Source: a phage
Assembly (NCBI GenBank): GCA_011911785.1
Contig: GCA_011911785.1_4084.1
Length of the DNA stretch: 64,000 bases
Reading direction: 5' to 3' (one strand)
Positions 1 through 64,000 of this stretch are shown here, in pieces (position 1 is the first letter of the stretch; each line of letters begins with the position of its first letter). The notes under the pieces are model-generated. The model was not told where the DNA came from and made no database searches. It saw nothing but the letters and a program-made list of their open reading frames with translations. Made by a program: the position numbers and the translations under genes.

Positions 1-202
1 AATAACAGTACAGAAACGTTGTAAGCCAGTACAACATAGGGGTTTGTTTTGGGTGGAGTTGAGTGCATTAGCATTGAATTCAGAGTTGAGTACTGACTTC
101 TTCTATTCAGATGCGAAGCCAGAAAACTTTGGATATTTGAATGGTAAGTTAGTTAAGCTTGATTATGGAGATTAATATGTACGCATTGTATAATAAAGAA
201 AA

Positions 203-235
203 GGGTTGACTTCAGTCAGCCCTTTTTGCTATAAT
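203..235 (+). promoter_or_regulatory. Type-A terminator/promoter cassette: hairpin GGGTTGACTTCAGTCAGCCC + T-run, -35 TTGACT inside the stem, -10 TATAAT
   Basis: Read directly; near-identical cassette recurs at 931, 2356, 33296, 36728, 40039, 43119 and degenerate at 27554. Confidence 0.6.
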
Positions 236-263
236 TATTTCATCGAAACGAGAGGATGAATAC

Positions 264-701
264 ATGACACGCATTAACTTAGTACACGTTAAAGAACTTG
301 CTGACCAACATCTGATGGCTGAATATCGTGAACTTCCACGTGTGTTTGGTGCTGTACAAAAACATGTTCAAGCACGTAAGCGTGTACGTGATTTCAAAAT
401 TAACAGTACTTATCTGTTAGGTTCAGGTCATGTAACATTCTTCTACGACAAGTTACTGTACTTACAGAAGCGTCATATTGATATTGTTAACGAATGTTTG
501 CGTCGTGGTATGAAGATTCAAAACACTGAAGTAAACGACATTAGCGGCTTCCCTGCTGAGTTTTGTAATGACTACGTACCATCGGAGTCCGAGATTAAAA
601 CATCACGCGAGCGTTTGATTGAGAAGCTTCAGATGAAGCCTAAGTGGTATAAGTTTACTGATGTTGAGCTACCTGTATATTATGTTGATATGATACAATG
701 A
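264..701 (+). CDS. denV: Endonuclease V (pyrimidine dimer DNA glycosylase), phage T4 DenV homolog
   Basis: 145-aa product matches T4 endonuclease V along its length ([37 protein letters not shown]); T4 sequence recalled from memory. Confidence 0.9.
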
Positions 702-925
702 ATGATGAAGAATTCAAAAAATATGCGATTGAGAAGCTTGATTCATACAAGCCACGCGAAACGTATAAATTTAATCCTGATAAAACAAAAGCATCTATAA
801 GATGGTTGATTAATTCACCCAAATATACATTTGATGAAAAATATTCATGGATAGTGCAATGTAGTGATTATGAGGATTTGGTATATAATATTAAACTGTG
901 TTGGTATGAATACAACAATAAATGA
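698..925 (+). CDS. Hypothetical protein (75 aa)
   Basis: ATGA start/stop overlap with denV suggests translational coupling. Confidence 0.45.
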
Positions 926-930
926 TATAA

Positions 931-964
931 GGGGTTGACTTCGGTCAGCCCTTTTTGCTATAAT
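931..964 (+). promoter_or_regulatory. Type-A terminator/promoter cassette (GGGGTTGACTTCGGTCAGCCC + T-run; -10 TATAAT)
   Basis: Hairpin with TTCG loop followed by TTTTT, then TATAAT; read directly. Confidence 0.6.
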
Positions 965-990
965 CATTTCATCAACTCAAGAGGTAACAC

Positions 991-1227
991 ATGAAACTAT
1001 CTTTTATACGTTTAGCAGAATTCTTCGGTACTGATGTAATTACTCTACAACAAATCGCAGATAATACATCATTAACTACGCAAGAAGTACTTGACTTAGA
1101 TGTAATTAAGAGCGATAATACTTCCATTGATTTCAAAGAAGGTCTTGTCGAAAAAGATAAGATTCAAGCTAAGATTCATGGTGCTGGGCGGGTTCAGTAC
1201 TGGAAAGGAGTTTTAAGTAATGTTTGA
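991..1227 (+). CDS. Hypothetical protein (78 aa)
   Basis: ORF after type-A promoter with RBS GAGG. Confidence 0.45.
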   Translation: MKLSFIRLAEFFGTDVITLQQIADNTSLTTQEVLDLDVIKSDNTSIDFKEGLVEKDKIQAKIHGAGRVQYWKGVLSNV

Positions 1228-2347
1228 ACAGTACTATTTTAATGAAGATGGTGAAAAAGTTTATTTTTATGAAGAGCATGGAATGCTTTTTGAGTGGATG
1301 AAAGCCGAAGATATAAATTTTGTAAAAAAATCCAACATTGCTCAAGATCCTATTAGTATTATGGGTGAAATAAATGATCCAAGAGTTCTTGGATTCTATA
1401 TCAATAGATCACAAGATTATATATCTAAATCAAAAACCAAACTTGTAGTGAATAACGATGGTATGTTAGTTATTGGAGCCACCTGCACGAATTTTATTAG
1501 GCAGGGATTTAATGGGAAGATTTTTTACAATATTATTAATATTCCATATTACAGCCTTAATCATATTAGTGTCATCAACAAAAAATATGGTTATGATAAA
1601 TTTACTTATAGTGGAATAACTTCGTTTAACTCTACACTTCCTAGTAGAACTAAAATTGAAGTAGTATGTAATGATTGTGGTGATATAAAAAAACCCACAA
1701 TTACTGACTTAGCTACTGGTAAAATTGGTTGTCAAGAATGCACGAAACAAACTTTAGGTGAATTTATAAAAAAATCACATCTTATACACGGAAATAAGTA
1801 TGATTATTCTTTATATGACTACATTAACAACCAAGTAACCTCTATTATAATATGCAAAGAACATGGTGAATTTCAACAAACACCAAATTCACATCTGTCT
1901 GGTTCTGGTTGTCCCACGTGTGCAGTAAAAGGATTTAAAACTTCCAAGCCTGGAAGATTTTATATTCACAATGATTATGCAAAAAAATCGGATAAAGCTG
2001 GTATTACAAACAAAACTATTAAAGCAAGATTAAGTCCACAAAACTTATCTTATAAAAAAATATATAAAGTAGATAATTTTTGGAGTAATGAAATTTCCAT
2101 TTTATTTCATAAGAATGTGGGTGGGAAACTTGCTAGAGAATTGGAAATAATAATACATACAATTGCGTTATGTGGTAAACTATATAATAAAGGTTATTAT
2201 GAAAAGGGAGATGGTTGCACAGAAACATTCAATAATATCCATCGTCCTAAAGTTAATGAAGCCATTAAAAAATTCTTAGCTGAACATGAAGGAGAATACA
2301 TCATTGAACGTGATATCAATGGTATTTTTGGTGAAGTGATTGTATAA
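1220..2347 (+). CDS. Hypothetical protein with two zinc-ribbon-like Cys/His clusters (375 aa)
   Basis: CNDCG..GCQEC and CKEHG..GCPTC motifs; start overlaps upstream stop. Confidence 0.5.
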   Translation: MFEQYYFNEDGEKVYFYEEHGMLFEWMKAEDINFVKKSNIAQDPISIMGEINDPRVLGFYINRSQDYISKSKTKLVVNNDGMLVIGATCTNFIRQGFNGKIFYNIINIPYYSLNHISVINKKYGYDKFTYSGITSFNSTLPSRTKIEVVCNDCGDIKKPTITDLATGKIGCQECTKQTLGEFIKKSHLIHGNKYDYSLYDYINNQVTSIIICKEHGEFQQTPNSHLSGSGCPTCAVKGFKTSKPGRFYIHNDYAKKSDKAGITNKTIKARLSPQNLSYKKIYKVDNFWSNEISILFHKNVGGKLARELEIIIHTIALCGKLYNKGYYEKGDGCTETFNNIHRPKVNEAIKKFLAEHEGEYIIERDINGIFGEVIV

Positions 2348-2355
2348 AACAAAAA

Positions 2356-2387
2356 GGTTGACTTCGGTCAGCCCTTTTTGCTATAAT
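2356..2387 (+). promoter_or_regulatory. Type-A terminator/promoter cassette
   Basis: GGTTGACTTCGGTCAGCC hairpin + TTTTT + TATAAT upstream of ATPase gene. Confidence 0.6.
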
Positions 2388-2415
2388 CATATCATCAACT
2401 ACAGAGGGTAACGAA

Positions 2416-3189
2416 ATGAACCGTACAGAGAAAGCAATCCAAATCGAAAAGAACTTCAACTCCATGATGGCAGCACTGGAATGTCTTCTTGATACACAAA
2501 CTAACTCTATCAACTCTCTGATCGTTTCTGGCAAGGGTGGTGTTGGTAAAACTTTCAACGTTGACCAACGGTTGCAGAAAGCTGATGACAACTTTGAAAT
2601 CGACTACAAGAAAATCAGTGGCAAAGTAACTACTGTTGGTCTGTACGAAGCACTGTATCGTTCACGTCACGCTGCTTCAGTACTGTTACTTGATGATGTT
2701 GATATCTTCTCTGATGAGACGAATATTGATTTGCTTAAAGCTGTATTGGATACTTCTGAGAAGCGTGTAGTATCTTACGCTACTTCTGCTAAGTACCTGG
2801 AACAGCAGGGTATCCCTAAGCAGTTTGAATTCCGTGGTAAAGTAATCTTCCTGACTAACAAAAACCTGTCACAGATTGCTAAAGGTAAAAGCAGTTTAGC
2901 ACCACACATTGATGCACTGATCACTCGTAGTATCTTTGTTGACCTGCAACTGTTCACCAACGAAGAAGTGATGATTCACATTGAGAACATCATGAACAAA
3001 ACTAACATCCTTGAAAACAATGGTGTTAACAAAAATGGTTGTAAAGCAATCCTGAACTGGATGCTGAGCAATGAAGACCGTCTGCGTAGTCCTTCACTGC
3101 GTATGCCAGTACTGATCGCTGGTCTTTACAATAAATTCCCATACGACTGGGAATCAATGGCTGAAAATATGTTCCTGGAGAAAAATTAA
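2416..3189 (+). CDS. P-loop NTPase, AAA+-like ATPase (257 aa)
   Basis: Walker A GKGGVGKT, Walker B LLLDDVD, sensor-1-like FLTNKN. Confidence 0.6.
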   Translation: MNRTEKAIQIEKNFNSMMAALECLLDTQTNSINSLIVSGKGGVGKTFNVDQRLQKADDNFEIDYKKISGKVTTVGLYEALYRSRHAASVLLLDDVDIFSDETNIDLLKAVLDTSEKRVVSYATSAKYLEQQGIPKQFEFRGKVIFLTNKNLSQIAKGKSSLAPHIDALITRSIFVDLQLFTNEEVMIHIENIMNKTNILENNGVNKNGCKAILNWMLSNEDRLRSPSLRMPVLIAGLYNKFPYDWESMAENMFLEKN

Positions 3190-3216
3190 TTGATAACATA
3201 TAACATCGATAAGGTC

Positions 3217-3408
3217 ATGTTATTATATGCATGTATTAACATGATTGTCGTTTTAGTTAAAGTTTATAGATGGTTTCATACACTTGATATTGATACTGAA
3301 AAGGAGTATAATCCTCAAGAAGCATCTCTTGGATTAAAAATTATTGTTTTAATTAGCGTAGTATCCGTATACATGGTATTACTATCAACTATGATTAAGT
3401 TCACTTAA
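3217..3408 (+). CDS. Small hydrophobic membrane protein (63 aa; track start 3190 is TTG)
   Basis: Hydrophobic ORF; first ATG with AAGG upstream. Confidence 0.3.
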   Translation: MLLYACINMIVVLVKVYRWFHTLDIDTEKEYNPQEASLGLKIIVLISVVSVYMVLLSTMIKFT

Positions 3409-3418
3409 CGAGGAACAT

Positions 3419-3751
3419 ATGATTAATTTATTTTCAACTGAGGTTATGATTAAAATTACATTAGTATACATGTGTCTATTCGTATACTACCACGCTCTCA
3501 TCGGAATCTTGTGGTTCTTTAAGAAAGGTCGTCTTCTTGAGAAATTGTACCCAGACTATATGATATTGTATACAATCGTCCAGGGTGTAGGAATAGTACT
3601 GGGAATTCTAGTGCACTTGATATATTTGTTTGAACCACACCTTCCGTGTATTACACAATACATTGTATTCGGAACTACTATTATGTGGCTTGTAATGATG
3701 GGTGTGTATGGTCTGTATTTGTACAGGAAACGTATAGTGGGAGATTTCTAA
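3419..3751 (+). CDS. Small membrane protein, WFFKxx paralog group (110 aa)
   Basis: RBS GAGGA; hydrophobic; motif LWFFKKGRL. Confidence 0.5.
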   Translation: MINLFSTEVMIKITLVYMCLFVYYHALIGILWFFKKGRLLEKLYPDYMILYTIVQGVGIVLGILVHLIYLFEPHLPCITQYIVFGTTIMWLVMMGVYGLYLYRKRIVGDF

Positions 3752-4104
3752 TGCAAGAGGTTATTAAATGGTTGACAACCAGTGATATTGCTAGTACACT
3801 GAACTATGTACTCATTATCTTATATCCGTTTTTGATGGTTCTAAACTTCATTGGATGGTATTTCAAACGTCCAATTTACTACAAGATTAATAATTCAGAG
3901 TACTATGAAAGTGTTGTAATTGCAACCTCAATCACGTATACTATGGGTGCAGTTCTTACAGTCATAGGATTAGGTCAAGGTGATAATCTTAACTTTATGC
4001 TATGTACCTTTGTTATGATATGTATTCCAACACTAATTGTAATTCTATCGAATATTGTGTGGAAAAAAATGTTATTTGCACGCAACAAAATACCGGAGGC
4101 ATAA
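3751..4104 (+). CDS. Small membrane protein, paralog (117 aa)
   Basis: TAATG overlap with upstream stop; motif GWYFKRPIYY; track start 3646 rejected. Confidence 0.5.
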   Translation: MQEVIKWLTTSDIASTLNYVLIILYPFLMVLNFIGWYFKRPIYYKINNSEYYESVVIATSITYTMGAVLTVIGLGQGDNLNFMLCTFVMICIPTLIVILSNIVWKKMLFARNKIPEA

Positions 4105-4439
4105 TGGAGTACTTTATCAGTTTACTACCGTGGTACTTGAAAGTAAGTACAATTTACTACATCATTTCCGCTGGGTTTTATTTCTTGATGTGGTTCTTTA
4201 AACGTCCAATCAGTGAATTCATCGATAATCATCTGATGAGTTTTAAACTTCACTGCTGGTTTTGGTCATCGTCAGTGATGCCATTCATCCATTACGGAAT
4301 TATCAGTACTGGTAAACGTTCTAATGGTGAAATAATTTCCTTGGGTTTTTACTGGATATCGACTATTGTTTACATTGGTGTGCTTTTGTATCCATTTGTA
4401 GTTAAACTACGAAACTCTATCCCAGATCACAGGAAATAA
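4104..4439 (+). CDS. Small membrane protein, paralog (111 aa)
   Basis: RBS GGAGG; TAATG overlap; motif MWFFKRPISEF. Confidence 0.5.
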   Translation: MEYFISLLPWYLKVSTIYYIISAGFYFLMWFFKRPISEFIDNHLMSFKLHCWFWSSSVMPFIHYGIISTGKRSNGEIISLGFYWISTIVYIGVLLYPFVVKLRNSIPDHRK

Positions 4440-4440
4440 T

Positions 4441-4761
4441 ATGAAGATTGAATTGATTCTTTTCACAGTAAGTGCATTCTACTTTTGGGTTTGCTGGATT
4501 GGTTTTCTCTTTGCACTAAAACCATTTGACTTCTATGCAAAGCAGTGTAAAAATGCTGCTGTTGGTAATGTAGCTTTTACATTGCTTAGTACATTATGGG
4601 TAATACTGCTTATATTCAATCCACCTGATAATGATTTGGAAATGTCATTGTGTACATTATTTGCAGTCCTGTGTGTATTCGCAGCATTCTGTAGTTATAT
4701 TGGAAAGTTATGTTCTTTGGTATCAAATTTCCATCGTAAACAAAAAGATAAGAGGGTATAA
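4441..4761 (+). CDS. Small membrane protein (106 aa)
   Basis: Hydrophobic ORF, coupled in operon. Confidence 0.5.
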   Translation: MKIELILFTVSAFYFWVCWIGFLFALKPFDFYAKQCKNAAVGNVAFTLLSTLWVILLIFNPPDNDLEMSLCTLFAVLCVFAAFCSYIGKLCSLVSNFHRKQKDKRV

Positions 4762-5144
4762 TGTACACAACAATATATGTTATTCTTAATATCCTAAGTG
4801 CATGTCTAACAATAGGTGCATTAATATACATTGGAAAGTTCTTTTGTGTAAAGTTCGTCGAAGATGTGTATGAGGATATTGAATACGACTACGAATCTAA
4901 GTGCTTCTTCCATGTTGGATATATCATTTGCTTAGTAACTACTATCTTCACATGGATTGTATACGTATTCGGGATTGGAATCACTTCAATTGGTGAACCA
5001 GTACTGTGCATTATTGGATTAGTGTTTTCTTCAATATTCGGGTTATTGTTCATGATTATTCTTATGTATAATTTAATCTGTACTGCTATTGTTCCTTTCT
5101 TTTATGAAATTCACAATAACATTAAACGTAAGAAACGAGGTTAA
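4761..5144 (+). CDS. Small membrane protein (127 aa)
   Basis: TAATG overlap; multiple hydrophobic segments. Confidence 0.5.
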   Translation: MYTTIYVILNILSACLTIGALIYIGKFFCVKFVEDVYEDIEYDYESKCFFHVGYIICLVTTIFTWIVYVFGIGITSIGEPVLCIIGLVFSSIFGLLFMIILMYNLICTAIVPFFYEIHNNIKRKKRG

Positions 5145-5146
5145 TT

Positions 5147-5500
5147 ATGTTTTCTCCTGCTGGTCAAGTTATATTCATGTTATGTACACTGGTATTCTTT
5201 ATGTTATCTGTACTACTTGTGATGAAATTCTTTCACATGAAACCATTCAGTACTTGGTATGATAATATTGTGTACTATATTGGTAATGCTATAACACTCT
5301 TTTCAGTTGCATACTATTTCGGTTATTTTGCAATGCTATTTGGGTTATTACTTGAAGCTCGTGCATTGCTTGTAGCTGGTATGGTGGCAGATTTAATGTG
5401 TCTAACACTAGCCTGTATTGGATTTACTGTATGTATGTCGTTAACCATTTTTGACAAATTATGTAAACTACACAAACGTTTAGGTGAGAGGATGAAATAA
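5147..5500 (+). CDS. Small membrane protein (117 aa)
   Basis: Hydrophobic ORF with RBS. Confidence 0.5.
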   Translation: MFSPAGQVIFMLCTLVFFMLSVLLVMKFFHMKPFSTWYDNIVYYIGNAITLFSVAYYFGYFAMLFGLLLEARALLVAGMVADLMCLTLACIGFTVCMSLTIFDKLCKLHKRLGERMK

Positions 5501-5883
5501 TGACTTACCGTGATTACTTTTGTATTTTTGAAATTGCAGTATTCGCTTTAGGTTCAGTCTGGTTACTTCTATACTACTTCTGTATTAATCCAGTATTCAA
5601 TTGGGTTCGTCGTGCTGAACAAAGTAGTGCTGGACAAATAGCAGTTGTTATGGGTATGACATATTATATGTTCGCCGTAGCTTCTGTTGTTATTGAAGTA
5701 ATATTTGGTGGCATGAATGGTGATGATGGGGCAACGTTCTATGGATTCGTAACATTCTTTAGTGTGCTGATTCCGTGTGGTGCTCTTATTATTACTGCGT
5801 TCTATTGGCTATATCGTGGTGTTAAGAAGCTGGAATCAATTCACGTAGATATGCGTTCAAAACGAATGGGGATTGACAAATAA
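5500..5883 (+). CDS. Small membrane protein (127 aa)
   Basis: Start overlaps upstream stop; hydrophobic. Confidence 0.5.
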   Translation: MTYRDYFCIFEIAVFALGSVWLLLYYFCINPVFNWVRRAEQSSAGQIAVVMGMTYYMFAVASVVIEVIFGGMNGDDGATFYGFVTFFSVLIPCGALIITAFYWLYRGVKKLESIHVDMRSKRMGIDK

Positions 5884-6434
5884 TGAAACGAAGTTCTAAT
5901 GTCATTCGTGAACGATTTCGTAAAGTAAAAACTATTAAGTACGGGACTATTGCTCTTGTACTTAGTAGTACTTTTATTATGACAGGATGTGAACGCTCTG
6001 AAGATATTTCTGTATATCAGAATGTGGACCAATGTAAAAGAAGTGGTAGCAATCCGGTACAATGTGAAGATGATTATAAAAAAGCCCTAACTGAATCGGA
6101 AAAGGTAGCACCAAAATATAGTTCACAGAGTGATTGCTCAAGCGATTTTGGTAATCAATGTCAACAACATAGTTCGGGATTCTTTTGGATTCCAATCATG
6201 AGCGGGTTCCATAGTAGTGGTAATGGGTTTGCTAGTCAACCACTATACAACTCTAAAGGGAACTACTATGATGCTGGTGGTAACTCCTACGGTAGCAGTA
6301 CTGCAAAAGGTACAACACGTACTGTATCAAGTTCCGCATTAGCTCCAAAACCTCCTACAACGACCACAATCACCCGCAATGGGTTTGGGTCTTCAATAGC
6401 CAGAAGTGCCGCTCACACGAGTTCTGGTGGATAA
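5883..6434 (+). CDS. Putative lipoprotein (183 aa), possibly YgiB/DUF1190-like
   Basis: Signal peptide + lipobox FIMTGC; Ser/Gly/Thr-rich C-terminus; YgiB resemblance is from memory, unverified. Confidence 0.5.
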   Translation: MKRSSNVIRERFRKVKTIKYGTIALVLSSTFIMTGCERSEDISVYQNVDQCKRSGSNPVQCEDDYKKALTESEKVAPKYSSQSDCSSDFGNQCQQHSSGFFWIPIMSGFHSSGNGFASQPLYNSKGNYYDAGGNSYGSSTAKGTTRTVSSSALAPKPPTTTTITRNGFGSSIARSAAHTSSGG

Positions 6435-6435
6435 T

Positions 6436-6465
6436 AAAAAAGCCCACTTAATGTGGGCTTTTTGT
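6436..6465. terminator. Bidirectional intrinsic terminator between convergent genes
   Basis: AAAAAGCCCAC-ttaat-GTGGGCTTTTT; A-run and T-run flank the hairpin. Confidence 0.75.
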
Positions 6466-9398
6466 TATTTGTGTTTTATGTGTAAAGTATCTAATATTGT
6501 ATTGAACAATGATTTAGCAGAAATCATGATTACTTGATCAAAATCTTTAGTATAAGAAATATTAGCAGTACTGGAAGAATCTTTCACCTCATCCGGTAAT
6601 GCATCAAACTCTTCTTTTTCCATAATCTTTTCAAGTTCTTCACGAGAAATGGCTTTTACGTTTTCAATAGTCCTTAGTTGTATATTATAATCTTTATAAT
6701 ACGAAACTAAGTTCGTTGCGTATGAACCATCTTTAGATGCTGTTCCAGTAAAATCATAACATCCTGTATCAGTACTAACCCAATCGATTTTCCCTGAGCT
6801 ACCACTATATACACCTTTGTTAAATTTAATATTAACAACATCGCCAATAGTTTTCAATATACCACCTTTACATTCATTAAATGCGTTTAATTGATAACTT
6901 GTAGTCATATAGAATTTCGGTTCTAATGTAACAGTATCACCTACAGTTGCTTTCATGTCAGAAACACTTAAGAACAATTCATTAAATCCTTTTGAATAAG
7001 TCTTGGTAATTGTTGTTCCATCCCTGTTAGTTACTGTGTATTCTAAGTCCAATTCACAAATACTATTCAATGATAAGTAAGGGATATCAAATTTATCAGT
7101 ACTAGCATCATAAGGACATCTTGATGATGGTAGTATACCAGTAGGGTTTGGTACGTATTGAACTTTTGTTAACTCATACCCGCTTGCATTCGCTGGTGTA
7201 ACTGTAATAGACGGTGTAGATATTCCTTTCATTCCACAGAAGTATATGTTATCTGGAAAATCATTTATTACGAAGTCAGTGACAGGAATATCATAAGTAT
7301 CTTTATCAGTCCAATTGAGAACAACATTAGAACTGGTTGGATCAACAATATGTTCACTAGAACCACAGAAATATACTGATTTGGTATTAGTAATCATTAG
7401 TAATGTTTTGGATGATGAGTTCAATTCAAGAACATCTTTCACTTCAAGACCAGATGGTAATGTCAATGGTAACTTCGTGAATGATGTTAAATCTTGTTCA
7501 TCTTTAACACCACTAGTCCCCGCCGGAAACTTACCTGAACCATAGAAAACACCTTTATTCGTCATGAAATACATGAACGGGGTTGATGTTCCTTTGTCAA
7601 ATAGTTTAATGTCATCACATGTTAAACCATCAGGTAAACTTACTTTAGATGGAGTTCTATAAACACCAGGCTTAATACCACCTTCACCATTACTTACATC
7701 ACCTAGTACATATAAATCTTTACCTAGTTTCAAGAACATTGATTTATTTTTAGCACACAAGAATGTATCATATGATTTATCATCAATTGGTAGCTTGGTA
7801 TATTCGGTGTATGTAGGTATTGAATCATCAATCCACGAACTATCACCACTAATGTAAATGTGATTGTTTCTGTCAATATAATATGAATACACATCAGTAC
7901 TGTTCATATATAAAGCATTTAGTGCATTTGTTTTCACTAAGTGATTGAACTTAAGAACTTGTTTTCCATCGTACTTATGGGAGTTGACACCAATATCACC
8001 ATTCAGGCTACTACCAAATGAATATATGTGACCACGTGGTAATAGAACTTGAACACCACTTTTGGTTAAATTATATTTGGAGTGCAAGAGATCGTTATAT
8101 ACAACTCTAACTTTCTTAAAGATATCAGTACATTCAATCCACGATTTAGATGGTGTACCATCCATTCCTATTATTGCTGGATCACCATAATAATAAGCTT
8201 TATTTTCATATGATATTTTAAAAGATGATTTACCATCTTTTGTATTAGCACTGAAATACACATCTTTACTATCTTTAATTGGATAAGTACTATTCTCTAC
8301 AAAAGTATTATATGAGATATCGTTGTTAGAACTATTAAGAACAAAAGAAGTAGATGTACTATTGGACTTATAGACTGCTACGGAAGATGTATCACTGAAA
8401 TCAATTTTAGTGAACGTATCTTTGTATGTTTCGTTTAATAATCCTACATAAAAAACATCAGTGCCATCAGTAACGAATATAGCATTTCTATTATTACATA
8501 AAGAAGTAATATTTTTTACTACTTTATTTGAATTATAGTTCGGTAACTTCTTTAATCCACGAACAAAATTATCACAAATAATACCAGTACCATAGAAGTT
8601 ATAATCTTTATCACAGTATATAAATGCTGTATCATATGGTGAAGTACTTAAATTCTTATAGAATGGGAATGGAGTGAATGTGAATTGTAGAACATTACGC
8701 AATTCCCCTACTGTCTCTGTTGGGAATTGTCTGTTTTTATTATTTCCAAGAAAAACAACTCTATCTGTTAGGTATGTGTACATAATTCCATATGGTTTTA
8801 CGTACAAGTCATTATATCCTAATGATAATTTAGTTGGTGATGTTAGTGGACCGGAATTTATTTTATTTTGGTTAAAAGAAAATTCATTTGAATTATAACC
8901 AGCCCCATATGTATTACCATCAGTACTTAAATAATATACAGTAGCTTCCCCTGCTCCAAGAAAAGTCTTTACATCAGTTGCTAACGTTTTTTTGAAAGTT
9001 GGATAAAATTTATTATATGTTCCCGTTCCCATCATCAGTTCACCATTGCGGTTATGACCACGAGCATATAGAATACCTTTGTCTGTATCTAAGAAGAACA
9101 TACCATTATATGTTTTGTAAATCTTACCTTTTGTAATATCGAAATTGGAAAAATCATCACTAATATCAATGAATATCGTCTCAAGGTTATTTTCAAGGGA
9201 GTTTAGAGATTTACCACAATACCATACTGAGTTATCTTTTTTAACAGCAACACAACCACACGGACTGGCATCAAAATATGTTACATCGGAAAGAACCAGA
9301 GATAAGTTCTTTGTACTGCAATAATTATCCATTGCATATAAATCGGAATCTTTAAGTATATATACGGAATTCCCTACCGCTTTAATCGAATTTATCAT
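6465..9398 (-). CDS. Large beta-propeller-like repeat protein, RCC1-like (977 aa), lacks the conserved N-terminus of the downstream paralogs
   Basis: Start moved to ATG with RBS GAGGAT (track start is TTG at 9488); Gly-rich repeats e.g. GHNRNGELMMGTG. Confidence 0.55.
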   Translation of the reverse strand: MINSIKAVGNSVYILKDSDLYAMDNYCSTKNLSLVLSDVTYFDASPCGCVAVKKDNSVWYCGKSLNSLENNLETIFIDISDDFSNFDITKGKIYKTYNGMFFLDTDKGILYARGHNRNGELMMGTGTYNKFYPTFKKTLATDVKTFLGAGEATVYYLSTDGNTYGAGYNSNEFSFNQNKINSGPLTSPTKLSLGYNDLYVKPYGIMYTYLTDRVVFLGNNKNRQFPTETVGELRNVLQFTFTPFPFYKNLSTSPYDTAFIYCDKDYNFYGTGIICDNFVRGLKKLPNYNSNKVVKNITSLCNNRNAIFVTDGTDVFYVGLLNETYKDTFTKIDFSDTSSVAVYKSNSTSTSFVLNSSNNDISYNTFVENSTYPIKDSKDVYFSANTKDGKSSFKISYENKAYYYGDPAIIGMDGTPSKSWIECTDIFKKVRVVYNDLLHSKYNLTKSGVQVLLPRGHIYSFGSSLNGDIGVNSHKYDGKQVLKFNHLVKTNALNALYMNSTDVYSYYIDRNNHIYISGDSSWIDDSIPTYTEYTKLPIDDKSYDTFLCAKNKSMFLKLGKDLYVLGDVSNGEGGIKPGVYRTPSKVSLPDGLTCDDIKLFDKGTSTPFMYFMTNKGVFYGSGKFPAGTSGVKDEQDLTSFTKLPLTLPSGLEVKDVLELNSSSKTLLMITNTKSVYFCGSSEHIVDPTSSNVVLNWTDKDTYDIPVTDFVINDFPDNIYFCGMKGISTPSITVTPANASGYELTKVQYVPNPTGILPSSRCPYDASTDKFDIPYLSLNSICELDLEYTVTNRDGTTITKTYSKGFNELFLSVSDMKATVGDTVTLEPKFYMTTSYQLNAFNECKGGILKTIGDVVNIKFNKGVYSGSSGKIDWVSTDTGCYDFTGTASKDGSYATNLVSYYKDYNIQLRTIENVKAISREELEKIMEKEEFDALPDEVKDSSSTANISYTKDFDQVIMISAKSLFNTILDTLHIKHK

Positions 9399-9618
9399 GT
9401 TTATATCCTCATAAATTGATACCAATTCTAATGTATTTACCCACTTAAAGTACAAAAAATGATCAATTAAATGGGGAATCTTTAACAAATGAATTCATGA
9501 TGTACTTGATGAATTGCCCATACCAACGGATTCCCCAGTCCCAGCATACCACATGGTATTATCGAACTTTTTTATCATTGTAGTATCATAACCACACCAA
9601 ACATCATCAACATTAGTA

Positions 9619-10971
9619 TTACAACAATTGTATTTCTGTGAGTGTTTGATATGTTGTACCGTTGTACACACCTCTCCAATATACCCTACCTTCAGTACTA
9701 ACCACTAATAGTCCATATGTTGTAAACCCAAGAGTACCACCAACATACATAGCATCTTTAATTCGAATACCAATGTCTTCATATGTAAATGAAGCGACTG
9801 CTCCCGCTTGCCACGAAGGACTAGCGTAGTAATCACTATAAACACCATGTGCTTTATATATTGATGTTGTTCCTGGTTCAAAAATTACAGTTCCACAGTA
9901 GTTCATTCGTATTTTAGTACTGGATGAAGTCGGTACATTTATACCTATGCCATCTTTTATCCCTGTAGTTAGGACGTTAAAACCACCCGCCACACGGTTG
10001 ACGTCATTCTCACCGATTAAAAACATACCAACGTTGTAGCCCATATAATATACACTGCTACTGCCATTCCAGAAAGAAAAACCACCACCATTACCACAGC
10101 GATATAGTTGTGAATTTGAGCAGTACATCATACCTTCGTTTGTCGCATCAAATTCATCTGCTGTTCCTATTGTAGCTACAGTAGTCCACGTTTTAATCAC
10201 TTGGTTTGTACTAGCTGGTGTTTGTATACCATATCGTATATTATATCCCTTACCAACGATTGTACCATCTTCTAATTTAGCATAAAGTACAGGTCTATTA
10301 CCAACAAAATACATATTATTGTGTGACATGTCTATTGTGCATCTTAATGAAACTACTTTTTGTGTCAATTGATTATCTTTAGTAAAAGAAGTAAAGTAGT
10401 AATCCGATGTTGAGTTGTTTATTAAACCTTGTATTGACAATCCCATATACCAGATTTCACCATTGCTGTTTAATGCTGCCAAAATACAACTATATTTTGA
10501 AGTGTATGCTGGTGATGTTGTTGAAGTTGCTGGTCCTTTATCATATCCACCACAGAATACCATCTCCACAACTTCACCTACGTTCGCAAAATAAGAAGAT
10601 ACATTGATAAAACCATTTGTTATAAAAGGTGCTGTATTCATACTTGAATGTGTGAATATCCCATTTGCATATACACCACAAAAATGATATGAACCATCAT
10701 TATCTTGGACTATTATTCCATTTGATAGTAACCAAAAATTGTTTACATTTTTTCTTACTAATTCAACTCCTGCACCATTGGTTGGTGTTATACCAAAAGA
10801 AACATATTTTGTTTGACCAATACCATATAAATTTCCATTAGTTGCTAGTATTGCACCAAACCAGTTCCCACCACCATTCCTATCATGACCCATACCAATG
10901 GAGTCGAATTTCTTTACAGTAGGAACTTCAACTTTATTCCCATACTCTAGCATTCTAACAAAAGGTAACAT
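9619..10971 (-). CDS. Beta-propeller-like repeat protein, paralog with N-terminus MLPFVRMLEYGN (450 aa)
   Basis: RBS AAGGAGG 5 nt upstream of ATG; track N-terminal extension rejected. Confidence 0.65.
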   Translation of the reverse strand: MLPFVRMLEYGNKVEVPTVKKFDSIGMGHDRNGGGNWFGAILATNGNLYGIGQTKYVSFGITPTNGAGVELVRKNVNNFWLLSNGIIVQDNDGSYHFCGVYANGIFTHSSMNTAPFITNGFINVSSYFANVGEVVEMVFCGGYDKGPATSTTSPAYTSKYSCILAALNSNGEIWYMGLSIQGLINNSTSDYYFTSFTKDNQLTQKVVSLRCTIDMSHNNMYFVGNRPVLYAKLEDGTIVGKGYNIRYGIQTPASTNQVIKTWTTVATIGTADEFDATNEGMMYCSNSQLYRCGNGGGFSFWNGSSSVYYMGYNVGMFLIGENDVNRVAGGFNVLTTGIKDGIGINVPTSSSTKIRMNYCGTVIFEPGTTSIYKAHGVYSDYYASPSWQAGAVASFTYEDIGIRIKDAMYVGGTLGFTTYGLLVVSTEGRVYWRGVYNGTTYQTLTEIQLL

Positions 10972-11002
10972 ATATCCTCCTTTATTCATTATATTATATT
11001 TA
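10972..11002 (-). promoter_or_regulatory. Conserved leader ATTAAATATAATATAATGAATAAAGGAGG (AT-rich box + RBS)
   Basis: Near-identical leader precedes all nine MLPFVRM paralogs; promoter identity not resolved. Confidence 0.5.
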
Positions 11003-11035
11003 ATCAAAAAAGAAAAGCCAGTACAGAGTACTGGC
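11003..11035 (-). terminator. Intrinsic terminator GCCAGTAC-tct-GTACTGGC + T-run
   Basis: 8-bp stem followed by TTTTCTTTTTT on minus strand. Confidence 0.7.
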
Positions 11036-11046
11036 ATTTAAAATAA

Positions 11047-12222
11047 TCAAAATGTAGGAAGTTTGAATTCTCTCATAACAGATGAACTGCTTGCAGATAC
11101 ATTATCTGGTGATTTCCCTGCGTAGTATAATTTATTATCAATGAACATATACAATGTTGCATCATTTCCTGCTACAAGCGATTCACTTTTCTTAAATTTA
11201 ACACCACTAGGTAAAATTGCTTCAACAAATGAACCTGATTCTCGTGTAGTATTATTTGCCAATTGACCATTGTTATTATAACCAGTACTATAAATTTTAC
11301 CTGAACTATAATATACGAGTCCACGAGTACTAGTGTTTTCTATTCGAATGAATTCACTATCATCTGGAACTGTCGTTGATAGTACTGGGTTTAACTTATA
11401 AGCAGATGATACATTATTATTACCCAATTGACCATAACCTTGAAAGCCTAGTGTATACATAGGACATGATTCTGGTGTACCTTTTGTTATAATACCAATA
11501 TAATTCGTACTACAAAAAATGTCTATTACTTCTGTAATAGGTGTACCCTTATATTGAACCCAAGGGAATACATACGATTGTTGCTTACCATTTCCCAAAG
11601 TACCGGAAGTTGTTGTCCCAGTACGCCACATTGTATCATCAAGTTTAATAATCCAGTTAGCTGTCGTTATCGATGAACAGAATTTTTTAACATTATCCAC
11701 TAAAAATGTAAATTGATTATAATATGATGCAGTGTTTATACCAAACTTAGCACCAGTATTATCACCTAACAAATATAAACTATTATCTGTACCTAAAATC
11801 AAAGCATAATCATAACCCACGTATATATCTTTAATTCTTGAAATTCCAAATTGTGTAAAATAGCTTGTACATTCTGTGAATGTTGTTATATTATTGGTTG
11901 TATTATTACCCAGCCATTTATCTAAACCACTATAAAAGAATCTATCATCATTTGTGCGTATTAGACAAAAAGCGTTCATTGTACTGCACCAAAAATCTTT
12001 AACATTGCTATATATTTTTGTCCATTCAGTTAGTGGATTAGTATGACCTAAACCAAAAATTCCACCATTCTGAAGACCAATAGCCCATATTGAACCATTT
12101 TTATCAAGCATCATTGTACATGTATGTGAATAACCACCCGATGGTGTAACTAATTTAACAAAATTGGGAATATATGGTAAAACTTTATTTCCATAATCCA
12201 ACATTCTAACAAAAGGTAACAT
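11047..12222 (-). CDS. RCC1-like repeat protein, MLPFVRMLDYGN paralog (391 aa)
   Basis: YGQLGNN RCC1-type motif; RBS AAGGAGG. Confidence 0.65.
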   Translation of the reverse strand: MLPFVRMLDYGNKVLPYIPNFVKLVTPSGGYSHTCTMMLDKNGSIWAIGLQNGGIFGLGHTNPLTEWTKIYSNVKDFWCSTMNAFCLIRTNDDRFFYSGLDKWLGNNTTNNITTFTECTSYFTQFGISRIKDIYVGYDYALILGTDNSLYLLGDNTGAKFGINTASYYNQFTFLVDNVKKFCSSITTANWIIKLDDTMWRTGTTTSGTLGNGKQQSYVFPWVQYKGTPITEVIDIFCSTNYIGIITKGTPESCPMYTLGFQGYGQLGNNNVSSAYKLNPVLSTTVPDDSEFIRIENTSTRGLVYYSSGKIYSTGYNNNGQLANNTTRESGSFVEAILPSGVKFKKSESLVAGNDATLYMFIDNKLYYAGKSPDNVSASSSSVMREFKLPTF

Positions 12223-12292
12223 ATTCCCTCCTTTATTCATTATACTATATTTAATCAAAAAGAAATGCCAGCATCAAGTACTGGCGAAATTA

Positions 12293-13483
12293 TTACAATT
12301 GTCTAGGTGTATCCAGAACATATCTATTTGTACTAGGACCACCATCATCATACGTTCCGGTTGAATATATATTTTTCATATCAGCAGTTAAAAATGTACG
12401 ATACGAACCTCTATATATTTTTATTTTATCATACATAGAATATGTTATTTGTGCTGGCAGTGGACATGCAGTAAATCTACCAATAGTAACATTAGAACCA
12501 ACACCCAATGTACCAGCATAACTACTCTCATTTAAACCAGTTGCATATACACCAGTACTCGTAACTAGTATACTAGATTGTGTTGGATATCCAGTATGGA
12601 TTGAATACAACGTGCCAGTTGGTAGAGTAGTACTATTATTTCCTAATACTGCTAGTGCTGTACTAGTCGTAGTGTTATTACCCCATGCACCATTCCTAGC
12701 TAAACCACCCACAAGGAACTGGCGTGCTCCTGTACTTGGATTTTCAACTAAAGCACTGACCGCACCACTTGAACAACCAGTGTATTGTAACGTTTTTGTA
12801 TATGTTGTACTTGGCTGATATAAAGTATATTCATTATAGGGAGTCCATGTGGTACTGGTACTTATACCTGACGTACCACCACCAATATATAAATTATTTT
12901 GTGTATCAAAAAACATTACACAGTTATTTGTTGACTGTATTTGTGCAATATCAACATTAGGCGTGACAGCTTTTACAAATGATCCATCTGTTATTTGTTG
13001 AGTACTACCAGTACCATCAGCGAATTGTCTAGCCCCACTCCAACCAGTACTCCATATTGTATTATTATCCATTAATACCGTAAACCACGTAGTACCTCCA
13101 TACATCTGTTTAATTGAAGTACTTGAACTTTGCGTGTACAAATTTTCAATATATTGGTTATAACTTAAAAACGTAGTAGTACTAGTTGGTAAACCAATAT
13201 GATCACCATATCCACAATAAAAATAATTTGAGTCATTATCTTTTACTAATAAAGTTCCTTGTGTAACCCAGCAATCATTAACGTTTTCTCTAATTAATGT
13301 CCATGATTTTAATGCAGTGTTGTTTCCCCTCCCAAATTTCCCAAAACTATTATCCCCACGTGCATATAGTTGACCATCCGTATACAGAACAACAACATCT
13401 AAATCAGTTGGGATTATTTTCTTAATTTGAAGTGGTACTGGGGTAATATTCCCATAATCAAATAATCTAACAAAAGGTAACAT
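12293..13483 (-). CDS. RCC1-like repeat protein, MLPFVRLFDYGN paralog (396 aa)
   Basis: GDNSFGKFGRGNN motif; conserved leader. Confidence 0.65.
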   Translation of the reverse strand: MLPFVRLFDYGNITPVPLQIKKIIPTDLDVVVLYTDGQLYARGDNSFGKFGRGNNTALKSWTLIRENVNDCWVTQGTLLVKDNDSNYFYCGYGDHIGLPTSTTTFLSYNQYIENLYTQSSSTSIKQMYGGTTWFTVLMDNNTIWSTGWSGARQFADGTGSTQQITDGSFVKAVTPNVDIAQIQSTNNCVMFFDTQNNLYIGGGTSGISTSTTWTPYNEYTLYQPSTTYTKTLQYTGCSSGAVSALVENPSTGARQFLVGGLARNGAWGNNTTTSTALAVLGNNSTTLPTGTLYSIHTGYPTQSSILVTSTGVYATGLNESSYAGTLGVGSNVTIGRFTACPLPAQITYSMYDKIKIYRGSYRTFLTADMKNIYSTGTYDDGGPSTNRYVLDTPRQL

Positions 13484-13516
13484 ATATTCCTCCTTTATTC
13501 ATTATACTATATTTAC

Positions 13517-13548
13517 CCCAAAAAGAAATGCCAGTATCAAGTACTGGC
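13517..13548 (-). terminator. Intrinsic terminator GCCAGTA-cttga-TACTGGC + U-rich tract
   Basis: Read directly on minus strand. Confidence 0.6.
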
Positions 13549-13554
13549 CTATAT

Positions 13555-14724
13555 TTAAACTGGTGAATCTAATACAAATTCTAAACTACTAATGCCACCA
13601 TATGTGACATTTGTCCCTGTGCTATATACAAAATTACCATCAGTTATATAAGTTCGGTTATACCCACCTGCCATCTGCGACTTACTATAATCAAACCCAT
13701 CAGGAACGATTGCTTTGGTATATACTAATGCATTATTAGATGTACCAATACCTAACATACCAGCTTCTGAAGATTTATTGTAGCCGCAACAATATATACC
13801 ATCTGTTGTAGCAATAACTTGGTTATAATATGAAGTAATGTTAGCAATGCTTACTACATCACCGGGTGGCATTAGTGAAGCAGTTTGAACCTCAAATGCT
13901 CTATAATCACTGAGAGAACCATTTATCCCATCTGCTTGTGCACCAAATATTCTCGAACCGCCATTTGCGATGATGGTTTTACCAGTGGGATCAGTACCAA
14001 TTGCCATTGCCATTGAAGTACTATTCTCCATATAGTACTTGATATTAATTGTATTTCTTAAGCTGGTAGGAGCACCATAATATATAGTATATAACTTACC
14101 TCCTGAACTTGTAACTGCATTTACTCTTCCTGTATAAAATAGCCATCCTTGGTTTGTAACATAACCGTGCATTAAATTACTTGCAAACAATTTAACAGGT
14201 AATTGATCTGCTGCGGTCGGAACAGTACTTTTGACGAATTTTCTAGCAACATTGTTAGTTGTTGTCCCATCACCCAACTGACCATCACCCCCTGCTCCAG
14301 TACTCCATATTGTTTGGTCTGTTAGTAATACACTTGTAGTCTGATAACTAACTGCTATATCTAATATTGGTAATGTTAACGTATCGAATGTTGGCATAGC
14401 AGAAGTCCATATTGATACTGCTGCCCCTGGCATACCAACAGTTGTTGAACTTCCACTGTACCATATTTCATCATTGCTTTTCTTAATAACTATCGACGTG
14501 GCTCCCATCCAAAAATCTTGAACATCAGAAGTGCTAAAAGTCCATGTAGTAACAATATTTTTGTGACCTAAACCCAAAAGACCATTTGCATTCTCACCAC
14601 GCACATATAAATCACCACTGTTTGTTAAAACAGCAACATTATAGTTGTTAGCTAGTATTTTTTTAATATTTGGTTTAGCAGGTGCAATATTCCCATACTC
14701 TAACATTCTTACAAAAGGTAACAT
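13555..14724 (-). CDS. RCC1-like repeat protein, MLPFVRMLEYGN paralog (389 aa)
   Basis: GDGQLGDG and GLLGLGH motifs; track start 14856 rejected. Confidence 0.65.
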   Translation of the reverse strand: MLPFVRMLEYGNIAPAKPNIKKILANNYNVAVLTNSGDLYVRGENANGLLGLGHKNIVTTWTFSTSDVQDFWMGATSIVIKKSNDEIWYSGSSTTVGMPGAAVSIWTSAMPTFDTLTLPILDIAVSYQTTSVLLTDQTIWSTGAGGDGQLGDGTTTNNVARKFVKSTVPTAADQLPVKLFASNLMHGYVTNQGWLFYTGRVNAVTSSGGKLYTIYYGAPTSLRNTINIKYYMENSTSMAMAIGTDPTGKTIIANGGSRIFGAQADGINGSLSDYRAFEVQTASLMPPGDVVSIANITSYYNQVIATTDGIYCCGYNKSSEAGMLGIGTSNNALVYTKAIVPDGFDYSKSQMAGGYNRTYITDGNFVYSTGTNVTYGGISSLEFVLDSPV

Positions 14725-14757
14725 AATTCCTCCTTTATTCATTATATTATATTTAAT

Positions 14758-14789
14758 CCAAATAAGAAAGCCAGTATCAAGTACTGGCT
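14758..14789 (-). terminator. Intrinsic terminator AGCCAGTA-cttga-TACTGGCT + U-rich tract
   Basis: Read directly on minus strand. Confidence 0.6.
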
Positions 14790-14794
14790 TTAAT

Positions 14795-15943
14795 TCATTG
14801 TATAAATGACATATCAACTTCGGTATATCTTGTAGTGTACTGCCCAGAACTTCCACCCATTACTAGATTGGAAAAACCAGTATAAAATAACTTACCTTCA
14901 TCTGTGAGAATCAAACTACCGATGTTATTCAGTACTAAACTGTAAGAACTATTAAAATTAGCATAGGACTGGGTATAATAGAACTGATTTGTAAGATTAC
15001 CAACACCCAATTGTCCACCAGTGTTAACCCCAGTTGCAAATATCGTAGTACCAAATCTGCGAATATGCGAGGCCATATTGCCGACGCAACAATGTACATT
15101 CTGAACATCCGAATTCAATAAAGTTGGTGTTGTGTATTGCTTAAGTGTTGTGCCTGTACCGAATTCATTACCATATGATACCCCATACTGTGTACCACAA
15201 GCGTACAATTTATTATCATCTTTAATAAAAAATGTACTCTGATAACTTACATCGACATCTATAACATTAGTCTGTATTCTAACAACTCCAGTACTAGCAG
15301 TTTGATTGCCTGTCCCTAACTGATAGTAAGTGTTAATACCACAACCCCATAATGTATTATCTTCTTTTAGGTATATGTTACCAACAGCTTTTTTTACCGA
15401 TGATATGGCTTCAATCTTAACAAAGGCGTTAAATGAATTTGTATTTGTGCCATTACCAAAAGATGATCTGGTTGATGTGCTGTTTGTTCCGCAGCAATAT
15501 AAAGTACCATCAGTTGTTATCAAATTCACTTTAAGATCACTGTAACTACTCATGTATTTTATATCAGAAACATTAATACCACTGGATGTTATCCATGAAG
15601 TACAATCTGTCCACGTGTTATAATATGCACCTGAACCAGAAAACGCACTCGGACTTCCTGTTATAAACACTTTTCCAGTACCGTCTTCTTCATATAATTG
15701 ACAACCACTACTGTTATTTTCCAAAAGAACTCTTTTAACATTAGTTGCACTAAGAATAAATTTACTTGACGATACACCAGTCCCCGTACCCTGACTGACT
15801 GCTGCTGAAGCATACAAATTTTTAGTGTATGTATCATGAAAATACATAGCACTACCACCGGAATATATTTTAAAACGTGTACTAGGATCTGGTGGAATTG
15901 GTGCAATATTCCCATAATCTAACATTCTTACAAAAGGTAACAT
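14795..15943 (-). CDS. RCC1-like repeat protein, MLPFVRMLDYGN paralog (382 aa)
   Basis: YYQLGTGNQ and GGQLGVGN motifs; track start 16105 rejected. Confidence 0.65.
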   Translation of the reverse strand: MLPFVRMLDYGNIAPIPPDPSTRFKIYSGGSAMYFHDTYTKNLYASAAVSQGTGTGVSSSKFILSATNVKRVLLENNSSGCQLYEEDGTGKVFITGSPSAFSGSGAYYNTWTDCTSWITSSGINVSDIKYMSSYSDLKVNLITTDGTLYCCGTNSTSTRSSFGNGTNTNSFNAFVKIEAISSVKKAVGNIYLKEDNTLWGCGINTYYQLGTGNQTASTGVVRIQTNVIDVDVSYQSTFFIKDDNKLYACGTQYGVSYGNEFGTGTTLKQYTTPTLLNSDVQNVHCCVGNMASHIRRFGTTIFATGVNTGGQLGVGNLTNQFYYTQSYANFNSSYSLVLNNIGSLILTDEGKLFYTGFSNLVMGGSSGQYTTRYTEVDMSFIQ

Positions 15944-16013
15944 AATTCCTCCTTTATTCATTATATTATATTTAATCCAAATAAGAAAGCCAGTATCAAG
16001 TACTGGCATTATG

Positions 16014-17123
16014 TTATTTTGGTAAATCAATTTTAGTAAAGACTGCAACATCCTCGCTTGCACCGGGAATGGCGTAATACGTTCCAGTACTATATACATC
16101 TCCATTTTTGGTTAATATTGAAGTCAAACCATCACTAAAAAGAACATCCCTAATCTCACTAACTTCAACGGGTAATTGTAAATTTGTAGCACTATATATA
16201 GCACCAGTTTGAGAATTGTTTAATCCCAAACCACGGTTCGCCCCAACACCCTTCTGATATGTACTGGTAATTACCATTTGTGTAGCAGTATTTAATGCAG
16301 GTGAATTCGTCATAAACAACGGAGAACTATTAGGAAAAGTACTTGCAGGAACTGCACGGAATGTAGTCGTGCCTGAACTAAGAAAGTTTGGAGTTTGACC
16401 ACATACGAAATATGATGTACCATTATAGTAATTAAATGCATTACCACCAATGGCTGCATCGATTACACCAGAACTACGTAATCCCCAAGTGTTAATTTGT
16501 GTTTGGTCCCCTGTACCATGCTGCCCACTGCTATTCCATCCAGAACTATATAGCTTATTATCTAATGTAATATACATACTATCATTTGCATTAGTCATTA
16601 CTTTACGCACGTTAGTAGCACATTGAGTTAATGTGTAAATCGATGATGAGCCAATACCTAAAGAACCACGATATCCATTATCTCCTGCACCATAGAGTAC
16701 TGAACTAGTGCTAAGTACAAATATTAAACCATTTGTACATACAATATTAGCAATTTCACTCACTGGTATAGCATTGGTAAACCAATTAGTCCTTTCAACT
16801 AATATAGTACTGTAAGAAGTAGTTGTAGAAGATGAGAACCAGTACGTTTCACCCGATGTCCATATCGTATTATCATTTTTAATAATAACAAGTGTACGAC
16901 CACCCACGAAAAAATTAGAAACATCTGAACTTACTAATATCCATGAAGATACCGTGTTGTTATTACCATTTCCAGATTCACCACCTTGATTTCTACCTAT
17001 GTAATATAAATCATGTGAATCAGTCAATAAGAATTGACCTTGTGTAGAAGCACCAACTTTAATTATATTTTTAGGACCAGGTACAATATTCCCATACTCT
17101 AACATTCTAACAAAAGGTAACAT
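16014..17123 (-). CDS. RCC1-like repeat protein, MLPFVRMLEYGN paralog (369 aa)
   Basis: SGQHGTGD motif; conserved leader. Confidence 0.65.
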   Translation of the reverse strand: MLPFVRMLEYGNIVPGPKNIIKVGASTQGQFLLTDSHDLYYIGRNQGGESGNGNNNTVSSWILVSSDVSNFFVGGRTLVIIKNDNTIWTSGETYWFSSSTTTSYSTILVERTNWFTNAIPVSEIANIVCTNGLIFVLSTSSVLYGAGDNGYRGSLGIGSSSIYTLTQCATNVRKVMTNANDSMYITLDNKLYSSGWNSSGQHGTGDQTQINTWGLRSSGVIDAAIGGNAFNYYNGTSYFVCGQTPNFLSSGTTTFRAVPASTFPNSSPLFMTNSPALNTATQMVITSTYQKGVGANRGLGLNNSQTGAIYSATNLQLPVEVSEIRDVLFSDGLTSILTKNGDVYSTGTYYAIPGASEDVAVFTKIDLPK

Positions 17124-17195
17124 AATTCCTCCTTTATTCATTATACTATATTTAATACAAATAAGAAAAGCCAGTACAGAGTACTGGCTATTATA

Positions 17196-18338
17196 TTATT
17201 TCCACGGTAGAAGTGAATCAGGAACTCTGGTTGGTACTCTAACGGCTGGAACATTTCCAAGTTCAGGTAAACCACTCATATACAAATTGTTATTTTCATC
17301 AATTATCATTGAATAGAAATTATCAATTACGAAGCCTGAAATTCGTCTTCCTTCTAATGCATCAAGAACCATTTCGGTGAAAGTTAGTATATTTTCGGAT
17401 GTTTGATTAACACCACATGCACCATAGGTATTTCGACCACAAGTATATAACTTATTATTATTTTTAACAACACATCCATTCCCTTCGTTGTTGGATAAAC
17501 CACCCACCAACTCTATTTCACCTTGGAATGATAAATTGGGAATTAATGTACTCATTGGTACTGCTGATACTCTACCTACACCAGCTTGACCATATGCATT
17601 TGGTGAAGCAACCTTCACTGAACCATCATTAAGAAATATATATGAAGTACGGTATGTATTTACAGCTTGTATAGCATTGGTGATCGTATTGTCTTTTGTA
17701 AAACTTAATATATTTGATGTTGTTGTACTACCAGGAGCAACAGTATTTCCTGCATACCAATAGGAGCCATCATCAAGTACTAACCCAGTACTGAGCAAAG
17801 AACAGCCATAACTTTTAACATTTTCTATAGTGCTGTATCTGAACGATGTGACATTAGCTGTTGACGCGTTACCAAATACACCACCTTCGCCAGCACCACA
17901 GTAGAACCATTTTCCATTTTTTAAAAATACACGCAAATTCTGCCCAACAGCAATACCATCAATATCATCAGCACTGACACCAAAATCAGTGAAGTACTGG
18001 GTTACATCAATCCAAACCCCATTTGTATTTGTTCCGATTTGTGGCATTACTATACTAGCACCTGTGAACCAAATAGTTCCATCATTCTTAATGGCAATGG
18101 AACCAAGAACACCACCCCAGTAACGTTCAATATTATTATTCACACGGGTCCATACGGTGGATGATTGTAATGAACCATTACCACCTTGTCCAAATGAAGA
18201 TGAACCATACCAGTACAAGTCACCATTAACATGCAAATAAAAACGAGTATTATAATTTGCTTGTAATCTATTTTTAAATAGAGGTTTTGGTTCTGGTGCT
18301 TCATTTCCATACTCTAACATTCTAGCAAAAGGTAACAT
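17196..18338 (-). CDS. RCC1-like repeat protein, MLPFARMLEYGN paralog (380 aa)
   Basis: YGQAGVGR motif; close paralog of 18412-19554. Confidence 0.65.
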   Translation of the reverse strand: MLPFARMLEYGNEAPEPKPLFKNRLQANYNTRFYLHVNGDLYWYGSSSFGQGGNGSLQSSTVWTRVNNNIERYWGGVLGSIAIKNDGTIWFTGASIVMPQIGTNTNGVWIDVTQYFTDFGVSADDIDGIAVGQNLRVFLKNGKWFYCGAGEGGVFGNASTANVTSFRYSTIENVKSYGCSLLSTGLVLDDGSYWYAGNTVAPGSTTTSNILSFTKDNTITNAIQAVNTYRTSYIFLNDGSVKVASPNAYGQAGVGRVSAVPMSTLIPNLSFQGEIELVGGLSNNEGNGCVVKNNNKLYTCGRNTYGACGVNQTSENILTFTEMVLDALEGRRISGFVIDNFYSMIIDENNNLYMSGLPELGNVPAVRVPTRVPDSLLPWK

Positions 18339-18411
18339 AATTTCCTCCTTTATTCATTATACTATATTTAATACAAATAAGAAAAGCCAGTACAGAGTAC
18401 TGGCTATTATA

Positions 18412-19554
18412 TTATTTCCACGGTAGAAGTGAATCAGGAACCCTTGTCGGTACATTTGTAGTAGACACCCCATCAAGATTTGGTACACCGCATGTATATA
18501 AATTATCAGCATCGTCAACTAACATCGTATAGTTATATCCCCTACAAAAACTACTAACATTACGACCTTCTAATGCAGTAAGAATCATTTCAGTGAATGT
18601 TGTTATATTTGTCGAGGTTGAACCAACACCACATTGTCCATTTGAATTAAGACCACATAAAAATAACTTATTATCATTTTTAATTATACAGGATGGTCCA
18701 GTAAGGTTTGTACCAAGCTCACCCACTAACTCTATTTCACCTTGGAATGCTAAATTTGGAATTAATGTACTCATAGGGGCTGGTGTTGTATTCCCAGTAC
18801 CTGCTTGACCACGTTCGTTGGAAGATGCAACTTTAACTGTTCCATCACTAAGAAATATATAGGAAGTTTCAATTGTATTGACTGCTTTAATTGCAGTGCT
18901 GATAGAAGTTTCTTGTGTAAATCTTAGCACGTTTTGTGCTGACGTTCCCGATATAAACGTATTACCTGCATACCAATATGTACCATCATTGAGTACTAAT
19001 GCAGTACTTCGAATTGCACAACCAGCACTTCGAACATTTTCTATAGTACTGTACGTGAATTGTGAAACGCTTGCCGATGAACCATTTCCGAATACACCAC
19101 CACTCCCAGCACCACAGAAGAACCACTTTCCATTTTTCAAAAATACACGCATACACGCAGATATAACAATACTATCAATATCATCAGCACTGACACCGAA
19201 ATCAGCAAAGTGCGATGTCACATCAACCCAAACACCGTTAGTGTTTGATGCAATTACTGGAATAACAGAACTTGTACCAGTGTACCAAATAGTACCATCT
19301 TTCTTTATCGCTATTGTTCCTTGAACACCACCCCAATATCGTACAACATTTGTATTGACGAGAGTCCATGCGGTTGAAGAGTTCAATGAACCATTACCAC
19401 CTTGACCATATGATGAAGAACCAAACCAATATAGATTACCATTGGTGTGTAAATAAAATTTGGCATCTGCCGAGCATTGTAACCTATTTTTTAATCGTGG
19501 TGCGGGTTCCGGTGCAATATTCCCGTACTCTAACATTCTTGCAAAAGGTAACAT
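18412..19554 (-). CDS. RCC1-like repeat protein, MLPFARMLEYGN paralog (380 aa)
   Basis: RGQAGTGN motif; RBS directly follows upstream stop, no terminator. Confidence 0.65.
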   Translation of the reverse strand: MLPFARMLEYGNIAPEPAPRLKNRLQCSADAKFYLHTNGNLYWFGSSSYGQGGNGSLNSSTAWTLVNTNVVRYWGGVQGTIAIKKDGTIWYTGTSSVIPVIASNTNGVWVDVTSHFADFGVSADDIDSIVISACMRVFLKNGKWFFCGAGSGGVFGNGSSASVSQFTYSTIENVRSAGCAIRSTALVLNDGTYWYAGNTFISGTSAQNVLRFTQETSISTAIKAVNTIETSYIFLSDGTVKVASSNERGQAGTGNTTPAPMSTLIPNLAFQGEIELVGELGTNLTGPSCIIKNDNKLFLCGLNSNGQCGVGSTSTNITTFTEMILTALEGRNVSSFCRGYNYTMLVDDADNLYTCGVPNLDGVSTTNVPTRVPDSLLPWK

Positions 19555-19566
19555 AATTCCTCCATA

Positions 19567-20463
19567 TTATTTAAAAACATACTGCGTATTAACACGAGTG
19601 CCATTGTCAAAACCAAGTACATAAAATATCTCAGCACTATTCTTAGAACCAAATAACGCACCAGTACTACTACTCAAAGTAGTATTAACCGCTAAGGGAA
19701 TCCATATGTCTTCTTCTGCATCGTATCTCAATAAATTTAATGCACCATACGACACTGCATATATATTTTTATCATATGTACTGTAACATATTTTACTAGG
19801 GTTATTACCACCAACTGGTGCTATGTTAGACCACACCGCACTTTGTATATGATATTTTTGTGCAGTACTAGTACCTTGACCAGTAATATATATGTAAGTA
19901 CCATCCGTACACATATCACCACCTCCATTGTTATTTGTTCCATCACTTGTACCTAATGATGACCATGTATTAGTACTTGGAGTATAACTGTATAACGAAT
20001 TATTAGTAGGCGAACCCCACAAATATATCTTATCCCCAGCAGTAATCATCTTACTATACGCCAGTTGACTAGGCTTCCCAATACTGTTAGTGTTCAGAAT
20101 CCATGTATTTGTACTTATATTATATACATAAAAATTATTACTACTATTACCTGAACCACCAAACAAATATATTTTTCCCTGATAAGCACATAACGCACTA
20201 CCAAATGTAGATACAGGTGCATTGGCTAATTGTGACCACGTTCTTGTAGTTAAATTAAAACTCCATAACTGATTATCCGTCTGCACCGCATTCTGTATAC
20301 CACCAAATATATAAGCAATATTACTTTCCGCATCATACGTATAACCAAAGTTATTTCGTGCTGAAGGTACTGGTGTTGTAGTAAATTGTGTTCGTACTCC
20401 ACCATTTGGGCCAGGTAATGGACCTACATTCCCGAACTCAAACATTCTAACAAAAGGTAACAT
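19567..20463 (-). CDS. Kelch/beta-propeller-like repeat protein with N-terminus MLPFVRMFEFGN (298 aa); first gene of the array
   Basis: Repeated YIFGG / IYLFGG / IYLWG motifs; conserved leader. Confidence 0.6.
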   Translation of the reverse strand: MLPFVRMFEFGNVGPLPGPNGGVRTQFTTTPVPSARNNFGYTYDAESNIAYIFGGIQNAVQTDNQLWSFNLTTRTWSQLANAPVSTFGSALCAYQGKIYLFGGSGNSSNNFYVYNISTNTWILNTNSIGKPSQLAYSKMITAGDKIYLWGSPTNNSLYSYTPSTNTWSSLGTSDGTNNNGGGDMCTDGTYIYITGQGTSTAQKYHIQSAVWSNIAPVGGNNPSKICYSTYDKNIYAVSYGALNLLRYDAEEDIWIPLAVNTTLSSSTGALFGSKNSAEIFYVLGFDNGTRVNTQYVFK

Positions 20464-20511
20464 AATTCCTCCTTTATTCATTATACTATATTTAATCAAA
20501 AAAGAAAACCC

Positions 20512-20540
20512 TTGACACCCTTTCAGTACTGATGTACTAT
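20512..20540 (+). promoter_or_regulatory. Sigma70-type promoter TTGACA-17-TACTAT for the F3 array, in a divergent region
   Basis: Read directly; RBS TAAGGAG follows. Confidence 0.55.
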
Positions 20541-20565
20541 ATGAGAAATCTAAGGAGAATCGTAC

Positions 20566-20793
20566 ATGCCATATGCTCTAAAGTACTACATCAATGAACT
20601 AAATGAACTAGAGTACGCAAAGGTTCTCTCTGACCAATCGTGGCTAATTGAACTAAAAAATCATAAGAGCACAGGGTGTAACCTTATGCTTGGTAGTGCA
20701 CTGAATACCCTTACTGTGAGCATTGTACACAATACACTATTAGGGGATACCCGTAAACAATTTTTAAACATCTTAGTACTAGTGGCTATATGA
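20566..20793 (+). CDS. F3 family small protein (75 aa)
   Basis: First gene after promoter. Confidence 0.5.
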   Translation: MPYALKYYINELNELEYAKVLSDQSWLIELKNHKSTGCNLMLGSALNTLTVSIVHNTLLGDTRKQFLNILVLVAI

Positions 20794-20990
20794 ACATTAA
20801 CCCGTACTACATCAATGCATTGCACCCTGGGCTACAAGATGCAATGAAGAACCAAAAAACAGTACTGAAAAATGCTAAACGCATACCAGGACTCCTGAAC
20901 TCAAACAGGAATAACCTCATATGGAATGCAATAGAAGGTAACGAAAGTATGCAGTACTATTTCATCTTAACACTACTATTGGAGTACTAA
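20790..20990 (+). CDS. F3 family small protein (66 aa)
   Basis: N-term PYYINAL, C-term YYFILTLLLEY; start/stop overlap. Confidence 0.5.
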   Translation: MNINPYYINALHPGLQDAMKNQKTVLKNAKRIPGLLNSNRNNLIWNAIEGNESMQYYFILTLLLEY

Positions 20991-20991
20991 T

Positions 20992-21201
20992 ATGAATACT
21001 GAACATAAAGAATTCTACACCAAATACCTCAGCAACGAAGAACAAATGTTTCTAAGGAGTGTACCACCTGTAAGTATAGACACACCCAACACAAGGAATT
21101 GCTTTAATAATTGTATACGTAGTACTCTAGAAGCTATTGAATGCAATAACAAAAATATGCAGTACTCAAGTTTAATCGGACTAATATACTTCTATGAATA
21201 A
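20992..21201 (+). CDS. F3 family small protein (69 aa)
   Basis: N-term HKEFYTKYL, C-term LIYFYE. Confidence 0.5.
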   Translation: MNTEHKEFYTKYLSNEEQMFLRSVPPVSIDTPNTRNCFNNCIRSTLEAIECNNKNMQYSSLIGLIYFYE

Positions 21202-21385
21202 TCATAAAGATTTCTACTGTAGTAAACTACACGAACAATACAGGGACTCATTCCCTCAAGAACCTATGAGAAAGAATAGTCCCTTTTATAATTACGATTT
21301 CAGGTTGGAGACACGTTATGCAATAGAACAACCATTTACTTCAACTAAGTACCGCTCTATCCTGAACCTCATCTTTAAGTTCTAA
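21194..21385 (+). CDS. F3 family small protein (63 aa)
   Basis: N-term HKDFY, C-term LNLIFKF. Confidence 0.5.
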   Translation: MNNHKDFYCSKLHEQYRDSFPQEPMRKNSPFYNYDFRLETRYAIEQPFTSTKYRSILNLIFKF

Positions 21386-21396
21386 AAAGGTACTAT

Positions 21397-21609
21397 ATGA
21401 AAACTACAAACATTCATCAGTACTACATAGATATTCTCCCTAAAGATATACAGTTCATACTTAAACAAGAATTCAGTACTTTTTAAAAACTTAAAAGAAC
21501 CGCACCGAATGTACTCATCCAGCACCAAAAAAATGTCGTGCGTAATATTCTACAAGGTGCAACAGGGACCGAGTACTTTAATATAGTAAGGCTAATTACA
21601 TTACAATGA
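21397..21609 (+). pseudogene. F3 family member interrupted by in-frame TAA at 21484-21486
   Basis: Reading frame continues in the same frame after the stop and ends ..EYFNIVRLITLQ with family-like C-terminus. Confidence 0.45.
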
Positions 21610-21791
21610 ATCATATAAGCTACTATTACCAAAAACTATCCGACAGAGACAAGTACAGCCACAACTCCCATGTGTGGTACTACAAACGCGGCAGTATAAG
21701 AGACAAACAACATTACTTCTGTACTGCTATAAAAGAAACACTAACAACTAAGTACACGTACAGAGCAGTACTTAAACTTATTGAAATGTAG
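21606..21791 (+). CDS. F3 family small protein (61 aa)
   Basis: ATGA overlap; C-term LKLIEM. Confidence 0.5.
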   Translation: MNHISYYYQKLSDRDKYSHNSHVWYYKRGSIRDKQHYFCTAIKETLTTKYTYRAVLKLIEM

Positions 21792-21799
21792 AGAATACA

Positions 21800-21979
21800 A
21801 TGCTAGAATACTACCTAAGCGTAATTTACCCAGAAGATAGATACGGCTTCAATTACTTCTCAATGAGCTATCATTGTAGTTCGCAAAGAAAACAAAGAAA
21901 ATTACTCCTGAATTGTACTAAATTGGCACAGGACGAAATGTTCACATATAATGAAGTACTGAAACTAATCTCTATATAA
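21800..21979 (+). CDS. F3 family small protein (59 aa), not in ORF track
   Basis: Hand-translated MLEYYLSVIY..LKLISI. Confidence 0.4.
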   Translation: MLEYYLSVIYPEDRYGFNYFSMSYHCSSQRKQRKLLLNCTKLAQDEMFTYNEVLKLISI

Positions 21980-21989
21980 GGAATAAACT

Positions 21990-22169
21990 ATGCTAGAGTA
22001 CTACACCGATAATCTCAGTACTAAGGATCGTTTCATGTACGACACCTTCGTGAAGTACTACAACATAGGAACAAAAAGTACTAAAACTATTAATCTCAAT
22101 AGCTGCATTCATCACGTCCTGACAAAAAATAACCCATACAGAGAAATAATCTCGCTTGTAACAGTATAA
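21990..22169 (+). CDS. F3 family small protein (59 aa), not in ORF track
   Basis: Hand-translated MLEYYTDNL..ISLVTV. Confidence 0.4.
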   Translation: MLEYYTDNLSTKDRFMYDTFVKYYNIGTKSTKTINLNSCIHHVLTKNNPYREIISLVTV

Positions 22170-22197
22170 GCAGTATAAGCAATTTAAGGAGACTAAA

Positions 22198-22869
22198 ATG
22201 AAACTCAATCCACAAAGCAAACGATACCTACAGCACTTTAAGTACCTACAATCAATCCAGGCTGAATCTACCACTAATGCATATACTTATCATCCTAATG
22301 TACTAAAGAACCTAAAGAAAAGTAAAAAAACCAGTACAAATGGAGTTAACGTATCAAAGAACCTTGAATTGTACATGAAGAAAAATAATATAGCTGTTCA
22401 TTATATGAATATCTATAATACTGATTTAAAAGTATTGAGTACTAATACGAGCATGAAGGTACTAAAGAACGCATCCTTCATCATCCATATGCAGTTGGAT
22501 AATACCCCGTGCACTTTAATGCTATACTTCGGGAATACATACTTCTTCGGGAATTGTAACACCTCCCACGATGTCAATACAGCACAATTCCAAATGGGTG
22601 GCATATACAGTATGGGTTCAGAAGAAATACACGATAACATGCATTTCTTCCAACAGCAACGTACAGAAGAAACTAAATCAATTGTAGAATTCCTCAAAGA
22701 ACTACAAGGCAAAGAATTATCAGAAGAAGAACTATTCATGTACAGTACTGTAATCGATAATCCTGTACTGTACAAAAACGCGTACAATCTTACAAAACAT
22801 GTACAGGAACTTATCAGTACTAATAAGAAAATTCATCACCTCATTACATATATTACAAACTATGCATAA
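22198..22869 (+). CDS. F2-like protein (223 aa) sitting inside the F3 array
   Basis: Motif SEEELFMYSTVID matches F2 signature; RBS AAGGAG. Confidence 0.5.
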   Translation: MKLNPQSKRYLQHFKYLQSIQAESTTNAYTYHPNVLKNLKKSKKTSTNGVNVSKNLELYMKKNNIAVHYMNIYNTDLKVLSTNTSMKVLKNASFIIHMQLDNTPCTLMLYFGNTYFFGNCNTSHDVNTAQFQMGGIYSMGSEEIHDNMHFFQQQRTEETKSIVEFLKELQGKELSEEELFMYSTVIDNPVLYKNAYNLTKHVQELISTNKKIHHLITYITNYA

Positions 22870-23044
22870 AGAATACTACGTAAGTAAACTTACAATAGAT
22901 CTCCAAAAACTTATTCCCCAAAAACCTGTAGATTTCAAAGATAAAAGCCAAACTATATTCTACCGATATCAAACAGAATCTGCAATAAATGAAGATGATA
23001 TCTATAACCTGTACAATGTACTAACACTTATATACAGGTACTAA
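22862..23044 (+). CDS. F3 family small protein (60 aa)
   Basis: MHKEYYVSKL; track start 22799 rejected. Confidence 0.5.
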   Translation: MHKEYYVSKLTIDLQKLIPQKPVDFKDKSQTIFYRYQTESAINEDDIYNLYNVLTLIYRY

Positions 23045-23045
23045 T

Positions 23046-23234
23046 ATGCACAAAGAATACTACACAAAATATTTCCCAATGTACCTCAGAACTAATCTAT
23101 TAGATAAACCTCGCGGTATCAATGCACAAAACGATAAAAAGTACTTTACTATGTGCACTAAAGCATGTATACAAGATTATGATAGCTATCATCGAGTACT
23201 GTACCACACCCTGTACCTCGCATTCGTGTACTAA
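23046..23234 (+). CDS. F3 family small protein (62 aa)
   Basis: MHKEYYTKYF..LYLAFVY. Confidence 0.5.
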   Translation: MHKEYYTKYFPMYLRTNLLDKPRGINAQNDKKYFTMCTKACIQDYDSYHRVLYHTLYLAFVY

Positions 23235-23243
23235 GGAAATCAT

Positions 23244-23444
23244 ATGCATAAAGAACACTACATAAAAGAACTACCAAAGTTTCTACAAGGCAATCTATTA
23301 GATGATGAACCTCGCGACATTAACTGTATATACGAAGCTGATTACTTCCGTACATGTACTGAACAAGTACTTAATGAAGAAGTTAATGAAAACAATTCTC
23401 AAGTGCAACTGTACCACACTCTGTATCTCGCGTTCCAGTACTAA
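23244..23444 (+). CDS. F3 family small protein (66 aa)
   Basis: MHKEHYIKEL..LYLAFQY. Confidence 0.5.
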   Translation: MHKEHYIKELPKFLQGNLLDDEPRDINCIYEADYFRTCTEQVLNEEVNENNSQVQLYHTLYLAFQY

Positions 23445-23452
23445 GGACTAAT

Positions 23453-23635
23453 ATGTATAAAGAATTTTATAAAGATCATCTCCCAATGCATCTCCAACAC
23501 CATGTGCCAACAAAACCATTGGGCATAAAAGATCATGCAAAAATAATGTTCCAACAATGTACTAAGTACACCCTAATATACGATGACAATCCATATATGC
23601 TGTACTACATAACAATGCTAATATTCAGGTACTAA
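23453..23635 (+). CDS. F3 family small protein (60 aa)
   Basis: MYKEFYKDHL..MLIFRY. Confidence 0.5.
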   Translation: MYKEFYKDHLPMHLQHHVPTKPLGIKDHAKIMFQQCTKYTLIYDDNPYMLYYITMLIFRY

Positions 23636-23637
23636 TC

Positions 23638-23838
23638 ATGTATAAAGAATACTATATGAGTAAACTATCAAGCACCGAAAGAATCTGGTGCGGAGCCGCC
23701 GCCCCCGTTAATCCAAAAAGTGCATACGCAAAAATGTGCTTTAGGAAAGCTACAACGAACTCAATTGAAGCTCTAGAACAAGATGACACTAAAGCACTAT
23801 ACTCTAACCTAATGTTGCTAGTATATATCTATGGATAA
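23638..23838 (+). CDS. F3 family small protein (66 aa)
   Basis: MYKEYYMSKL..LLVYIYG. Confidence 0.5.
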   Translation: MYKEYYMSKLSSTERIWCGAAAPVNPKSAYAKMCFRKATTNSIEALEQDDTKALYSNLMLLVYIYG

Positions 23839-24022
23839 TTATAAAGAATACTATAAACAATTTGTTAAAGAGAACTACAAAGATGCCGTCCCCGTAATCC
23901 CTTTAAATTCCCATGACCCAAGTTCTATATTCTTGTTTAAGGACGCAATACGTACAGTACTCAATACTAAAGATGAACAGGTGCAGTACGTATTCTTACT
24001 ATTACTTATATACAGACACTAA
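23831..24022 (+). CDS. F3 family small protein (63 aa)
   Basis: MDNYKEYYKQF..LLLIYRH. Confidence 0.5.
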   Translation: MDNYKEYYKQFVKENYKDAVPVIPLNSHDPSSIFLFKDAIRTVLNTKDEQVQYVFLLLLIYRH

Positions 24023-24023
24023 T

Positions 24024-24221
24024 ATGAATGACCATAAAGAATTCTATATAAGTAAACTCAAAGAGAATGAACAAGTATGGATTAACGCTCTAATCCCTCT
24101 ACCAATGACTCGATATGAATTTAATAAATGTACTAATATAGCAATAGACCCTTCTCCTGTTCTAGAGAATGTACAGTACAATCAGTACTACTATATCTTA
24201 ATGCTTATATATAGGAAGTAA
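24024..24221 (+). CDS. F3 family small protein (65 aa)
   Basis: MNDHKEFYISKL..MLIYRK; track start 23913 rejected. Confidence 0.5.
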   Translation: MNDHKEFYISKLKENEQVWINALIPLPMTRYEFNKCTNIAIDPSPVLENVQYNQYYYILMLIYRK

Positions 24222-24339
24222 TTAAACACATATAGCTAGGGGAAGCTCCGTAGTGCAAGCATTATACAGGCTTTAACATATGTTGCATATGTTAAAATTC
24301 AGCCTGGACAAATGCGATCACTAGGATTCTCCCCAGGCT

Positions 24340-24400
24340 AAACCCCGTAATCATAGGTAGTCATAAGTAATCATATATAAACATTTAAGTAATCATTTAT
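24340..24400. repeat. Cluster of direct 8-mer repeats GTAATCAT (4-5 copies)
   Basis: Read directly in non-coding region. Confidence 0.6.
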
Positions 24401-24613
24401 AATCATTGCAGTGAAGAGTATTGAGTACTGTTTCCCCTATATGATTCAGTACTGATATCCCACTAAGTAGGCAAATGAAGTCGCCCAAAATTTACATAAT
24501 TTTACAGTACTGAACAATTGCAAAACAAATCATTTCCAATCAAAAGTAATCACGGAATGACCAGTACTGAAAACTCCCAATCACCTATTCAAAAAAGTTC
24601 AATTTACCCTTTG

Positions 24614-24656
24614 TCAAAAATCCCGAATACCCATTGGGGAAAATTCCGAATACCCC
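24614..24656. repeat. Direct repeat AAAAT(C/T)CCGAATACCC, 2 copies
   Basis: Read directly. Confidence 0.6.
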
Positions 24657-24851
24657 TTGAGGCTCCAGCAAAAAGTTGGTTAGTACTCCATTGTAAATCT
24701 GGATCGTAAAAATTTTGGAGTACCTATGAAATAAAAGTTGGATCTTCGAAAGTTGAAATTTACATTGGGACATATAGGATTAGTGGGATATAATGAGTTT
24801 TGAAGAGATACAGAAGATATGTTTTCAGTACTGAATAATGAAAGAAATCTA

Positions 24852-24879
24852 TTGACATTATGATTCAGTACTGTATAAT
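24852..24879 (+). promoter_or_regulatory. Orphan sigma70 promoter TTGACA-16-TGTATAAT (extended -10)
   Basis: No CDS within 1.2 kb downstream. Confidence 0.5.
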
Positions 24880-25280
24880 GTTCTACATAGAGTGATGGAT
24901 TGCCGCAAACAATTCAGAGCCTTAACCCTCCTGTCGTGAGACAGTACAGAAGAGATTGAATCCTCCTATGCAGTGGTTCATCTTTGACAACCTCTTTTTT
25001 CGTAATATAAACAGTACTGTTATTAACAGAATGGTAGCAGTACTGATATTAATCTAATATAATGTTACCATGCAATGTGGTGAATTTCCCTTAACAGTAT
25101 TCAGTACTACATGATAGTCTTCATCCTCCTAGGGTAACATAGTGAGGGCTATTGTGGCAGTACTGAATACTCCTTTCACAAGATAGATCTATGGTATAGT
25201 ACTGACGGATTTTGGGCGTAGTAACCCTGGGTGGATTTTGGACGTAGAGATGCCTAGCCCTCCAGAAGTCTGGAAGTAAA

Positions 25281-25409
25281 GATGGCTATCCCTCTAGACG
25301 GCTGGATGGCTAGATTTCTAGATGGCTGTACTGCTAGACGTTTGGACGGCTAAACGGCTAAACGGCTAAACGGCTAGATGGTTAAACGTCTGGATGTATA
25401 GACGGCTAA
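25281..25409. repeat. Iteron-like array of 8-bp direct repeats (AAACGGCT x3 tandem plus about 8 degenerate copies), followed by an AT-rich tract
   Basis: GGCTAAACGGCTAAACGGCTAAACGGCTAGATGG and flanking variants read directly. Confidence 0.7.
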
Positions 25410-25566
25410 ATCAAAATTTTTATTTTGTTTTTTCCAATAGTTCCCCTACCGCGTGGGGATGGTTTCCCCGCAGTATCTGGAGTTAGATTTTTCTGAATCT
25501 GGAATCATTATCTAATAAACTGGGGGCAATGTCAACCGCCTGGATGAATATTTTTAAAAATAATCT

Positions 25567-25646
25567 AGTACTGAATTTTGGGCGTAACTATGCACCCGGT
25601 GGGCTAGAGTCTTTCTCGACTTGATGAAATAATTATAGCAGTACTG
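25567..25646. repeat. ~80-bp repeat element (copy 1) containing GCACCCGGTGGGC and TAATTATA, flanked by AGTACTG
   Basis: Related copies at 25786-25868 and 29147-29230. Confidence 0.55.
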
Positions 25647-25785
25647 AATGATAAAAGCAATAGCCTAAGTGTAAAAAGTTTTAATTAATTTGCTTGCCAT
25701 CCTGGGGCGTACTATGGTACTATGATTCAGTACTGAGAAAGTGCTTTTACCTGCTAGGGTGCGGGAGTGTATCCTTTTTAAATTT

Positions 25786-25868
25786 ACTGAATTTTGGGCG
25801 TAGTTCCGCACCCCCTGGGGTATCCGCTTTCTCGCGTCTATGTAGTAATTATACGCTTTTTTAGTACT
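25786..25868. repeat. ~80-bp repeat element (copy 2)
   Basis: Aligns with 25567-25646. Confidence 0.5.
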
Positions 25869-26077
25869 GAGTCAATAGCTAAAAACAAAATAATTGAAAA
25901 TAATTTAACGCGTTTAAATGGCCCGTAAAGCCCTGGATTGTTGGGAGTGGTGCAAATGTATAGCTTAGGTGTATTAATGCGTTAGAATGCGTATGAGGCC
26001 GTTTTAAGGGTATAGTACTGAATAATAGTACTCCTATATAGAAAGAAAACTATTTTAAAAAGTATTTGTAGAAAGTA

Positions 26078-26106
26078 CTTGCAAAGTATTGGGAAAGGTG
26101 TAGAAT
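26078..26106 (+). promoter_or_regulatory. Type-B early promoter CTTGCA-17-TAGAAT; 5' stem-loop at 26120-26138
   Basis: A-rich upstream tract; hairpin AGCGGGAA-cac-TTCCCGCT in the leader. Confidence 0.55.
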
Positions 26107-26161
26107 GTTTTACATCGAGAGCGGGAACACTTCCCGCTACACTTTAAGAGAGATTAAAACG

Positions 26162-26524
26162 ATGGCTACTCAAATCAATAAAATTATTGCTAACCTGGTT
26201 AACTTCCGCGAAGAGATGAAAGGTCTTCCGGCTGAAACTGTAAAGATTCACATTTCAGCTTATCGGGAATTGATTGCGATGTTACCGCTTAAGCGTGAAC
26301 AATACGCCGCTACCGTGATGCTTGATGCGATGATCCACAAGATGATTGCCAGTGATTTAACGATGGCTTATCAGTACATGGGCGAAATGTTTGCGGTGTA
26401 TAGTAAACCAGTACCAGGGATGGAAAGTACCGAAGTATTGCACGGTTTAAACTTAAAACAAGATGCATGGGATAATATGCCTCGTTTCCTGGTATGGGCT
26501 GACAGTGGCAAGATTTACGAATAA
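26162..26524 (+). CDS. Hypothetical small early protein (120 aa)
   Basis: Start moved downstream of leader hairpin; RBS AAGAGAG. Confidence 0.5.
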   Translation: MATQINKIIANLVNFREEMKGLPAETVKIHISAYRELIAMLPLKREQYAATVMLDAMIHKMIASDLTMAYQYMGEMFAVYSKPVPGMESTEVLHGLNLKQDAWDNMPRFLVWADSGKIYE

Positions 26525-26537
26525 GTTTTAAAAAGTA

Positions 26538-26566
26538 CTTGCAAACTAAGTTTAAAAGCGTATAAT
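26538..26566 (+). promoter_or_regulatory. Type-B early promoter AAAAAGTACTTGCA-17-TATAAT; 5' stem-loop at 26579-26597
   Basis: Read directly; hairpin GTGGGGA-atagt-TCCCCAC. Confidence 0.6.
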
Positions 26567-26618
26567 ACTTTCTATCAGGTGGGGAATAGTTCCCCACTAC
26601 AAATAAGAGAATTTAAAA

Positions 26619-26858
26619 ATGGCTACTACTAAAACTTTCAACGGTCACAAAAACAAAACTCAATGGAATGTAAGCCTTTGGATTAATAACGATGAGTCAT
26701 TGTATCGTCTGGCGAAAGAATTTATCGACGCTAATACTAATCGTAATGATGCGGCCCGTCATATGATGCTATTTTTAGAACAAATTGGACAAGATAAAAC
26801 ACCGGACGGATTCAAGTATAGCACTACTGCGATCCGTGCTGCAATGGTTGGCATGTAA
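26619..26858 (+). CDS. Hypothetical small early protein (79 aa)
   Basis: Own promoter cassette; start ATGGCT. Confidence 0.55.
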   Translation: MATTKTFNGHKNKTQWNVSLWINNDESLYRLAKEFIDANTNRNDAARHMMLFLEQIGQDKTPDGFKYSTTAIRAAMVGM

Positions 26859-26939
26859 GAGAATAGATTAAAAGTACTATTGCACGGTGATAGTACTTTA
26901 TAATAGATTTCTTTTATACATCAACGATGGGGTAACAGC

Positions 26940-27206
26940 ATGAATATTATATACTTTGCAACGCGTGAACTAGCTCGGATTGCAGCACGCCAGGACGGGG
27001 CGACGTTTAAAGATATGGGTGTACAATCGGAACGTGGTAAACGTTGGGCCGTAGTAAAGCAAAGTACAGCCCGATCAATTCAGTACTGGTTAGCGGCGTT
27101 AAAAAGTCCTGATAGTGTATCGCGTCGAGTAGTAGAAATAAAGCACGACCGCAAGGGCAACCGTGTTACTGTGTACAGTACTAAAAAGATTGCAGTACTT
27201 GAATAA
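26940..27206 (+). CDS. Hypothetical small early protein (88 aa); paralog of 38093-38488
   Basis: Shared FYATRE..FKDMG..HDRKGNRVTVYS. Confidence 0.55.
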   Translation: MNIIYFATRELARIAARQDGATFKDMGVQSERGKRWAVVKQSTARSIQYWLAALKSPDSVSRRVVEIKHDRKGNRVTVYSTKKIAVLE

Positions 27207-27211
27207 AAGTA

Positions 27212-27240
27212 CTTGCATACTAAGTTTAAAAGCGTATAAT
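27212..27240 (+). promoter_or_regulatory. Type-B early promoter CTTGCA-17-TATAAT; 5' stem-loop at 27253-27271
   Basis: Read directly. Confidence 0.6.
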
Positions 27241-27292
27241 ACTTTATATCAGGTGGGGAATACTTCCCCACTACAATGAAGAGGATTTTAAA

Positions 27293-27523
27293 ATGGCTAT
27301 CATGTATATGACCGAAGTTAAAACCGTAAAAGATACTACCACTAATAAAACTACTTACTTACAGCGGGTATGCGGTGTATGGCAACGTATTAGTAAAGCA
27401 AAGTACTTTAAATTAACATCATATGCTAATCGTTCGGATTCATTCAGTACTGAAATAAAAGGTAATAAATTACACCAATACGGCACTTATTATTATTATA
27501 GCCTGGACGCGATTGCAGTCTAA
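27293..27523 (+). CDS. Hypothetical small early protein (76 aa)
   Basis: RBS GAGGA; promoter cassette. Confidence 0.55.
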   Translation: MAIMYMTEVKTVKDTTTNKTTYLQRVCGVWQRISKAKYFKLTSYANRSDSFSTEIKGNKLHQYGTYYYYSLDAIAV

Positions 27524-27807
27524 GCAGTTTACAAATCTTTACAATTGCCGGTATTGACTTATTTTGTCAGTACTGGCATAATGTATCTATTGAAACGAAC
27601 AATTTGGCCCACGGGGTGCGGGAGTGTATCTATAGAAAAAGTAGTTTAGTACAGTTACAATTGTGCACCCGGTGGGTTAGCTGTTGTCATGGGGTATATT
27701 ATACCAGTACTTGATAATGCTGTCAATACTTTTTTTTACTATTCAGTACTGAAAACTATTTTTAAAAAGTACTTGCAAACTATGTTTAAAGGCGTATAAT
27801 GTTTTAC

Positions 27808-27883
27808 ATCAGGACGGGGAACGAAATAAGTAACTCCCCGTTAAGTAGCCCAGGAGTAAGGCATACGAAAAACTCCCCTGATA
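27808..27883 (+). other. Conserved ~76-nt structured leader element between tandem promoters (candidate small RNA or 5' leader)
   Basis: Second copy at 36895-36970; internal hairpin ACGGGGA..TCCCCGT; outer ATCAGG/CCTGAT; no start codon inside. Confidence 0.35.
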
Positions 27884-27889
27884 AAATAG

Positions 27890-27917
27890 TTTGACAATTG
27901 TTTTTAAAAGCGTATAA
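27890..27917 (+). promoter_or_regulatory. Early promoter TTGACA-16-TATAAT; 5' stem-loop at 27930-27953
   Basis: Read directly. Confidence 0.6.
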
Positions 27918-27973
27918 TACTTTACATCGAGGCGGGGGAATGATTCTCCCGCCTATAACCAGGAGTAAGCATC

Positions 27974-28207
27974 ATGATCGAACAAATCAAAACTACTACA
28001 AGCCGGACTGGAACGAAAGTACATTGCATCGCTGATAACGAAAAAGGCGTACCCTATTGTGCTGTACACGTAAACACAGATGGCGACTATTGGTTAACTG
28101 TATATGGGAGTTATTCGTTTGCTCGACCTGCTCATAGTAAGATCCTGGACGTAGTGAAGCCTACCGGAAAGGATATCACGGTAGAAAAATATTTTACTAA
28201 GCACTAA
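27974..28207 (+). CDS. Hypothetical small early protein (77 aa)
   Basis: RBS AGGAG. Confidence 0.55.
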   Translation: MIEQIKTTTSRTGTKVHCIADNEKGVPYCAVHVNTDGDYWLTVYGSYSFARPAHSKILDVVKPTGKDITVEKYFTKH

Positions 28208-28295
28208 AAAGTACTTGCATACTAAGTTTAAACGAGTATAATACTTTATATCGAGGCGGGGGAATGGTTCCCCTGCATTTACAGAGGATTATCTA

Positions 28296-28583
28296 ATGAG
28301 CAAAGTAATTGACTATAAAGTGTTAACCAAATCATTTTCTATCAGCCAGTGCACCGATGGTTATTGGCTTTATGATGAAACACGCGGCATGAATTTAGCT
28401 ATGCGGGAGAAAACTGCTGAGGCGGCGTATGTGCAAGCCCTGGAATACTACCAGAAACGTTTAAAGGAAGTAGAAGAGGATTATAAAAGCCTCAAAGAGA
28501 AAGTAGATAATTTCGTCGGTCAATTCGTTGACGATGACGAGGAAGACGGGTACTACTGCAACCGCTGCGGATCTTACAATTAA
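28296..28583 (+). CDS. Hypothetical small early protein (95 aa)
   Basis: RBS GAGGA; C-terminal CNRCG. Confidence 0.55.
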   Translation: MSKVIDYKVLTKSFSISQCTDGYWLYDETRGMNLAMREKTAEAAYVQALEYYQKRLKEVEEDYKSLKEKVDNFVGQFVDDDEEDGYYCNRCGSYN

Positions 28584-28600
28584 GTACTGAGGATTATCTA

Positions 28601-28804
28601 ATGAGTGATTTAATCGACCGTATCAAAGAGCTTGAAGAAAAAGAATTGCAGTTAATCGGCTTACAAAATAAAATCTTTCATGATTTGGGGAGTTTTATCA
28701 ATGCCTGGGATAGTGGCGATCCTGCTGCGTTACCTGCTAACCGCGAGGCGATGATCAATGATGTGCGTGGTGTCTTTGAGTATGTTTTAAAGCAATTAAA
28801 TTAA
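28601..28804 (+). CDS. Hypothetical small early protein (67 aa)
   Basis: Same RBS context GAGGATTATCTAATGAG as upstream gene. Confidence 0.55.
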   Translation: MSDLIDRIKELEEKELQLIGLQNKIFHDLGSFINAWDSGDPAALPANREAMINDVRGVFEYVLKQLN

Positions 28805-28811
28805 AAAAGTA

Positions 28812-28840
28812 CTTGCAATTAGTTTTCAGTACTGTATAAT
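28812..28840 (+). promoter_or_regulatory. Type-B early promoter CTTGCA-17-TGTATAAT; 5' stem-loop at 28854-28871
   Basis: Read directly. Confidence 0.6.
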
Positions 28841-28890
28841 AGTTTACATCAAGGGGAGAAATGGTTCTCCCTGGTAATGAGGAAAATAAA

Positions 28891-29112
28891 ATGGCTAATA
28901 TCACTACTCTTTCCCAACTTGAAGCACTGGTTAAATCTATGCGGGAACATGCCGACAATATCGGCGTAAAAGATCCAGCCGTTTGCTTCTGCGACGAATT
29001 GAATGATGATACATTGGTAATAGCAGAAGTCCAGGACGTTTCTAACTATTCATCGCGTTACACTGGCGGCGTAGCAAATAAAGGTGACTTCTGTTTATAC
29101 CTTACAAAATAA
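28891..29112 (+). CDS. Hypothetical small early protein (73 aa)
   Basis: Track start 28861 lies inside the leader hairpin; RBS GAGGA. Confidence 0.55.
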   Translation: MANITTLSQLEALVKSMREHADNIGVKDPAVCFCDELNDDTLVIAEVQDVSNYSSRYTGGVANKGDFCLYLTK

Positions 29113-29116
29113 CAAC

Positions 29117-29146
29117 GAGGGGATCAATTGATCCCCTTTCTTTTTT
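29117..29146 (+). terminator. Intrinsic terminator GGGGATC-aatt-GATCCCC + T-run
   Basis: Read directly. Confidence 0.75.
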
Positions 29147-29230
29147 CAGTACTGAATCATTTAATAGACGGATCTATGCACCCGGTGGGTTAGAGACTGT
29201 TTCGTCTTTATGTAGTAATTATACAGTACT
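29147..29230. repeat. ~80-bp repeat element (copy 3)
   Basis: Aligns with 25567-25646 and 25786-25868. Confidence 0.5.
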
Positions 29231-29357
29231 GGATGCAGTTGTCAAGAACTATTTTTCAAATACTTTTATATTAATGTACTATACAATAGTTTTTAAACGC
29301 GTATAATGTTTTACATCTAGTCGGGAATACTCCCTAGTACTAACAAAGGATATACAA

Positions 29358-29657
29358 ATGAAAACTGCAATCATCGCCCTGGCTTTATCTGTTTCCTCTT
29401 TCGCTGTTAATGCGTCGTTAGATGTACCTGGTGATAAATTCATTCAGTGCACCGTAGCAATGACCGATGAAAGTACTGGCGAGATTGTTTTAAAGGATCT
29501 GGAATTACAGCCAGAAGCATTTAAAAACGGGCCGTTCCATGAAGAAGACGAAAACGGTAGCACAACAATTTATTATGATGCAAAGAAAAAACGCGGTTCG
29601 GTCACTGTTATGGATACTGAGAAAGTAACGCATACAGGCGTTATTAACTGCCTATAA
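29358..29657 (+). CDS. Small secreted protein with signal peptide (99 aa)
   Basis: N-terminus MKTAIIALALSVSSFAVNA. Confidence 0.55.
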   Translation: MKTAIIALALSVSSFAVNASLDVPGDKFIQCTVAMTDESTGEIVLKDLELQPEAFKNGPFHEEDENGSTTIYYDAKKKRGSVTVMDTEKVTHTGVINCL

Positions 29658-29677
29658 TACATCAGTACTGAATCACT

Positions 29678-29705
29678 AGCCCACTATAAGCAGTGGGCTT
29701 TTTTG
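29678..29705 (+). terminator. Intrinsic terminator AGCCCACT-ataagc-AGTGGGCT + T-run
   Basis: Read directly; same module at 30408. Confidence 0.75.
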
Positions 29706-29752
29706 TAGTATCGTAGTACTGGAATACTTTGAAAATAGTTTTAAAAAAGTAG

Positions 29753-29780
29753 TTGACATTACCGCAAAAAGGCGTAGAAT
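29753..29780 (+). promoter_or_regulatory. Early promoter TTGACA-16-TAGAAT with ~120-nt leader
   Basis: Leader is a diverged copy of the 27808-type element. Confidence 0.5.
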
Positions 29781-29903
29781 GTATTACATCAAGACGGGGA
29801 ACACTAAGTAGACCGCCAGTAAGTCGAACGAAAAACTGGACACGTCGAGAAAACTTTGATACACTAACTAACGTAAACTAAACTTTAATTGAGGAATTAC
29901 ATA

Positions 29904-30386
29904 ATGGCTAACGTAAAATCATTCATCAAAGCACTGGTAGCAAATGAAACTAACGTAGCGGCAGAGATCCTGGCCGAACTGGATAGCGATACCATGAAAG
30001 CAGTACGCAACAATTTTAACATTGCGTACAGCGAAGCGAAAGAACTGCAAGCTAATAAAGCGGCAGCACTTGAAGCTGAGAAGGCAGCACGCGAAGCTGA
30101 ATTGCAGAAAACGATTGAAGATATTAACGCCGCCGTCGCTGGGCTTGATCTGGAAGTAGTTACCGAAATGGCACGTAAAGCCCTGGCAGCGAAATACGGG
30201 GAAGACAAGCCAGAAGTAAAAGCTAAAAAATGGATTCAGGAACGCGTGACGGTAGTACTGGATAACGGCGAGGAATACACTGTACCAGTACGCGGTAACT
30301 GCATTGCGGTAGTACTGGATGCTATCAAAGAAAGCGGATTGACTCGCGAGGAATGGATCGAAGCTCATCGCAAAGTTGAAGCATAA
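29904..30386 (+). CDS. Hypothetical Ala/Lys/Glu-rich protein (160 aa)
   Basis: RBS GAGGA; track start 29889 rejected. Confidence 0.55.
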   Translation: MANVKSFIKALVANETNVAAEILAELDSDTMKAVRNNFNIAYSEAKELQANKAAALEAEKAAREAELQKTIEDINAAVAGLDLEVVTEMARKALAAKYGEDKPEVKAKKWIQERVTVVLDNGEEYTVPVRGNCIAVVLDAIKESGLTREEWIEAHRKVEA

Positions 30387-30407
30387 CAATTAAAGTACTG
30401 AATCACT

Positions 30408-30435
30408 AGCCCACCTTAAACAGTGGGCTTTTTTG
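30408..30435 (+). terminator. Intrinsic terminator AGCCCAC..GTGGGCT + T-run
   Basis: Read directly. Confidence 0.7.
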
Positions 30436-30661
30436 TGTCTATCGTTTACCAGGCCAGCAGCACCGCCTAGAATCGATTCTAACGCATTAAACTGATTATC
30501 TGATGCATCGCCCTAGCTGGTGGCGTTAAGGTCGTTAGAATGCGATTGAGGACGTTTAAAGTATTTTGCAAAAAGTAATAAAAAGTACTTGCACGATTAA
30601 GAGATTAGCGTATAATTAATTTCATCAAGGCGAGACACCTTAACTAACTGAGGATATAAAG

Positions 30662-30814
30662 ATGAATACTTATGAACTGGATTGTTTCACTTTACAAGTA
30701 ATGTCAGTATGCAGCAAGAAAGATTGGTCATCAAAGGAATTTAAAGCAGTTATCGCGTGTGCAAAACACGGCAAGACTATCAATGAAACGGCATCAATCA
30801 TTGATAAACTTTAA
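30662..30814 (+). CDS. Hypothetical small protein (50 aa), not in ORF track
   Basis: Promoter CTTGCA-17-TATAAT upstream; RBS GAGGA; hand-translated. Confidence 0.4.
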   Translation: MNTYELDCFTLQVMSVCSKKDWSSKEFKAVIACAKHGKTINETASIIDKL

Positions 30815-30885
30815 AAAATAGTTTGACAATAGTTTTAAGTACTGACATAATACATACATCAACTACTGAATAGGAATTAAAAAAA

Positions 30886-31113
30886 ATGGCTATCGTAATC
30901 ACTCGCGTAACTGGTACTACTGGCAATTCTTCTACTGTTGCTGTAATTACTAACAAGAAAGGTGCGGAACTACATTTTGCAATGTATAACTGGTCAGTTG
31001 ATGAGTTTGGTCAGTACGCTAGTGTAGAATACATTGAAACCTATCAAGTGCCGTCGATTAGTTTAACTGATTTGGGCGTTGAGCGTATCCTTTGCCTGGA
31101 TGAATTAAATTAA
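30886..31113 (+). CDS. Hypothetical small early protein (75 aa)
   Basis: Promoter TTGACA-17-CATAAT upstream. Confidence 0.55.
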   Translation: MAIVITRVTGTTGNSSTVAVITNKKGAELHFAMYNWSVDEFGQYASVEYIETYQVPSISLTDLGVERILCLDELN

Positions 31114-31198
31114 AAAAGTACTTGCAAAGTAAAACGAATAAAGTATAATACATTACATCAAGGGGAGAAATGGTTCTCCCCACTAAGAGGAAACGAAA

Positions 31199-31342
31199 AT
31201 GAAAACTTGTCAATGTGGTAAAAAATCTATTACTGGTTTAAAGCGGGGCGTTGCTCTTTGTCAGTATCACTATAATGCTCAAGTATGGGGTAAAGAGTGG
31301 GCCGACCAGGTTGAAGCAGTAAAGAAAGCAAAAAGTAAGTAA
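31199..31342 (+). CDS. Small Cys-rich protein (47 aa), not in ORF track
   Basis: Promoter + GGGGAGAA hairpin + RBS GAGGAAA; CQCG..CQYH. Confidence 0.4.
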   Translation: MKTCQCGKKSITGLKRGVALCQYHYNAQVWGKEWADQVEAVKKAKSK

Positions 31343-31433
31343 AATTATTATCACAGTACTATTGACATAGATTGATAGTACTGGCATAATAGATTTTATC
31401 AAGACAACACATATTAATTTAAGGAATACTAAA

Positions 31434-31646
31434 ATGGCTATCATTATTAAAAACAAAGTTAACAAGACTATCGTTAAACTGGCAGAAGTGAAAGAAGGTT
31501 ATAAAGTATCTTGGGAGGGTTTTTATAGGATGTTCACAGATATAGACGATGCAATCAAGTACTACACTGATACGGTTGCTGACTTTGTTCGTTCTGATGT
31601 AGTAATGGCAGTTGCACAACATAAAGCATCGAAAGAAAGTAAGTAA
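31434..31646 (+). CDS. Hypothetical small early protein (70 aa)
   Basis: Upstream cassette 31345-31433 duplicated at 31647-31737. Confidence 0.55.
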   Translation: MAIIIKNKVNKTIVKLAEVKEGYKVSWEGFYRMFTDIDDAIKYYTDTVADFVRSDVVMAVAQHKASKESK

Positions 31647-31737
31647 AAATATTATCACAGTACTATTGACATAGTTTGATAGTACTGGCATAATAGATTT
31701 TATCAAGACAACACATATTAATTTAAGGAATACTAAA

Positions 31738-32061
31738 ATGGCTAAAACTATCATTAACACCGTATCCCTGGCTGCAATCCGTGCAATCAATGTTGACGGT
31801 AAACGTTGGACTGATTCATATGGCAATACTTATCATTCTTGTCATGTAAGCGTTGAACTGGATAACGGTGTGAATGATCTGGCGGTTGAATCATTTACTT
31901 ATGGCTATGAAGATGCATATCAACAAACGGCGTTATCTCTCTTAAAGGAATCAGTAGATGGGCTTGATACTGTTGAAACCTCCCTTAATCGTTTGTGCAA
32001 TGATTTGTCTATCCCGTTGCATTGTACTGTACAGAATGTTAAACGCAAAAAAGATCTTTAA
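31738..32061 (+). CDS. Hypothetical small early protein (107 aa); paralog of 37670-37993
   Basis: Shared RWTDSxGNTYHSC..FTYGY. Confidence 0.55.
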   Translation: MAKTIINTVSLAAIRAINVDGKRWTDSYGNTYHSCHVSVELDNGVNDLAVESFTYGYEDAYQQTALSLLKESVDGLDTVETSLNRLCNDLSIPLHCTVQNVKRKKDL

Positions 32062-32141
32062 TTAGCTTTACTTTATGCAGATACTTTGATATAGTGTCTG
32101 CATAGGGGAAAGAAATTAAATTAACTTAAGAGGATAGTATA

Positions 32142-32411
32142 ATGAAAAATATCAGTACTTTAATCGATGCAGGTACGCATGTTCGTCGGTCTATGGTTGC
32201 AACCAGTACTACAAAACAAGTACCAAGCGGTTATCTTGTATTTGTACACGATGGAAAACTCCTGGAACGTTCAATCAATTTTGATGTTAAGAACAATTGT
32301 CGTTTTATTATCTTTAAGCGTGAACAATATAAAATTGATTTGCCAGCGAAGCCCATTAGCGGGGCGTACAACGTGCAATCATTGTTTGAGCGTCAACCAT
32401 ACACCTATTAA
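32142..32411 (+). CDS. Hypothetical small early protein (89 aa)
   Basis: RBS AAGAGGA; inverted repeat TGCAGATACT/AGTGTCTGCA upstream. Confidence 0.5.
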   Translation: MKNISTLIDAGTHVRRSMVATSTTKQVPSGYLVFVHDGKLLERSINFDVKNNCRFIIFKREQYKIDLPAKPISGAYNVQSLFERQPYTY

Positions 32412-32462
32412 TCAAAACATCGTTAGCGGTCGATTTAGGCCGCTAATATTGAGGATAATACC

Positions 32463-32633
32463 ATGAACGTTAATCAAGTACTGAATGAAGTTGAAAGCAT
32501 CATTAAACCTATGCAGCGTAGCGATGCTATTCCTACACCGGAAGAATGCAGACTATACGAACAATACAGCGTAGAACAAGCCCAGGCGATGGCCCGTATT
32601 CGTCCGGTTGCTAGTACTGATAAGGCGGTGTAA
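32463..32633 (+). CDS. Hypothetical small protein (56 aa), not in ORF track
   Basis: RBS GAGGA; coupled to next gene (TAATATG). Confidence 0.4.
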   Translation: MNVNQVLNEVESIIKPMQRSDAIPTPEECRLYEQYSVEQAQAMARIRPVASTDKAV

Positions 32634-32634
32634 T

Positions 32635-32844
32635 ATGCTTACTGTACAGGATAAGATCGACATCTTAAAGGTTAATATGTATGTGATTGATGCCGTACCT
32701 GGTAAAGTATTTGCATACGATGATTCTAATCGTAGTCCTTTCTATTGTAGTCATGTAGTTGGATACGTGCCGTTGGCGTATGTTATCGAAAGAGTGGTTG
32801 ATGCAGCATACAATCATTTTTTAGAAAATAATACTTGCAATTAG
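32635..32844 (+). CDS. Hypothetical small early protein (69 aa)
   Basis: Track start 32608 rejected. Confidence 0.5.
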   Translation: MLTVQDKIDILKVNMYVIDAVPGKVFAYDDSNRSPFYCSHVVGYVPLAYVIERVVDAAYNHFLENNTCN

Positions 32845-32913
32845 TTTTCAGTACTGTATAATTGTTTACATAGAGGGGGGAAATGGTTCTCCCCTGATAC
32901 TAGGAGAATCAAA

Positions 32914-33066
32914 ATGAAACAATACAACGCTCGGTTTGATGTTACTATCGGCAACGGCAAAGGTCAATTTTCTTTCAGTACTCGTCGCAGTTATACAGAA
33001 AACTTCCTGCGTAATTGTGCATTGACCGCCGCACAAATTAAACATTACTTCCAGGCTAAAAAATGA
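32914..33066 (+). CDS. Hypothetical small protein (50 aa), not in ORF track
   Basis: Promoter + hairpin + RBS AGGAG. Confidence 0.4.
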   Translation: MKQYNARFDVTIGNGKGQFSFSTRRSYTENFLRNCALTAAQIKHYFQAKK

Positions 33067-33152
33067 AATCATTGGCTTATTACAGTTCGGCGGTGATCGG
33101 TGCATTGATCGCGGCATTGTTAGTAACCTATCTATTCTTTGTGGTGATTTAA
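33063..33152 (+). CDS. Tiny hydrophobic peptide (29 aa)
   Basis: ATGA overlap with upstream stop; single TM-like segment. Confidence 0.25.
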   Translation: MKSLAYYSSAVIGALIAALLVTYLFFVVI

Positions 33153-33290
33153 ATGAATCCTAACGGTTTAATTTACAGTGCTCCTAAAACGAAAGCAGAT
33201 AAAGCGAAAGCACGTAAAGCGAAAGTAAAGGAGTACATCAAGCAAGGCATGACGCGAAAAGCAGCAGTACTAAAAGCTAAAAATAAATGA
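33153..33290 (+). CDS. Small Lys-rich basic protein (45 aa)
   Basis: TAAATG overlap; hand-translated. Confidence 0.3.
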   Translation: MNPNGLIYSAPKTKADKAKARKAKVKEYIKQGMTRKAAVLKAKNK

Positions 33291-33295
33291 AAAAA

Positions 33296-33329
33296 GTGGT
33301 TGACTTCGGTCAGCCATTTTGCTATTATA
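33296..33329 (+). promoter_or_regulatory. Type-A terminator/promoter cassette
   Basis: GTGGTTGACTTCGGTCAGCCA hairpin; -10 TATTAT; 13-nt motif follows at 33353. Confidence 0.55.
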
Positions 33330-33409
33330 TATTCATTGAGAGATAGCTCACTAGCCCACCGGGTGCGGAAGTGTAAATAAAATATATCAATCTAATAAGG
33401 AGTACTACA

Positions 33410-33592
33410 ATGTTTAAACCAATCGAACTAGCGGCATCACATATCATCGGTAAACCTGCCGTTATCATACGCCAGGAAGACGTAAACCTATGGATCATCT
33501 ATGTAGACATGAAAGAGATTGAGCGTCACGATGATTTCAAATCAGCGTCAATTGCGTATGATATGGCGTTATGTGAGTATCAAAGAGATTAA
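33410..33592 (+). CDS. Hypothetical small early protein (60 aa)
   Basis: RBS AAGGAG. Confidence 0.5.
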   Translation: MFKPIELAASHIIGKPAVIIRQEDVNLWIIYVDMKEIERHDDFKSASIAYDMALCEYQRD

Positions 33593-33691
33593 AAGTATTT
33601 TGCAAAAAGTACTTGCATTGTACTTAGAATCAAGTATAATGTTTTACATAGCAAGGGGAAACGGTTTCCCCTGGTAATAAGGAAACGAATC

Positions 33692-34033
33692 ATGACTATC
33701 TCAATTGCTCAATCTAACTTTGAAAACGAAATCATCGCCCAGGCACTGCGTTTAAATGATGGTCGGGCCGAAATTAATTACGGTTTCAATTCAGGCGGTT
33801 GTGAAAACTATCAGTACTTTGTAACGGCTGATGGCGGTGTCCTGGGAATCAATACAGTTATTGTAAACATTCAGAAAATTAATTTCAATGATCCAGACGA
33901 TAGCCAGTTTTACATTGTCGGCGTAGACGTGAACTATGAGGATGACTCACTAACTGATGATTGCACTGGTGAGAAGTTAGAAAGTGCATACGGTGAAGAT
34001 GATTATCAGTCCGGTCCAGAAGATTTCGAATAA
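33692..34033 (+). CDS. Hypothetical acidic protein (113 aa)
   Basis: Promoter cassette; RBS AAGGAAA. Confidence 0.55.
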   Translation: MTISIAQSNFENEIIAQALRLNDGRAEINYGFNSGGCENYQYFVTADGGVLGINTVIVNIQKINFNDPDDSQFYIVGVDVNYEDDSLTDDCTGEKLESAYGEDDYQSGPEDFE

Positions 34034-34128
34034 TATTAAAAAATAGTTTGACAATAGATTATAGTACTGTATAATAGTTTACATCAAGGGGAGAATAGTT
34101 CTCCCCACTAACAGAGAGAGAAAACAAA

Positions 34129-34341
34129 ATGGCTAATATCCGGTCGAAATTGAAAAATGCAAAACAAGTTTTATTTTCAGACCATGAATACTTTAATAAA
34201 GATATTACAGGAGTTACAAGTATCAAGGAAGTAAAAGAAAAAACTGGCGTTTTGTGTGATGTGCGATTGGTTGGAACATTTGGGAATAACGTGCTATATC
34301 GATGCGGTGATTATAACTTTACATTAACCATTATCGATTAA
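34129..34341 (+). CDS. Hypothetical small early protein (70 aa)
   Basis: Promoter TTGACA..TGTATAAT + hairpin upstream. Confidence 0.55.
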   Translation: MANIRSKLKNAKQVLFSDHEYFNKDITGVTSIKEVKEKTGVLCDVRLVGTFGNNVLYRCGDYNFTLTIID

Positions 34342-34423
34342 AAATATTATCACAGTACTATTGACAAAGATTGATAGTACTGGCATAATAGATTTTATCA
34401 ACTACACTACTAAGGAATTAAAA

Positions 34424-34603
34424 ATGGCTATCATCGCAAAAACTGAAATCGTTGGTCTGGATTCTATCATCATGACGTTTGAAGATCAAAAAGGGATGTA
34501 TGTAGTTTCCTATGGTGATTATGTTCGGGAGTATGAAACGGTAGACGAAGCCTTTGAAAGTTACATTCGCCAGGTGAATAAAGCATACGACGACTACCGC
34601 TAA
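34424..34603 (+). CDS. Hypothetical small early protein (59 aa)
   Basis: Upstream cassette shared with 31434 and 31738; track start 34361 rejected. Confidence 0.5.
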   Translation: MAIIAKTEIVGLDSIIMTFEDQKGMYVVSYGDYVREYETVDEAFESYIRQVNKAYDDYR

Positions 34604-34702
34604 AATATATTACCAGTACTATTAAAGATATTGACATAGTTTGATAGTACTGTATAATAAGTTTTATCAACAGTAGTTAACTTAACCTAAGAGAGAAAGA
34701 AA

Positions 34703-34846
34703 ATGATCGCACTGGATTCATTCATCGAAGCAGTACTGGCAAAAACTGGCGAAGATCTGACCGCAGAACAATACGCAATGATCGAACAATGCCAGCAAGA
34801 CGGTAAATCGGTGAAAGATACTGTTAAGATTATCCGCAAGATGTAA
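34703..34846 (+). CDS. Hypothetical small protein (47 aa), not in ORF track
   Basis: Promoter + RBS AGAGAGAAAG; terminator follows. Confidence 0.4.
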   Translation: MIALDSFIEAVLAKTGEDLTAEQYAMIEQCQQDGKSVKDTVKIIRKM

Positions 34847-34852
34847 GATTAT

Positions 34853-34882
34853 AGCCCACTGGTTAACGCTGGTGGGCTTTTT
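34853..34882 (+). terminator. Intrinsic terminator AGCCCAC..GTGGGCT + TTTT
   Basis: Read directly. Confidence 0.65.
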
Positions 34883-35024
34883 AGTATATACCTATCCGAT
34901 AGTACTACAAAATAGATTAGCTCGTTAGAATGCGTTTGAGAGCGTTTAAATAAGTACTAAAAAGTAATTGACAGTACTGAAAGATAGTATATAATATTTT
35001 ATATCTTAACTGAGGATAGAAATC

Positions 35025-35381
35025 ATGGGAATACAACACATCACGCGTACTACTGACAATGGTGAGATCACTGGTTATCAAGTACAGGGAAAAGCGTCAC
35101 AATTGCAGTACTGGTTTGAAAAACGTGGATTGATTGCACCGGATCTTGATTATGACCGTGTAGCGTTTATTGATTCTCTTTATGTTGATTCTGCTAGTCG
35201 GGGTAATGGTGAAGGCACGGAATTGATGAACGCCTTTATTGATGCCGCCGATGATTCAGATTGTATCATTTTAGAATGCGATACGGGAGAAGATAACGCC
35301 TTTAATCTTAAAGAATGGTACGAAGGTTTCGGATTCGAAGTACTGATCGATAGTGAATATCCTATCATGATTTTATCGTAG
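35025..35381 (+). CDS. Putative GNAT-family N-acetyltransferase (118 aa)
   Basis: Motif A-like VDSASRGNGEGTELM and motif B-like NAFNLKEWYEGFGF. Confidence 0.5.
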   Translation: MGIQHITRTTDNGEITGYQVQGKASQLQYWFEKRGLIAPDLDYDRVAFIDSLYVDSASRGNGEGTELMNAFIDAADDSDCIILECDTGEDNAFNLKEWYEGFGFEVLIDSEYPIMILS

Positions 35382-35469
35382 TACTAAAAAGTAATTGACA
35401 GTACTGATAGATAGTGTATAATGTTTTACATGAAGGGGAAACATCTTCCCCTACTAAGAGGAAATGAAA

Positions 35470-35658
35470 ATGGAAAACTTATCAAGTATTTTAGTACAAG
35501 ATGAATACGGCAATCCAGGAAGTGCTATCATTGTTCGGGGTAATAAGGCAACGTTTGTTATTGCTGGTGGACCTGTACAGCGTAGCATTAAAAACAATGC
35601 CGTTACTATTAATAATGTACGCTATCGCTTAGATAAAGAATTGATTCACAAACTGTAA
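35470..35658 (+). CDS. Hypothetical small early protein (62 aa)
   Basis: RBS AAGAGGA 7 nt upstream; promoter + hairpin. Confidence 0.5.
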   Translation: MENLSSILVQDEYGNPGSAIIVRGNKATFVIAGGPVQRSIKNNAVTINNVRYRLDKELIHKL

Positions 35659-35685
35659 TATTAATTTAATAGAGGATAACAATAA

Positions 35686-36009
35686 ATGTACATTCATACT
35701 ACTATCACAAAGGAAGTCCGTTGCCAGTTCGAAAGTATTCCGGGCGTATGTTTCATCACTGGTACGTTTTCCCCTGGTGATCGTGATAATCCAGTACTGT
35801 TACAATTACGCCATCCATCATGGGATAAAGCATTTGATCTACCGTTGAATGAATTCGCAACTACTGCTGAAAAGTACATTAAAAATATTCGCGAGAATGA
35901 TCGACTATTCATTAATGCTTTTAGTGATTCCGCGTTAAGCGAGATCCACGGCGTATTGGTTGCAATCATGGAATCTATGCAGAAAACTAAATTCAAACAA
36001 GGTGAATAA
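35686..36009 (+). CDS. Hypothetical small early protein (107 aa)
   Basis: RBS AGAGGA. Confidence 0.55.
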   Translation: MYIHTTITKEVRCQFESIPGVCFITGTFSPGDRDNPVLLQLRHPSWDKAFDLPLNEFATTAEKYIKNIRENDRLFINAFSDSALSEIHGVLVAIMESMQKTKFKQGE

Positions 36010-36093
36010 AAACTATTGACAATGCAATCCAGTACTGTATAATAAGTTACATGAAGGGGAGAAATGATTCTCCCCAGTACTGAGGAAAGAAAA

Positions 36094-36306
36094 ATGCAAG
36101 GTCAACTAATCGTTCGTAAATGGTCTGATACTAACGAAAAACCGTGGGATGTACAATACATCGCCCCCAATGGTGAATCCAGATATCAACCAGGTGTAAC
36201 GCATAGTACTGAGCAATTCGCCGCCGCACACCGTGAACGCCTGTTACAATCCATGCAGCAAGGCTTCGGTGAAAAATTCATCCAAGATCATTGGCTGAAA
36301 GATTAA
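36094..36306 (+). CDS. Hypothetical small early protein (70 aa)
   Basis: Track start 36064 lies in the leader hairpin; RBS GAGGAAAG. Confidence 0.55.
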   Translation: MQGQLIVRKWSDTNEKPWDVQYIAPNGESRYQPGVTHSTEQFAAAHRERLLQSMQQGFGEKFIQDHWLKD

Positions 36307-36393
36307 AAAAGTACTTGTGAAGTACTTAGAATCAAGTATAATGTTTTACATAGAGAGGGGAATAGTTCCCCTCCTAACAAAAAGGAAAGTAAC

Positions 36394-36567
36394 ATGATCC
36401 AAGTAGAATTGACAGTACTGAAAGATCTGTTTTATCGGATGGGTACTACTGGCGAATATCCGAAAGGTGATACCGCAAAACTTTACGTATCGCTGGATGT
36501 ATGGCAACGCGAACAATTAGCAACGGCCTGGCGTAAAGGCAAAGCAGATCGCGAGGTGCAAGCATGA
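36394..36567 (+). CDS. Hypothetical small protein (57 aa), not in ORF track
   Basis: Promoter + hairpin + RBS AAAGGAAAG. Confidence 0.4.
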   Translation: MIQVELTVLKDLFYRMGTTGEYPKGDTAKLYVSLDVWQREQLATAWRKGKADREVQA

Positions 36568-36713
36568 AAGAATACTTATTCGAAGTTACATTTTTGGGGC
36601 AAGGTATGCACCAACTAGTAAGATCCAGCGGTTATAGTCTTAACCAGGCATGGAATAACTTAAAGAAAATGTACCCTAACGCTATCACATATCGCAACCC
36701 AAAAGAAGTTTAA
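36564..36713 (+). CDS. Hypothetical small protein (49 aa), not in ORF track
   Basis: ATGA overlap with upstream gene. Confidence 0.35.
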   Translation: MKEYLFEVTFLGQGMHQLVRSSGYSLNQAWNNLKKMYPNAITYRNPKEV

Positions 36714-36727
36714 AAATAATTGAAAAA

Positions 36728-36760
36728 GGGATTGACTCCGGTCAGTCCCTTTGCTATTAT
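36728..36760 (+). promoter_or_regulatory. Type-A terminator/promoter cassette
   Basis: GGGATTGACTCCGGTCAGTCCC hairpin; -10 TATTAT; motif GCCCACAGGGTGC at 36781. Confidence 0.6.
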
Positions 36761-36894
36761 ATACGCATAGAAACAAATCAGCCCACAGGGTGCATAAATG
36801 TATCTATTATATGCTGGTGGACGTATTATCTAGTACTGAAAACTATTATAAAAAAGTACTTGCATTGTACTTAGAATCAAGTATAATGTTTTAC

Positions 36895-36970
36895 ATCAGG
36901 ACGGGGAATGAAACAAGTAACCCCGTTAAGTAGTCCAGGAGTAAGACATAAGAAAACCTCCCCTGATAAA
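36895..36970 (+). other. Conserved ~76-nt structured leader element (copy 2)
   Basis: About 85% identical to 27808-27883; lies between promoter at 36858-36887 and promoter at 36976. Confidence 0.35.
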
Positions 36971-36975
36971 ATAGT

Positions 36976-37003
36976 TTGACAATAGAAAGTAAACGAGTAT
37001 AAT
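36976..37003 (+). promoter_or_regulatory. Early promoter TTGACA-16-TATAAT
   Basis: Read directly. Confidence 0.6.
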
Positions 37004-37035
37004 ACTTACATCAACCACTGATAAGGAAACATAAA

Positions 37036-37311
37036 ATGCGGATTCTACTGACAGCTAACGAAATCGAACAAGTACTGACTACTAACCTGCAAGACTGGAA
37101 ACGTGAAGCAGATATCCAGGCGGTTCAATGGCTTAACGATAAGTTAACGCCGGATGACTTAAGCAAGATTGTAGATCCTCAATTCTATGAAGATATTCAC
37201 GACACCGCGTTAAGCGTCGAGGATGTACTTGATAAGCACTACATTGATATTGATTTGCAGGTTTACGGTCGTAAAAACTTTATCACTATTCACGACATTT
37301 ACAATAATTAA
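37036..37311 (+). CDS. Hypothetical small early protein (91 aa)
   Basis: RBS AAGGAAA. Confidence 0.55.
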   Translation: MRILLTANEIEQVLTTNLQDWKREADIQAVQWLNDKLTPDDLSKIVDPQFYEDIHDTALSVEDVLDKHYIDIDLQVYGRKNFITIHDIYNN

Positions 37312-37314
37312 GTA

Positions 37315-37342
37315 TTGACAAAGTATCTTAGTACTGTATAAT
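37315..37342 (+). promoter_or_regulatory. Early promoter TTGACA-16-TGTATAAT; 5' stem-loop at 37357-37375; cassette duplicated at 37573-37640
   Basis: Read directly. Confidence 0.6.
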
Positions 37343-37398
37343 AGTTTACATCAAGTGAGGGGAATGGTTCCCCTCCTAACTAAAAGAGAGAAATAAAA

Positions 37399-37581
37399 AT
37401 GGCTAAGTGCACTATCTGTAAGAAAGAAATCGTATTAGTTCCAAGTGCCCGTGAACGTGCCGCTCGGTTCGGTGGCAAAGCGTCAGACTATACAAAAATG
37501 TTTACTACCCATGCAGATTGCCAGGTAGCAAAACGTTCACAAGAAAGCGTAGAATTAATGCGTAAACTTTCCAGAAAATAA
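37399..37581 (+). CDS. Small Cys-containing protein (60 aa)
   Basis: CTICKK..HADC; start ATGGCT. Confidence 0.5.
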   Translation: MAKCTICKKEIVLVPSARERAARFGGKASDYTKMFTTHADCQVAKRSQESVELMRKLSRK

Positions 37582-37669
37582 GTATTGACAAAGTATCTTA
37601 GTACTGTATAATAGTTTACATCGAGTGAGGGGAAACGGTTCCCCTCCTAACAAAGAGAGAGAAATAAAA

Positions 37670-37993
37670 ATGGCTATGATCCTCACCCAGAAAGTAGAAC
37701 TGAAAATTGTAACCTCCTTTGACATTAAAGTTAATCGGTGGACTGATTCACACGGCAATACTTACCACTCTTGCTACGTGTCTGCTTTGATTGGTGATCG
37801 CTGGGAGGATTTAGGACATGAAACCTTTACTTACGGTTACGGCACACAAGGCGAATACACAGGCTTGGAGATCATTAAAGAAACCGTTATAGGTTTCAAC
37901 CCGAAAGAAAAAGTTATTCATCAAATAGAAAAAGAGATCAACAAAGAAATAACAGTTCGATACTACGATGTAAAACGTAAGAAAGACATGTAA
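37670..37993 (+). CDS. Hypothetical small early protein (107 aa); paralog of 31738-32061
   Basis: Track start 37625 rejected. Confidence 0.55.
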   Translation: MAMILTQKVELKIVTSFDIKVNRWTDSHGNTYHSCYVSALIGDRWEDLGHETFTYGYGTQGEYTGLEIIKETVIGFNPKEKVIHQIEKEINKEITVRYYDVKRKKDM

Positions 37994-38015
37994 TAGAATC
38001 CATTTAAAGTACTAT

Positions 38016-38044
38016 TTGACATTGCCCAGATAGTACTTTATAAT
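38016..38044 (+). promoter_or_regulatory. Early promoter TTGACA-17-TATAAT
   Basis: Degenerate copy precedes paralog gene at 26940. Confidence 0.55.
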
Positions 38045-38092
38045 AGACTCTAGCTTGTAGTACTAATTAACTTAACTAATAGGATGTATACC

Positions 38093-38488
38093 ATGATTAC
38101 TAAATTCTACGCTACCCGTGAAGCTGCCCGTATTGTTGCACGCGAGGAAGGAGCAGCATTTAAAGACATGGGCACGACCGCACCGAAAGGCCAACGCTGG
38201 GCCGTACAGTTCAAAGAAATCTCTGATATTGTGCATTCACCTGAGCCAGTACTAACAGCAGCAGAACTAAAACGAGCGGATATGCTGGCGGCAGTACTTA
38301 ACGCACAAGATGAGTTTATCGCTGGTTCTGATATCAAAGTACAGGTAAATGCTAATGCATGGACTCACGCGGATCACCTGGCTAACCTGAAGCGTCCAAG
38401 TGAACTGGTTCGCAACCAAAAAGAGATCCGTCATGATCGTAAGGGTAATCGTGTAACAGTATACAGTAAACGCCGCCAGGTTATCTAA
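38093..38488 (+). CDS. Hypothetical early protein (131 aa); paralog of 26940-27206
   Basis: RBS AGGA 8 nt upstream. Confidence 0.55.
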   Translation: MITKFYATREAARIVAREEGAAFKDMGTTAPKGQRWAVQFKEISDIVHSPEPVLTAAELKRADMLAAVLNAQDEFIAGSDIKVQVNANAWTHADHLANLKRPSELVRNQKEIRHDRKGNRVTVYSKRRQVI

Positions 38489-38510
38489 TAACTTGCAGTA
38501 CTAACAACAC

Positions 38511-38535
38511 GGCGGGATCAGTTCCCGCCTTTTTT
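38511..38535 (+). terminator. Intrinsic terminator GGCGGGA-tcagt-TCCCGCC + TTTTTT
   Basis: Read directly. Confidence 0.8.
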
Positions 38536-38550
38536 ATAGGATAAACTAAA

Positions 38551-38805
38551 ATGATTAAGGTTCAACTATCAAAAGATAATATCTTGCGGGTACACTATAA
38601 AGCACCACAGAGAATCATCACAAAGGCCGTACAGCTTGCTAATGAGTTTATTAATGGTAATCTATTGCCCAGGAAGTTAAGCAACGGCAAACTGCGTGTA
38701 ATCGATGTAGACACTAACAACAGAATAGTAATCGAGAATACAGGAAAGATAAACCTATATGAACACCAACAATATAATAAGAAAATAAAACTAATATCAC
38801 GTTGA
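38551..38805 (+). CDS. Hypothetical small early protein (84 aa)
   Basis: RBS AGGA. Confidence 0.5.
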   Translation: MIKVQLSKDNILRVHYKAPQRIITKAVQLANEFINGNLLPRKLSNGKLRVIDVDTNNRIVIENTGKINLYEHQQYNKKIKLISR

Positions 38806-38858
38806 CAGTACTCAATTGTTTTAGTACTATGTATCTATACCAACACGGGAGAAACAAA

Positions 38859-39077
38859 ATGAAATTATCTAAAATCGAAAAGAAAACTATTGATGAAGCA
38901 GTTAAGCACGGTTATACCTTTCGTAATGATTCACATTTTACCAATTTTCAACAAGGGTATCGTACTATTAAAAAACTTATTGACAAAGGTTTATTAGTTG
39001 AAGTCAATAACGGTAACGGTATCGAGTATCAACCAACACAAGACGCATTATCTTTAAAGAAATATGCAATTATCTAA
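38859..39077 (+). CDS. Hypothetical small early protein (72 aa)
   Basis: Promoter TTGACA-17-TACTAT duplicated at 39080; track start 38802 rejected. Confidence 0.5.
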   Translation: MKLSKIEKKTIDEAVKHGYTFRNDSHFTNFQQGYRTIKKLIDKGLLVEVNNGNGIEYQPTQDALSLKKYAII

Positions 39078-39142
39078 TTGACAGTACTCAATTGTTTTAG
39101 TACTATATGTACATACCAACACGGAATAACTGGAGAAACAAA

Positions 39143-39370
39143 ATGATTAATATCTTAGAACGCATCAAAGAAACTACTACGCTGGTGGATCTACTCAATG
39201 TACTGACTTTTAAAGTAACTCGGTTTAGTACTCCTGAATTTATCAACCTCATTGATAGTAAAGGTGAATACCGCATCACTATTGAAAATGGTCGTGCTAA
39301 TGTATTCAGTACTAAATCAGGTAAAACCGCAATTCATTCAGTAATTGCAAATAAAACTGTTGCAATCTAA
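39143..39370 (+). CDS. Hypothetical small early protein (75 aa)
   Basis: RBS GGAG; track start 39107 rejected. Confidence 0.5.
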   Translation: MINILERIKETTTLVDLLNVLTFKVTRFSTPEFINLIDSKGEYRITIENGRANVFSTKSGKTAIHSVIANKTVAI

Positions 39371-39439
39371 TTAGTACTAACATATAATAGTCACATCAAG
39401 GCAGGGAATACCTCCCTGCTATCTTAAAGAGTAAATGCA

Positions 39440-40024
39440 ATGCGTAATTATACTAAATTCATCCGTACACTGGCAGAAATGGAAACTAATAAAGAGATCC
39501 TTACAGCTTGTCGGTTGGCTGGTCTGGAGATCATCGGGGCCGGATCATCCCGTATCGTATTCGCTTTAAATGATCGGTTAGTGATTAAGGTCGCTAATTG
39601 TGACGCTGGCGTAGAACAAAATGAAACAGAATGTAAGGTATGGAATTTTTTAGATTATGACCGCCCTCACCTTAAACAGTACTTTGCTAAGGTGCATATG
39701 CATTTAAGCGATCCTGATAATATGTTTATTGTTATGGATCGTTTGAGTACTGCAAGCAAAGGCAGTGTAAAGCACGTTAACGCTTGCAATGAATTAAAGT
39801 ACAATGTCAAACGTAACACTATTGAACGCCAACACCATTTCGCTGATGCACTACAACACGTTGATGATACCTTATCAACACTAACGATAAGAGATATCAG
39901 AAAGCAGAACATAGGCCAAGATCGCAATGGCCTGATTAAAGTACTTGATTACGGTTTAACCCGCAATATCTGGAATCAGTACTATAAACAACGCGACGTA
40001 AAAGCCGTAACTATAACACGATAA
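39440..40024 (+). CDS. Putative protein kinase-like protein (194 aa)
   Basis: Gly-loop IGAGSSRIV, Lys in VIKV, catalytic-loop-like RDIRKQN, DYG in place of DFG. Confidence 0.5.
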   Translation: MRNYTKFIRTLAEMETNKEILTACRLAGLEIIGAGSSRIVFALNDRLVIKVANCDAGVEQNETECKVWNFLDYDRPHLKQYFAKVHMHLSDPDNMFIVMDRLSTASKGSVKHVNACNELKYNVKRNTIERQHHFADALQHVDDTLSTLTIRDIRKQNIGQDRNGLIKVLDYGLTRNIWNQYYKQRDVKAVTITR

Positions 40025-40038
40025 AAAAGATTAAAAAA

Positions 40039-40071
40039 GGGATTGACTCCAGTCAGTCCCTTTGCTATTAT
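40039..40071 (+). promoter_or_regulatory. Type-A terminator/promoter cassette
   Basis: GGGATTGACTCCAGTCAGTCCC hairpin; -10 TATTAT; motif variant at 40097. Confidence 0.6.
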
Positions 40072-40248
40072 ATAGTCATTGAGAGATAACTCACTGACCC
40101 ATAGGGTGCATAAGTGTATCTATAATATAAGTATTGTCAGTACTGAAAACTATTTTTAAAAAGTACTTGCATTGTACTTAGATTCAAGTATAATGTTTTA
40201 CATAGAGAGGGGGAAATAGTTCTCCCTCAAAGAATAAGGAATAAAATC

Positions 40249-40470
40249 ATGACTACAATGACTTGCATTTACGCTTCCAATCTTCTGAATGATGCGGCCT
40301 TTAATGTTGATTCAGAATATCAATGTTATCGGGATGAAAATAAAAAAGTTTTTGTAGTTGATAATAATGGTTTCCATATTGAATTACAATCCGGCTTCAC
40401 TGGTGTTGATGGTAAATCAGTATGGGGCGTTCAGGATGATAAAGGCACATATCATTTTAAACGTAATTAA
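40249..40470 (+). CDS. Hypothetical small early protein (73 aa)
   Basis: Promoter + hairpin + RBS AAGGAAT. Confidence 0.55.
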   Translation: MTTMTCIYASNLLNDAAFNVDSEYQCYRDENKKVFVVDNNGFHIELQSGFTGVDGKSVWGVQDDKGTYHFKRN

Positions 40471-40553
40471 GTATTGACAAAGTATATCAGTACTGTATAA
40501 TAGTTTACATCAAGGGGAGAATAGTTCTCCCCGATACTAAAAGGAATAAAATC

Positions 40554-40961
40554 ATGACTACTACTAATCAAGCTCGGTCCATCACCAACGATAAAAATCA
40601 TGCTGCAATGGTCGCTGGTTACATTGAAGCTATGCAATTCAGTACTGTACACAATGAGAACGGCGACTACCTGGAAGATTATGAATTATCAGAGCAAGCC
40701 CATCAAGCGGCAGTGATTGCATGTTCTCGTTTCCTTGAGAAGTTTAGTAATGAAATGGAAGCAGTACAAAAACACCATAATCCTGATTATACTTATAGTC
40801 ATGCAGGTCATGATCTCTTTCTTACCCGCGAAGGTCACGGTACTGGCTTTTGGGATCGTGATATCGGTCACTATGACGATGTATTCACTAAGTACTGCGA
40901 AGAAATCAACGTTTGCGATCCCTATGTAGGCGATGATAATCTAATCTATATGGGCGAATAA
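40554..40961 (+). CDS. Hypothetical His-rich early protein (135 aa)
   Basis: HAGHDLFLTREGHGTGFWDRDIGH; promoter cassette. Confidence 0.55.
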   Translation: MTTTNQARSITNDKNHAAMVAGYIEAMQFSTVHNENGDYLEDYELSEQAHQAAVIACSRFLEKFSNEMEAVQKHHNPDYTYSHAGHDLFLTREGHGTGFWDRDIGHYDDVFTKYCEEINVCDPYVGDDNLIYMGE

Positions 40962-41048
40962 AAGTATTTGACAAAGCATATCAGTACTGTATAATAGTTT
41001 ACATCAAGGGGAGAATAGTTCTCCCCACTACTAAAAGGAAACAAAATT

Positions 41049-41321
41049 ATGTCTAGCTACTCCGCTACTATGATCATCAAAGATATGAACGGTAATCCTA
41101 CTTCCGCTGGTGGATCATTTGGAAACATTAACTTAGATGGTCGGTTATCAATGGAATCAGCCATCAATGCAGCGAAAGAAGTTTTTAAGAATGAATGTAC
41201 TGTAAGCAAGCTGGATTATATGGGCTTCGCTATCGAGAAAACTAAACGTTTTGTGGACTACAAAAATCCACTGATGATTGATACTAACCTGAAAGCTAAC
41301 GAAGTGGAATACTTATTATGA
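41049..41321 (+). CDS. Hypothetical small early protein (90 aa)
   Basis: Promoter cassette; RBS AAGGAAA. Confidence 0.55.
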   Translation: MSSYSATMIIKDMNGNPTSAGGSFGNINLDGRLSMESAINAAKEVFKNECTVSKLDYMGFAIEKTKRFVDYKNPLMIDTNLKANEVEYLL

Positions 41322-41509
41322 CAGTTGATGAAGTTAAAAAAGTACTGGCAGTACTACGCTATCATAATCATTGTAAGGTTAAGAATGATCCTGATTATGT
41401 TGATTCATCCCTGGAGGAAGACACCTTAAACGCGATAAGCCATATGCAAACATTAGCAAAGCGTATGACCGAAAAGAATAGGCCGGACTATATCGGAAAT
41501 AAAATTTAA
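41318..41509 (+). CDS. Hypothetical small early protein (63 aa)
   Basis: ATGA overlap. Confidence 0.5.
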   Translation: MTVDEVKKVLAVLRYHNHCKVKNDPDYVDSSLEEDTLNAISHMQTLAKRMTEKNRPDYIGNKI

Positions 41510-41596
41510 AAAGTACTTGCATTGTAGTTAGATTAACGTATAATGTTTTATATCGAGAGGGGGAAATGGTTTCCCCTCAAGTCCAGGAGATACACC

Positions 41597-41863
41597 ATGA
41601 ACACTATCGAAATCACTATCAATGCTCACGTATACGACAACGTAGTACTGCAAACTACTATGACCGCTAACGATACCAGTACTTTGCGGAATACTGTTAT
41701 AAGTGCTGTATGTGCCGCTATCGGTGATGTATCCCTGGAAAACGCAGAACACATCAATAACGGTTTCACTATGTGCAAACGTGATAACGCAAAACATATC
41801 ATCGTAGAAGGTTACGGCGGTGTAGAATATAATCTTTATATGAAAAAAGTACTTGCATCGTAA
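41597..41863 (+). CDS. Hypothetical small early protein (88 aa)
   Basis: Track start 41543 lies in promoter/leader; RBS AGGAG. Confidence 0.55.
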   Translation: MNTIEITINAHVYDNVVLQTTMTANDTSTLRNTVISAVCAAIGDVSLENAEHINNGFTMCKRDNAKHIIVEGYGGVEYNLYMKKVLAS

Positions 41864-41928
41864 GTAAAACAAAGTATAATGTTTTGCATAGGGGGAGATA
41901 TCCTCCCCCACTAATAAGGAGTACTACG

Positions 41929-42153
41929 ATGGCTAATCATGATGAACTGATTCGGGAAGTAGCTAACCTGGCGGCAGAAAAGAAATCATTTGATTCTATC
42001 TATAACACCGCTCACCGTGATTCAGTACTGGCATGTAATCAGGATCAAAAAGATGAACTGATCGCAACCTATCATGAAGCGTGGAAGTATTACCGTCAAT
42101 GGGAGAAAGAAGAAAAAGCATCAACCATAAGAGGATTAAATAATCTAGTATAA
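41929..42153 (+). CDS. Hypothetical small early protein (74 aa)
   Basis: Track start 41884 rejected; RBS AAGGAG. Confidence 0.55.
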   Translation: MANHDELIREVANLAAEKKSFDSIYNTAHRDSVLACNQDQKDELIATYHEAWKYYRQWEKEEKASTIRGLNNLV

Positions 42154-42205
42154 CAATAAAAGGGGATGATAATATCCCCTTAATAATTTCTATAATAGGT
42201 TAACA

Positions 42206-42472
42206 ATGAAAAAGAAAACAACATATCGCTATAATAAAAATTATCAATCCGTTGTATTAGATCACTCTATGCTCCCGCTCGTTGTCCCTGCCGTTGGTGT
42301 AGTCTATCAATCCATATACTGGTCAAGGAAACAACAAAAGTACTTAAAAGGCCCAATAGCACGCTATGAGGGTAATGGTGTATGGTCCGATCCGTTACAT
42401 CCAATCACTACGCGTTATATTGAATATTTTCCTTATTGTGACTACATTGAAATACATCCTAAATTTAATTGA
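42206..42472 (+). CDS. Hypothetical small protein (88 aa); paralog of 42553-42810
   Basis: Shared ..GNG(V/E)W(S/F)DP.. Confidence 0.5.
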   Translation: MKKKTTYRYNKNYQSVVLDHSMLPLVVPAVGVVYQSIYWSRKQQKYLKGPIARYEGNGVWSDPLHPITTRYIEYFPYCDYIEIHPKFN

Positions 42473-42552
42473 TAGTATTGACAGTACTAACTGATAGTGT
42501 ATAATGTTTTGCATAGGGGGAATACTCCCCCAATATTAAAAGGGGAAACATC

Positions 42553-42810
42553 ATGGAACAATTCACACAATATCGGGTAAATCCTCAAGCTATGGCCTAC
42601 GTAGAAGACCATAAAACGTTACCAGTACTGCAACCAGTTAAAGGCCGTATCTATCGTGGCCTTGCATGGAATACGGCCCAGGATGGATATAAAACCGTTG
42701 CCGTGGGGATGTATTGCGGTAATGGTGAATGGTTTGATCCAAATAATCCGGTAGCTATTGACAGTACTGAAAAAATGAAATGGGCCGACTATATCGAGGA
42801 TATCTCATAA
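42553..42810 (+). CDS. Hypothetical small protein (85 aa); paralog of 42206-42472
   Basis: Promoter + hairpin; RBS AAGGGGAAA. Confidence 0.55.
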   Translation: MEQFTQYRVNPQAMAYVEDHKTLPVLQPVKGRIYRGLAWNTAQDGYKTVAVGMYCGNGEWFDPNNPVAIDSTEKMKWADYIEDIS

Positions 42811-42899
42811 AACTATTTGACAGTACTATCATATAGTGTATAATGTTTTACATAGAGCGGGGGAATAGTTCTCCCGCCAATAGTTTGGAGTAAAACATT

Positions 42900-43100
42900 A
42901 TGTCAATCGCTAACGAAATGATCGCAGTACTGAAAGAAGCTAAAGCCAACCTGATCGACGTAAAGATCCAGGAACTACAATCCGGCTTAATCGGCTGTAC
43001 TTGTACCGCTGGTGGGGCGACAGATTATCGTGAATTCGAATCACTCGAATCGATGGTTCGGTATCTTACAATGATCGTGGAAGATTGGAAGATCATCTAA
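42900..43100 (+). CDS. Hypothetical small early protein (66 aa)
   Basis: Promoter + hairpin. Confidence 0.5.
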   Translation: MSIANEMIAVLKEAKANLIDVKIQELQSGLIGCTCTAGGATDYREFESLESMVRYLTMIVEDWKII

Positions 43101-43118
43101 CAAAAAAGAATAAAAAAA

Positions 43119-43151
43119 GGGATTGACTCCGGTCAGTCCCTTTGCTATTAT
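43119..43151 (+). promoter_or_regulatory. Type-A terminator/promoter cassette
   Basis: GGGATTGACTCCGGTCAGTCCC; -10 TATTAT; motif GCCCACAGGGTGC at 43172. Confidence 0.6.
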
Positions 43152-43347
43152 ATACGCATAGACAAAAACTAGCCCACAGGGTGCATAAGTGTATCCAAAA
43201 TATATAGTTAATAACGGTGAGTAACTATCTGCTGGTGGAGTGAAAACTATTAATAAAAAAAGTATTGACAAAGTATATCAGTACTGCAATAATGTATCTC
43301 GTAGGGCGGCAATGGTGCGACGGCCCACAAAGTTAGGAGATTCACAA

Positions 43348-43680
43348 ATGAGTACTTCAATCGCCATCGTTAATGCTTTCATCCGTACCAATGTTTCTTC
43401 TGTATTCATCGACGGACTGGATCGGGAAGTAGAATACTCAATCATTATCGCACAGACTGCAAACGGTGCTCGGTATATCCTCAATGATAGCGAAGCAAAT
43501 CACTACTACTACACTAAAGCTACTGGCTTTAAACGCATCGATGCGGACGTAGTATACGCTAAGATGAATAAGCTGGTAGACAAGATTAACGCTAAAGGTA
43601 CTATCGATTTACAGTACTGGACCGAAACCGATCCAGAATATGGATCTCACCGCTACCTGAATCCAGGTATTAAAATGTAA
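43348..43680 (+). CDS. Hypothetical early protein (110 aa)
   Basis: RBS AGGAGA; track start 43240 rejected. Confidence 0.55.
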   Translation: MSTSIAIVNAFIRTNVSSVFIDGLDREVEYSIIIAQTANGARYILNDSEANHYYYTKATGFKRIDADVVYAKMNKLVDKINAKGTIDLQYWTETDPEYGSHRYLNPGIKM

Positions 43681-43769
43681 AAAGTACTTGCATAGTACTT
43701 AGTAAAGTGTATAATGTTTTACATAGAGAGGGGGAAATGGTTCTCCCTCCTAAATTAAGGAGTACTACC

Positions 43770-44171
43770 ATGACTTTCTCAATCACTTCCTACGCTGACG
43801 TTTTAGTACTGGCTCGGACTTTTGGTAAAGCTGGCATGGAGTATGCTGTAAACAATGGTCACATGCACCCTGAATATTGCCGCATCATTGGAAGCTGTAA
43901 ACGTTGGGCAACTAACAATACGATTGAACTGGAAAACTTCAATGATGGTAACAATGAATATACTGTTGATGCAGTATTTGAAGCCGTTGATCTCGGCGGT
44001 ATCTATAACACTAACCTGAATGATGTGCGTATCGTTCGCACGGGGTTCGGTGCTTATGATGTATCCATCCGTGAAGCTATGGACACGGGATACATTAGTA
44101 AGGACTTGCTCGCTTACATCATGCAGCAGACTAAGGAGCGTAACGAAGCACGCACTATCTTAGGACTGTAA
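43770..44171 (+). CDS. Hypothetical early protein (133 aa)
   Basis: Track start 43707 rejected; RBS AAGGAG. Confidence 0.55.
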   Translation: MTFSITSYADVLVLARTFGKAGMEYAVNNGHMHPEYCRIIGSCKRWATNNTIELENFNDGNNEYTVDAVFEAVDLGGIYNTNLNDVRIVRTGFGAYDVSIREAMDTGYISKDLLAYIMQQTKERNEARTILGL

Positions 44172-44239
44172 GCATTACACATCACCAAACATCATAGGCC
44201 GCTCTCTAGCGGCCTTAACTATATCAGGAGTACACACAC

Positions 44240-44449
44240 ATGATCTATACAGTATACAGCGTTCTAGGTACTATTGCAGGCGTACATGATAACGTCGATG
44301 ATGCTATGCGTACAGTACTGCAACAGGTTCCACTAAAGCCTAAGACTATTAAGCAGATGACAGCACGACTAACCAGGGCAAAGGCTGGCGGTGAAGTCTG
44401 GCAGGACTACGCGGATACGCAGATTATCATTGCAGTAAGTAATGATTAA
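44240..44449 (+). CDS. Hypothetical small protein (69 aa)
   Basis: RBS CAGGAG. Confidence 0.5.
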   Translation: MIYTVYSVLGTIAGVHDNVDDAMRTVLQQVPLKPKTIKQMTARLTRAKAGGEVWQDYADTQIIIAVSND

Positions 44450-44493
44450 TGAATTAAATGATTCAGTACTAAAACTATTAGTCAGAAAATAAT

Positions 44494-44527
44494 CGGTGCA
44501 TTTTAAAAATGCATCGTTTTTTATTTT
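44494..44527 (+). terminator. Intrinsic terminator TGCATTTT-a-AAAATGCA + T-run
   Basis: Read directly; closes the early small-gene region. Confidence 0.65.
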
Positions 44528-44684
44528 AACCAGTACACTATAACGTATGAAATAGTTTCGACCTGTGATTATATTCTTAGGCAACTAGGGGCAGGTAATG
44601 CTTAGCTGCGTGTATAGGGGTTCATAGGTGGGACAAAATTGTTTCGTATGCTACAATCATAACAAATAACATAAGGAGAAACCA

Positions 44685-45107
44685 ATGATTAAATTTAAAG
44701 TTGATTATAATTCTAATATACAAATGGATGCAAATGTTCAATTTCCAAAAAACTTACTAAAAATGTCATTCAGTTATCATATACCATCGAATTCTATGTT
44801 GATTGATTGTGTTAATAAGAATGAAGATGTTATGCGTTCAAGTGTTTATTTCATAAGTGATGATTCTGAAATATTTAACATTGAATATTCAGATTATAAA
44901 GGTCAATTTGTTTTAGATACACCCAGTAACCAATATAAATTCAACATTCTTGATGTATCAAATACAGTAATTAGTTCGTTTGATGTGGGTAATTTATCTG
45001 TTCCACATGACAACGGTGTATCTGGGGATTTATATGAAAACACCATGCCATATACTAAACAAGAAAATATGAGTATTAACGATATATGTAATTATTTGAA
45101 AAAATAA
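44685..45107 (+). CDS. Hypothetical protein (140 aa)
   Basis: RBS AAGGAGA. Confidence 0.55.
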   Translation: MIKFKVDYNSNIQMDANVQFPKNLLKMSFSYHIPSNSMLIDCVNKNEDVMRSSVYFISDDSEIFNIEYSDYKGQFVLDTPSNQYKFNILDVSNTVISSFDVGNLSVPHDNGVSGDLYENTMPYTKQENMSINDICNYLKK

Positions 45108-45114
45108 GTTCTAC

Positions 45115-45143
45115 TTGACATCATGCCTCGTATGGGGTATGAT
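45115..45143 (+). promoter_or_regulatory. Sigma70-type promoter TTGACA-17-TATGAT at head of F1 array
   Basis: Read directly. Confidence 0.55.
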
Positions 45144-45177
45144 GTTTTTTCATATATGAACCTATGGAATTTGCCCT

Positions 45178-45375
45178 ATGCGTATTTTAACCCAAGAAGA
45201 GCATCACGAAAGACTTATCAATAACATGGCTATGATAATGTATAAGTCACATAAACGTGGTAATGCCTATAAACGTGAATTAGTTATGGAACTATTCTTA
45301 GGAACTAACTTACAAAATGAATATGTTAAACTATATGTAAAAGAGTTATGTTTAGAGATAAATGGTAAACTATGA
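45178..45375 (+). CDS. F1 family small protein (65 aa)
   Basis: Motif FLGTNLQNEY. Confidence 0.5.
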   Translation: MRILTQEEHHERLINNMAMIMYKSHKRGNAYKRELVMELFLGTNLQNEYVKLYVKELCLEINGKL

Positions 45376-45572
45376 AAATGCGTACATTAACTCAAGATGA
45401 ATATCATCATATACTACGTAAAAACACGGCAAGGATTTACCAAAGCAATGTGCACTTAGAAAGAGTTGAGTTGTACCTTTTGATTACGATGGGAACAAAC
45501 TATCAGGAAGTGTGGATAACTCACTATTTGGAATCTTTGAAAGCTGACATACGAGCGAGGTGCAAACATTGA
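45372..45572 (+). CDS. F1 family small protein (66 aa)
   Basis: Motif MGTNYQEVW; ATGA overlap. Confidence 0.5.
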   Translation: MKMRTLTQDEYHHILRKNTARIYQSNVHLERVELYLLITMGTNYQEVWITHYLESLKADIRARCKH

Positions 45573-45778
45573 AAATCATAACACAGACACAAGCATTTGG
45601 TCGTATATTGAAATACCTTGATGACATGATAGATATACATAGTGACCTCCCTAAAACTGTAATCGACGCCAAAAGAGCAGAATATCGCATGATGGCTGTA
45701 CTGGACACAAACTTTCAGGAAGAGTATGTCAATGATTGGATTGGATTTTTAATTGAAGATATAAAGAGTAAACTATGA
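45560..45778 (+). CDS. F1 family small protein (72 aa; non-ATG start, alternative TTG at 45569)
   Basis: Motif LDTNFQEEY. Confidence 0.45.
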   Translation: MQTLKIITQTQAFGRILKYLDDMIDIHSDLPKTVIDAKRAEYRMMAVLDTNFQEEYVNDWIGFLIEDIKSKL

Positions 45779-45987
45779 TTATATTAACACCAGAGCAATA
45801 TAGGAAACGTTACAATTCTAAGCAGATTGAAATCTTGCTGATATATGCAGACAGGGATGATGTATACTTATCAAAAGTTATGGAAAAAGAATTACTTATG
45901 GGTGTCTTCTTAGGAACTGACCACCAGAAATCTTATGTCCAAGAGTATCTAATAGCTCTTGAGAAATACATCAGGAGTAAACTATGA
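45775..45987 (+). CDS. F1 family small protein (70 aa)
   Basis: Motif FLGTDHQKSY; ATGA overlap. Confidence 0.5.
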   Translation: MIILTPEQYRKRYNSKQIEILLIYADRDDVYLSKVMEKELLMGVFLGTDHQKSYVQEYLIALEKYIRSKL

Positions 45988-46208
45988 ACTGCATTAATAA
46001 CTTTGAATACGAGGCTCGCTCAAGGTGTGCATCTCAAAAAGAGAACCACATTTACTTCACTATGATGTACTTATCTTGGAATGAAATTGAAGAAATGGTT
46101 GCTGAAGTATGGCTGTTTGAATTCATGGGGACGCAGTATCAGAATAGGTTTGTGGGTGAGTATCTTAATGTTCTTATGAAACATATAGAAAGAAAGGGAA
46201 TGAACTAA
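45984..46208 (+). CDS. F1 family small protein (74 aa)
   Basis: Motif FMGTQYQNRF. Confidence 0.5.
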   Translation: MNCINNFEYEARSRCASQKENHIYFTMMYLSWNEIEEMVAEVWLFEFMGTQYQNRFVGEYLNVLMKHIERKGMN

Positions 46209-46459
46209 TGAAAGTATTATCAAGCACTGAGTATCAATCTGCCCTATTCTCTCTTATCAATACCCTTCGCAAGAACAATGAACTTTATCCTTCCCCTGAG
46301 AATGATGTAGTTAATGGTGACGTGTTTCTACTTAAATTCGTTGGGACTAATAAACAAGTTATCTTCACTGATCGTTATATCAATGCACTAAGAAACCTTG
46401 TAGCGTATAAAACCCGCCAGGCCAAAAGAGAATGGAAGAGACAATGCGATCCAGAATAA
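46208..46459 (+). CDS. F1 family small protein (83 aa)
   Basis: Motif FVGTNKQVIF. Confidence 0.5.
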   Translation: MKVLSSTEYQSALFSLINTLRKNNELYPSPENDVVNGDVFLLKFVGTNKQVIFTDRYINALRNLVAYKTRQAKREWKRQCDPE

Positions 46460-46692
46460 ATCACATCATGTACGTTAAACTATTTCAGAAACTAATCCAC
46501 AAACACTATGATACAGTATCTGATAAACTCACTAATGATATCAGCAGACTTATTCACTGTGAAGCAGAGATGCTTGTACTGATGACGGGAGACGATACAC
46601 AAACAATCGCTAAGGCAATAGAGAACTATCTGGAAGCATATCAACAACATATAAGAACGGAAGTCTGGAGACGAGAGAATGAAAATCCTTAG
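46432..46692 (+). CDS. F1-like small protein, degenerate motif (86 aa; start uncertain)
   Basis: LMTGDDTQTIAKAIENYLEAY in the motif position. Confidence 0.4.
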   Translation: MEETMRSRINHIMYVKLFQKLIHKHYDTVSDKLTNDISRLIHCEAEMLVLMTGDDTQTIAKAIENYLEAYQQHIRTEVWRRENENP

Positions 46693-46894
46693 TGGGTATG
46701 AATATTACAGGCTGTTGCGAACTATACAAGCAAAAGTTTCTAGTATTTCTTTAAACAAATCTATTGCACAAGTGGACAAATGTGTTATAATAACTGAAAT
46801 GAAGCTATCTATCTTCATTGGGACAAACTATCAAAGCATCTACACTGACGCATGGTTAGCAAGTCTACGTAACAAGGTGATATCCAGAGAATGA
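46679..46894 (+). CDS. F1 family small protein (71 aa)
   Basis: Motif FIGTNYQSIY. Confidence 0.5.
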   Translation: MKILSGYEYYRLLRTIQAKVSSISLNKSIAQVDKCVIITEMKLSIFIGTNYQSIYTDAWLASLRNKVISRE

Positions 46895-47109
46895 AAAATT
46901 TACAAGGTTTTGAATATATTAAGCTTCTGCAAACCTGTGAAATCCAAAGAAGAAAGATTCAAAAGGCTAAAAGAATTACCGCAGAACGAAAGTTTACACT
47001 GATAACTGAAGTCTATGTAGAGGCACTCTTAGGCACAAACTATCAACAAACGTATATAGACCTATGGATCGATGCACTCCAGAAAGAGGTTAAAAGTAAA
47101 TGCAAATGA
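46891..47109 (+). CDS. F1 family small protein (72 aa)
   Basis: Motif LLGTNYQQTY. Confidence 0.5.
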   Translation: MKNLQGFEYIKLLQTCEIQRRKIQKAKRITAERKFTLITEVYVEALLGTNYQQTYIDLWIDALQKEVKSKCK

Positions 47110-47324
47110 TTAATTTAAGTAAAGATGAATATTATGTACGTCTTGCAAAAACTTATTCATTACGCAAGGCCATTTATGAAAGTCACATTATTGAACAATC
47201 AAATAAGTGGATTGTAGTAAATGAGATCAAGATGCTTTCAGTCTTAGGAACAAACTATCAAGCGAGTGCTGTACTGAAGGTCATTAATGCACTTCAAAAT
47301 GAGGTCCAAAGTAAATGCAAATGA
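47100..47324 (+). CDS. F1 family small protein (74 aa)
   Basis: Motif VLGTNYQASA. Confidence 0.5.
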   Translation: MQMINLSKDEYYVRLAKTYSLRKAIYESHIIEQSNKWIVVNEIKMLSVLGTNYQASAVLKVINALQNEVQSKCK

Positions 47325-47578
47325 TTAATTTAAGTCAAGATGAATATAACGAGCGACTTGCAAAAATCTCACCTAAACGTAATGCAATCTATCACAGCCA
47401 AGAAATTCAACACAGTAAGAAGATGATTATGTTTCGTGAGTTAAAGATGGGTGTCTTCTTAGGAACAAACTATCAAGAGACAGAAGTAAATCGCGTCATA
47501 ACCGAGTTACTCATGGAAATCAGAGGTAAGCTGTACTTTCATCAAATGACCCAACCACTGAGGTGTAATGAGAAATGA
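47315..47578 (+). CDS. F1 family small protein (87 aa)
   Basis: Motif FLGTNYQETE. Confidence 0.5.
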   Translation: MQMINLSQDEYNERLAKISPKRNAIYHSQEIQHSKKMIMFRELKMGVFLGTNYQETEVNRVITELLMEIRGKLYFHQMTQPLRCNEK

Positions 47579-47811
47579 ATAAAATTAATAACATCAACTT
47601 AGCAGAAAGATTTGATAGAATTGGGGAAGCTCTGAGAAGATACGATAAAGCATATGGTCATTTAAGCTTTACCATAGAAACGAGATATGCCCTTGAAGAA
47701 GAGTTTAAAATGCATAGTCTCTTAGGCACACAGTATCAAAATCAATATGTTCAAAATTGGATTGAACTTTTAATCCAAACAATTCATGTGAGGAACATAA
47801 AATGCAAATGA
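47575..47811 (+). CDS. F1 family small protein (78 aa)
   Basis: Motif LLGTQYQNQY. Confidence 0.5.
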   Translation: MNKINNINLAERFDRIGEALRRYDKAYGHLSFTIETRYALEEEFKMHSLLGTQYQNQYVQNWIELLIQTIHVRNIKCK

Positions 47812-48056
47812 TATACTTAACAGACGATGAAATAAAAGAAAGAATAATTAAATCCAGAAAACATACAAATCAACTTCCAAAAGACCCAAATCAAACCCCT
47901 GCTGAAAGGAGTGCAGAAGTATTATATCAACAACTCCTGTACTTTCTTGGGACTGATAGACAGGATTATTATGTTCGATCGATTCTTAGATATCTTAAAA
48001 TGACTATTCAGGAAAAGATACATGACCAAATATATAAAAATCTTAACAGTCAATGA
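47802..48056 (+). CDS. F1 family small protein (84 aa)
   Basis: Motif FLGTDRQDYY. Confidence 0.5.
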   Translation: MQMIYLTDDEIKERIIKSRKHTNQLPKDPNQTPAERSAEVLYQQLLYFLGTDRQDYYVRSILRYLKMTIQEKIHDQIYKNLNSQ

Positions 48057-48279
48057 ATATCATAAGATTATCATGAAGACTAATATTGAGAATTCTAAAA
48101 AATCAAATACCAAGTACATTCTGGAACACACATTTGAAGAACGACAATTAGCTTTAGTTGAAGCAAAACTTCTTGCACTATTAGGGACTAACTATCAAGA
48201 CGAGTACGTAAGAAAACTAATATACCTTTTAACTAAACATATAAGAAAAAGAAAAGCACATGAAACACTTGACAGATGA
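48022..48279 (+). CDS. F1 family small protein (85 aa)
   Basis: Motif LLGTNYQDEY; overlaps upstream gene by 35 nt. Confidence 0.45.
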   Translation: MTKYIKILTVNEYHKIIMKTNIENSKKSNTKYILEHTFEERQLALVEAKLLALLGTNYQDEYVRKLIYLLTKHIRKRKAHETLDR

Positions 48280-48490
48280 CGAATACGGTGTTATCATCCT
48301 TGATGTTATCAATAAAGAATACCATAGGAAACAACGATACGCTTGTTATGAAGATAAACAGCTTTCTATAGCTGAACAACAATTAGTTCATTTATTAGGA
48401 ACAAACTATCAAGAACAATGCACTGAACGTTACCTGTATCTACTGTCGAGGAAAGCAAAAAGAGATTATGAAAATTTTAAACGAAGGTGA
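48260..48490 (+). CDS. F1 family small protein (76 aa)
   Basis: Motif LLGTNYQEQC. Confidence 0.5.
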   Translation: MKHLTDDEYGVIILDVINKEYHRKQRYACYEDKQLSIAEQQLVHLLGTNYQEQCTERYLYLLSRKAKRDYENFKRR

Positions 48491-48683
48491 TGAAGTAATA
48501 TTACTTATAGAGAATTCAAGTAAATTCTTAAACATATCACTGTCTGATATAGATGAAGATGACAAAGAAGTACTGAGAGCAGATTTAAGAGTACTGTTAC
48601 ATCTCGGAACAAACCTACAAGAGCAATTCGTTGAGGACTACATCGATGAACTTAAAGAATCAGTACTGAGAAGATGCAAATGA
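48468..48683 (+). CDS. F1 family small protein (71 aa)
   Basis: Motif HLGTNLQEQF. Confidence 0.5.
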   Translation: MKILNEGDEVILLIENSSKFLNISLSDIDEDDKEVLRADLRVLLHLGTNLQEQFVEDYIDELKESVLRRCK

Positions 48684-48925
48684 AAATCCTTTCACCAAGT
48701 GAATACCACGAACTATTAAGTAGTTTAATTCCAAAGTTACATCGTAGCTGGTCAGCAGAATTATCACAGGATGAAAAAAATATTCTAATAAGTGAAATCT
48801 ATGTTCTAGCTACTATAGGAACTAACTATCAAGAACACATCATCGTGGATTATATTAATACACTTCAAAGGTCTATCCAATGCAAATGCGAATCATTACC
48901 GGAGAAGAATACCGAACAATCATAA
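48674..48925 (+). CDS. F1 family small protein (83 aa)
   Basis: Motif TIGTNYQEHI. Confidence 0.5.
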   Translation: MQMKILSPSEYHELLSSLIPKLHRSWSAELSQDEKNILISEIYVLATIGTNYQEHIIVDYINTLQRSIQCKCESLPEKNTEQS

Positions 48926-49122
48926 ATGGACTGTTTTTGAAGTTATTTGCCATTAACACATCAAAACTACCAGACACGGATAAAATTATTAAGTTAAATG
49001 AAATCTACGTTCAAGCAACTCTAGGAACTAACTATCAAGAAGCCAATGTTTATAATTACATTAATACACTTAAAAGGGTAATACAATTAAAATGCACAGA
49101 CAGCACATACACAAACCCCTAG
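48880..49122 (+). CDS. F1 family small protein (80 aa)
   Basis: Motif TLGTNYQEAN. Confidence 0.5.
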   Translation: MQMRIITGEEYRTIINGLFLKLFAINTSKLPDTDKIIKLNEIYVQATLGTNYQEANVYNYINTLKRVIQLKCTDSTYTNP

Positions 49123-49322
49123 GAACAGCAGAATACCTTGAACTAATGGCAGCAAACTTCTCATCCTTTCAGAAACTGATGCAAGAATCAAATAATGATT
49201 TAGAATATCATATCAAAAGTTCAGATTTAAGATTGTTACTCACTCTAGGAACAGACAGTCAGTACCAATTCGTACAGGAGCATATTAGAGCACTTTTAAA
49301 TGGCATCAGGAATAAACTATGA
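49092..49322 (+). CDS. F1 family small protein (76 aa)
   Basis: Motif TLGTDSQYQF. Confidence 0.5.
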   Translation: MHRQHIHKPLGTAEYLELMAANFSSFQKLMQESNNDLEYHIKSSDLRLLLTLGTDSQYQFVQEHIRALLNGIRNKL

Positions 49323-49534
49323 AGACAATATCTAATCAAGAGTACTTAGAACTATTCAGAAAGAATAATCACAAATTTTTAGTACTTGATACAAGAACTG
49401 ATATAGGGGAACTTGAAAAAAATCTTTTGCGTTCAGAGATGATAGTACTGACACTCTTAGGAACACAGCACCAAGAGAGAACTGTTAATTCACACATAGG
49501 GATTCTTATACAGATAGTACAGGAAAAGATATGA
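49319..49534 (+). CDS. F1 family small protein (71 aa)
   Basis: Motif LLGTQHQERT. Confidence 0.5.
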   Translation: MKTISNQEYLELFRKNNHKFLVLDTRTDIGELEKNLLRSEMIVLTLLGTQHQERTVNSHIGILIQIVQEKI

Positions 49535-49752
49535 GAATCATAACACAACAAGATATTCTTAAGTTCACAAGGGTTCATGCATCTGAATTTGATGCTATAT
49601 TATCAAAAAGTTACAACAACCCTTATACAGAAGATGTACACTACAGTGAATTATGGGTGTATATACTTTTAGATACAAATTATCAAGAGCAAGCAGTACA
49701 GAAGTATTTGACAGCTTTAAGTACTGCTATTGCTAATGGAATAGGTGTTTAA
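49531..49752 (+). CDS. F1 family small protein (73 aa)
   Basis: Motif LLDTNYQEQA. Confidence 0.5.
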   Translation: MRIITQQDILKFTRVHASEFDAILSKSYNNPYTEDVHYSELWVYILLDTNYQEQAVQKYLTALSTAIANGIGV

Positions 49753-49754
49753 AA

Positions 49755-50096
49755 ATGAAAACTAATATTCAACTTAAGGTTTATAAATCATTTGCAAGTA
49801 CATATATCAAATGCAGTCTATGTAAAGATGTAATGGACTACAAAGGTAAGCCATTCACGATTACTTACGATTCTACAAGAGGTTTTTATATATCTTTTGC
49901 TGATTACAAATATAACATGTACGAACACATTGACATTAAAGATTTAAGTACTTTATCTGAAGAAGAATACTTTCAAGAATCATTAGTATGGGATTTAGAG
50001 TTTCCTATGCCATTGGTACATAAGATGATAGTACTAATAAAAGAAACTAAACAGGAGCCTAATAGTGCTTATGAAGAACACATTATTGAGTACTGA
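49755..50096 (+). CDS. F2 family protein (113 aa)
   Basis: Motif SEEEYFQESLVWD. Confidence 0.5.
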   Translation: MKTNIQLKVYKSFASTYIKCSLCKDVMDYKGKPFTITYDSTRGFYISFADYKYNMYEHIDIKDLSTLSEEEYFQESLVWDLEFPMPLVHKMIVLIKETKQEPNSAYEEHIIEY

Positions 50097-50099
50097 ACC

Positions 50100-50330
50100 A
50101 TGAAAAGATTATCATTCGAAGAGTACTGCAAGCTTATTAATACTTTACAACCACAAATAAAACAAATAAATTCTCTTCCTATATCCCAAGAAGAACGTGC
50201 AGTACTGAAAGATGAGTTAATTTTAAAATGCACAGTAGGTACTAACTATCAAGCTGATAGTGTTCGTTATCTAATTTGGGGTTTAATGTGCATAATAGAG
50301 AACAAAGCAGTTGACAGTACTCTAATGTAG
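50100..50330 (+). CDS. F1 family small protein (76 aa)
   Basis: Motif TVGTNYQADS. Confidence 0.5.
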   Translation: MKRLSFEEYCKLINTLQPQIKQINSLPISQEERAVLKDELILKCTVGTNYQADSVRYLIWGLMCIIENKAVDSTLM

Positions 50331-50378
50331 TGCTATAGTACTTGTACTTTTCGAGCGTTCTAATAGAGGGTACAGATT

Positions 50379-50624
50379 ATGTTAAAATTTTTAAATTTTC
50401 TTATCGTCTTGTGTATTGTTCTTGGGATTGCACCGTTTGTATTAGCGTATCTGGATTCAGATGAAATGCACAAGATGAATTGCACAAAGACAGGACAGAG
50501 TAGAAAAGAGACGGTTATGATGCCCGTAACGGTTATTGTGAATAACATGCCGATTACAAACATGGTCCCTACCCTAACGACAACGTACCAGTACTCTTGC
50601 GATGACGGAGAGAGATGGAGATGA
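50379..50624 (+). CDS. Small protein with N-terminal hydrophobic segment (81 aa)
   Basis: MLKFLNFLIVLCIVLGIAPFVLA. Confidence 0.45.
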   Translation: MLKFLNFLIVLCIVLGIAPFVLAYLDSDEMHKMNCTKTGQSRKETVMMPVTVIVNNMPITNMVPTLTTTYQYSCDDGERWR

Positions 50625-50958
50625 TGCGATAATGCGTAAGATCAATTGTATAAAAAGAGCGAATACATGTTTCATTGCGTTGACCAATGTACCGGGTGGG
50701 TCTGGTGTTAAGATATTTGAGTACAATAAAGTTGATAATTGTTTCTATTGGGTAGAAGGTATCAAATCATATGAAAATACGATAGCAGTACCGAATCTAG
50801 TTGATATCTCTGAAGAAGAAGAGTTTCAGTACATGTTAGTACACGATGATTCTTTTGGGTTGACATACAAAGAGATGAAGGAAGTACAAAGGCAGATGAT
50901 ATCATGTATGAATATTTCTAAGCATTTCCTTCAAAATATTCATCCAATTTACGTATAA
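50602..50958 (+). CDS. F2 family protein (118 aa; start may be 50632)
   Basis: Motif SEEEEFQYMLVHD. Confidence 0.45.
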   Translation: MTERDGDDAIMRKINCIKRANTCFIALTNVPGGSGVKIFEYNKVDNCFYWVEGIKSYENTIAVPNLVDISEEEEFQYMLVHDDSFGLTYKEMKEVQRQMISCMNISKHFLQNIHPIYV

Positions 50959-50967
50959 GAGATTAAT

Positions 50968-51303
50968 ATGAAATTCAACATTCATAGAATTAATTCCGGT
51001 TGTATATTTGCTTATACGCATGAGAATTACAAGAAGTACATGAATCATGAAGTACATTATGTTTTTGAGGACGGTAAAGAATATTTTGCTTATTTGAGTC
51101 CCAGGAGTTTAGGTAAGTACGAGTTGCTTCAGGATCTTTCTCTTATGCAGGAAGATGAATTATTTCAGTACAGTCTAATTCATGACCCTTATATGTTTGA
51201 TATAGATATTATGTGCAGTTTACAGAAGAGGATGAAAGAAGTTTGGGATTCGATTAAAAGAGGTGATTGTATAGAATATGATAGTATACAAGAAGATGCC
51301 TAA
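50968..51303 (+). CDS. F2 family protein (111 aa)
   Basis: Motif QEDELFQYSLIHD. Confidence 0.5.
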   Translation: MKFNIHRINSGCIFAYTHENYKKYMNHEVHYVFEDGKEYFAYLSPRSLGKYELLQDLSLMQEDELFQYSLIHDPYMFDIDIMCSLQKRMKEVWDSIKRGDCIEYDSIQEDA

Positions 51304-51496
51304 CGGATATGAATTGAAGTACAGACAGTTTATTCGAAATGTAGATTCAGATCCTTTTAATGTTAAAATGGCAGAGTTTGATTTATTATTTTATCTAGGA
51401 ACGAGAGCACAGCCACAATTCGTTGATGCATACATAAGGGCTTTACGAACAGAGATAGTATGCACACCAAAGGAGTCTAAATGTACAAAAATGTAA
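51278..51496 (+). CDS. F1 family small protein (72 aa)
   Basis: Motif YLGTRAQPQF. Confidence 0.5.
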   Translation: MIVYKKMPNGYELKYRQFIRNVDSDPFNVKMAEFDLLFYLGTRAQPQFVDAYIRALRTEIVCTPKESKCTKM

Positions 51497-51738
51497 ACCA
51501 TCATTTGTACGCATCGAAGTACAGGGATTTTTGTTTACAAGGGGGCGATGAAGATTTTGCTCTGCGATTATCGGAATTTAATATGTTATTTTATCTTGGT
51601 ACATCAGTACAAGAAGAAATGGTACAGAAATTTATCAAGCACCTTGAGCGAAAAATTCATACGCAAATTTTGGTTGTTAAGTTACAGAATGAGATAAATG
51701 AATACAATGCAGAATCTAACAATAGTACAGGATCTTAG
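51481..51738 (+). CDS. F1 family small protein (85 aa)
   Basis: Motif YLGTSVQEEM. Confidence 0.5.
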   Translation: MYKNVNHHLYASKYRDFCLQGGDEDFALRLSEFNMLFYLGTSVQEEMVQKFIKHLERKIHTQILVVKLQNEINEYNAESNNSTGS

Positions 51739-52099
51739 ACCAGTAATAATGATGTTAAATGCAAGACGAGATTTATGGCACGAAATGCATAACAAGAAGG
51801 ATTCATTTGCACAAATCAATTTAGTCTTTCAGGAGTTAATCCAGAGTGCATTGGGTGTTATCGAACCAAAATACAAAGATGGTATATTCTGTGTAAAGAA
51901 TGCAGTTCGTCCTCATGCAATTCCAAGGAAAATTAAGTTAGCCAGATTAACATTTGACGAGAGGGATTTCTTCAGTTATAATCCCAGTACAGCTTTATAT
52001 TTTATTCCTGATTCAGACAAATATCATCCTATCCATTACGGATGGATTATGTCTTATATAGTAAATGAAACGGAATACCCTATTAAATGGGAAAGATGA
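51698..52099 (+). CDS. Hypothetical protein (133 aa)
   Basis: ORF track; overlaps neighbours. Confidence 0.4.
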   Translation: MNTMQNLTIVQDLRPVIMMLNARRDLWHEMHNKKDSFAQINLVFQELIQSALGVIEPKYKDGIFCVKNAVRPHAIPRKIKLARLTFDERDFFSYNPSTALYFIPDSDKYHPIHYGWIMSYIVNETEYPIKWER

Positions 52100-52275
52100 T
52101 GATAGATACAAAGACATTAAATGCATTACAGGATTCATTATTAGATAGTATTAAGCTGTATTACAATATGCATTTGAGGGGTGGTATCAATGATTACAAT
52201 TATTATTTGAGTGTAATTATATTTGAGCATCTTTCAGTACAGGATAGAATTTTACACAAGTACAAACATTATTGA
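52087..52275 (+). CDS. Hypothetical small protein (62 aa)
   Basis: ORF track; ATG start. Confidence 0.35.
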   Translation: MGKMMIDTKTLNALQDSLLDSIKLYYNMHLRGGINDYNYYLSVIIFEHLSVQDRILHKYKHY

Positions 52276-52286
52276 GGAAACAAAAT

Positions 52287-52646
52287 ATGTTCAATAAAAT
52301 CATGTTCATTTTAACATTTGTGTTTTTATCATTCACAAACACCGCTCATGCAGCACAGGCAGTACAGGCATCATCGGATGTACCGTTATATGAAACATAC
52401 AAATTTGATTGCAGATTACAGAATAATGAAATAATCAATATCTTTTTACACAATACAGAAGTACCTTATTTGCAGATTGAAGCAACGAAGTACATGTATT
52501 ATGGTACGAATTCGGTACAGGAATTTTTATTTAAACACACAGAACAGGATGTAATTATATCATTGCAGTACGTTGATAGTTCATTGTCTTTAATGCATTT
52601 CAAGAATGCAGAGGGATTAGTTACAGTGCTCAAATGCTATAGGTAA
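52287..52646 (+). CDS. Small secreted protein with signal peptide (119 aa)
   Basis: MFNKIMFILTFVFLSFTNTAHA; RBS GAGGA; track TTG start 52272 rejected. Confidence 0.5.
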   Translation: MFNKIMFILTFVFLSFTNTAHAAQAVQASSDVPLYETYKFDCRLQNNEIINIFLHNTEVPYLQIEATKYMYYGTNSVQEFLFKHTEQDVIISLQYVDSSLSLMHFKNAEGLVTVLKCYR

Positions 52647-52652
52647 TAATAT

Positions 52653-53168
52653 ATGAATGAAATTGAATTATTAACGCACAAGATTAGTACAATAATGCTT
52701 ATGCTCAAAAATAATCATCCTATACATAAGTACATTGATATAGATGAATTACGCATAGAAGATAGGCATGGTAAATTATCGTTTATGTTTCACAATGCAA
52801 ATAATGCAGGGAATGTTAACGTTTGTTTTGCAGCATTTACCCAAGCCAATCCAGTACAAACATCTCCTGTTGTATACGAAAATAAAGAAGGGTATTTGTG
52901 GGTAAACACAAACGATTATTTCTTTTATGATTTGAAACAAGATGATGAAGTAGAAGAACGAATTGATTTAATTGATATTAGTACAGATTGTAGTGCTGAA
53001 TTATTTCAGAAATCGTTATTATATAGTCCTCGTCAAATGCATTATCTAAAGTTATTCAGTTCATTGTACGCGAATCCTTTAATTAAGGGTTTTAAATTTT
53101 ATATAAAAGTTCCTGACATTCAAGCAGTTTATGATATTTTGATGCAAGGATATAGTTATGAAGTATAG
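52653..53168 (+). CDS. F2 family protein (171 aa)
   Basis: Motif SAELFQKSLLYS. Confidence 0.5.
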   Translation: MNEIELLTHKISTIMLMLKNNHPIHKYIDIDELRIEDRHGKLSFMFHNANNAGNVNVCFAAFTQANPVQTSPVVYENKEGYLWVNTNDYFFYDLKQDDEVEERIDLIDISTDCSAELFQKSLLYSPRQMHYLKLFSSLYANPLIKGFKFYIKVPDIQAVYDILMQGYSYEV

Positions 53169-53466
53169 AATGCTCTATACCAAAGATATGATTTATGTTG
53201 AATTAGAAGGCGATGAAGACGGTTGGAATTTGATTTATTCATGTAGTTCAGGTTGGTACATGGCACATTTAAATGATAACGAAGTCACAGATTATTTTGT
53301 AGATTTCAATACATTATCCGACGAAGAATTGTTTCAACAGCAATTAGTGATTGACACAGGTGGATATGATGTGTTATTATTAAAAAAGATACAGAAAGCT
53401 GTTATGAATTTTAATGCACATGTATCCGAATGGGAAAGGAAATATTATGACCTCGAAGTACAATAA
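53158..53466 (+). CDS. F2 family protein (102 aa)
   Basis: Motif SDEELFQQQLVID. Confidence 0.5.
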   Translation: MKYRMLYTKDMIYVELEGDEDGWNLIYSCSSGWYMAHLNDNEVTDYFVDFNTLSDEELFQQQLVIDTGGYDVLLLKKIQKAVMNFNAHVSEWERKYYDLEVQ

Positions 53467-53815
53467 TACATTTGATATTAATAAGTTAACAGAATGGTTT
53501 TATAATATTGAAATTGAAGCTATTCCGTATCACAAGTACGAACAACGTGATTTACGTAGTATAGATATTCGTGAGTTGTACGAGTATTATCAGAGTGCAT
53601 TAGAGATGCATAAGATATTTTTGAGTACAGAATACATGACACGTTGTAAGGATGCGTTTGATGAATTCAAGAAGAATGATAATTTAGTACAGAAATATGT
53701 AATAGCAAAGTACATGTACCTTCAGGGAATTACAAGTACAGTGCAATTCAATACAGTTCTTGCTTTAGTTGAGATTATTTTATTATGCAAAAATGTAAAG
53801 TGGAATTTAGTTTAG
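53447..53815 (+). CDS. Hypothetical protein (122 aa)
   Basis: No family motif; track start 53414 rejected. Confidence 0.4.
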   Translation: MTSKYNNTFDINKLTEWFYNIEIEAIPYHKYEQRDLRSIDIRELYEYYQSALEMHKIFLSTEYMTRCKDAFDEFKKNDNLVQKYVIAKYMYLQGITSTVQFNTVLALVEIILLCKNVKWNLV

Positions 53816-54282
53816 AGAGTGCTGTGCAGTACGTTAAGTACATTGAAGGTGTATACAATATAATGAAAGCATATGAAGGAAAAGGATATGCTTCAATAAA
53901 TCACAAATATGATTATATTAACAATCAGTTAGAAGAATCAAATTCAGGTAAAGTGCTTTTTAGTTTTTTATATTTTGCTCCTGACAATGTATATCCTGAT
54001 GAAAATGATCTTCGTCTGGAAAGAGATGACCTTTGGTATATGTATCCAGGACGTGATAAGCCAATGGATGATGCTTTGTTGGAAATCAAATACAGTCCAG
54101 AACCCTTGACACCGGAGTTGTGGTTCCAGTACAGTACAATACATGAAGAAATTGATATCTTTTTCTACGCAATATACAAGATGCTTTATGAGAATGGTGT
54201 GCTTAAGAATCATGTATATTTTTATTTCCAGCAAATGAAAAATGTATATGAGTCCTTTTACCCAACCGAGCCTGTATCGTAA
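53785..54282 (+). CDS. F2 family protein (165 aa)
   Basis: Motif TPELWFQYSTIHEE. Confidence 0.5.
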   Translation: MQKCKVEFSLESAVQYVKYIEGVYNIMKAYEGKGYASINHKYDYINNQLEESNSGKVLFSFLYFAPDNVYPDENDLRLERDDLWYMYPGRDKPMDDALLEIKYSPEPLTPELWFQYSTIHEEIDIFFYAIYKMLYENGVLKNHVYFYFQQMKNVYESFYPTEPVS

Positions 54283-54308
54283 GATATGGGCTTTTTTTCG
54301 TTTTGGTA

Positions 54309-54337
54309 TTGACACAGTACAGAATCGGTGCTAATAT
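54309..54337 (+). promoter_or_regulatory. Sigma70-type promoter TTGACA-17-TAATAT inside the F2 array
   Basis: Preceded by a weak hairpin + T7 run. Confidence 0.5.
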
Positions 54338-54363
54338 ACCTGAACATTTTTAAGGAGAACCCC

Positions 54364-54897
54364 ATGCAAACATCGCAAAAATCGCAAGTACAGAAAGCAA
54401 TGTCATTCAATGAAATTGGTGCATTTAAAGATAAGATTATTGATTGTATTGAATACGCGATTTGTAGTAATATCAAAAGTATAGAGGTATTTAACAAGTC
54501 AAATCGCTCTTACCATATGATGTACATTGCAAACAATAATGGTATCATTCCATTTGTTTCGGATAGTACAATATGGTTCGCTTGCGATGTGAAAAAATAC
54601 ACAATAGGTTCATATGTCTTCGGTAAACATGGTGATCTAATTATTCCTGAGCATTGTATGCAAGAAGAAGAATATTTTCAAAAGCAATGTGTACATGAAC
54701 CATTAGAGATGGTTGCTTTATATATGATACCTTATATCTCTAAATGTGTTCATGAGAATAAAGCTCCGTGGAATCATGAATTTGTATCGTTGAAGTTATT
54801 GTATAATGTTTTAGTACAATATTATGATTACAGACACGAGGGTACAATCAGCGATGTATGGGATTTCGAAAATTTAAGGGTAAAAACATATGAATAA
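54364..54897 (+). CDS. F2 family protein (177 aa)
   Basis: Motif QEEEYFQKQCVHE; RBS AAGGAG; track start 54328 rejected. Confidence 0.5.
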   Translation: MQTSQKSQVQKAMSFNEIGAFKDKIIDCIEYAICSNIKSIEVFNKSNRSYHMMYIANNNGIIPFVSDSTIWFACDVKKYTIGSYVFGKHGDLIIPEHCMQEEEYFQKQCVHEPLEMVALYMIPYISKCVHENKAPWNHEFVSLKLLYNVLVQYYDYRHEGTISDVWDFENLRVKTYE

Positions 54898-55528
54898 TTT
54901 TCCAAGAAATGCTTCACCGTATGAGGTGATGAAGTTCATGGAGCCTCATGTTCCTTATATGTTTGAAATGCTAAAGAAGTTCAATGCTATTTTCCCTGAG
55001 AATTCAAAATTGGAGATTCCATTTGATTCCGCATCCAGATACAGTGCATCCTGTGGTAAATTAGTTTTAGTTATCGGTAGTGACAGAATAGGTTTCAGGG
55101 AAGTATTTGACACGTCATTAGCATTTGGTATATTCGATAACAACAATAACATCACATACATTGACAAGTACATTTGCGACATAGCAGGTTCCTCTAAGCC
55201 GGATTCCTTTGTGGATTCAGTTGCAGATTATGGTGTTTCAAAAGATGGTAATGTAATAAGTACAAAGACGTTCATATCATTATCGTTAGAAGATGACATA
55301 TGTTACATTGCAGGGCAAGAGTACGAGGGTGTAGAGGAAGTGCTTTTTCAAATGTCCTTAGTACAGAAGGATATGGTGGACCCTACCGAAATCCTGAAGT
55401 TGTGCAAATATGCGAATGAGTACAAGAAATTGATTGAACCTGGGTTTAGTTTCAGTGCACAGAGTCCGCATTTTCAGATAAAAGTATATGAAGATTTCAT
55501 TTTGAAGTTAAAAGAGATTGTGTTATAA
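54890..55528 (+). CDS. F2 family protein (212 aa)
   Basis: Motif VEEVLFQMSLVQKD. Confidence 0.5.
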   Translation: MNNFPRNASPYEVMKFMEPHVPYMFEMLKKFNAIFPENSKLEIPFDSASRYSASCGKLVLVIGSDRIGFREVFDTSLAFGIFDNNNNITYIDKYICDIAGSSKPDSFVDSVADYGVSKDGNVISTKTFISLSLEDDICYIAGQEYEGVEEVLFQMSLVQKDMVDPTEILKLCKYANEYKKLIEPGFSFSAQSPHFQIKVYEDFILKLKEIVL

Positions 55529-55580
55529 TACGCAATAACATGCAATAACACACAATACAACAAAGACGGGAGTGATTTAG

Positions 55581-56117
55581 ATGATCCAGCACAAACATTT
55601 TGAGTACGAGTTCGCTGACAATTTAGTAAAAATCGTACAGGCGTTTGAGGCTGGGGATTTTGACCACATCTATCCTAAGCACAAGGAAGGATGGCTTGAG
55701 CCTAAGAGCGATATTGAAAAGTATCCATCTATTGTGTATTACAGGAGAGATACGGTAATGCACGCTGTAGGTGAGAAGATGCAGTTAGAGTATTGTCTTT
55801 TGTTCAATGCTATTACATCGGCTACATCAGCATCTGAAGAGTTCGCTCCAGTGAATTGGATTCGTTATTTGGATATGAGCAAGAGAGAGGAAGAAACCTT
55901 TTTTGGTTTAACAAAGCACGTTGATATTGCAACCTTGAATCCTAACATCCTGAGTCCTGAAGAATATTTTCAGGAGTCCTTAGTACAAGATCCTTATATT
56001 TTACAGGTGCAGCAAGTATATAATGTATTACGTGCTAATGTGAAAACGAATTTCTTTTTAGCTTTAACGTGGTACGATAGGTTAGTAAAAGATCTCAAAG
56101 AGATTAAGGGGGAGTAA
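55581..56117 (+). CDS. F2 family protein (178 aa)
   Basis: Motif SPEEYFQESLVQD. Confidence 0.5.
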   Translation: MIQHKHFEYEFADNLVKIVQAFEAGDFDHIYPKHKEGWLEPKSDIEKYPSIVYYRRDTVMHAVGEKMQLEYCLLFNAITSATSASEEFAPVNWIRYLDMSKREEETFFGLTKHVDIATLNPNILSPEEYFQESLVQDPYILQVQQVYNVLRANVKTNFFLALTWYDRLVKDLKEIKGE

Positions 56118-56683
56118 TGCTGGACCTTCAGGACATAGAAAGTACATGCAAAGCGATAGAAGATGATTTAGAATACATCAAGGGGTTGTATTTAATTGTA
56201 GATAGGATTTACAAAAATCCGAATGCGTTTCAGGAAACGTACCAGCATGATAAATTTCGACACGAACCAATCATTACGCTTATGTCGGATTTATCGATTT
56301 ACGAAAGAAAATCCAACAAATCACATAGTGTATTATTTGTGAGTACAGATAGATTTTACAGTACAACATCAATTTGTTCAGATGTATCATGTGCATGGTT
56401 CAGTTCAAATGAATATATAACAGTTAAAAATAATGGCGAAAATGAGAAATTAAAAGTAAGTGAGCTTATTGATTTGATGCCATATAGTCCTGATGTAGTG
56501 TTTCAGTACAGTACATTGCACGATTATAATTCAATACGATATCGTTATTTTGTTAAGCATTATTATGATACCTTCGGGGAGTTAACGGAGAAGTTAACGT
56601 TGAGATTTGACCGTGATATTGATCTCGTTGCAATGCTTCAGTACATACAGTACGTGTTTGATAAGGACGCGGAAAAGGGGTAA
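56117..56683 (+). CDS. F2 family protein (188 aa)
   Basis: Motif SPDVVFQYSTLHD. Confidence 0.5.
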   Translation: MLDLQDIESTCKAIEDDLEYIKGLYLIVDRIYKNPNAFQETYQHDKFRHEPIITLMSDLSIYERKSNKSHSVLFVSTDRFYSTTSICSDVSCAWFSSNEYITVKNNGENEKLKVSELIDLMPYSPDVVFQYSTLHDYNSIRYRYFVKHYYDTFGELTEKLTLRFDRDIDLVAMLQYIQYVFDKDAEKG

Positions 56684-56895
56684 TTTTAAAATGATAAATA
56701 TAGGCTTGTTTTTGGGGGCGTTTTGGGGGGTCAAAAAAATTTTCGCTGAAAAACATGTTAAGGTATATGTTTAATATAAAATTTTATATTGTGTTTTTCA
56801 GAGTACAGTTCATGTTTCCTTAAACAAAAAATACCCCGCCGCCGAACGTGCTCCTTATATTGTAGTTTACCTTATTAATTATAGTAGAGGTTATT

Positions 56896-57252
56896 ATGAG
56901 CAATGATTTTGCTATTCACAGTTTTTTCTACAAAAAGGTTGAGTTCTATTGTAATCTCGTTAAGGGTGATACCAATCATTCGTTGGACCAATATATTAAG
57001 TACACCTCAAATGGATTTTCTTTTATTGATTACGGTCGAGTGGGTGGTGGTGTTAATGAACCTATGCTGGACTATACAGAAATGGATGAGGCTACACTAT
57101 TTCAGGAATCATTAGTGTTCGATAAGAAATATATTTGTACACTAGATGAAGTTATTGGTATTCAGAATATCATGAAAGAACACTCTGCGAAGTGCATGAT
57201 AGAATTAACTCAAGATAAGCACAAGACTGTTCAGTACCATTTCAATCTTTAG
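56896..57252 (+). CDS. F2 family protein (118 aa)
   Basis: Motif DEATLFQESLVFD. Confidence 0.5.
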   Translation: MSNDFAIHSFFYKKVEFYCNLVKGDTNHSLDQYIKYTSNGFSFIDYGRVGGGVNEPMLDYTEMDEATLFQESLVFDKKYICTLDEVIGIQNIMKEHSAKCMIELTQDKHKTVQYHFNL

Positions 57253-57263
57253 GGGTCTTAACT

Positions 57264-57608
57264 ATGACATACAATGAATACCGTGAAATAGATCTTCTCC
57301 AGAATACATTATATGAAATTGAAGATTTAATGCACGGATGGACAAGTCTTTCTTTCTTTAATGAAATGTTCGAAGAAATAAAAGTAGTACTACAGAAAAA
57401 ACATAATGGTACTAAAATTAAAATAAAGACTTTCACTGGAGAAGTCTGGTGCGGAGAAATTGTGAAATACATTATAACTCGCAATAACGCATCATTCTGT
57501 TTGAATACTGGTCATTACAGAAATCATTTCAACAATAGCAGTACTCAAGTTATTTCCGAGGAAGAATACAATGAGCACTGTAATAAACTTCTTAAGAGTA
57601 GATTCTAA
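57264..57608 (+). CDS. F2-like protein, degenerate motif (114 aa)
   Basis: ISEEEYNEHCNKL in the motif position. Confidence 0.4.
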   Translation: MTYNEYREIDLLQNTLYEIEDLMHGWTSLSFFNEMFEEIKVVLQKKHNGTKIKIKTFTGEVWCGEIVKYIITRNNASFCLNTGHYRNHFNNSSTQVISEEEYNEHCNKLLKSRF

Positions 57609-57934
57609 TGAATACTAAAATATATGTTTCTTCAAGTACAATGGGAAGTGGTTTTACTTATACGTGCTTTTTTACTACATTGAATAAAACACCTATATTG
57701 ATTATTCGTGATTTCAATGAATGTAATATAGAGTACGTATCCAAAACAGATAAGCTTCCTAATTACATCGAATGCGAATACATGGAGAACTATGAAAGTT
57801 TTATATTTCAGGAATCATTAGTATGGGATAAAGAAATCGATTTCTTTATGTACCTTGCATTACAAAAGTACTACAGAGATAACAAGGACCAAATAGTTCG
57901 TTCTTGCATTTATTCTATTAATCTGGAGTACTGA
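57608..57934 (+). CDS. F2 family protein (108 aa)
   Basis: Motif ESFIFQESLVWD. Confidence 0.5.
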   Translation: MNTKIYVSSSTMGSGFTYTCFFTTLNKTPILIIRDFNECNIEYVSKTDKLPNYIECEYMENYESFIFQESLVWDKEIDFFMYLALQKYYRDNKDQIVRSCIYSINLEY

Positions 57935-58104
57935 TGCTTAAAAAAGAACAAATGGAATCATTAATGAATGCAGTTATTCGTCGTTTTGTTAAAGACATTA
58001 GTCATAAAAACTGTATTACAAATGACAGGTACGGTATAGAATTGTATATAGCTAATATTCACATGGCGTACAGAGAATATATTAAGACACGTCACAGGGG
58101 TTGA
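57934..58104 (+). CDS. Small ORF (56 aa), likely 3' remnant of an F2 copy
   Basis: Ends ..KTRHRG + GGTTGAAATGAG junction identical to the end of 58106-58588. Confidence 0.3.
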   Translation: MLKKEQMESLMNAVIRRFVKDISHKNCITNDRYGIELYIANIHMAYREYIKTRHRG

Positions 58105-58105
58105 A

Positions 58106-58588
58106 ATGAGTTTAGAAAGTGCATTGAAAGAAGCAAAGAAGATTCATGAGTACATGAATATGGCAAAAGAAGGTTCAGTTTACGGTATTTTCAAAGACAC
58201 AAGTACTCAATATTATGTCTCTGATAACCTCATTGATAATGACTTCCCAGATACAGAAACGTGCGTACTAGATACCGACCCTAATGATTATGAATGTTTC
58301 ATTGATATGCATAATGAGTACATGGTCTATGTTAATGATGGAGATATTACCATCTACAGTACTGTCCACGATACCGATGACATTATAATTCCGTGTGCAG
58401 TACTGGAAGGTCCGTGGGATAGTGAAGAGTATTACTTCCAACAAAGTACTGTATACAATGAAGAAGAACTTGATTGTATTGTAATTATGTGGTACTTTAA
58501 AAGTATTGGTTCTGAGAACTTCTATTTCGATTACAGATACGTAAAGAAAACTGTAGATAACGGTATTAATAAACTTCACAGGGGTTGA
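58106..58588 (+). CDS. F2 family protein (160 aa), one of a recently duplicated triplet
   Basis: Motif SEEYYFQQSTVYN; N-term MSLESALKEAKKIHEYM. Confidence 0.55.
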   Translation: MSLESALKEAKKIHEYMNMAKEGSVYGIFKDTSTQYYVSDNLIDNDFPDTETCVLDTDPNDYECFIDMHNEYMVYVNDGDITIYSTVHDTDDIIIPCAVLEGPWDSEEYYFQQSTVYNEEELDCIVIMWYFKSIGSENFYFDYRYVKKTVDNGINKLHRG

Positions 58589-58589
58589 A

Positions 58590-59033
58590 ATGAGTTTAGA
58601 AAGAGCACTAGAACTAGCCAACAAAATACATCACTTCCACGATAACATAAAAAGTGGGTTCTATGGTGATAAAGTAAGTGCATTTGGTAATGAGTATTAT
58701 CTATCAGGTATAAAGACATACTCTGCTGATATTTTACTTATGGGTCATGATAAAGACAATACTATACAGTACTCTTCATGTAGTCAATATACTAGTTTTA
58801 TGGTATATATTCCAGGTACTAAGATTACTTTTGACACATCAAATTCACCTGTTGACTTCGGGGTACTTGATGGCCCGTGGGGTACTGAAGAGTATTACTT
58901 CCAACAGAGTCTCATTTTTAACCAAGAAATGCTTGATTCCTTGGTTGTGTTGTGGTACTTTAAGGAATTGAATTTTGAACCATTCTTTCTTGACTGGGGA
59001 GCATGTGAATATTTAAGTACAGGGGATTTGTAA
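58590..59033 (+). CDS. F2 family protein (147 aa), triplet member
   Basis: Motif TEEYYFQQSLIFN. Confidence 0.55.
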   Translation: MSLERALELANKIHHFHDNIKSGFYGDKVSAFGNEYYLSGIKTYSADILLMGHDKDNTIQYSSCSQYTSFMVYIPGTKITFDTSNSPVDFGVLDGPWGTEEYYFQQSLIFNQEMLDSLVVLWYFKELNFEPFFLDWGACEYLSTGDL

Positions 59034-59488
59034 TGTCGTTACAAAGTGCATTGAAAGAAGCAAAGAAGATTCATGAGTACATGATTAAGGTCAAAGGTGG
59101 AGAAATTCCAGGTATCTTCAAAATGTCAGAGACTGAATATTGCACGAAGAATATTGAGGATTTTGATGGTTCTGATACATTAGTACTGCAATGTGATGAT
59201 TATGATCATGATAATTGTGGTTATAACCCTTTGTACTACTTTATCAATTACTACCCAGGGTCAGATATAACCGTATACAACCCTGATTATTATGCTAAAG
59301 ATTTGACAATTCCGTTTTCAGTACTGGATGGTCCGTGGGATAGTGAAGAGTATTACTTTCAGCAAAGTACTGTATATACTGAACATGAACTCGATACTCT
59401 GGTCATTATGTGGTACTTTAAAAGTATAGATTCAACATGTTTCTATATGGATTATGAATACATAGAGACACAGAAATATAAGAGGTAA
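59033..59488 (+). CDS. F2 family protein (151 aa), triplet member
   Basis: Motif SEEYYFQQSTVYT; 5' ~40 nt identical to 58106 gene. Confidence 0.55.
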   Translation: MSLQSALKEAKKIHEYMIKVKGGEIPGIFKMSETEYCTKNIEDFDGSDTLVLQCDDYDHDNCGYNPLYYFINYYPGSDITVYNPDYYAKDLTIPFSVLDGPWDSEEYYFQQSTVYTEHELDTLVIMWYFKSIDSTCFYMDYEYIETQKYKR

Positions 59489-59493
59489 TTGTA

Positions 59494-59940
59494 ATGTTTT
59501 TTTATTATTATGAAGTAAATGATAAGTTGGTTCAGGATATTGTACAAATAATCAAGTACTTCAATGATAATCCTAAAGTATTGGGTAGTGAACTTGAATA
59601 CGAGAAAGGTGGGTGTGTATATTTTACTTTCTGCGGTGGGTGCTCTGATGAGCAATCATTTTTCAATTCTTATTCAAATTACATCTCCTATAATGCACTT
59701 GCAGACGAGTTGATTGTGGTACGTGACAGTAGTGATGACCGTACAGTGTATACCAGAGAGACAATACAAAGTGTAGGTAATGAAGAAGGATACTTTCAAT
59801 TGAGTACAGTACTTAATCATGAAGAACTACATGTATTACGTTTGTTTTATCTTATTAGTACTATGAACTTGAAGCACGATCAGGTATACATTGATTTAGA
59901 TTACTTTGAGTACTTACGTAAGATTAGTTCTAAAAAATAA
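59494..59940 (+). CDS. F2 family protein (148 aa)
   Basis: Motif NEEGYFQLSTVLN. Confidence 0.5.
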   Translation: MFFYYYEVNDKLVQDIVQIIKYFNDNPKVLGSELEYEKGGCVYFTFCGGCSDEQSFFNSYSNYISYNALADELIVVRDSSDDRTVYTRETIQSVGNEEGYFQLSTVLNHEELHVLRLFYLISTMNLKHDQVYIDLDYFEYLRKISSKK

Positions 59941-59950
59941 GTTCATGCTA

Positions 59951-59978
59951 TTGACAAGAGCCTGTACTGTGTTACAAT
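59951..59978 (+). promoter_or_regulatory. Sigma70-type promoter TTGACA-16-TACAAT
   Basis: Read directly. Confidence 0.5.
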
Positions 59979-60012
59979 GCACAGTAATATTAATTCAAAA
60001 GGTGCACATTAA

Positions 60013-60546
60013 ATGATTATTGATGCTTACAATGCTGAGGAAATGCAGGAATTATCTCGTAAAATCAACATTATAGTTCCTTTGCTTAAGGATTGCAGTA
60101 CTGGTTTGATTCCATCACGAGACATTATTAAAGAAGGATACTACCTACAGGCAGTCTATAAGGGTGGTACATTTCATCGTTGTCGTGTATTACGTGATGG
60201 CCTTCCTGCACTTACACTTATTGGTATTGGTATTGCCGTATGCGGCACGAACCGTTTGTACTTGAATGAAAAAAATCAAATCATGAATTTGTTTTATACA
60301 GGAAAAAGTACTGAATTATATTTTGGTATTCAGAACTGGTGGGATACAGTAAAGAGTAGTACTATTGAAATCCCAAAATACAATTACAACACATTTGAAG
60401 AGCAGATGTTTCAATTGTCATGTACAGATGACATGTACATGATTCTACGTCTCTATATGGAGATGCAAATGAACTTCAGAAGTAATTTATACATTGATAC
60501 TTCAACATTTGAATTCGAAGATGTATTCGTTGATGGTATATTATGA
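60013..60546 (+). CDS. F2 family protein (177 aa)
   Basis: Motif FEEQMFQLSCTDD. Confidence 0.5.
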   Translation: MIIDAYNAEEMQELSRKINIIVPLLKDCSTGLIPSRDIIKEGYYLQAVYKGGTFHRCRVLRDGLPALTLIGIGIAVCGTNRLYLNEKNQIMNLFYTGKSTELYFGIQNWWDTVKSSTIEIPKYNYNTFEEQMFQLSCTDDMYMILRLYMEMQMNFRSNLYIDTSTFEFEDVFVDGIL

Positions 60547-60770
60547 AGTATATTCCAAAACACCAGTACTACAGGATGTGTTCTGACATTTACACAAAAT
60601 GGAATACATTTCATCCCCTTTTGAAGAAGAGGCGTCCATATCATGATTACAAGTTGAATCATTTTCTTGGAACTAATTATCAAGAGGTTGTGATGAAAGA
60701 TTACATTTTTAACCTTCAGAAATTAATTCAGAATAAAGTTCAAGGAAAGGGGGAGTCACCGTGGGTATAA
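60543..60770 (+). CDS. F1 family small protein (75 aa)
   Basis: Motif FLGTNYQEVV. Confidence 0.5.
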   Translation: MKYIPKHQYYRMCSDIYTKWNTFHPLLKKRRPYHDYKLNHFLGTNYQEVVMKDYIFNLQKLIQNKVQGKGESPWV

Positions 60771-60967
60771 GACACAGAGACATGCAAGATATTCTTAACC
60801 AATACAGTGCTCAAATGTTCACTGCAATCAGGTCTTCCAATCAAAATGACGTGTCGGAATTACAGTTACTGATGTACATAGGGACACAATACCAGGAGGC
60901 TTCAGTTGAGACGTATATTAAGTACCTATTGGGTATTATAAGGATGAAAAATGGACAATACTTTTGA
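60761..60967 (+). CDS. F1 family small protein (68 aa)
   Basis: Motif YIGTQYQEAS. Confidence 0.5.
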   Translation: MGIRHRDMQDILNQYSAQMFTAIRSSNQNDVSELQLLMYIGTQYQEASVETYIKYLLGIIRMKNGQYF

Positions 60968-61187
60968 ACAAGCACCAGCATCGGATTTTAGTTATGGGTT
61001 TATTATAGATATATTTTCTGGTACTGAAGAATCGGATATACCTCTTTATATCTTTGCTAATATGCGTTATATTTTTCGTATTGCAGAGGACAGTGACAAA
61101 TCTGATATGTCTTTTATGATTAAAAAAATCATATACTTATCGTGCTATGAATATATGAATGAAATGAGCGAACACTATGACCTATGA
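60951..61187 (+). CDS. Hypothetical small protein (78 aa)
   Basis: No family motif. Confidence 0.4.
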   Translation: MDNTFEQAPASDFSYGFIIDIFSGTEESDIPLYIFANMRYIFRIAEDSDKSDMSFMIKKIIYLSCYEYMNEMSEHYDL

Positions 61188-61725
61188 TGAGATAATTTCT
61201 TTTGCAAATAAGTTAAGTACACTAACCAAATTGACGGAAGTAGTACTGCAAGATGAGCGTATACTTTCTAGGAGTGAGCTAATTGTTTCACAACACGATT
61301 ACATGACGTATATGTCTTTCAGATCGTCAGGCCGAACAATTATTAAGTTCGGTTCTGTTCCTGAAACAAATGGAAAATTATCTATGTGCACCCATAACAA
61401 TGGGGAATTGTATGGATTAGTGTACAGAAAAGATTCGACAGTACTGAATACTTTTAATGCAGGTGCGAGTGCAGTTGATGTTACATCATTAAGCGATGTT
61501 GACAAACACATAGATTTACCACACATTGAAATTAATGAAGAAAGTGTTTTTCAGTTAAGTACTTTGTACAATGATATTGAAGTGTTTGGTATTTCTTTAT
61601 GGAATATCCTTCGTTTAAGGGATGATGCTCCTGTATTTGTATATGCAAATTATGAAGACATTGATACTTGTATTGATGAAATGGAGAAATACATTGATCA
61701 ATTTAAACAAAACTTCCACATTTGA
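61177..61725 (+). CDS. F2 family protein (182 aa)
   Basis: Motif NEESVFQLSTLYND. Confidence 0.5.
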   Translation: MTYDEIISFANKLSTLTKLTEVVLQDERILSRSELIVSQHDYMTYMSFRSSGRTIIKFGSVPETNGKLSMCTHNNGELYGLVYRKDSTVLNTFNAGASAVDVTSLSDVDKHIDLPHIEINEESVFQLSTLYNDIEVFGISLWNILRLRDDAPVFVYANYEDIDTCIDEMEKYIDQFKQNFHI

Positions 61726-62284
61726 TATTCACGAGAAAGCTAAGCTACTCATCAGTACTGCTGAATATTATTACGATACAGTACTGAGTCAATCACCTTC
61801 TACATTTCGTGATTTAGTTAAATCATTTAATAAAACACAAAAAGACTGTGAGCTTTCATATAATGGTGTGAACTTTATGTATATTAAACCATATATGTCA
61901 AAGCGTGATTTGATTAAATGCAATGATGATTTCAAGATTGATCGTGATTTAAATCGTTTCTTCTACGATGTAAGAAGCAATCTGTATCAACTTACATTAA
62001 ATTCCAGTACTTCTTTCATTATTGGATTGGGTAAGAATTTAGGCACAGGTACTTCATTTTATAATAAAGGTGCAGTACAAGATGTGGATCTCAATCCAAG
62101 TACTGATGTTGCATTCCAACAGGATTTGATTATGAATGTGGATTCAGCATCAGTATACAGTTCTAATGTTCTGTGTAAGGAATTTCAGAATTCCAAAATT
62201 CTTGAGTTATTGTACATTGCGGATTGCAATATACTGTACAAATTTTGTACTCATCTGAAGGAGATTTATGAAAAAAGAAATTAG
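61676..62284 (+). CDS. F2-like protein (~202 aa; start uncertain, overlaps upstream gene)
   Basis: VAFQQDLIMN in the motif position; first in-frame ATG after track start region. Confidence 0.35.
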   Translation: MKWRNTLINLNKTSTFDIHEKAKLLISTAEYYYDTVLSQSPSTFRDLVKSFNKTQKDCELSYNGVNFMYIKPYMSKRDLIKCNDDFKIDRDLNRFFYDVRSNLYQLTLNSSTSFIIGLGKNLGTGTSFYNKGAVQDVDLNPSTDVAFQQDLIMNVDSASVYSSNVLCKEFQNSKILELLYIADCNILYKFCTHLKEIYEKRN

Positions 62285-62636
62285 AATCCAATTCGGTATG
62301 AGGAAAAAAGAGGTCATTTGTACACTGAATCATGCGGTCGTGGAAAGGTTTGATGCATTACAAAAATTCTCCCATTTTGTTCTTGTACTATATGAAAATG
62401 GGTCTTTTAAAATCTTCACATATGATGATTCAAAAAATTATCGTAATGATTTTGTAAATCTTACAGTACTGTCAGAAGAGGAATTCTTTCAGGAAAGTAC
62501 AGTCTGGGATTTACCAGGAGCACCAATTGAATACGTCCGTGCTACACAGGCAGAAATGATCAAAGCAATGCAGAACTATCCAGAAGATCATATGACTAAG
62601 TTTCCTGAATCTATTCATGTAGAGGTTGAGTACTGA
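62268..62636 (+). CDS. F2 family protein (122 aa)
   Basis: Motif SEEEFFQESTVWD. Confidence 0.5.
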   Translation: MKKEIRIQFGMRKKEVICTLNHAVVERFDALQKFSHFVLVLYENGSFKIFTYDDSKNYRNDFVNLTVLSEEEFFQESTVWDLPGAPIEYVRATQAEMIKAMQNYPEDHMTKFPESIHVEVEY

Positions 62637-62974
62637 TGGATTTAGTAAAAGTTACTATAGCCAAACATCAGTACTATGTAATGATTGAGTTAGGTTATAA
62701 CCACAAGAAAGAACATTTTTATTATCTTACATATGAAAAGAATATGTTCAAGATAATCACTAATAATTTAGCACGAGATGTATTTCATATTTTTGATTAC
62801 AGTGATTATAGTGAAGAAGAGTTATTTCAGGAATCATTAGTATGGGAGTACAATAGAATTGTAGATATTGAAAAGTTATTTAAGTATCAACAACTAATGA
62901 AAGATATAATGAATAACTATCCATGTGAACTACAAAGAGAACTGGAATTTATTGTCCAATACAAAGAGGTTTAA
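62636..62974 (+). CDS. F2 family protein (112 aa)
   Basis: Motif SEEELFQESLVWE. Confidence 0.5.
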   Translation: MDLVKVTIAKHQYYVMIELGYNHKKEHFYYLTYEKNMFKIITNNLARDVFHIFDYSDYSEEELFQESLVWEYNRIVDIEKLFKYQQLMKDIMNNYPCELQRELEFIVQYKEV

Positions 62975-62976
62975 TT

Positions 62977-63513
62977 ATGTTAGATTATGACAGAATAGAG
63001 AAAGATGATTGGGACGGTACTCACCATTTAAAGGTTGACACTTTTGAACACGCTCGCAGTACTGCTCAAGATCTTATGCAAATCCATGAGTTCATTTGTA
63101 ATAACAGAGAGACTTCTATTTGGACAAAATCTGACAGATTTATTGATTCAAGTTATGATTACTTCAGTATTCGTTCAAATCATCTAGATGATGACGGGTA
63201 CAGTGTTGATATGTTCAATATCAACAAATTTAATGACCCTGAATATGATCCAAAATACAGCGGTGGATTTTTAAGTTATTCCCCTAACTATGACAGAATA
63301 AAGTTCTTTTACGTAGATACTGACATTGTTCTTCCATTTATCGAAGAAGAACTTACCGAAGAACTGTTCTTTCAGATGAGTACTGTTGACGACCCGTACA
63401 TAGTTGGTGTACAATTCATGTTCTCTTGGCTTAAACAGAATAACTTCCCTCCTTTTTATGTTGACCTTACTTTTTACGATTTGATTTGGAATTTTGTTCG
63501 TAATCCATCTTGA
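62977..63513 (+). CDS. F2 family protein (178 aa)
   Basis: Motif TEELFFQMSTVDD. Confidence 0.5.
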   Translation: MLDYDRIEKDDWDGTHHLKVDTFEHARSTAQDLMQIHEFICNNRETSIWTKSDRFIDSSYDYFSIRSNHLDDDGYSVDMFNINKFNDPEYDPKYSGGFLSYSPNYDRIKFFYVDTDIVLPFIEEELTEELFFQMSTVDDPYIVGVQFMFSWLKQNNFPPFYVDLTFYDLIWNFVRNPS

Positions 63514-63538
63514 CACCTCCTTCTGTGCATGATATAAT
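63510..63538 (+). promoter_or_regulatory. Sigma70-type promoter TTGACA-17-TATAAT
   Basis: Read directly. Confidence 0.55.
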
Positions 63539-63569
63539 CTTTTTCATCTAATACGAAAAGGATCATATC

Positions 63570-64000
63570 ATGCAATTCAATCCTGAACTCTCATACAGTA
63601 ATGCTATAACTTTTGCAGACAATTTAATTCGCATTCATAACTTTTTAAGAGATGTTGAAACTAATTTTGACGTTACATATGTGGACCCCAAAAGTGGAGA
63701 GATGTTTACCGATACAGTACAGGTATCCAGTATTCTGTCATTTCGTATGCATATGTTATACAGCAAAGTTGAAGCACATAATAATGTAAGAATTCTTGGT
63801 TCGTCATTCTTTGGATTCAATGCGAAAGCGAAAGGTACTCTTCGTTTTTATAAAGAATTTTTGGAGTACGAAGATATAGAATATATAGATCTCATTGATA
63901 TCAATGATGAGTGTGAATACTTTCAGTACTGCACAATCTATTCAGAAGATGTGGTTTTTGCATTAACTGCAATATCTGAATTGCATAAAAAATTACCACC
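63570..64000 (+). CDS. F2 family protein, 3'-truncated by window end
   Basis: Not in ORF track (no stop); hand-translated MQFNPELSY..; motif ECEYFQYCTIYSED; RBS AAAAGGA. Confidence 0.45.
   Translation, partial: MQFNPELSYSNAITFADNLIRIHNFLRDVETNFDVTYVDPKSGEMFTDTVQVSSILSFRMHMLYSKVEAHNNVRILGSSFFGFNAKAKGTLRFYKEFLEYEDIEYIDLIDINDECEYFQYCTIYSEDVVFALTAISELHKKLP

What the first reader, a model, noticed from the sequence alone, without database searches (positions are those of the whole stretch)
24222..26100. 1.9-kb non-coding island with iterons, an orphan promoter and repeat elements: candidate replication origin and/or small-RNA locus
No credible ORF spans this region. It contains a GTAATCAT 8-mer cluster (24340-24400), a duplicated AAAAT(C/T)CCGAATACCC (24614-24656), a consensus extended -10 promoter with nothing downstream (24852-24879), an iteron-like array of AAACGGCT-type repeats (25281-25409) followed by an AT-rich tract, and two copies of an ~80-bp element. 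In T4, origins combine promoters, iterons and unwinding elements, and the tRNA/small-RNA cluster lies in the denV/e neighbourhood, but no tRNA-like cloverleaf or T-loop signature was seen here.
Basis: partly seen in the sequence, partly recalled or inferred. Interest (0 to 1): 0.65.

Follow-up and report, generated by a model that had tools for sequence, protein, structure and literature searches.

The report
Jumbo-phage genome end and repeat leader
This gene-free 1.9-kb stretch most likely holds the point where the linear DNA of a giant E. coli phage begins, at the edge of its 20-kb terminal repeat, and it carries conserved end, promoter and small structured-RNA signals rather than a demonstrable T4-style origin.

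Summary
The window is not T4. It comes from an Asteriusvirus jumbo coliphage (121Q/PBECO4/A4 group).

Six relatives were deposited with their direct terminal repeats (DTRs). One of them had its ends confirmed by PhageTerm and restriction digests. All six start at the same bases, and these map to window 24466. So 24222-24465 is the last unique DNA and 24466-26161 is the non-coding first 1.7 kb of a DTR of about 20.1 kb. The predicted right edge is at 44602|44603.

Rak2-like phages of at least five groups keep the same module order:
- a cut-site context of CAGTACTG..CCRCTA^ followed by N11-GARGTCGC;
- short motif repeats;
- an early-class sigma-70 promoter;
- an 8-bp tandem array, whose type also sits next to the ends of T7-like and T5-like DTR phages;
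- a hairpin whose stem covaries between genera;
- promoter-coupled two-hairpin RNA motifs.

It has eight clear copies and one marginal copy in the window, all inside the DTR, with compensatory changes in one helix and G-C/G-U changes in the other.

There are no tRNAs, no Rfam matches, no DnaA boxes and no long AT-rich unwinding tract. An origin is untested rather than excluded. The position of the end is known from relatives, but I found no description of the leader layout or the RNA motif.

The parts
24222..24465 (.). Pre-terminus segment: the last ~244 bp of unique DNA before the terminal repeat. It holds the GTAATCAT cluster (24347-24407) and the cut-site approach CAGTACTG (24447-24454)-N4-CCCACTA (24459-24465).
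   Evidence: The records of relatives that carry DTRs begin only after this segment. CAGTACTG-N(5-12)-CCRCTA immediately precedes the end in the window, G17, GAP32 and Kaldavass.
24466..24485 (+). Predicted physical left end of virion DNA (cut between 24465 and 24466, CTA^AG) with the terminal motif AGTAGGCAAATGAAGTCGCC. GAAGTCGC lies at 24477-24484, which is genome nt +12 to +19.
   Evidence: Six independent DTR-bearing records start with AGTAGGCAGAGGAAGTCTGCC. [quoted passage not shown] (G/A)AAGTCG(C/A) starts at +12 in the window, Muenster, CBB, BF and pEa12. GAAGTCGC occurs only once in the 64-kb window.
24616..24730 (+). Sub-terminal motif repeats: AAAATCCCGAATACCC and AAAATTCCGAATACCC (24616-24655), and AAATTTTGGAGTACC (about 24711-24730).
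   Evidence: TRF row 24605-24659. Related AAAATCYGRAT and AAATTTTGGAGTACC motifs lie at the same distance from the end in Muenster, Munch, CBB and BF. Segment 24651-24850 is 84-96% identical to relatives.
24852..24879 (+). First early-class sigma-70 promoter, 387-414 nt from the end and reading inward: TTGACA-16-TATAAT followed by GTTCTACAT.
   Evidence: 12 of 12 consensus match. 98-100% conserved. One of 10 TATAATGTTYTACAT sites, all on + and all in the DTR. Strong inward promoters lie 270-400 nt from the end in Muenster, Munch, CBB and BF.
24884..25000 (+). Short non-coding stretch transcribed from that promoter: hairpin CTGTC-GTGA-GACAG (24931-24944) and a T-run (24995-25000). It could be a short transcript or a leader.
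   Evidence: Sequence. G17 carries an ARNOLD-predicted terminator in roughly this part of its leader; I did not map it base by base. The fold is no more stable than shuffles, z = 0.0, so RNA structure is not supported here.
25208..25248 (+). Two copies of RATTTTGGRYGTA just before the array. Two further copies lie at 25574 and 25790.
   Evidence: There are 4 matches in the whole window, all in the island and all on +. GAATTTTGGGTGTAC directly precedes the array in CBB and BF.
25281..25409 (+). Tandem array of about 14 units of 8 bp (CTAGACGG, CTGGATGG, CTAAACGG...), 816-944 nt from the end. This is a sub-terminal repeat array.
   Evidence: TRF. The same unit family lies 640-850 nt from the left end in CBB, BF and pEa12, and also in GAP32, T7-like PGT2 (nt 42-108 of its 260-bp DTR) and T5-like Pontus. 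Indels come in multiples of 8.
25410..25477 (.). T-run, then conserved box TTCCAATAGTTCCCCTACCGCG (25432-25453), hairpin GGGG-ATGGTTT-CCCC (25455-25469) and GCAGTATC (25470-25477).
   Evidence: The flanks are conserved across several genera while the stem covaries: GGGG/CCCC, AGGG/CCCT, GGAAT/ATTCC, CTGG/CCAG, CTAGT/ACTAG, CTGGT/ACCAG. 92-98% identical within the genus.
25507..25535 (-). Leftward sigma-70 promoter TTGACA-17-GATAAT, reading through the hairpin and array toward the genome end.
   Evidence: 11 of 12 match. By eye, the same TTGACA-N17-GATAAT is present in Munch and a TTGTTT-N17-TATGAT in Muenster (sequences). The downstream transcript 25500-25400 folds with z = -3.1.
25566..25659 (-). 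RNA-motif copy c1 (25566-25629) with its leftward promoter (-10 at 25631-25636, weak -35 TTGCTT).
   Evidence: Covariance model hit, 68 bits. Alignment and pair counts.
25694..25788 (+). Rightward promoter (25694-25723) and RNA-motif copy c2' (25725-25788). Its second helix plus a T-run looks like a terminator (25756-25785).
   Evidence: Promoter and terminator scan. Model hit, 36 bits. Together with c2 it forms a long inverted repeat that folds at -44.5 kcal/mol, z = -3.5.
25782..25875 (-). RNA-motif copy c2 (25782-25845) with leftward promoter TTGACT-16-TATAAT (25875-25848).
   Evidence: 11 of 12 promoter match. Model hit, 75.7 bits. 25804-25855 is 94% identical to Salmonella phages Munch, 7t3 and PHA46.
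26079..26161 (+). Promoter (TTGCAA-16-TAGAAT), 5'-UTR hairpin and ribosome-binding region of the first DTR gene (CDS 26162-26524). This marks the end of the non-coding leader.
   Evidence: PHROG 7352 aligns from residue 18.
44595..44610 (+). Predicted right edge of the terminal repeat, GGTAATGCT|TAGCTGCG, with the cut between 44602 and 44603. The DTR would be 24466-44602, 20,137 bp.
   Evidence: The right boundaries of CBB, Muenster, fEgEco12, vB_Ec-M-J and G17 all read ..GTAAC/GGNCT|TAGC... GTAANNCTTAGC occurs twice in the window, and this copy is at the expected place. This is inference by motif; the surrounding 700 bp differ from G17.

Best explanation
The island is the non-coding junction and leader at the left boundary of the ~20-kb direct terminal repeat (DTR) of an Asteriusvirus jumbo phage.

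Mature virion DNA is predicted to begin at window 24466, cut as CTA^AGTAGGCA. The first 244 bp of the island are therefore the tail of the unique region. The other 1.7 kb are the first DNA of each repeat copy, upstream of all the early genes that fill the repeat.

The leader is a stack of cis-acting signals kept in the same order in Rak2-like phages of several genera:
1. A conserved cut-site context, CAGTACTG-N-CCRCTA^N11-GARGTCGC.
2. Short sub-terminal motif repeats.
3. The first early-class host sigma-70 promoter, reading inward.
4. A tandem 8-bp array of the kind found beside the ends of T7-like and T5-like DTR phages.
5. A hairpin with covarying stems.
6. Leftward and rightward promoters, each coupled to a ~64-nt two-hairpin RNA motif. 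Four copies lie in the island, and the window has eight clear copies plus one marginal one, all inside the DTR.

What is shown: the mapping of the end by homology, the conservation, the repeats, the promoters as consensus matches, and the covariation.

What is inferred:
- The terminal ~45 bp and the 8-bp array are recognition and processing signals for terminase and for duplication of the repeat. Both mature 5' ends follow a CTA on opposite strands at the two DTR edges, which fits a staggered-nick and strand-displacement scheme.
- The promoters fire as soon as the end enters the cell.
- The two-hairpin RNAs act either as 5' leaders in cis (stabilising or anti-terminating, like put RNA) or as small RNAs.
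For: - **Identity.** 42 phage records match the island. The best is phage A4 at 95.5%, and all are Asteriusvirus-like. The gap is unannotated in 121Q, G17 and A4.
- **Left end.** G17, vB_Ec-M-J (DTR annotated 1..21525), BF17, fEgEco12, WPEC5 and CRJP21 all have a record end starting AGTAGGCAGAGGAAGTCTGCC, which aligns to window 24466. The two G17 repeat copies are identical over 20,668 bp.
- **Published ends.** fEgEco12 by PhageTerm plus restriction digests, DTR 20,993 bp (PMC13070987). Sharanji by PhageTerm, 20,668 bp (PMC11895373). G17 by coverage (PMC6563267). CBB, 22,456 bp (PMC5259590).
- **Boundary motifs** are conserved across genera on both edges. The window has the right-edge motif at 44602|44603.
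- **Module order** is shared with Muenster, Munch, CBB, BF, GAP32, pEa12 and Kaldavass.
- **Conservation.** Leader segments are 84-100% identical to 121Q, G17 and fEgEco12. The downstream CDS is 88-93% and the upstream CDSs 56-82%.
- **Array type** occurs next to ends in PGT2, phiKT, KPV811, Pontus and AhSzq-1.
- **Early-class promoters.** 10 of 10 TATAATGTTYTACAT sites lie in 24874-43710.
- **RNA motif.** Helix 1 has double changes at all 4 pairs: 28 cells against 9.1 +/- 2.5 in shuffles, 0 of 500 shuffles as high. RNAalifold finds both helices on its own. With 29 copies, 90% of cells pair and helix 2 is 98.6% paired through G-C/G-U and U-A/U-G changes. All window hits with E < 0.02 lie inside 24466-44602.
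Against: - No reads or virion DNA of this particular phage were available. The end at 24466 and especially the right edge at 44602 rest on homology and motif matching. The 700 bp around the right edge differ from G17.
- No experiment links the array, the hairpin or the terminal motif to terminase.
- The cut-site details (CTA^) are not shared by T7-like PGT2.
- In Klebsiella phage Muenster and Salmonella phage Munch the array position holds different, Fur-box-like repeats. The 8-bp unit itself is therefore not universally required.
- Thermodynamic support for the individual RNAs is weak, z between -1.1 and -1.8.
- The 29-copy alignment was fitted to the model, so its pair counts lean toward the structure.
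- No transcript data exist for this group. The model finds nothing in the DTR of PA5oct, where ncRNAs were seen by RNA-seq.
Confidence: 0.8

Rival explanations
1. Replication origin. Repeats bind an initiator, promoters supply a primer or R-loop, and a nearby AT-rich tract melts. This could hold alone or in addition to the terminal functions.
For: - Within the window, cumulative GC skew has its minimum exactly at the island. Skew is -0.19 at 22-24 kb and +0.14 at 25-27 kb, although + strand genes already begin near 20.5 kb.
- The island has dense promoters on both strands, including leftward ones with no gene.
- It has a tandem repeat array followed by a T-run.
- The non-coding DNA is strongly conserved.
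- From my own knowledge, T7 has a secondary origin at its left-end promoter.
Against: - The repeat unit is 8 bp in head-to-tail contact, unlike 17-22 bp iterons.
- There are no DnaA boxes (TTWTNCACA), no IHF consensus and no 40-bp window of >=87.5% A+T after the array.
- No initiator-like gene is adjacent.
- The same array type sits inside a 260-bp terminal repeat of a T7-like phage.
- In Muenster and Munch other repeats replace the array.
- A skew switch is expected anyway at the physical end of a linear genome whose two arms differ in gene orientation and composition, and 64 kb cannot show the global minimum.
Confidence: 0.2
2. The island is primarily a small-RNA gene cluster. Its main product would be a set of ~60-110-nt RNAs made from the motif-linked promoters, acting in trans on host or phage targets. 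Its position at the genome end would be incidental.
For: - Four motif copies lie in the island, each with its own promoter.
- A fifth copy at 29152-29215 (-) runs into a bidirectional terminator, which gives a complete unit of ~110 nt.
- Helix 1 covaries and helix 2 is rich in G-U pairs in the sense orientation of each promoter, whichever genomic strand it is on.
- The distant relative PA5oct makes abundant ncRNAs from its DTR (PMC7318152).
Against: - Most copies lack a terminator. On the + strand they lie directly upstream of the next early promoter and gene, which fits a cis leader as well as a free sRNA.
- Fold z-scores are weak.
- There is no Rfam family, no hit in PA5oct and no expression data.
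- This reading does not explain the terminal motif, the array or the covarying hairpin.
Confidence: 0.3
3. DNA-entry control region like the T5 injection-stop signal. [quoted passage not shown] It could then hold the DNA at the envelope until early proteins are made.
For: T5 has a 1.2-kb untranslated, repeat-rich region that lies mostly inside the terminal repeat and overruns the boundary by 270 bp. It is more conserved than the neighbouring genes (bioRxiv 10.1101/866236; T5 annotation). Here 1.7 kb lie inside and 244 bp outside, with the same pattern of conservation. The T5-like phage Pontus carries the 8-bp array type next to DnaA boxes.
Against: There are no DnaA boxes here. T5's own DRD repeats are dispersed 15-mers, not an 8-bp array. 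Two-step transfer has not been reported for Rak2-like phages in the papers I searched. The order of entry is unknown. All early promoters point away from this end, which fits the island's end entering first.
Confidence: 0.1
4. Decayed coding DNA or a neutral spacer between the paralogous small-ORF array and the early genes, with chance repeats.
For: Short ORFs exist, and some depositors annotate 5-7 hypothetical proteins here. Part of the pre-terminus and 24466-24650 is variable, at 72-73% identity with indels.
Against: Most of the leader is as conserved as coding DNA or more so. Module order is kept across genera. Two kinds of hairpin covary. The ORFs are broken in relatives and have no family.
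Confidence: 0.03

Closest known systems
Left end and concatemer junction of phage T7/T3 (terminal repeat, flanking short-repeat arrays, early promoters A0-A3 near the end). The T7 details come from my own knowledge of Dunn & Studier 1983 and Chung & Hinkle 1990, which are not in the searchable library.
   Same: Fixed ends with an exact direct terminal repeat. Arrays of short tandem repeats lie next to the end. Strong host-RNAP promoters within the first few hundred bp read inward. The region is non-coding. The T7-like phage PGT2 has the same 8-bp unit family and GAGGTCGC at nt +12 to +19.
   Different: The repeat is ~20 kb instead of 160-260 bp and carries roughly 50 early genes. The array lies ~0.8 kb from the end. 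The CTA^ cut context is not shared with PGT2. The leader also holds leftward promoters and a multi-copy RNA motif. No phage RNA polymerase promoters are involved as far as can be seen.
Phage T5 left terminal repeat, untranslated Repeat Region 3 / injection stop signal (Davison, bioRxiv 10.1101/866236; AY587007 annotation)
   Same: A repeat-rich untranslated region of more than 1 kb straddles a boundary of a long terminal repeat. It is more conserved than the neighbouring ORFs and is full of direct and inverted repeats and palindromes.
   Different: T5 has paired DnaA boxes and dispersed 15-bp DRD repeats. This island has no DnaA box and a contiguous 8-bp array. In T5 the region is at the inner edge of the left repeat. 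No sequence homology was detected to T5 itself.
Published direct terminal repeats of Rak2-like jumbo phages (CBB, G17, Sharanji, fEgEco12, vB_Ec-M-J, Muenster, PA5oct)
   Same: Same phage group. The repeat is ~20-22 kb in the enterobacterial members and 39 kb in PA5oct. The left-end sequence is the same within Asteriusvirus, and early genes with sigma-70 promoters lie inside the repeat.
   Different: Those papers report the length and existence of the repeats. In the text I searched and read they do not describe the non-coding leader, the conserved boundary motifs, the array or the RNA motif.
HK022 put RNA: a promoter-proximal, two-stem-loop, cis-acting antitermination RNA (my own knowledge; analogy only)
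   Same: An RNA of ~60-70 nt with two stem-loops is encoded immediately downstream of early promoters, in a region with many intrinsic terminators.
   Different: There is no sequence relationship and no evidence of antitermination. The motif is present in many copies and on both strands, some pointing at the genome end.
T4 origins oriF/oriG and iteron-type plasmid or phage origins
   Same: Promoters, repeats and a T-rich run lie close together in non-coding DNA.
   Different: This is not a T4 relative. The repeat unit is 8 bp. There is no DnaA box, no long unwinding element and no initiator gene.

Membership tests
Terminal non-coding region at a direct-terminal-repeat (DTR) genome end | The sequence lies at the boundary between unique DNA and an exact terminal repeat of virion DNA | tested here: met
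   Met by homology. Six DTR-bearing relatives end at the base that aligns to window 24466. G17's repeat copies are identical over 20,668 bp. The fEgEco12 ends were verified experimentally.
Terminal non-coding region at a direct-terminal-repeat (DTR) genome end | Fixed ends shown for this phage itself by read starts, twofold coverage or end fragments | not testable with these tools
   Only the assembled window is available, with no reads and no DNA.
Terminal non-coding region at a direct-terminal-repeat (DTR) genome end | Conserved sequence context at both repeat boundaries | tested here: met
   Left: CAGTACTG..CCRCTA^N11-GARGTCGM. Right: GTAAC/GGNCT^TAGC..GTATTAC. Both hold across Asteriusvirus, Alcyoneusvirus and Mimasvirus, and the left context also in Eneladusvirus. 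The window carries both.
Terminal non-coding region at a direct-terminal-repeat (DTR) genome end | Early genes and host-type promoters inside the repeat, reading away from the end | tested here: met
   All 10 early-class promoters are on + in 24874-43710. The small ORFs downstream are on +. CBB and PA5oct report the same.
Terminal non-coding region at a direct-terminal-repeat (DTR) genome end | Sub-terminal arrays of short tandem repeats, as in T7-like phages | tested here: met
   The array is at 25293-25408. The same unit family lies at nt 42-108 of PGT2 and 640-850 nt from the end in CBB, BF and pEa12.
Iteron-type replication origin | Iterons of about 17-22 bp in helical phase | tested here: not met
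   The period is 8 bp and units are contiguous.
Iteron-type replication origin | DnaA boxes, IHF site and an AT-rich unwinding element nearby | tested here: not met
   There are 0 DnaA boxes and 0 IHF consensus sites in the island. The only windows of >=87.5% A+T are at the GTAATCAT cluster, not after the array.
Iteron-type replication origin | Adjacent initiator (Rep) gene | tested here: inconclusive
   The flanking ORFs are small hypothetical proteins (PHROG 11711 and 7352, function unknown). I did not run a deeper homology search.
Iteron-type replication origin | Strand-composition switch at the site | tested here: inconclusive
   The window's cumulative GC-skew minimum is at 23-25 kb. This is confounded by the physical end and by gene content, and only 64 kb can be seen.
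T4-type origin (middle promoter plus downstream unwinding element, R-loop primer) | Membership in the T4 group with a MotA-type middle promoter | tested here: not met
   All hits are Asteriusvirus/Rak2-like phages. The promoters found are sigma-70 -35/-10 types.
Known RNA families (tRNA, tmRNA, Rfam 15) | Match to a curated covariance model or a tRNA cloverleaf | tested here: not met
   ARAGORN finds 0 genes. Rfam has 0 matches at gathering score in 64 kb. In the island there are only chance-level eukaryotic hits with E of 0.4-3.4.
T5 injection stop signal (Repeat Region 3) | Large untranslated repeat region straddling a terminal-repeat boundary | tested here: met
   244 bp lie outside and 1.7 kb inside the DTR. 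T5 has 945 bp inside and 270 bp outside.
T5 injection stop signal (Repeat Region 3) | Paired DnaA boxes in 131-bp inverted repeats | tested here: not met
   No DnaA box.
T5 injection stop signal (Repeat Region 3) | Two-step DNA transfer that stops at the site | not testable with these tools
   This needs infection experiments.
put-like cis-acting antitermination RNA | Two stem-loops encoded directly downstream of a promoter | tested here: met
   Each motif copy starts 8-12 nt after a -10 box. Two helices are supported by covariation and G-U changes.
put-like cis-acting antitermination RNA | Suppression of downstream terminators through RNA polymerase binding | not testable with these tools
   This needs in vitro or in vivo transcription assays.

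The most novel reading that the evidence does not exclude
Rak2-like jumbo phages carry a previously undescribed, DTR-restricted family of promoter-coupled two-hairpin RNAs. The motif is a 5' stem with a GAGAAA-type loop, then CCCACNGGGUGC pairing with a downstream CGCCC or GUAUCC. There are about nine copies per repeat, and several point toward the genome end. They could act on the transcribing polymerase in a put-like way or as small RNAs during host take-over.

In addition, the genome ends of these phages may share a recognition code with some T7-like and T5-like phages: N11-GARGTCGC at the end plus arrays of CTRGAYGG units. If so, one type of end-processing or packaging signal would span three unrelated virion morphologies.
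Probability: 0.35. Interest if true: 0.6.

Novelty: new member of a known kind. Interest (0 to 1): 0.42.

Why it matters
The result fixes where this genome should be opened and how it should be annotated: end at 24466, repeat of ~20.1 kb. Many deposited relatives start at arbitrary points or lack the repeat.

It also turns an "empty" gap into a short list of testable cis-elements for DNA packaging, repeat duplication, DNA entry and early transcription in jumbo phages, where none of these steps is understood.

The conserved boundary motifs would let ends be predicted from sequence alone in related phages. The DTR-restricted RNA motif is a concrete candidate for the first regulatory RNA of this phage group.

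Tried and rejected
- **tRNA and tmRNA scan:** nothing.
- **Rfam:** nothing real at gathering score for the window or at E<=5 for the island.
- **Transcript from the orphan promoter (24884-25004):** no more stable than shuffles, z = 0.0. I dropped the idea of a structured sRNA there.
- **ORFs in the island as missed genes:** rejected. They are broken in relatives and have no PHROG family.
- **DnaA, IHF and AT-rich origin features:** none found.
- **Exact-pattern scan of IMG/VR with GTCTATGTAGTAATTATAC:** it returned Rak2, 121Q and four unrelated contigs. In at least L018/L019 the 19-mer is the -10 and start region of an ordinary strong promoter. This showed that the conserved 19-mer is a leftward promoter, not an RNA 3' end.
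- **Inverted GAAGTCGC just outside the right DTR edge:** present in G17, fEgEco12 and vB_Ec-M-J, weaker in Muenster, absent in CBB and the window. It is therefore not a general rule.
- **Long-range inverted repeat 25735-25834 as a single hairpin:** reinterpreted as two convergent copies of the RNA motif.
- **Covariance model against the PA5oct DTR, which has RNA-seq-supported ncRNAs:** no hit better than E = 0.5.
- **T5 itself:** it lacks the 8-bp array. Its DRD repeats are dispersed 15-mers.
- **Literature:** searches for transcriptomics of Asteriusvirus and for T7 pac literature found nothing usable. The fEgEco12 paper has no note on AGTACT/ScaI.


Full report
**What the window is.** A megablast of 24222-26100 against 50,697 phage records gave 42 hits, all to ~350-kb Escherichia and Salmonella jumbo phages of the 121Q/PBECO4 group (genus Asteriusvirus). 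The best was phage A4 at 95.5%. In 121Q, G17 and A4 the homologous ~1.9 kb is an unannotated gap. It lies between a tandem array of ~60-aa ORFs and a long run of small + strand genes.

**Checking the observation.** The described features are all there.
- Only 30-63-aa ORFs lie in the island. Eight of ten are interrupted in A4, 121Q, G17 or fEgEco12. The two that stay open sit in an almost invariant stretch, start with TTG and match no PHROG family.
- The first real gene starts at 26162.
- Three exact GTAATCAT copies lie at 24347, 24367 and 24389, out of 11 in the window.
- Tandem Repeats Finder reports the 23-bp duplication at 24605-24659 and the 8-bp array at 25293-25408.
- The promoter at 24852-24879 matches the sigma-70 consensus at 12 of 12 positions with a 16-nt spacer. 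It lacks a correctly placed TG, so it is not an extended -10 promoter.
- The two '~80-bp elements' align over 69 bp at about 75% identity.
- The 'AT-rich tract' after the array is only a short T-run.
- There is no tRNA or tmRNA and no Rfam match.

**The main finding: the island holds the physical genome end.** In one search several relatives with longer records (366-384 kb) matched the query at two places, about 20 kb from a record end. Sharanji and CBB were reported to have 20.7-kb and 22.5-kb direct terminal repeats. I fetched the record ends of G17, vB_Ec-M-J, BF17, fEgEco12, WPEC5 and CRJP21.
- All six begin with the same bases, AGTAGGCAGAGGAAGTCTGCCGTACTTT (read in window orientation). 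These align to AGTAGGCAAATGAAGTCGCC starting at window 24466.
- G17's two repeat copies are identical over 20,668 bp.
- vB_Ec-M-J annotates 'Direct Terminal Repeats' 1..21525.
- For fEgEco12 the ends were found with PhageTerm and confirmed by restriction digests (PMC13070987).

So 24222-24465 is the end of the unique region, and 24466-26161 is the non-coding first 1.7 kb of the repeat.

**Both repeat boundaries carry conserved motifs.**
- *Left edge.* The window and G17 read CAGTACTGATATSCCACTA^AGTAGGCA. GAP32 and Kaldavass read CAGTACTG..CCTTCCRCTA^TATCTGTTCCTGAAGTCGAA. In the window, Muenster, CBB, BF and pEa12 the octamer (G/A)AAGTCG(C/A) starts at genome nucleotide +12. GAAGTCGC occurs only once in the 64-kb window.
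- *Right edge.* CBB, Muenster, fEgEco12, vB_Ec-M-J and G17 read ..GTAAC/GGNCT^TAGC..GTATTAC.
- *Window right edge.* The window has GGTAATGCT^TAGCTGCG with the cut after 44602. This predicts a repeat of 20,137 bp. That edge is an inference, because the surrounding 700 bp differ from G17 and include an extra 140-aa ORF.
- *Cut chemistry.* Read on the bottom strand, the right junction is GCTA^AG and the left junction is ACTA^AG. Both mature 5' ends therefore follow a CTA on opposite strands. This would fit staggered nicks followed by strand-displacement copying of the repeat. It is a hypothesis only.

**A conserved leader architecture.** A more sensitive blastn found pieces of the island in other genera, always close to the left end.
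- The 8-bp array region hits CBB 710-847 (inside its annotated repeat), Serratia BF 680-836, pEa_SNUABM_12 670-844, GAP32 and Yersinia fHe-Yen9.
- 25632-25854 hits Klebsiella Rak2, K64-1 and Muenster (Muenster 1156-1383, inside a PhageTerm-predicted repeat).
- 25804-25855 is 94% identical to Salmonella phages Munch, 7t3 and PHA46.

Reading the first 1.8 kb of Muenster, Munch, CBB and BF beside the window (GAP32, pEa12, Kaldavass and EJP2) shows the same order of modules:
1. The end motif.
2. AAAATCYGRAT and AAATTTTGGAGTACC motifs.
3. A strong inward sigma-70 promoter 270-410 nt from the end.
4. GAATTTTGGGYGTA followed by a tandem array.
5. A T-run and the box TTCCATTAGYTCCCCTWCCGCG.
6. A hairpin, then GCAGWATC.
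7. Further promoters with a conserved transcribed element.

In Muenster and Munch the array consists of Fur-box-like GAGAATGATTCTCATTT repeats instead of the 8-bp units.

Within Asteriusvirus, leader segments are 84-100% identical to 121Q, G17 and fEgEco12. The downstream gene is 88-93% identical and the upstream ORFs 56-82%. The array changes length in steps of 8 bp.

**The 'iteron' array is a sub-terminal array type of DTR phages.** The same unit family (CTGGATGG, CTAAATGG, CTGGACGG, CTAGACGT) occupies nt 42-108 of the 260-bp terminal repeat of the T7-like podovirus PGT2. That phage's genome also has GAGGTCGC at +12 to +19. It also occurs in the T5-like Vibrio phage Pontus, next to DnaA boxes, and blastn finds it near record ends of phiKT, KPV811 and Aeromonas AhSzq-1. 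T5 itself lacks it.

This pattern, together with the 8-bp period, the absence of DnaA and IHF sites and the lack of an unwinding tract, argues against a plasmid-like iteron origin. It favours a role in end recognition, packaging or end processing, by analogy with the short-repeat arrays beside the T7 terminal repeat (my own knowledge). That role is not demonstrated.

**A covarying hairpin.** Between the conserved box and GCAGWATC, every genus has a hairpin at the same place but with a different stem:
- GGGG/CCCC in Asteriusvirus (25455-25469);
- AGGG/CCCT in Muenster;
- GGAAT/ATTCC in Munch;
- CTGG/CCAG in CBB and GAP32;
- CTAGT/ACTAG in BF and pEa12;
- CTGGT/ACCAG in Kaldavass.

This is selection for pairing. 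The data do not say whether it acts in DNA or in the leftward transcript from the promoter at 25535-25507 (that transcript folds with z = -3.1).

**The '~80-bp elements' belong to a promoter-coupled RNA motif family.**
- The strongly conserved 19-mer GTCTATGTAGTAATTATAC proved to be the -10 box and start region of a leftward promoter, TTGACT-16-TATAAT at 25875-25848 (11 of 12).
- A third copy lies at 29146-29231 in an intergenic spacer. It has TTGACA-16-TATAAT and runs into a bidirectional terminator.
- An HMM built from the three copies found further copies in all relatives. In CBB, BF and GAP32 these form convergent pairs. This explains the long inverted repeat at 25735-25834 (z = -3.5) as two facing copies.

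In an alignment of 20 copies, a 5' stem with a GAGAAA-type loop shows changes on both sides at all four pairs. Stems seen are AGUC/GACU, CGC/GCG, AGAC/GUCU, GGAG/CUCC, GCC/GGC and CGA/UCG, plus CAAA/UUUG read by eye. That gives 28 compensated cells against 9.1 +/- 2.5 in shuffles, with 0 of 500 shuffles as high, and slid controls are far lower.

RNAalifold predicts this helix on its own. It also predicts a second helix, GGGUG with CGCCC, that varies only by G-C/G-U and U-A/U-G changes.

A covariance model recovers eight window copies at E < 0.001 and one marginal copy:
- 25566-25629 (-)
- 25725-25788 (+)
- 25782-25845 (-)
- 27587-27645 (+)
- 29152-29215 (-)
- 36760-36819 (+)
- 40077-40135 (+)
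- 43148-43210 (+)
- 33330-33390 (+), marginal at E = 0.012

All lie inside the predicted repeat, and each starts 8-12 nt after a -10 box. With 29 copies, 90% of cells pair and helix 2 is 98.6% paired. That alignment was fitted to the model, so its counts lean toward the structure.

G-U-rich pairing in the sense orientation of each promoter, whichever genomic strand it is on, favours an RNA-level structure.

Caveats on the RNA motif:
- Single-sequence fold z-scores are only -1.1 to -1.8.
- Most copies have no terminator.
- No transcript data exist for this group.
- The model finds nothing in the PA5oct repeat, where ncRNAs were seen by RNA-seq.

**The origin question.** Within the window, cumulative GC skew has its minimum at the island. 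This is compatible with an origin. It is equally expected at the physical end of a linear genome, and it is confounded by the unusual composition of the upstream paralog array. No canonical origin feature was found. I rate an origin function as possible but unsupported, at about 0.2.

**How it most likely works.**
- *Shown.* The island is the DTR boundary region. Its modules are conserved. It has early-class promoters in both directions, and it has structured elements under selection.
- *Inferred.* The ~45 bp around 24466, and perhaps the array, direct the cuts that create the ends and allow the repeat to be duplicated. The inward promoter at 24852-24879 is the first to be used when this end enters the cell. 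The two-hairpin motifs modify or stabilise the transcripts that carry them, or are released as small RNAs. Leftward transcription toward the end may assist end processing or replication.

**Novelty and score.** The existence and position of the terminal repeats in this genus are published. In the text I searched and read in the relevant papers, the leader's layout, the boundary motifs, the link to T7-like and T5-like arrays and the RNA motif are not described. The finding is a new member of a known kind, the terminal control region of a DTR phage, with one possibly new component, the RNA motif. I score interest at 0.42.

Noticed in passing
whole window; e.g. 24447-24454, 24866-24873, 25038-25045: The palindrome AGTACT occurs 267 times against 21.7 expected from base composition (12-fold). 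CAGTACTG occurs 62 times against 0.8 expected. It lies in coding and non-coding DNA and inside many promoters (TTGACAGTACTG.., AAAAAGTACTTGCA). Density is 10 per kb in the leader, 6.2 per kb in the rest of the repeat and 2.3-3.1 per kb in the flanking regions at 1-20.5 kb and beyond 44.6 kb. The leaders of Klebsiella, Salmonella, Pectobacterium and Serratia relatives are also full of it. No explanation found.
   Followed up: partly
window ~20900-24221 (+): A tandem array of more than 10 paralogous ORFs of ~60-66 aa (M[HY]KE[YF]Y...LIYRY) ends right at the island. One matches PHROG 11711 (function unknown). The array has strongly negative GC skew although it is on the + strand.
   Followed up: partly
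L011 (Muenster) 770-900 and 1040-1100; L012 (Munch) 690-800: In Klebsiella phage Muenster and Salmonella phage Munch the position of the 8-bp array is taken by repeats that resemble Fur boxes (GAGAATGATTCTCATTT, GATAATGATTATC). Host iron-regulator sites may therefore lie in the terminal leader.
   Followed up: no
L025/L031 (PGT2 1-500 and right end); L026 (Pontus 480-780): The T7-like phage PGT2 has GAGGTCGC at nt +12 to +19 and the same 8-bp unit family inside its 260-bp terminal repeat. The T5-like phage Pontus has such an array flanked by several GAATTTGCACCT-like repeats and three DnaA-box-like sequences.
   Followed up: partly
window 43095-43150, 40025-40080, 36710-36765, 33280-33335: Intrinsic-terminator hairpins of early genes (AAAAAGGGATTGACTCCGGTCAGTCCCTTTGCTATTAT) contain the -35 box TTGACT of the promoter that drives the next RNA-motif copy. 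Terminator and promoter therefore overlap.
   Followed up: partly
window 44471-45173: The ~700 bp around the predicted right repeat edge do not align with G17. The part just beyond the edge contains an extra 140-aa ORF (44685-45107). The boundary region is a hot spot for insertion or replacement.
   Followed up: partly
window 25792-25812 and homologues: Two alternative versions of the helix-2 region circulate among Asteriusvirus isolates: GGGCGTAGTTCCGCACCC (window, 121Q, G17) and GGACGGATCTTCCCACCC (A4, fEgEco12, CRJP21, like Klebsiella phages). Their distribution does not follow overall relatedness, which suggests recombination within the leader.
   Followed up: no
window 26105-26161: The 139-aa ORF call (26105-26524) is probably too long. 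A4 and 121Q are frameshifted before 26162 and the PHROG profile aligns from residue 18, so the gene likely starts at ATG 26162.
   Followed up: yes
window 26107-26140, 26575-26600 and other early genes: Early promoters share TATAATGTTTTACAT followed by a G+C-rich hairpin in the 5' UTR (for example GAGCGGGAACACTTCCCGCT). This is a general feature of early transcripts in the repeat.
   Followed up: no

What the first reader, a model, noticed from the sequence alone, without database searches (positions are those of the whole stretch)
25592..43184. Conserved 13-nt intergenic motif GCCCAC-N-GGGTGC in both orientations
Copies at 27607, 33353, 36781, 40097 and 43172 read GCCCAC(A/C/G)GGGTGC followed by (A/G)TAAGTGTATC. 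The reverse-complement form GCACCCGGTGGG(C/T) occurs at 25592, 27665 and 29178. The forward copies sit 15-25 nt downstream of the -10 of each type-A cassette, i.e. in the first nucleotides of the transcript. Position and orientation-independence point to a protein-binding site (operator or anti-termination/processing signal) rather than coding sequence.
Basis: seen in the sequence. Interest (0 to 1): 0.55.

Follow-up and report, generated by a model that had tools for sequence, protein, structure and literature searches.

The report
Conserved RNA tag on jumbo-phage early transcripts
The 13-base motif is real: it is the nearly invariant core of a short structured RNA made from its own strong promoter about ten times in the terminal repeat of Rak2-like jumbo phages, it matched no described RNA family I could search, and what it binds is unknown.

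Summary
There are 5 exact and 4 near copies of GCCCAC-N-GGGTGC, against 0.01 and 0.7 expected by chance.

The "orientation independence" reading does not hold. Each of the 9 copies, including the four reverse ones, lies 20-27 nt downstream of the -10 of its own sigma70-type promoter on its own strand. The motif is therefore always read in the sense direction.

The window is an Asteriusvirus-like E. coli jumbo phage. All copies lie in its ~20 kb direct terminal repeat, the early region.

The same module recurs 4-12 times in the terminal repeats of Klebsiella, Cronobacter, Pectobacterium, Erwinia and Serratia relatives. A covariance model finds 115 copies, 109 of them distinct, and none in the non-repeat flanks searched.

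Each module has four parts:
- a start site (YA);
- a 5' hairpin whose stem covaries heavily;
- the core YUA-RCCCAYN-GGGUGC;
- a Y-R-Y-Y-Y stretch that can pair with GGGUG.

The core can fold in two mutually exclusive ways. Only 1 of 47 modules runs straight into a gene. About a third point against the genes, end at terminators (~100-nt RNAs) or face each other in conserved convergent pairs.

Best reading: an RNA-level recognition element on stand-alone early small RNAs or 5' tags, bound by a conserved and probably host factor. A DNA operator, a mini-ORF, rRNA pairing, and nut, put or ops membership were tested and not supported. The mechanism remains inferred.

The parts
25574..25660 (-). Unit 1. 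-35 TTGCTT 25660-25655; -10 TATAAT 25637-25632; 5' hairpin AGTC-GAGAAA-GACT 25621-25608; core GCCCACCGGGTGC 25604-25592; 3' partner region to 25574. Points toward the left end of the terminal repeat. No ORF downstream.
   Evidence: (53.9 bits, E 5e-15)
25790..25875 (-). Unit 2, with a diverged core. -35 TTGACT 25875-25870; -10 TATAAT 25853-25848; hairpin CGC-GAGAAA-GCG 25836-25825; core CCCCAGGGGGTGC 25820-25808. It faces a half copy on the plus strand.
   Evidence: (46 bits)
25754..25785 (+). Half copy on the plus strand: GGGTGCGGGAGTGTATCC followed by TTTTT. It holds only the 3' half of the core plus its partner strand and looks like a terminator. It is complementary to the RNA of unit 2.
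   Evidence: (terminator-like 25756-25775). Not detected by the model.
27554..27637 (+). Unit 3. -35 TTGACT 27554-27559; -10 CATAAT 27577-27582; hairpin ATTG-AAACGAA-CAAT 27589-27603; core GCCCACGGGGTGC 27607-27619. Convergent with unit 4.
   Evidence: (29.9 bits)
27647..27726 (-). Unit 4. -35 TTGACA 27726-27721; -10 TATAAT 27703-27698; core ACCCACCGGGTGC 27677-27665. The cores of units 3 and 4 are 58 nt apart and form a long inverted repeat. The RNA 27589-27700 folds at -37.4 kcal/mol, z = -3.6.
   Evidence: (25 bits). The same 58-nt pair is present in G17, GAP32 and CBB (twice), with wider spacing in Hallingskeid.
29106..29245 (-). Unit 5, a stand-alone small-RNA gene pointing against the surrounding genes. 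-35 TTGACA 29245-29240; -10 TATAAT 29223-29218; predicted start near 29211; hairpin AGAC-GAAACA-GTCT 29207-29194; core ACCCACCGGGTGC 29190-29178; bidirectional terminator hairpin 29137-29118. The predicted RNA is about 105 nt with no ORF.
   Evidence: (54.8 bits). Same layout in Muenster at 5009(-) and 11987(-).
33300..33384 (+). Unit 6. -35 TTGACT 33300-33305, inside a terminator-like hairpin 33293-33320; -10 TATTAT 33323-33328; hairpin TGAG-AGATAG-CTCA 33337-33350; core GCCCACCGGGTGC 33354-33366. This is the only unit followed directly by a Shine-Dalgarno site and ATG (ORF 33410-33592).
   Evidence: (49 bits)
36732..36811 (+). Unit 7. -35 TTGACT 36732-36737, inside the terminator-like hairpin 36725-36752; -10 TATTAT 36755-36760; weak hairpin; core GCCCACAGGGTGC 36781-36793. 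It runs into the next promoter and leader, not into an ORF.
   Evidence: (31.7 bits)
40043..40127 (+). Unit 8. -35 TTGACT 40043-40048, inside hairpin 40036-40063; -10 TATTAT 40066-40071; hairpin TGAG-AGATAA-CTCA 40080-40093; core ACCCATAGGGTGC 40097-40109.
   Evidence: (52.4 bits)
43123..43202 (+). Unit 9. -35 TTGACT 43123-43128, inside hairpin 43116-43143; -10 TATTAT 43146-43151; core GCCCACAGGGTGC 43172-43184. It is followed by a Chi site and the next promoter.
   Evidence: (36.6 bits)
29678..29705 (+). Intrinsic terminator AGCCCAC-TATAAGCA-GTGGGCT-TTTTTT. Its 5' arm and upstream context (CACTAGCCCAC) match the first half of the core. Equivalent terminators lie at 30408-30435, 34853-34883 and 6441-6465. 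They are probably relatives of the convergent pairs.
   Evidence: The Muenster terminator GCCCATAGG-ATAAA-CCCTGTGGGC is a collapsed pair of cores.

Best explanation
The 13-mer is the nearly invariant core of a ~50-60-nt structured RNA module. The module sits at the very 5' end of a subset of sigma70-driven early transcripts in the direct terminal repeat of Rak2-like jumbo phages. Each module is a self-contained cassette: a strong promoter; a start at a conserved YA; a 5'-terminal hairpin with a variable, covarying stem and an A-rich loop; a conserved linker and core YUA-RCCCAYN-GGGUGC; and a Y-R-Y-Y-Y stretch. The core can fold in two mutually exclusive ways. In one, CCC pairs with GGG around a 3-4-nt loop. 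In the other, GGGUG pairs with the downstream YRYYY. Most modules are not leaders of genes. About a third point against the gene direction. Some end at terminators as ~100-nt RNAs, and many sit in conserved convergent pairs. I therefore read them as a multi-copy family of abundant, immediate-early small RNAs or 5' RNA tags whose core is a recognition site read in RNA. The core stays almost unchanged across phage genera that share only about a third of their proteins. The partner is therefore most likely a conserved host component (RNA polymerase, an RNA-binding protein or a ribonuclease) that the RNA binds, titrates or redirects during takeover. Shown here: the copies, their promoters, their sense orientation, the covarying 5' hairpin, the restriction to the terminal repeat, and the spread across the clade. 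Inferred: that the RNAs are made, their ends, which fold is used, the partner and the effect.
For: - Enrichment: 5 vs 0.01 and 9 vs 0.7.
- Each copy lies downstream of its own -35/-10 on its own strand, in 51 of 51 copies across six phages.
- The cassette is detectable by blastn in Escherichia, Salmonella, Klebsiella, Cronobacter, Pectobacterium and Erwinia jumbo phages.
- Exact cores per locus: G17 5 (12 kb), Muenster 8, GAP32 11, CBB 11, Hallingskeid 10, Serratia BF 4. Where the boundary is annotated (Muenster, CBB) they lie inside the terminal repeat; in GAP32, Hallingskeid and BF they lie in the corresponding first ~10-23 kb. None are in the flanks searched.
- The covariance model finds 115 units (109 distinct) in 372 kb and exactly 9 in the window.
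- 5' hairpin: 93% of cells are paired, and all four pairs show 45-58 two-sided compensatory changes. No shuffle in 500 reaches this, and the slid controls collapse.
- An unsupervised check gives stems of at least 4 bp in 36 of 51 units against 27% of shuffles, with about 27 different stems.
- Core profile: RCCCAYNGGGUGC is essentially invariant and YA is conserved at the predicted start.
- The GGGUG:YRYYY partner columns are pair-compatible in 91-100% of units, and all changes are of the wobble type, which only makes sense in sense-strand RNA.
- The CCC/GGG mini-hairpin tolerates 3- or 4-nt loops, and one unit shows a C-G to U-A double change.
- Only 1 of 47 units is followed by a credible SD-ATG (two further pattern matches lie inside convergent pairs). 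Eighteen are in convergent or anti-core arrangement, and several end at terminators.
- The convergent-pair pattern is found in IMG/VR mostly in ~350-380 kb jumbo-phage genomes; the remaining hits are shorter contigs or fragments whose origin I did not establish. Single-pattern hits elsewhere fail the model.
- No Rfam family matches, and none of the papers I could search mentions the motif.
- Precedent: the distantly related jumbo phage PA5oct expresses two very abundant non-coding RNAs from its terminal repeat (PMC7318152).
Against: - There are no transcript data for any of these phages, so start sites, 3' ends and abundance are predictions.
- Sense-strand units have no terminator before the next promoter. 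They may be 5' parts of long mRNAs rather than discrete small RNAs.
- The two core helices rest on invariant or one-sided variation. Neither is proven, and transition bias among homologous copies could mimic the Y/R pattern.
- The model-based alignment is fitted to the hairpin, and my seed set was chosen by register.
- No partner was identified. Pfam finds no RNA-binding or antiterminator protein among 40 repeat-region ORFs.
- The core shows no better complementarity to E. coli rRNA than shuffled cores do.
Confidence: 0.5

Rival explanations
1. A cis-acting signal on the nascent RNA that modifies the transcribing polymerase, as in lambda nut, rrn boxA or HK022 put processive antitermination. 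The 5' hairpin would play the boxB role and the invariant core the boxA or polymerase-binding role. Polymerases starting at these promoters would then read through the many terminators of the repeat.
For: - The element lies at +20 to +35 of early transcripts and has a hairpin with a purine-rich loop followed by a conserved linear box.
- Invariance across host genera fits recognition by host polymerase or Nus factors.
- Two genes start 22-25 nt after terminators with no room for a promoter (38551 after the 38511-38529 terminator; 42206 after the 42160-42181 terminator), so read-through is needed somewhere.
- The plus-strand units sit exactly on the terminator of the preceding operon.
Against: - About a third of units point against the genes, end at terminators or face each other. 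That makes no sense for read-through of downstream genes.
- There are about ten per 20 kb, where one or two per operon would be expected.
- No boxA-like sequence occurs in 47 units.
- The model finds nothing at lambda nutL or nutR, or in the HK022 early region.
- No N-like or NusG-like protein was found by Pfam.
Confidence: 0.2
2. A bistable attenuator or terminator-related element. The 5' CCC competes with the downstream YRYYY for GGGUG, and a factor or co-transcriptional kinetics decides whether the second hairpin forms and ends or processes the short RNA. Convergent pairs and the AGCCCAC...GTGGGCT terminators would be the same device in paired form.
For: - There are two mutually exclusive helices.
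- In some copies the second hairpin is followed by a U run: the half copy at 25756-25775 plus TTTTT, and GAP32 17347 and CBB 15230.
- Terminators share the core's first half. One Muenster terminator is a collapsed pair of cores.
Against: - Most units have no U tract after the second hairpin.
- The hairpin is weak, with three G-U pairs in the window's copies.
- This does not explain why both halves are invariant.
Confidence: 0.12
3. One reading: a double-stranded DNA site at +20 to +33, bound by a phage or host protein that blocks or pauses polymerase.
For: The motif is highly conserved in sequence rather than covarying, and it sits at a roughly fixed position just beyond the polymerase footprint.
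Against: - There is no dyad symmetry.
- The orientation is strictly tied to the direction of transcription.
- Spacing to the -10 varies from 17 to 28 bp without helical phasing.
- One-base insertions between the two halves occur in about ten units.
- Flanking positions vary in a pattern that is RNA-pair compatible and allows G-U.
- Most early promoters in the same region lack the motif.
Confidence: 0.07
4. A Shine-Dalgarno-like GGGUG with a start codon 5-6 nt downstream drives a mini-ORF (Met-Tyr-Leu-stop or start-stop), as in the lambda bar minigenes.
For: Many copies read NTG TAT CTA TAG/TAA, with ATG, GTG or TTG alternating at the first codon.
Against: - Only 43 of 109 distinct units have ATG, GTG or TTG at that position. 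ATC is the commonest triplet.
- The first half of the core is left unexplained.
- The minus-strand units of this window lack a start codon there, apart from a TTG-TAA start-stop at 27665.
Confidence: 0.03
5. The motif has no function of its own. It is carried along in a promoter cassette that was duplicated many times.
For: The copies are clearly paralogous, and some are identical across phages.
Against: - The 5' hairpin stems have diverged completely while the core has not, across genera with about 23-30% genome identity (PMC13070987).
- Promoters of the same region exist without the motif, and the same promoter type outside the repeat lacks it.
Confidence: 0.03

Closest known systems
Lambda-type nut sites and rrn antiterminator leaders (boxA plus the boxB hairpin)
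   Same: A short element in the first tens of nucleotides of early transcripts. A small hairpin with a purine-rich loop lies next to a conserved linear box. A box that host factors read stays constant between phages.
   Different: No boxA sequence. The loops are 6-8 nt rather than a GNRA-like pentaloop. There are about ten copies in both orientations, many of them with nothing downstream to antiterminate. No N-like protein was found. The model does not hit lambda nut.
HK022 put RNA (a polymerase-binding antiterminator RNA that needs no protein)
   Same: Two stem-loops directly downstream of early promoters. It would act on a host machine, which would explain the invariance.
   Different: No sequence or structure match in the HK022 early region. 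The copy number and orientations differ. The function was not tested.
Multi-copy small-RNA families with one conserved core (Vibrio Qrr1-5, Listeria LhrC1-5) and protein-titrating RNAs (CsrB, RsmZ, 6S). This comparison rests on my own knowledge.
   Same: Several paralogous genes, each with its own promoter. The stems vary and a short core is invariant. Some copies have their own terminator. The C-rich single-stranded stretch resembles the UCCC motifs of LhrC and Rsa RNAs.
   Different: The units are phage-encoded, immediate-early and confined to a terminal repeat. No target or partner is known. A GGA motif is present in only about half of the units and in 3 of the 9 here. Most sense copies lack a terminator.
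Conserved RNase III processing hairpins in early mRNAs of T7 and of Bacillus phage SP82/SPO1, the latter in the terminal-repeat host-takeover module. This comparison rests on my own knowledge.
   Same: Repeated, sequence-conserved RNA structures downstream of strong early promoters in the terminal repeat of a large phage.
   Different: A single unit has only 3-6-bp helices, far too short for RNase III. Only the convergent pairs give 17-20-bp stems.
RfaH ops element (a 12-nt signal on the non-template strand in leaders of long operons)
   Same: A 12-13-nt invariant leader element across Enterobacterales that could form a tiny hairpin. One subfamily (TGCGGAAGTGTA) matches ops at 9 of 12 positions, and one Muenster copy at 10 of 12.
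   Different: The ops-like stretch lies in the variable part, not in the invariant core. The key T6 is missing in all but one copy. The G at -10 of the pause consensus is absent.

Membership tests
Lambda/rrn nut-type antiterminator site | boxA sequence (CGCUCUUA or UGCUCUUUAACAA) next to the hairpin | tested here: not met
   0 of 47 units match with <=1 or <=3 mismatches respectively.
Lambda/rrn nut-type antiterminator site | boxB: 5-bp stem with a GNRA-like pentaloop | tested here: not met
   The 5' hairpin has 3-5-bp stems and 6-8-nt loops (GNRNAA, AGAACAA, AGAUAA). Model R1 gives no hit at lambda nutL or nutR.
Lambda/rrn nut-type antiterminator site | Location in early transcripts upstream of terminators that must be read through | tested here: inconclusive
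   The position is right, and two genes follow terminators directly. However, a third of the units face away from genes or toward each other.
Lambda/rrn nut-type antiterminator site | Phage-encoded N-like protein | tested here: inconclusive
   No such Pfam domain in 40 repeat-region ORFs. Small arginine-rich proteins can escape Pfam.
HK022 put RNA | Sequence and structure similarity to putL or putR | tested here: not met
   No R1 hit with E < 0.5 in HK022 24000-31000. No Rfam match to any family.
HK022 put RNA | Cis-acting, protein-independent suppression of termination | not testable with these tools
   This needs in vitro transcription.
RfaH ops | GGCGGTAGYNTG with T6 and G5 exposed, and a pause with G at -10 | tested here: not met
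   The best matches are 9-10 of 12, in a variable segment and in only 9 of 47 units. T6 is present in one copy, and the core has C at -10.
Stand-alone trans-acting small RNA gene | Own promoter, no ORF, and an intrinsic terminator within about 50-300 nt | tested here: inconclusive
   An own promoter is present in all units. There is no ORF in 46 of 47. A terminator is present for 29178(-), for Muenster 5009(-) and 11987(-), and for some others. It is absent before the next promoter for most sense units.
Stand-alone trans-acting small RNA gene | Detected transcript and a defined target or partner | not testable with these tools
   No transcriptome for these genera was found in the library. rRNA pairing is no better than for shuffled cores.
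CsrA-titrating RNA (CsrB/RsmZ type) | GGA in the loop of each repeated hairpin | tested here: not met
   GGA follows the core in 58 of 109 units and in only 3 of the 9 in the window. The invariant bases lie outside it.
RNase III processing site of phage early mRNA | An irregular duplex of about 20 bp | tested here: not met
   Single units have helices of 3-6 bp. Only convergent pairs form long stems.
DNA operator | Dyad or direct-repeat symmetry, function in either orientation, fixed phasing with the promoter | tested here: not met
   There is no dyad. Orientation is always sense. Spacing is 17-28 bp. Insertions occur inside the site.
Minigene (lambda bar type) | A Shine-Dalgarno site plus a start codon plus 1-3 codons plus a stop, in all copies | tested here: not met
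   ATG, GTG or TTG is present at that position in 43 of 109 units, and ATC is the commonest triplet.
Any Rfam family (riboswitch, ribozyme, leader) | Covariance-model match | tested here: not met
   There are no hits at gathering score in the whole window. At E <= 5 in 24400-45600, no hit falls at a unit.

The most novel reading that the evidence does not exclude
Rak2-like jumbo phages fire, from about ten (twenty counting both repeat copies) consensus promoters in the first DNA to enter the cell, a family of ~60-100-nt RNAs. Their invariant, bistable core would bind a conserved host machine directly. It could act on RNA polymerase in cis (a new put-like class) or as a high-copy decoy for a host RNA-binding protein, ribonuclease or RNA-sensing defence. 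This would be an RNA-based takeover device that works before any phage protein exists. A less likely version is that the invariant junction between variable stems is a new small self-cleaving ribozyme that trims the 5' end.
Probability: 0.3. Interest if true: 0.78.

Novelty: new variant of a known kind. Interest (0 to 1): 0.6.

Why it matters
How jumbo phages without their own RNA polymerase take over the cell in the first minutes is largely unknown, and their terminal repeats are annotated as rows of hypothetical proteins. This analysis shows that a sizeable share of the strong early promoters in that repeat do not drive genes at all. They drive a conserved structured RNA that has kept the same 13-16 bases across phages of at least six host genera. 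That gives a concrete, cheaply testable object: a 60-nt RNA with clear mutants and over 100 natural variants. It can be used for pull-downs, termination assays and knock-downs, and it is a candidate new RNA family for curation. It also corrects genome annotation, for example where spurious small ORFs overlap these units.

Tried and rejected
- **tRNA or tmRNA:** none in the window.
- **Rfam families:** none at gathering score, and none at relaxed E-value at the units.
- **Mini-ORF or bar-like minigene:** attractive in Muenster and in the plus-strand copies, but a start codon is present in fewer than half of the units.
- **Pairing of the core with 16S, 23S or 5S rRNA, or with the tRNAs of the rrnH operon:** the best duplex is -23.2 kcal/mol, while shuffled cores reach -18 to -27.6.
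- **CsrA sponge:** GGA is not universal.
- **ops/RfaH:** 9-10 of 12 matches in one subfamily, but in the variable part and without T6.
- **Lambda nut and HK022 put:** no model hits.
- **A protein partner among the repeat's genes:** Pfam on 40 ORFs gave only GNAT, a ParE-like domain, a weak kinase match, DUF7249 and DUF7247.
- **Similarity to the abundant terminal-repeat ncRNA001 of PA5oct:** none by eye. I did not scan the whole PA5oct repeat.
- **Literature:** no paper mentions the motif or maps promoters or transcripts in these genera. The CBB paper lists RpoD-like promoters only.
- **Occurrence outside the clade:** 16 other viral contigs match a 15-base pattern. Fourteen fail the model. One is a 4-kb fragment holding a convergent pair, and one gives only a weak hit (E 0.0035).
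- **Technical note:** only the first locus fetched between two scripts was exported to the sandbox, so sequences were moved through alignments.

Full report
**1. The observation**

The pattern GCCCACNGGGTGC occurs five times exactly in the 64-kb window: at 25592 on the minus strand, and at 27607, 33354, 36781 and 43172 on the plus strand. Shuffles predict 0.01. Allowing up to two mismatches gives nine copies against 0.70 expected. The 11-nt tail it described is exact in only two copies.

**2. What the window is**

The region is about 90% identical to Escherichia jumbo phages of the genus Asteriusvirus, such as 121Q, PBECO4, G17 and Sharanji. In relatives whose ends are defined (fEgEco12, vB_Ec-M-J), window position 25010 corresponds to about base 521-531 of a ~21-kb direct terminal repeat, and position 43105 to about base 19500-20030 (PMC13070987). 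The repeat therefore spans roughly window 24.5-44.6 kb, which is the range of the finding.

This stretch is packed with consensus sigma70 promoters. There are 17 perfect TTGACA-N16/17-TATAAT matches in 20 kb. Most of them are followed by a 5' hairpin, a ribosome-binding site and a small ORF.

**3. Orientation**

Printing each copy in its own sense shows a -35/-10 pair 20-27 nt upstream of every one of the nine, including the four "reverse" copies. The motif is thus never found antisense to a promoter. The apparent orientation independence simply reflects promoters that fire in both directions.

**4. Related phages**

A 111-nt cassette gives blastn hits well beyond the genus. It matches Klebsiella RaK2, K64-1 and Muenster; Cronobacter GAP32; Pectobacterium CBB; Salmonella Munch, 7t3 and PHA46; and Erwinia Hallingskeid.

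Exact cores per fetched locus are as follows:
- G17: 5 in 12 kb
- Muenster: 8
- GAP32: 11
- CBB: 11
- Hallingskeid: 10
- Serratia BF: 4

Where the repeat boundary is annotated (Muenster, CBB) the cores lie inside the terminal repeat; in GAP32, Hallingskeid and BF they lie in the corresponding first ~10-23 kb. None lie in the 15-32 kb of flanking sequence fetched. In an alignment of 47 copies, every one has -35 and -10 boxes upstream in the sense direction.

A covariance model built from 21 copies finds exactly the nine in the window (E <= 2e-5; the next hit has E = 1.9). It finds 115 units, 109 of them distinct, in 372 kb of related and metagenomic loci.

A two-core convergent pattern searched in IMG/VR returns 21 stretches. 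Most come from ~350-380-kb jumbo-phage genomes; the rest come from shorter contigs or fragments whose origin I did not establish. A 15-base single-unit pattern also hits 16 unrelated contigs. Fourteen of these fail the model. One is a 4-kb fragment holding a convergent pair, and one gives only a weak hit.

The element is therefore a hallmark of the Rak2-like clade and of its terminal repeat.

**5. Anatomy**

Across the 109 distinct units the profile reads as follows:
- YA at the expected start site, with A in 107 of 109.
- A hairpin beginning 2-4 nt later.
- A loop of the form G-N-R-N-A-A or AGAACAA/AGAUAA.
- The linker Y-U-A.
- The core R-C-C-C-A-Y-N-G-G-G-U-G-C, whose C, A, G and U positions are 96-100% constant.
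- A tail of mostly GGAR, then N-U-N-Y-R-Y-Y-Y.

*5' hairpin.* The stem is different in almost every paralogue. About 27 distinct stems were seen, including AGTC/GACT, GGAG/CTCC, GACG/CGTC, TGGC/GCCG, AGCA/TGCT and TCCTG/CAGGA. On the model alignment, 93% of cells pair, and each of the four pairs has 45-58 sequences changed on both sides. No shuffle in 500 reaches this, and sliding the partner by one to three columns destroys it (seed set).

Two caveats apply. The alignment is fitted to the structure, and I picked the seed by register. The unsupervised search is the unbiased control: stems of at least 4 bp occur in 36 of 51 units against 27% of shuffled leaders.

*Core helices.* The core can form two helices that exclude each other.
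- **Mini-hairpin R-CCC / GGG-U with an A-Y-N loop.** Its pairs are invariant, so covariation is silent. However, about ten units carry a four-base loop (ACCC-UAUA-GGGUGC and similar), and one unit has C-G replaced by U-A. This fits a hairpin and does not fit a rigid linear site.
- **GGGUG pairing with the downstream Y-R-Y-Y-Y.** The five partner columns are pair-compatible in 91-100% of units. They vary only between C and U or between A and G, that is, G-C to G-U and U-A to U-G. G-U pairs exist only in the sense RNA. This is suggestive but not proof, because transitions among homologous copies would produce the same pattern.

Minimum-energy folds choose one helix or the other depending on the subfamily.

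**6. Context of the units**

Only one of 47 units (33354 in the window) is followed by a credible ribosome-binding site and ATG within 85 nt; two further pattern matches lie inside convergent pairs. Eighteen face an antisense core, several end at an intrinsic terminator, and the rest run into the next promoter.

In the window:
- Unit 29178(-) lies between plus-strand genes and ends at the bidirectional terminator 29118-29137. This gives a predicted ~105-nt RNA. Muenster has the same arrangement twice.
- Units 27607(+) and 27665(-) converge with their cores 58 nt apart. The same 58-nt pair occurs in G17, GAP32 and CBB, with wider spacing in Hallingskeid and in metagenomic relatives. The RNA of either strand folds into a long hairpin of -37 kcal/mol, z = -3.6.
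- Units 25592(-) and 25808(-) fire toward the left end of the repeat through about 1 kb of non-coding DNA.
- The plus-strand units at 33354, 36781, 40097 and 43172 use a promoter whose -35 box lies inside the terminator hairpin of the preceding operon.

Four intrinsic terminators (6441, 29678, 30408, 34853) have arms AGCCCAC...GTGGGCT and share the context CACTAGCCCAC with the units. One Muenster terminator is literally two half-cores facing each other. Cores and some terminators are therefore evolutionarily linked.

**7. How it most likely works**

*Shown.* This is a promoter-coupled, sense-oriented element restricted to the repeat and to the clade. It has a covarying 5' hairpin and a nearly invariant 13-16-nt core, and it mostly does not lead into genes.

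*Inferred.* It acts as RNA. The units are transcribed immediately on entry, as short RNAs or as the 5' tags of longer ones. The core is a recognition site. The core has not drifted between genera that share about a third of their proteins (PMC5259590), while the neighbouring stems have been rewritten many times. A conserved host partner is therefore more likely than a co-evolving phage protein.

I commit to a family of early small RNAs or 5' tags that bind or titrate such a factor (confidence 0.5). The copy number, the two orientations, the orphan units with terminators and the convergent pairs all fit stand-alone RNAs better than a leader that regulates the genes downstream.

*Main rival (0.2).* A cis-acting nut- or put-like signal that makes polymerase ignore terminators. 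The position and the hairpin-plus-box layout fit, and two genes (38551, 42206) do start directly after terminators. The backward and convergent units do not fit.

*Other rivals.* A bistable attenuator, a DNA operator, a minigene and a passenger sequence rank lower, for the reasons given in the rival list.

**8. Comparison with known systems**

No Rfam family matches. There is no boxA and no full ops match. The model finds nothing at lambda nutL or nutR, or in the HK022 early region. The helices are too short for RNase III except in the pairs. GGA motifs are not universal. The core pairs with E. coli rRNA no better than shuffled cores do. Pfam finds no RNA-binding or antiterminator protein among 40 ORFs of the repeat.

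The papers I could search describe RpoD-like promoters and terminal repeats in these phages. They describe neither this motif nor any transcript map. The nearest experimental hint is that the distantly related phage PA5oct makes two very abundant non-coding RNAs from its terminal repeat (PMC7318152), but these show no sequence likeness.

The resemblances to SP82/T7 processing sites and to the Qrr, LhrC and CsrB families are recalled from my own knowledge. They are leads rather than tests.

**9. Verdict**

The motif is a real, strongly enriched and deeply conserved feature. It is best described as the core of an undescribed phage RNA module. The kind of thing (a promoter-proximal structured RNA or small RNA) is familiar. 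The family, its bistable invariant core, its high copy number and its confinement to a jumbo-phage terminal repeat are new. The function remains to be shown experimentally.

Noticed in passing
whole window; e.g. 24447, 24866, 27568, 29224, 36030, 40488, 43279: The palindrome CAGTACTG occurs 62 times against 0.8 expected. It fills the spacer just upstream of the -10 in many early promoters (TTGACA-N8-CAGTACTG-TATAAT). It also stands alone downstream of the units and inside coding regions. Relatives carry AGTACTGTACA at the same places. It may be an extended -10 combined with a separate protein or methylation site.
   Followed up: partly
window 6273, 30516, 34868, 35563, 36813, 39181, 41106, 43008, 43231: There are nine Chi sites (GCTGGTGG) against 0.5 expected. 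All are on the plus strand and eight are inside the terminal repeat. Two lie just after units 7 and 9, and one lies inside the terminator at 34853. Their common orientation suggests protection of one genome end from RecBCD.
   Followed up: partly
window 24200-26100: About 1.9 kb at the left boundary of the terminal repeat has no credible ORF. It holds several leftward promoters, many CAGTACTG sites, degenerate unit remnants (about 25205-25250, minus strand) and tandem GGCTAAAC/GGCTAGAT repeats at 25230-25400. This may relate to the genome end or to replication.
   Followed up: no
window 34048-34110, 35395-35450, 36016-36080, 37315-37390, 40474-40540, 42817-42880 and others: The commoner early promoter type (perfect TTGACA-N16-TATAAT) is followed by ACATCAAG, a 5' hairpin with covarying stems (GGGGAGA-loop-TCTCCCC, GAGGGGAA-loop-TTCCCCTC), and then a strong ribosome-binding site and ATG. 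This is a second conserved leader design, probably a 5' stabiliser.
   Followed up: no
window 33293-33320, 36725-36752, 40036-40063, 43116-43143; also 200-240, 930-965, 2352-2390: A 12-bp terminator-like hairpin (AAAGGGATTGACTCCGGTCAGTCCCTTT) contains the -35 box of the next promoter in its 5' arm. One element therefore ends one operon and starts the next. The copies outside the repeat lack the motif.
   Followed up: partly
window 27800-27885 and 36880-36965: A further conserved non-coding leader appears twice after a TTGCA-type promoter: ACATCAGGACGGGGAA-GAAA-AAGTAAC-CCCGTTAAGTAG-CCAGGAGTAAG. It folds as a long hairpin and has no ORF. It may be another small RNA.
   Followed up: no
window 6465-20499, minus strand: An array of about ten large paralogous ORFs (310-1007 aa) lies on the minus strand. 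Relatives annotate the homologous region as regulator-of-chromosome-condensation (RCC1-like) proteins. It sits directly upstream of the terminal repeat.
   Followed up: no
window 38551-38805, 39440-40024, 35025-35381: Three early-region ORFs have Pfam matches. One is a ParE-like toxin domain (E 6e-11), which starts 22 nt after a terminator with no promoter of its own. One is a weak protein-kinase match, and Muenster annotates a 585-nt 'putative protein kinase' gene of the same length in its terminal repeat. One is a GNAT acetyltransferase (E 6e-9).
   Followed up: partly
L002 (Klebsiella phage Muenster) 18-30, minus strand: A core copy (GCCCACTGGGTGC) lies 18 nt from the PhageTerm-defined left end of the genome. 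It has no clear promoter at the usual distance and was not picked up by the model.
   Followed up: no
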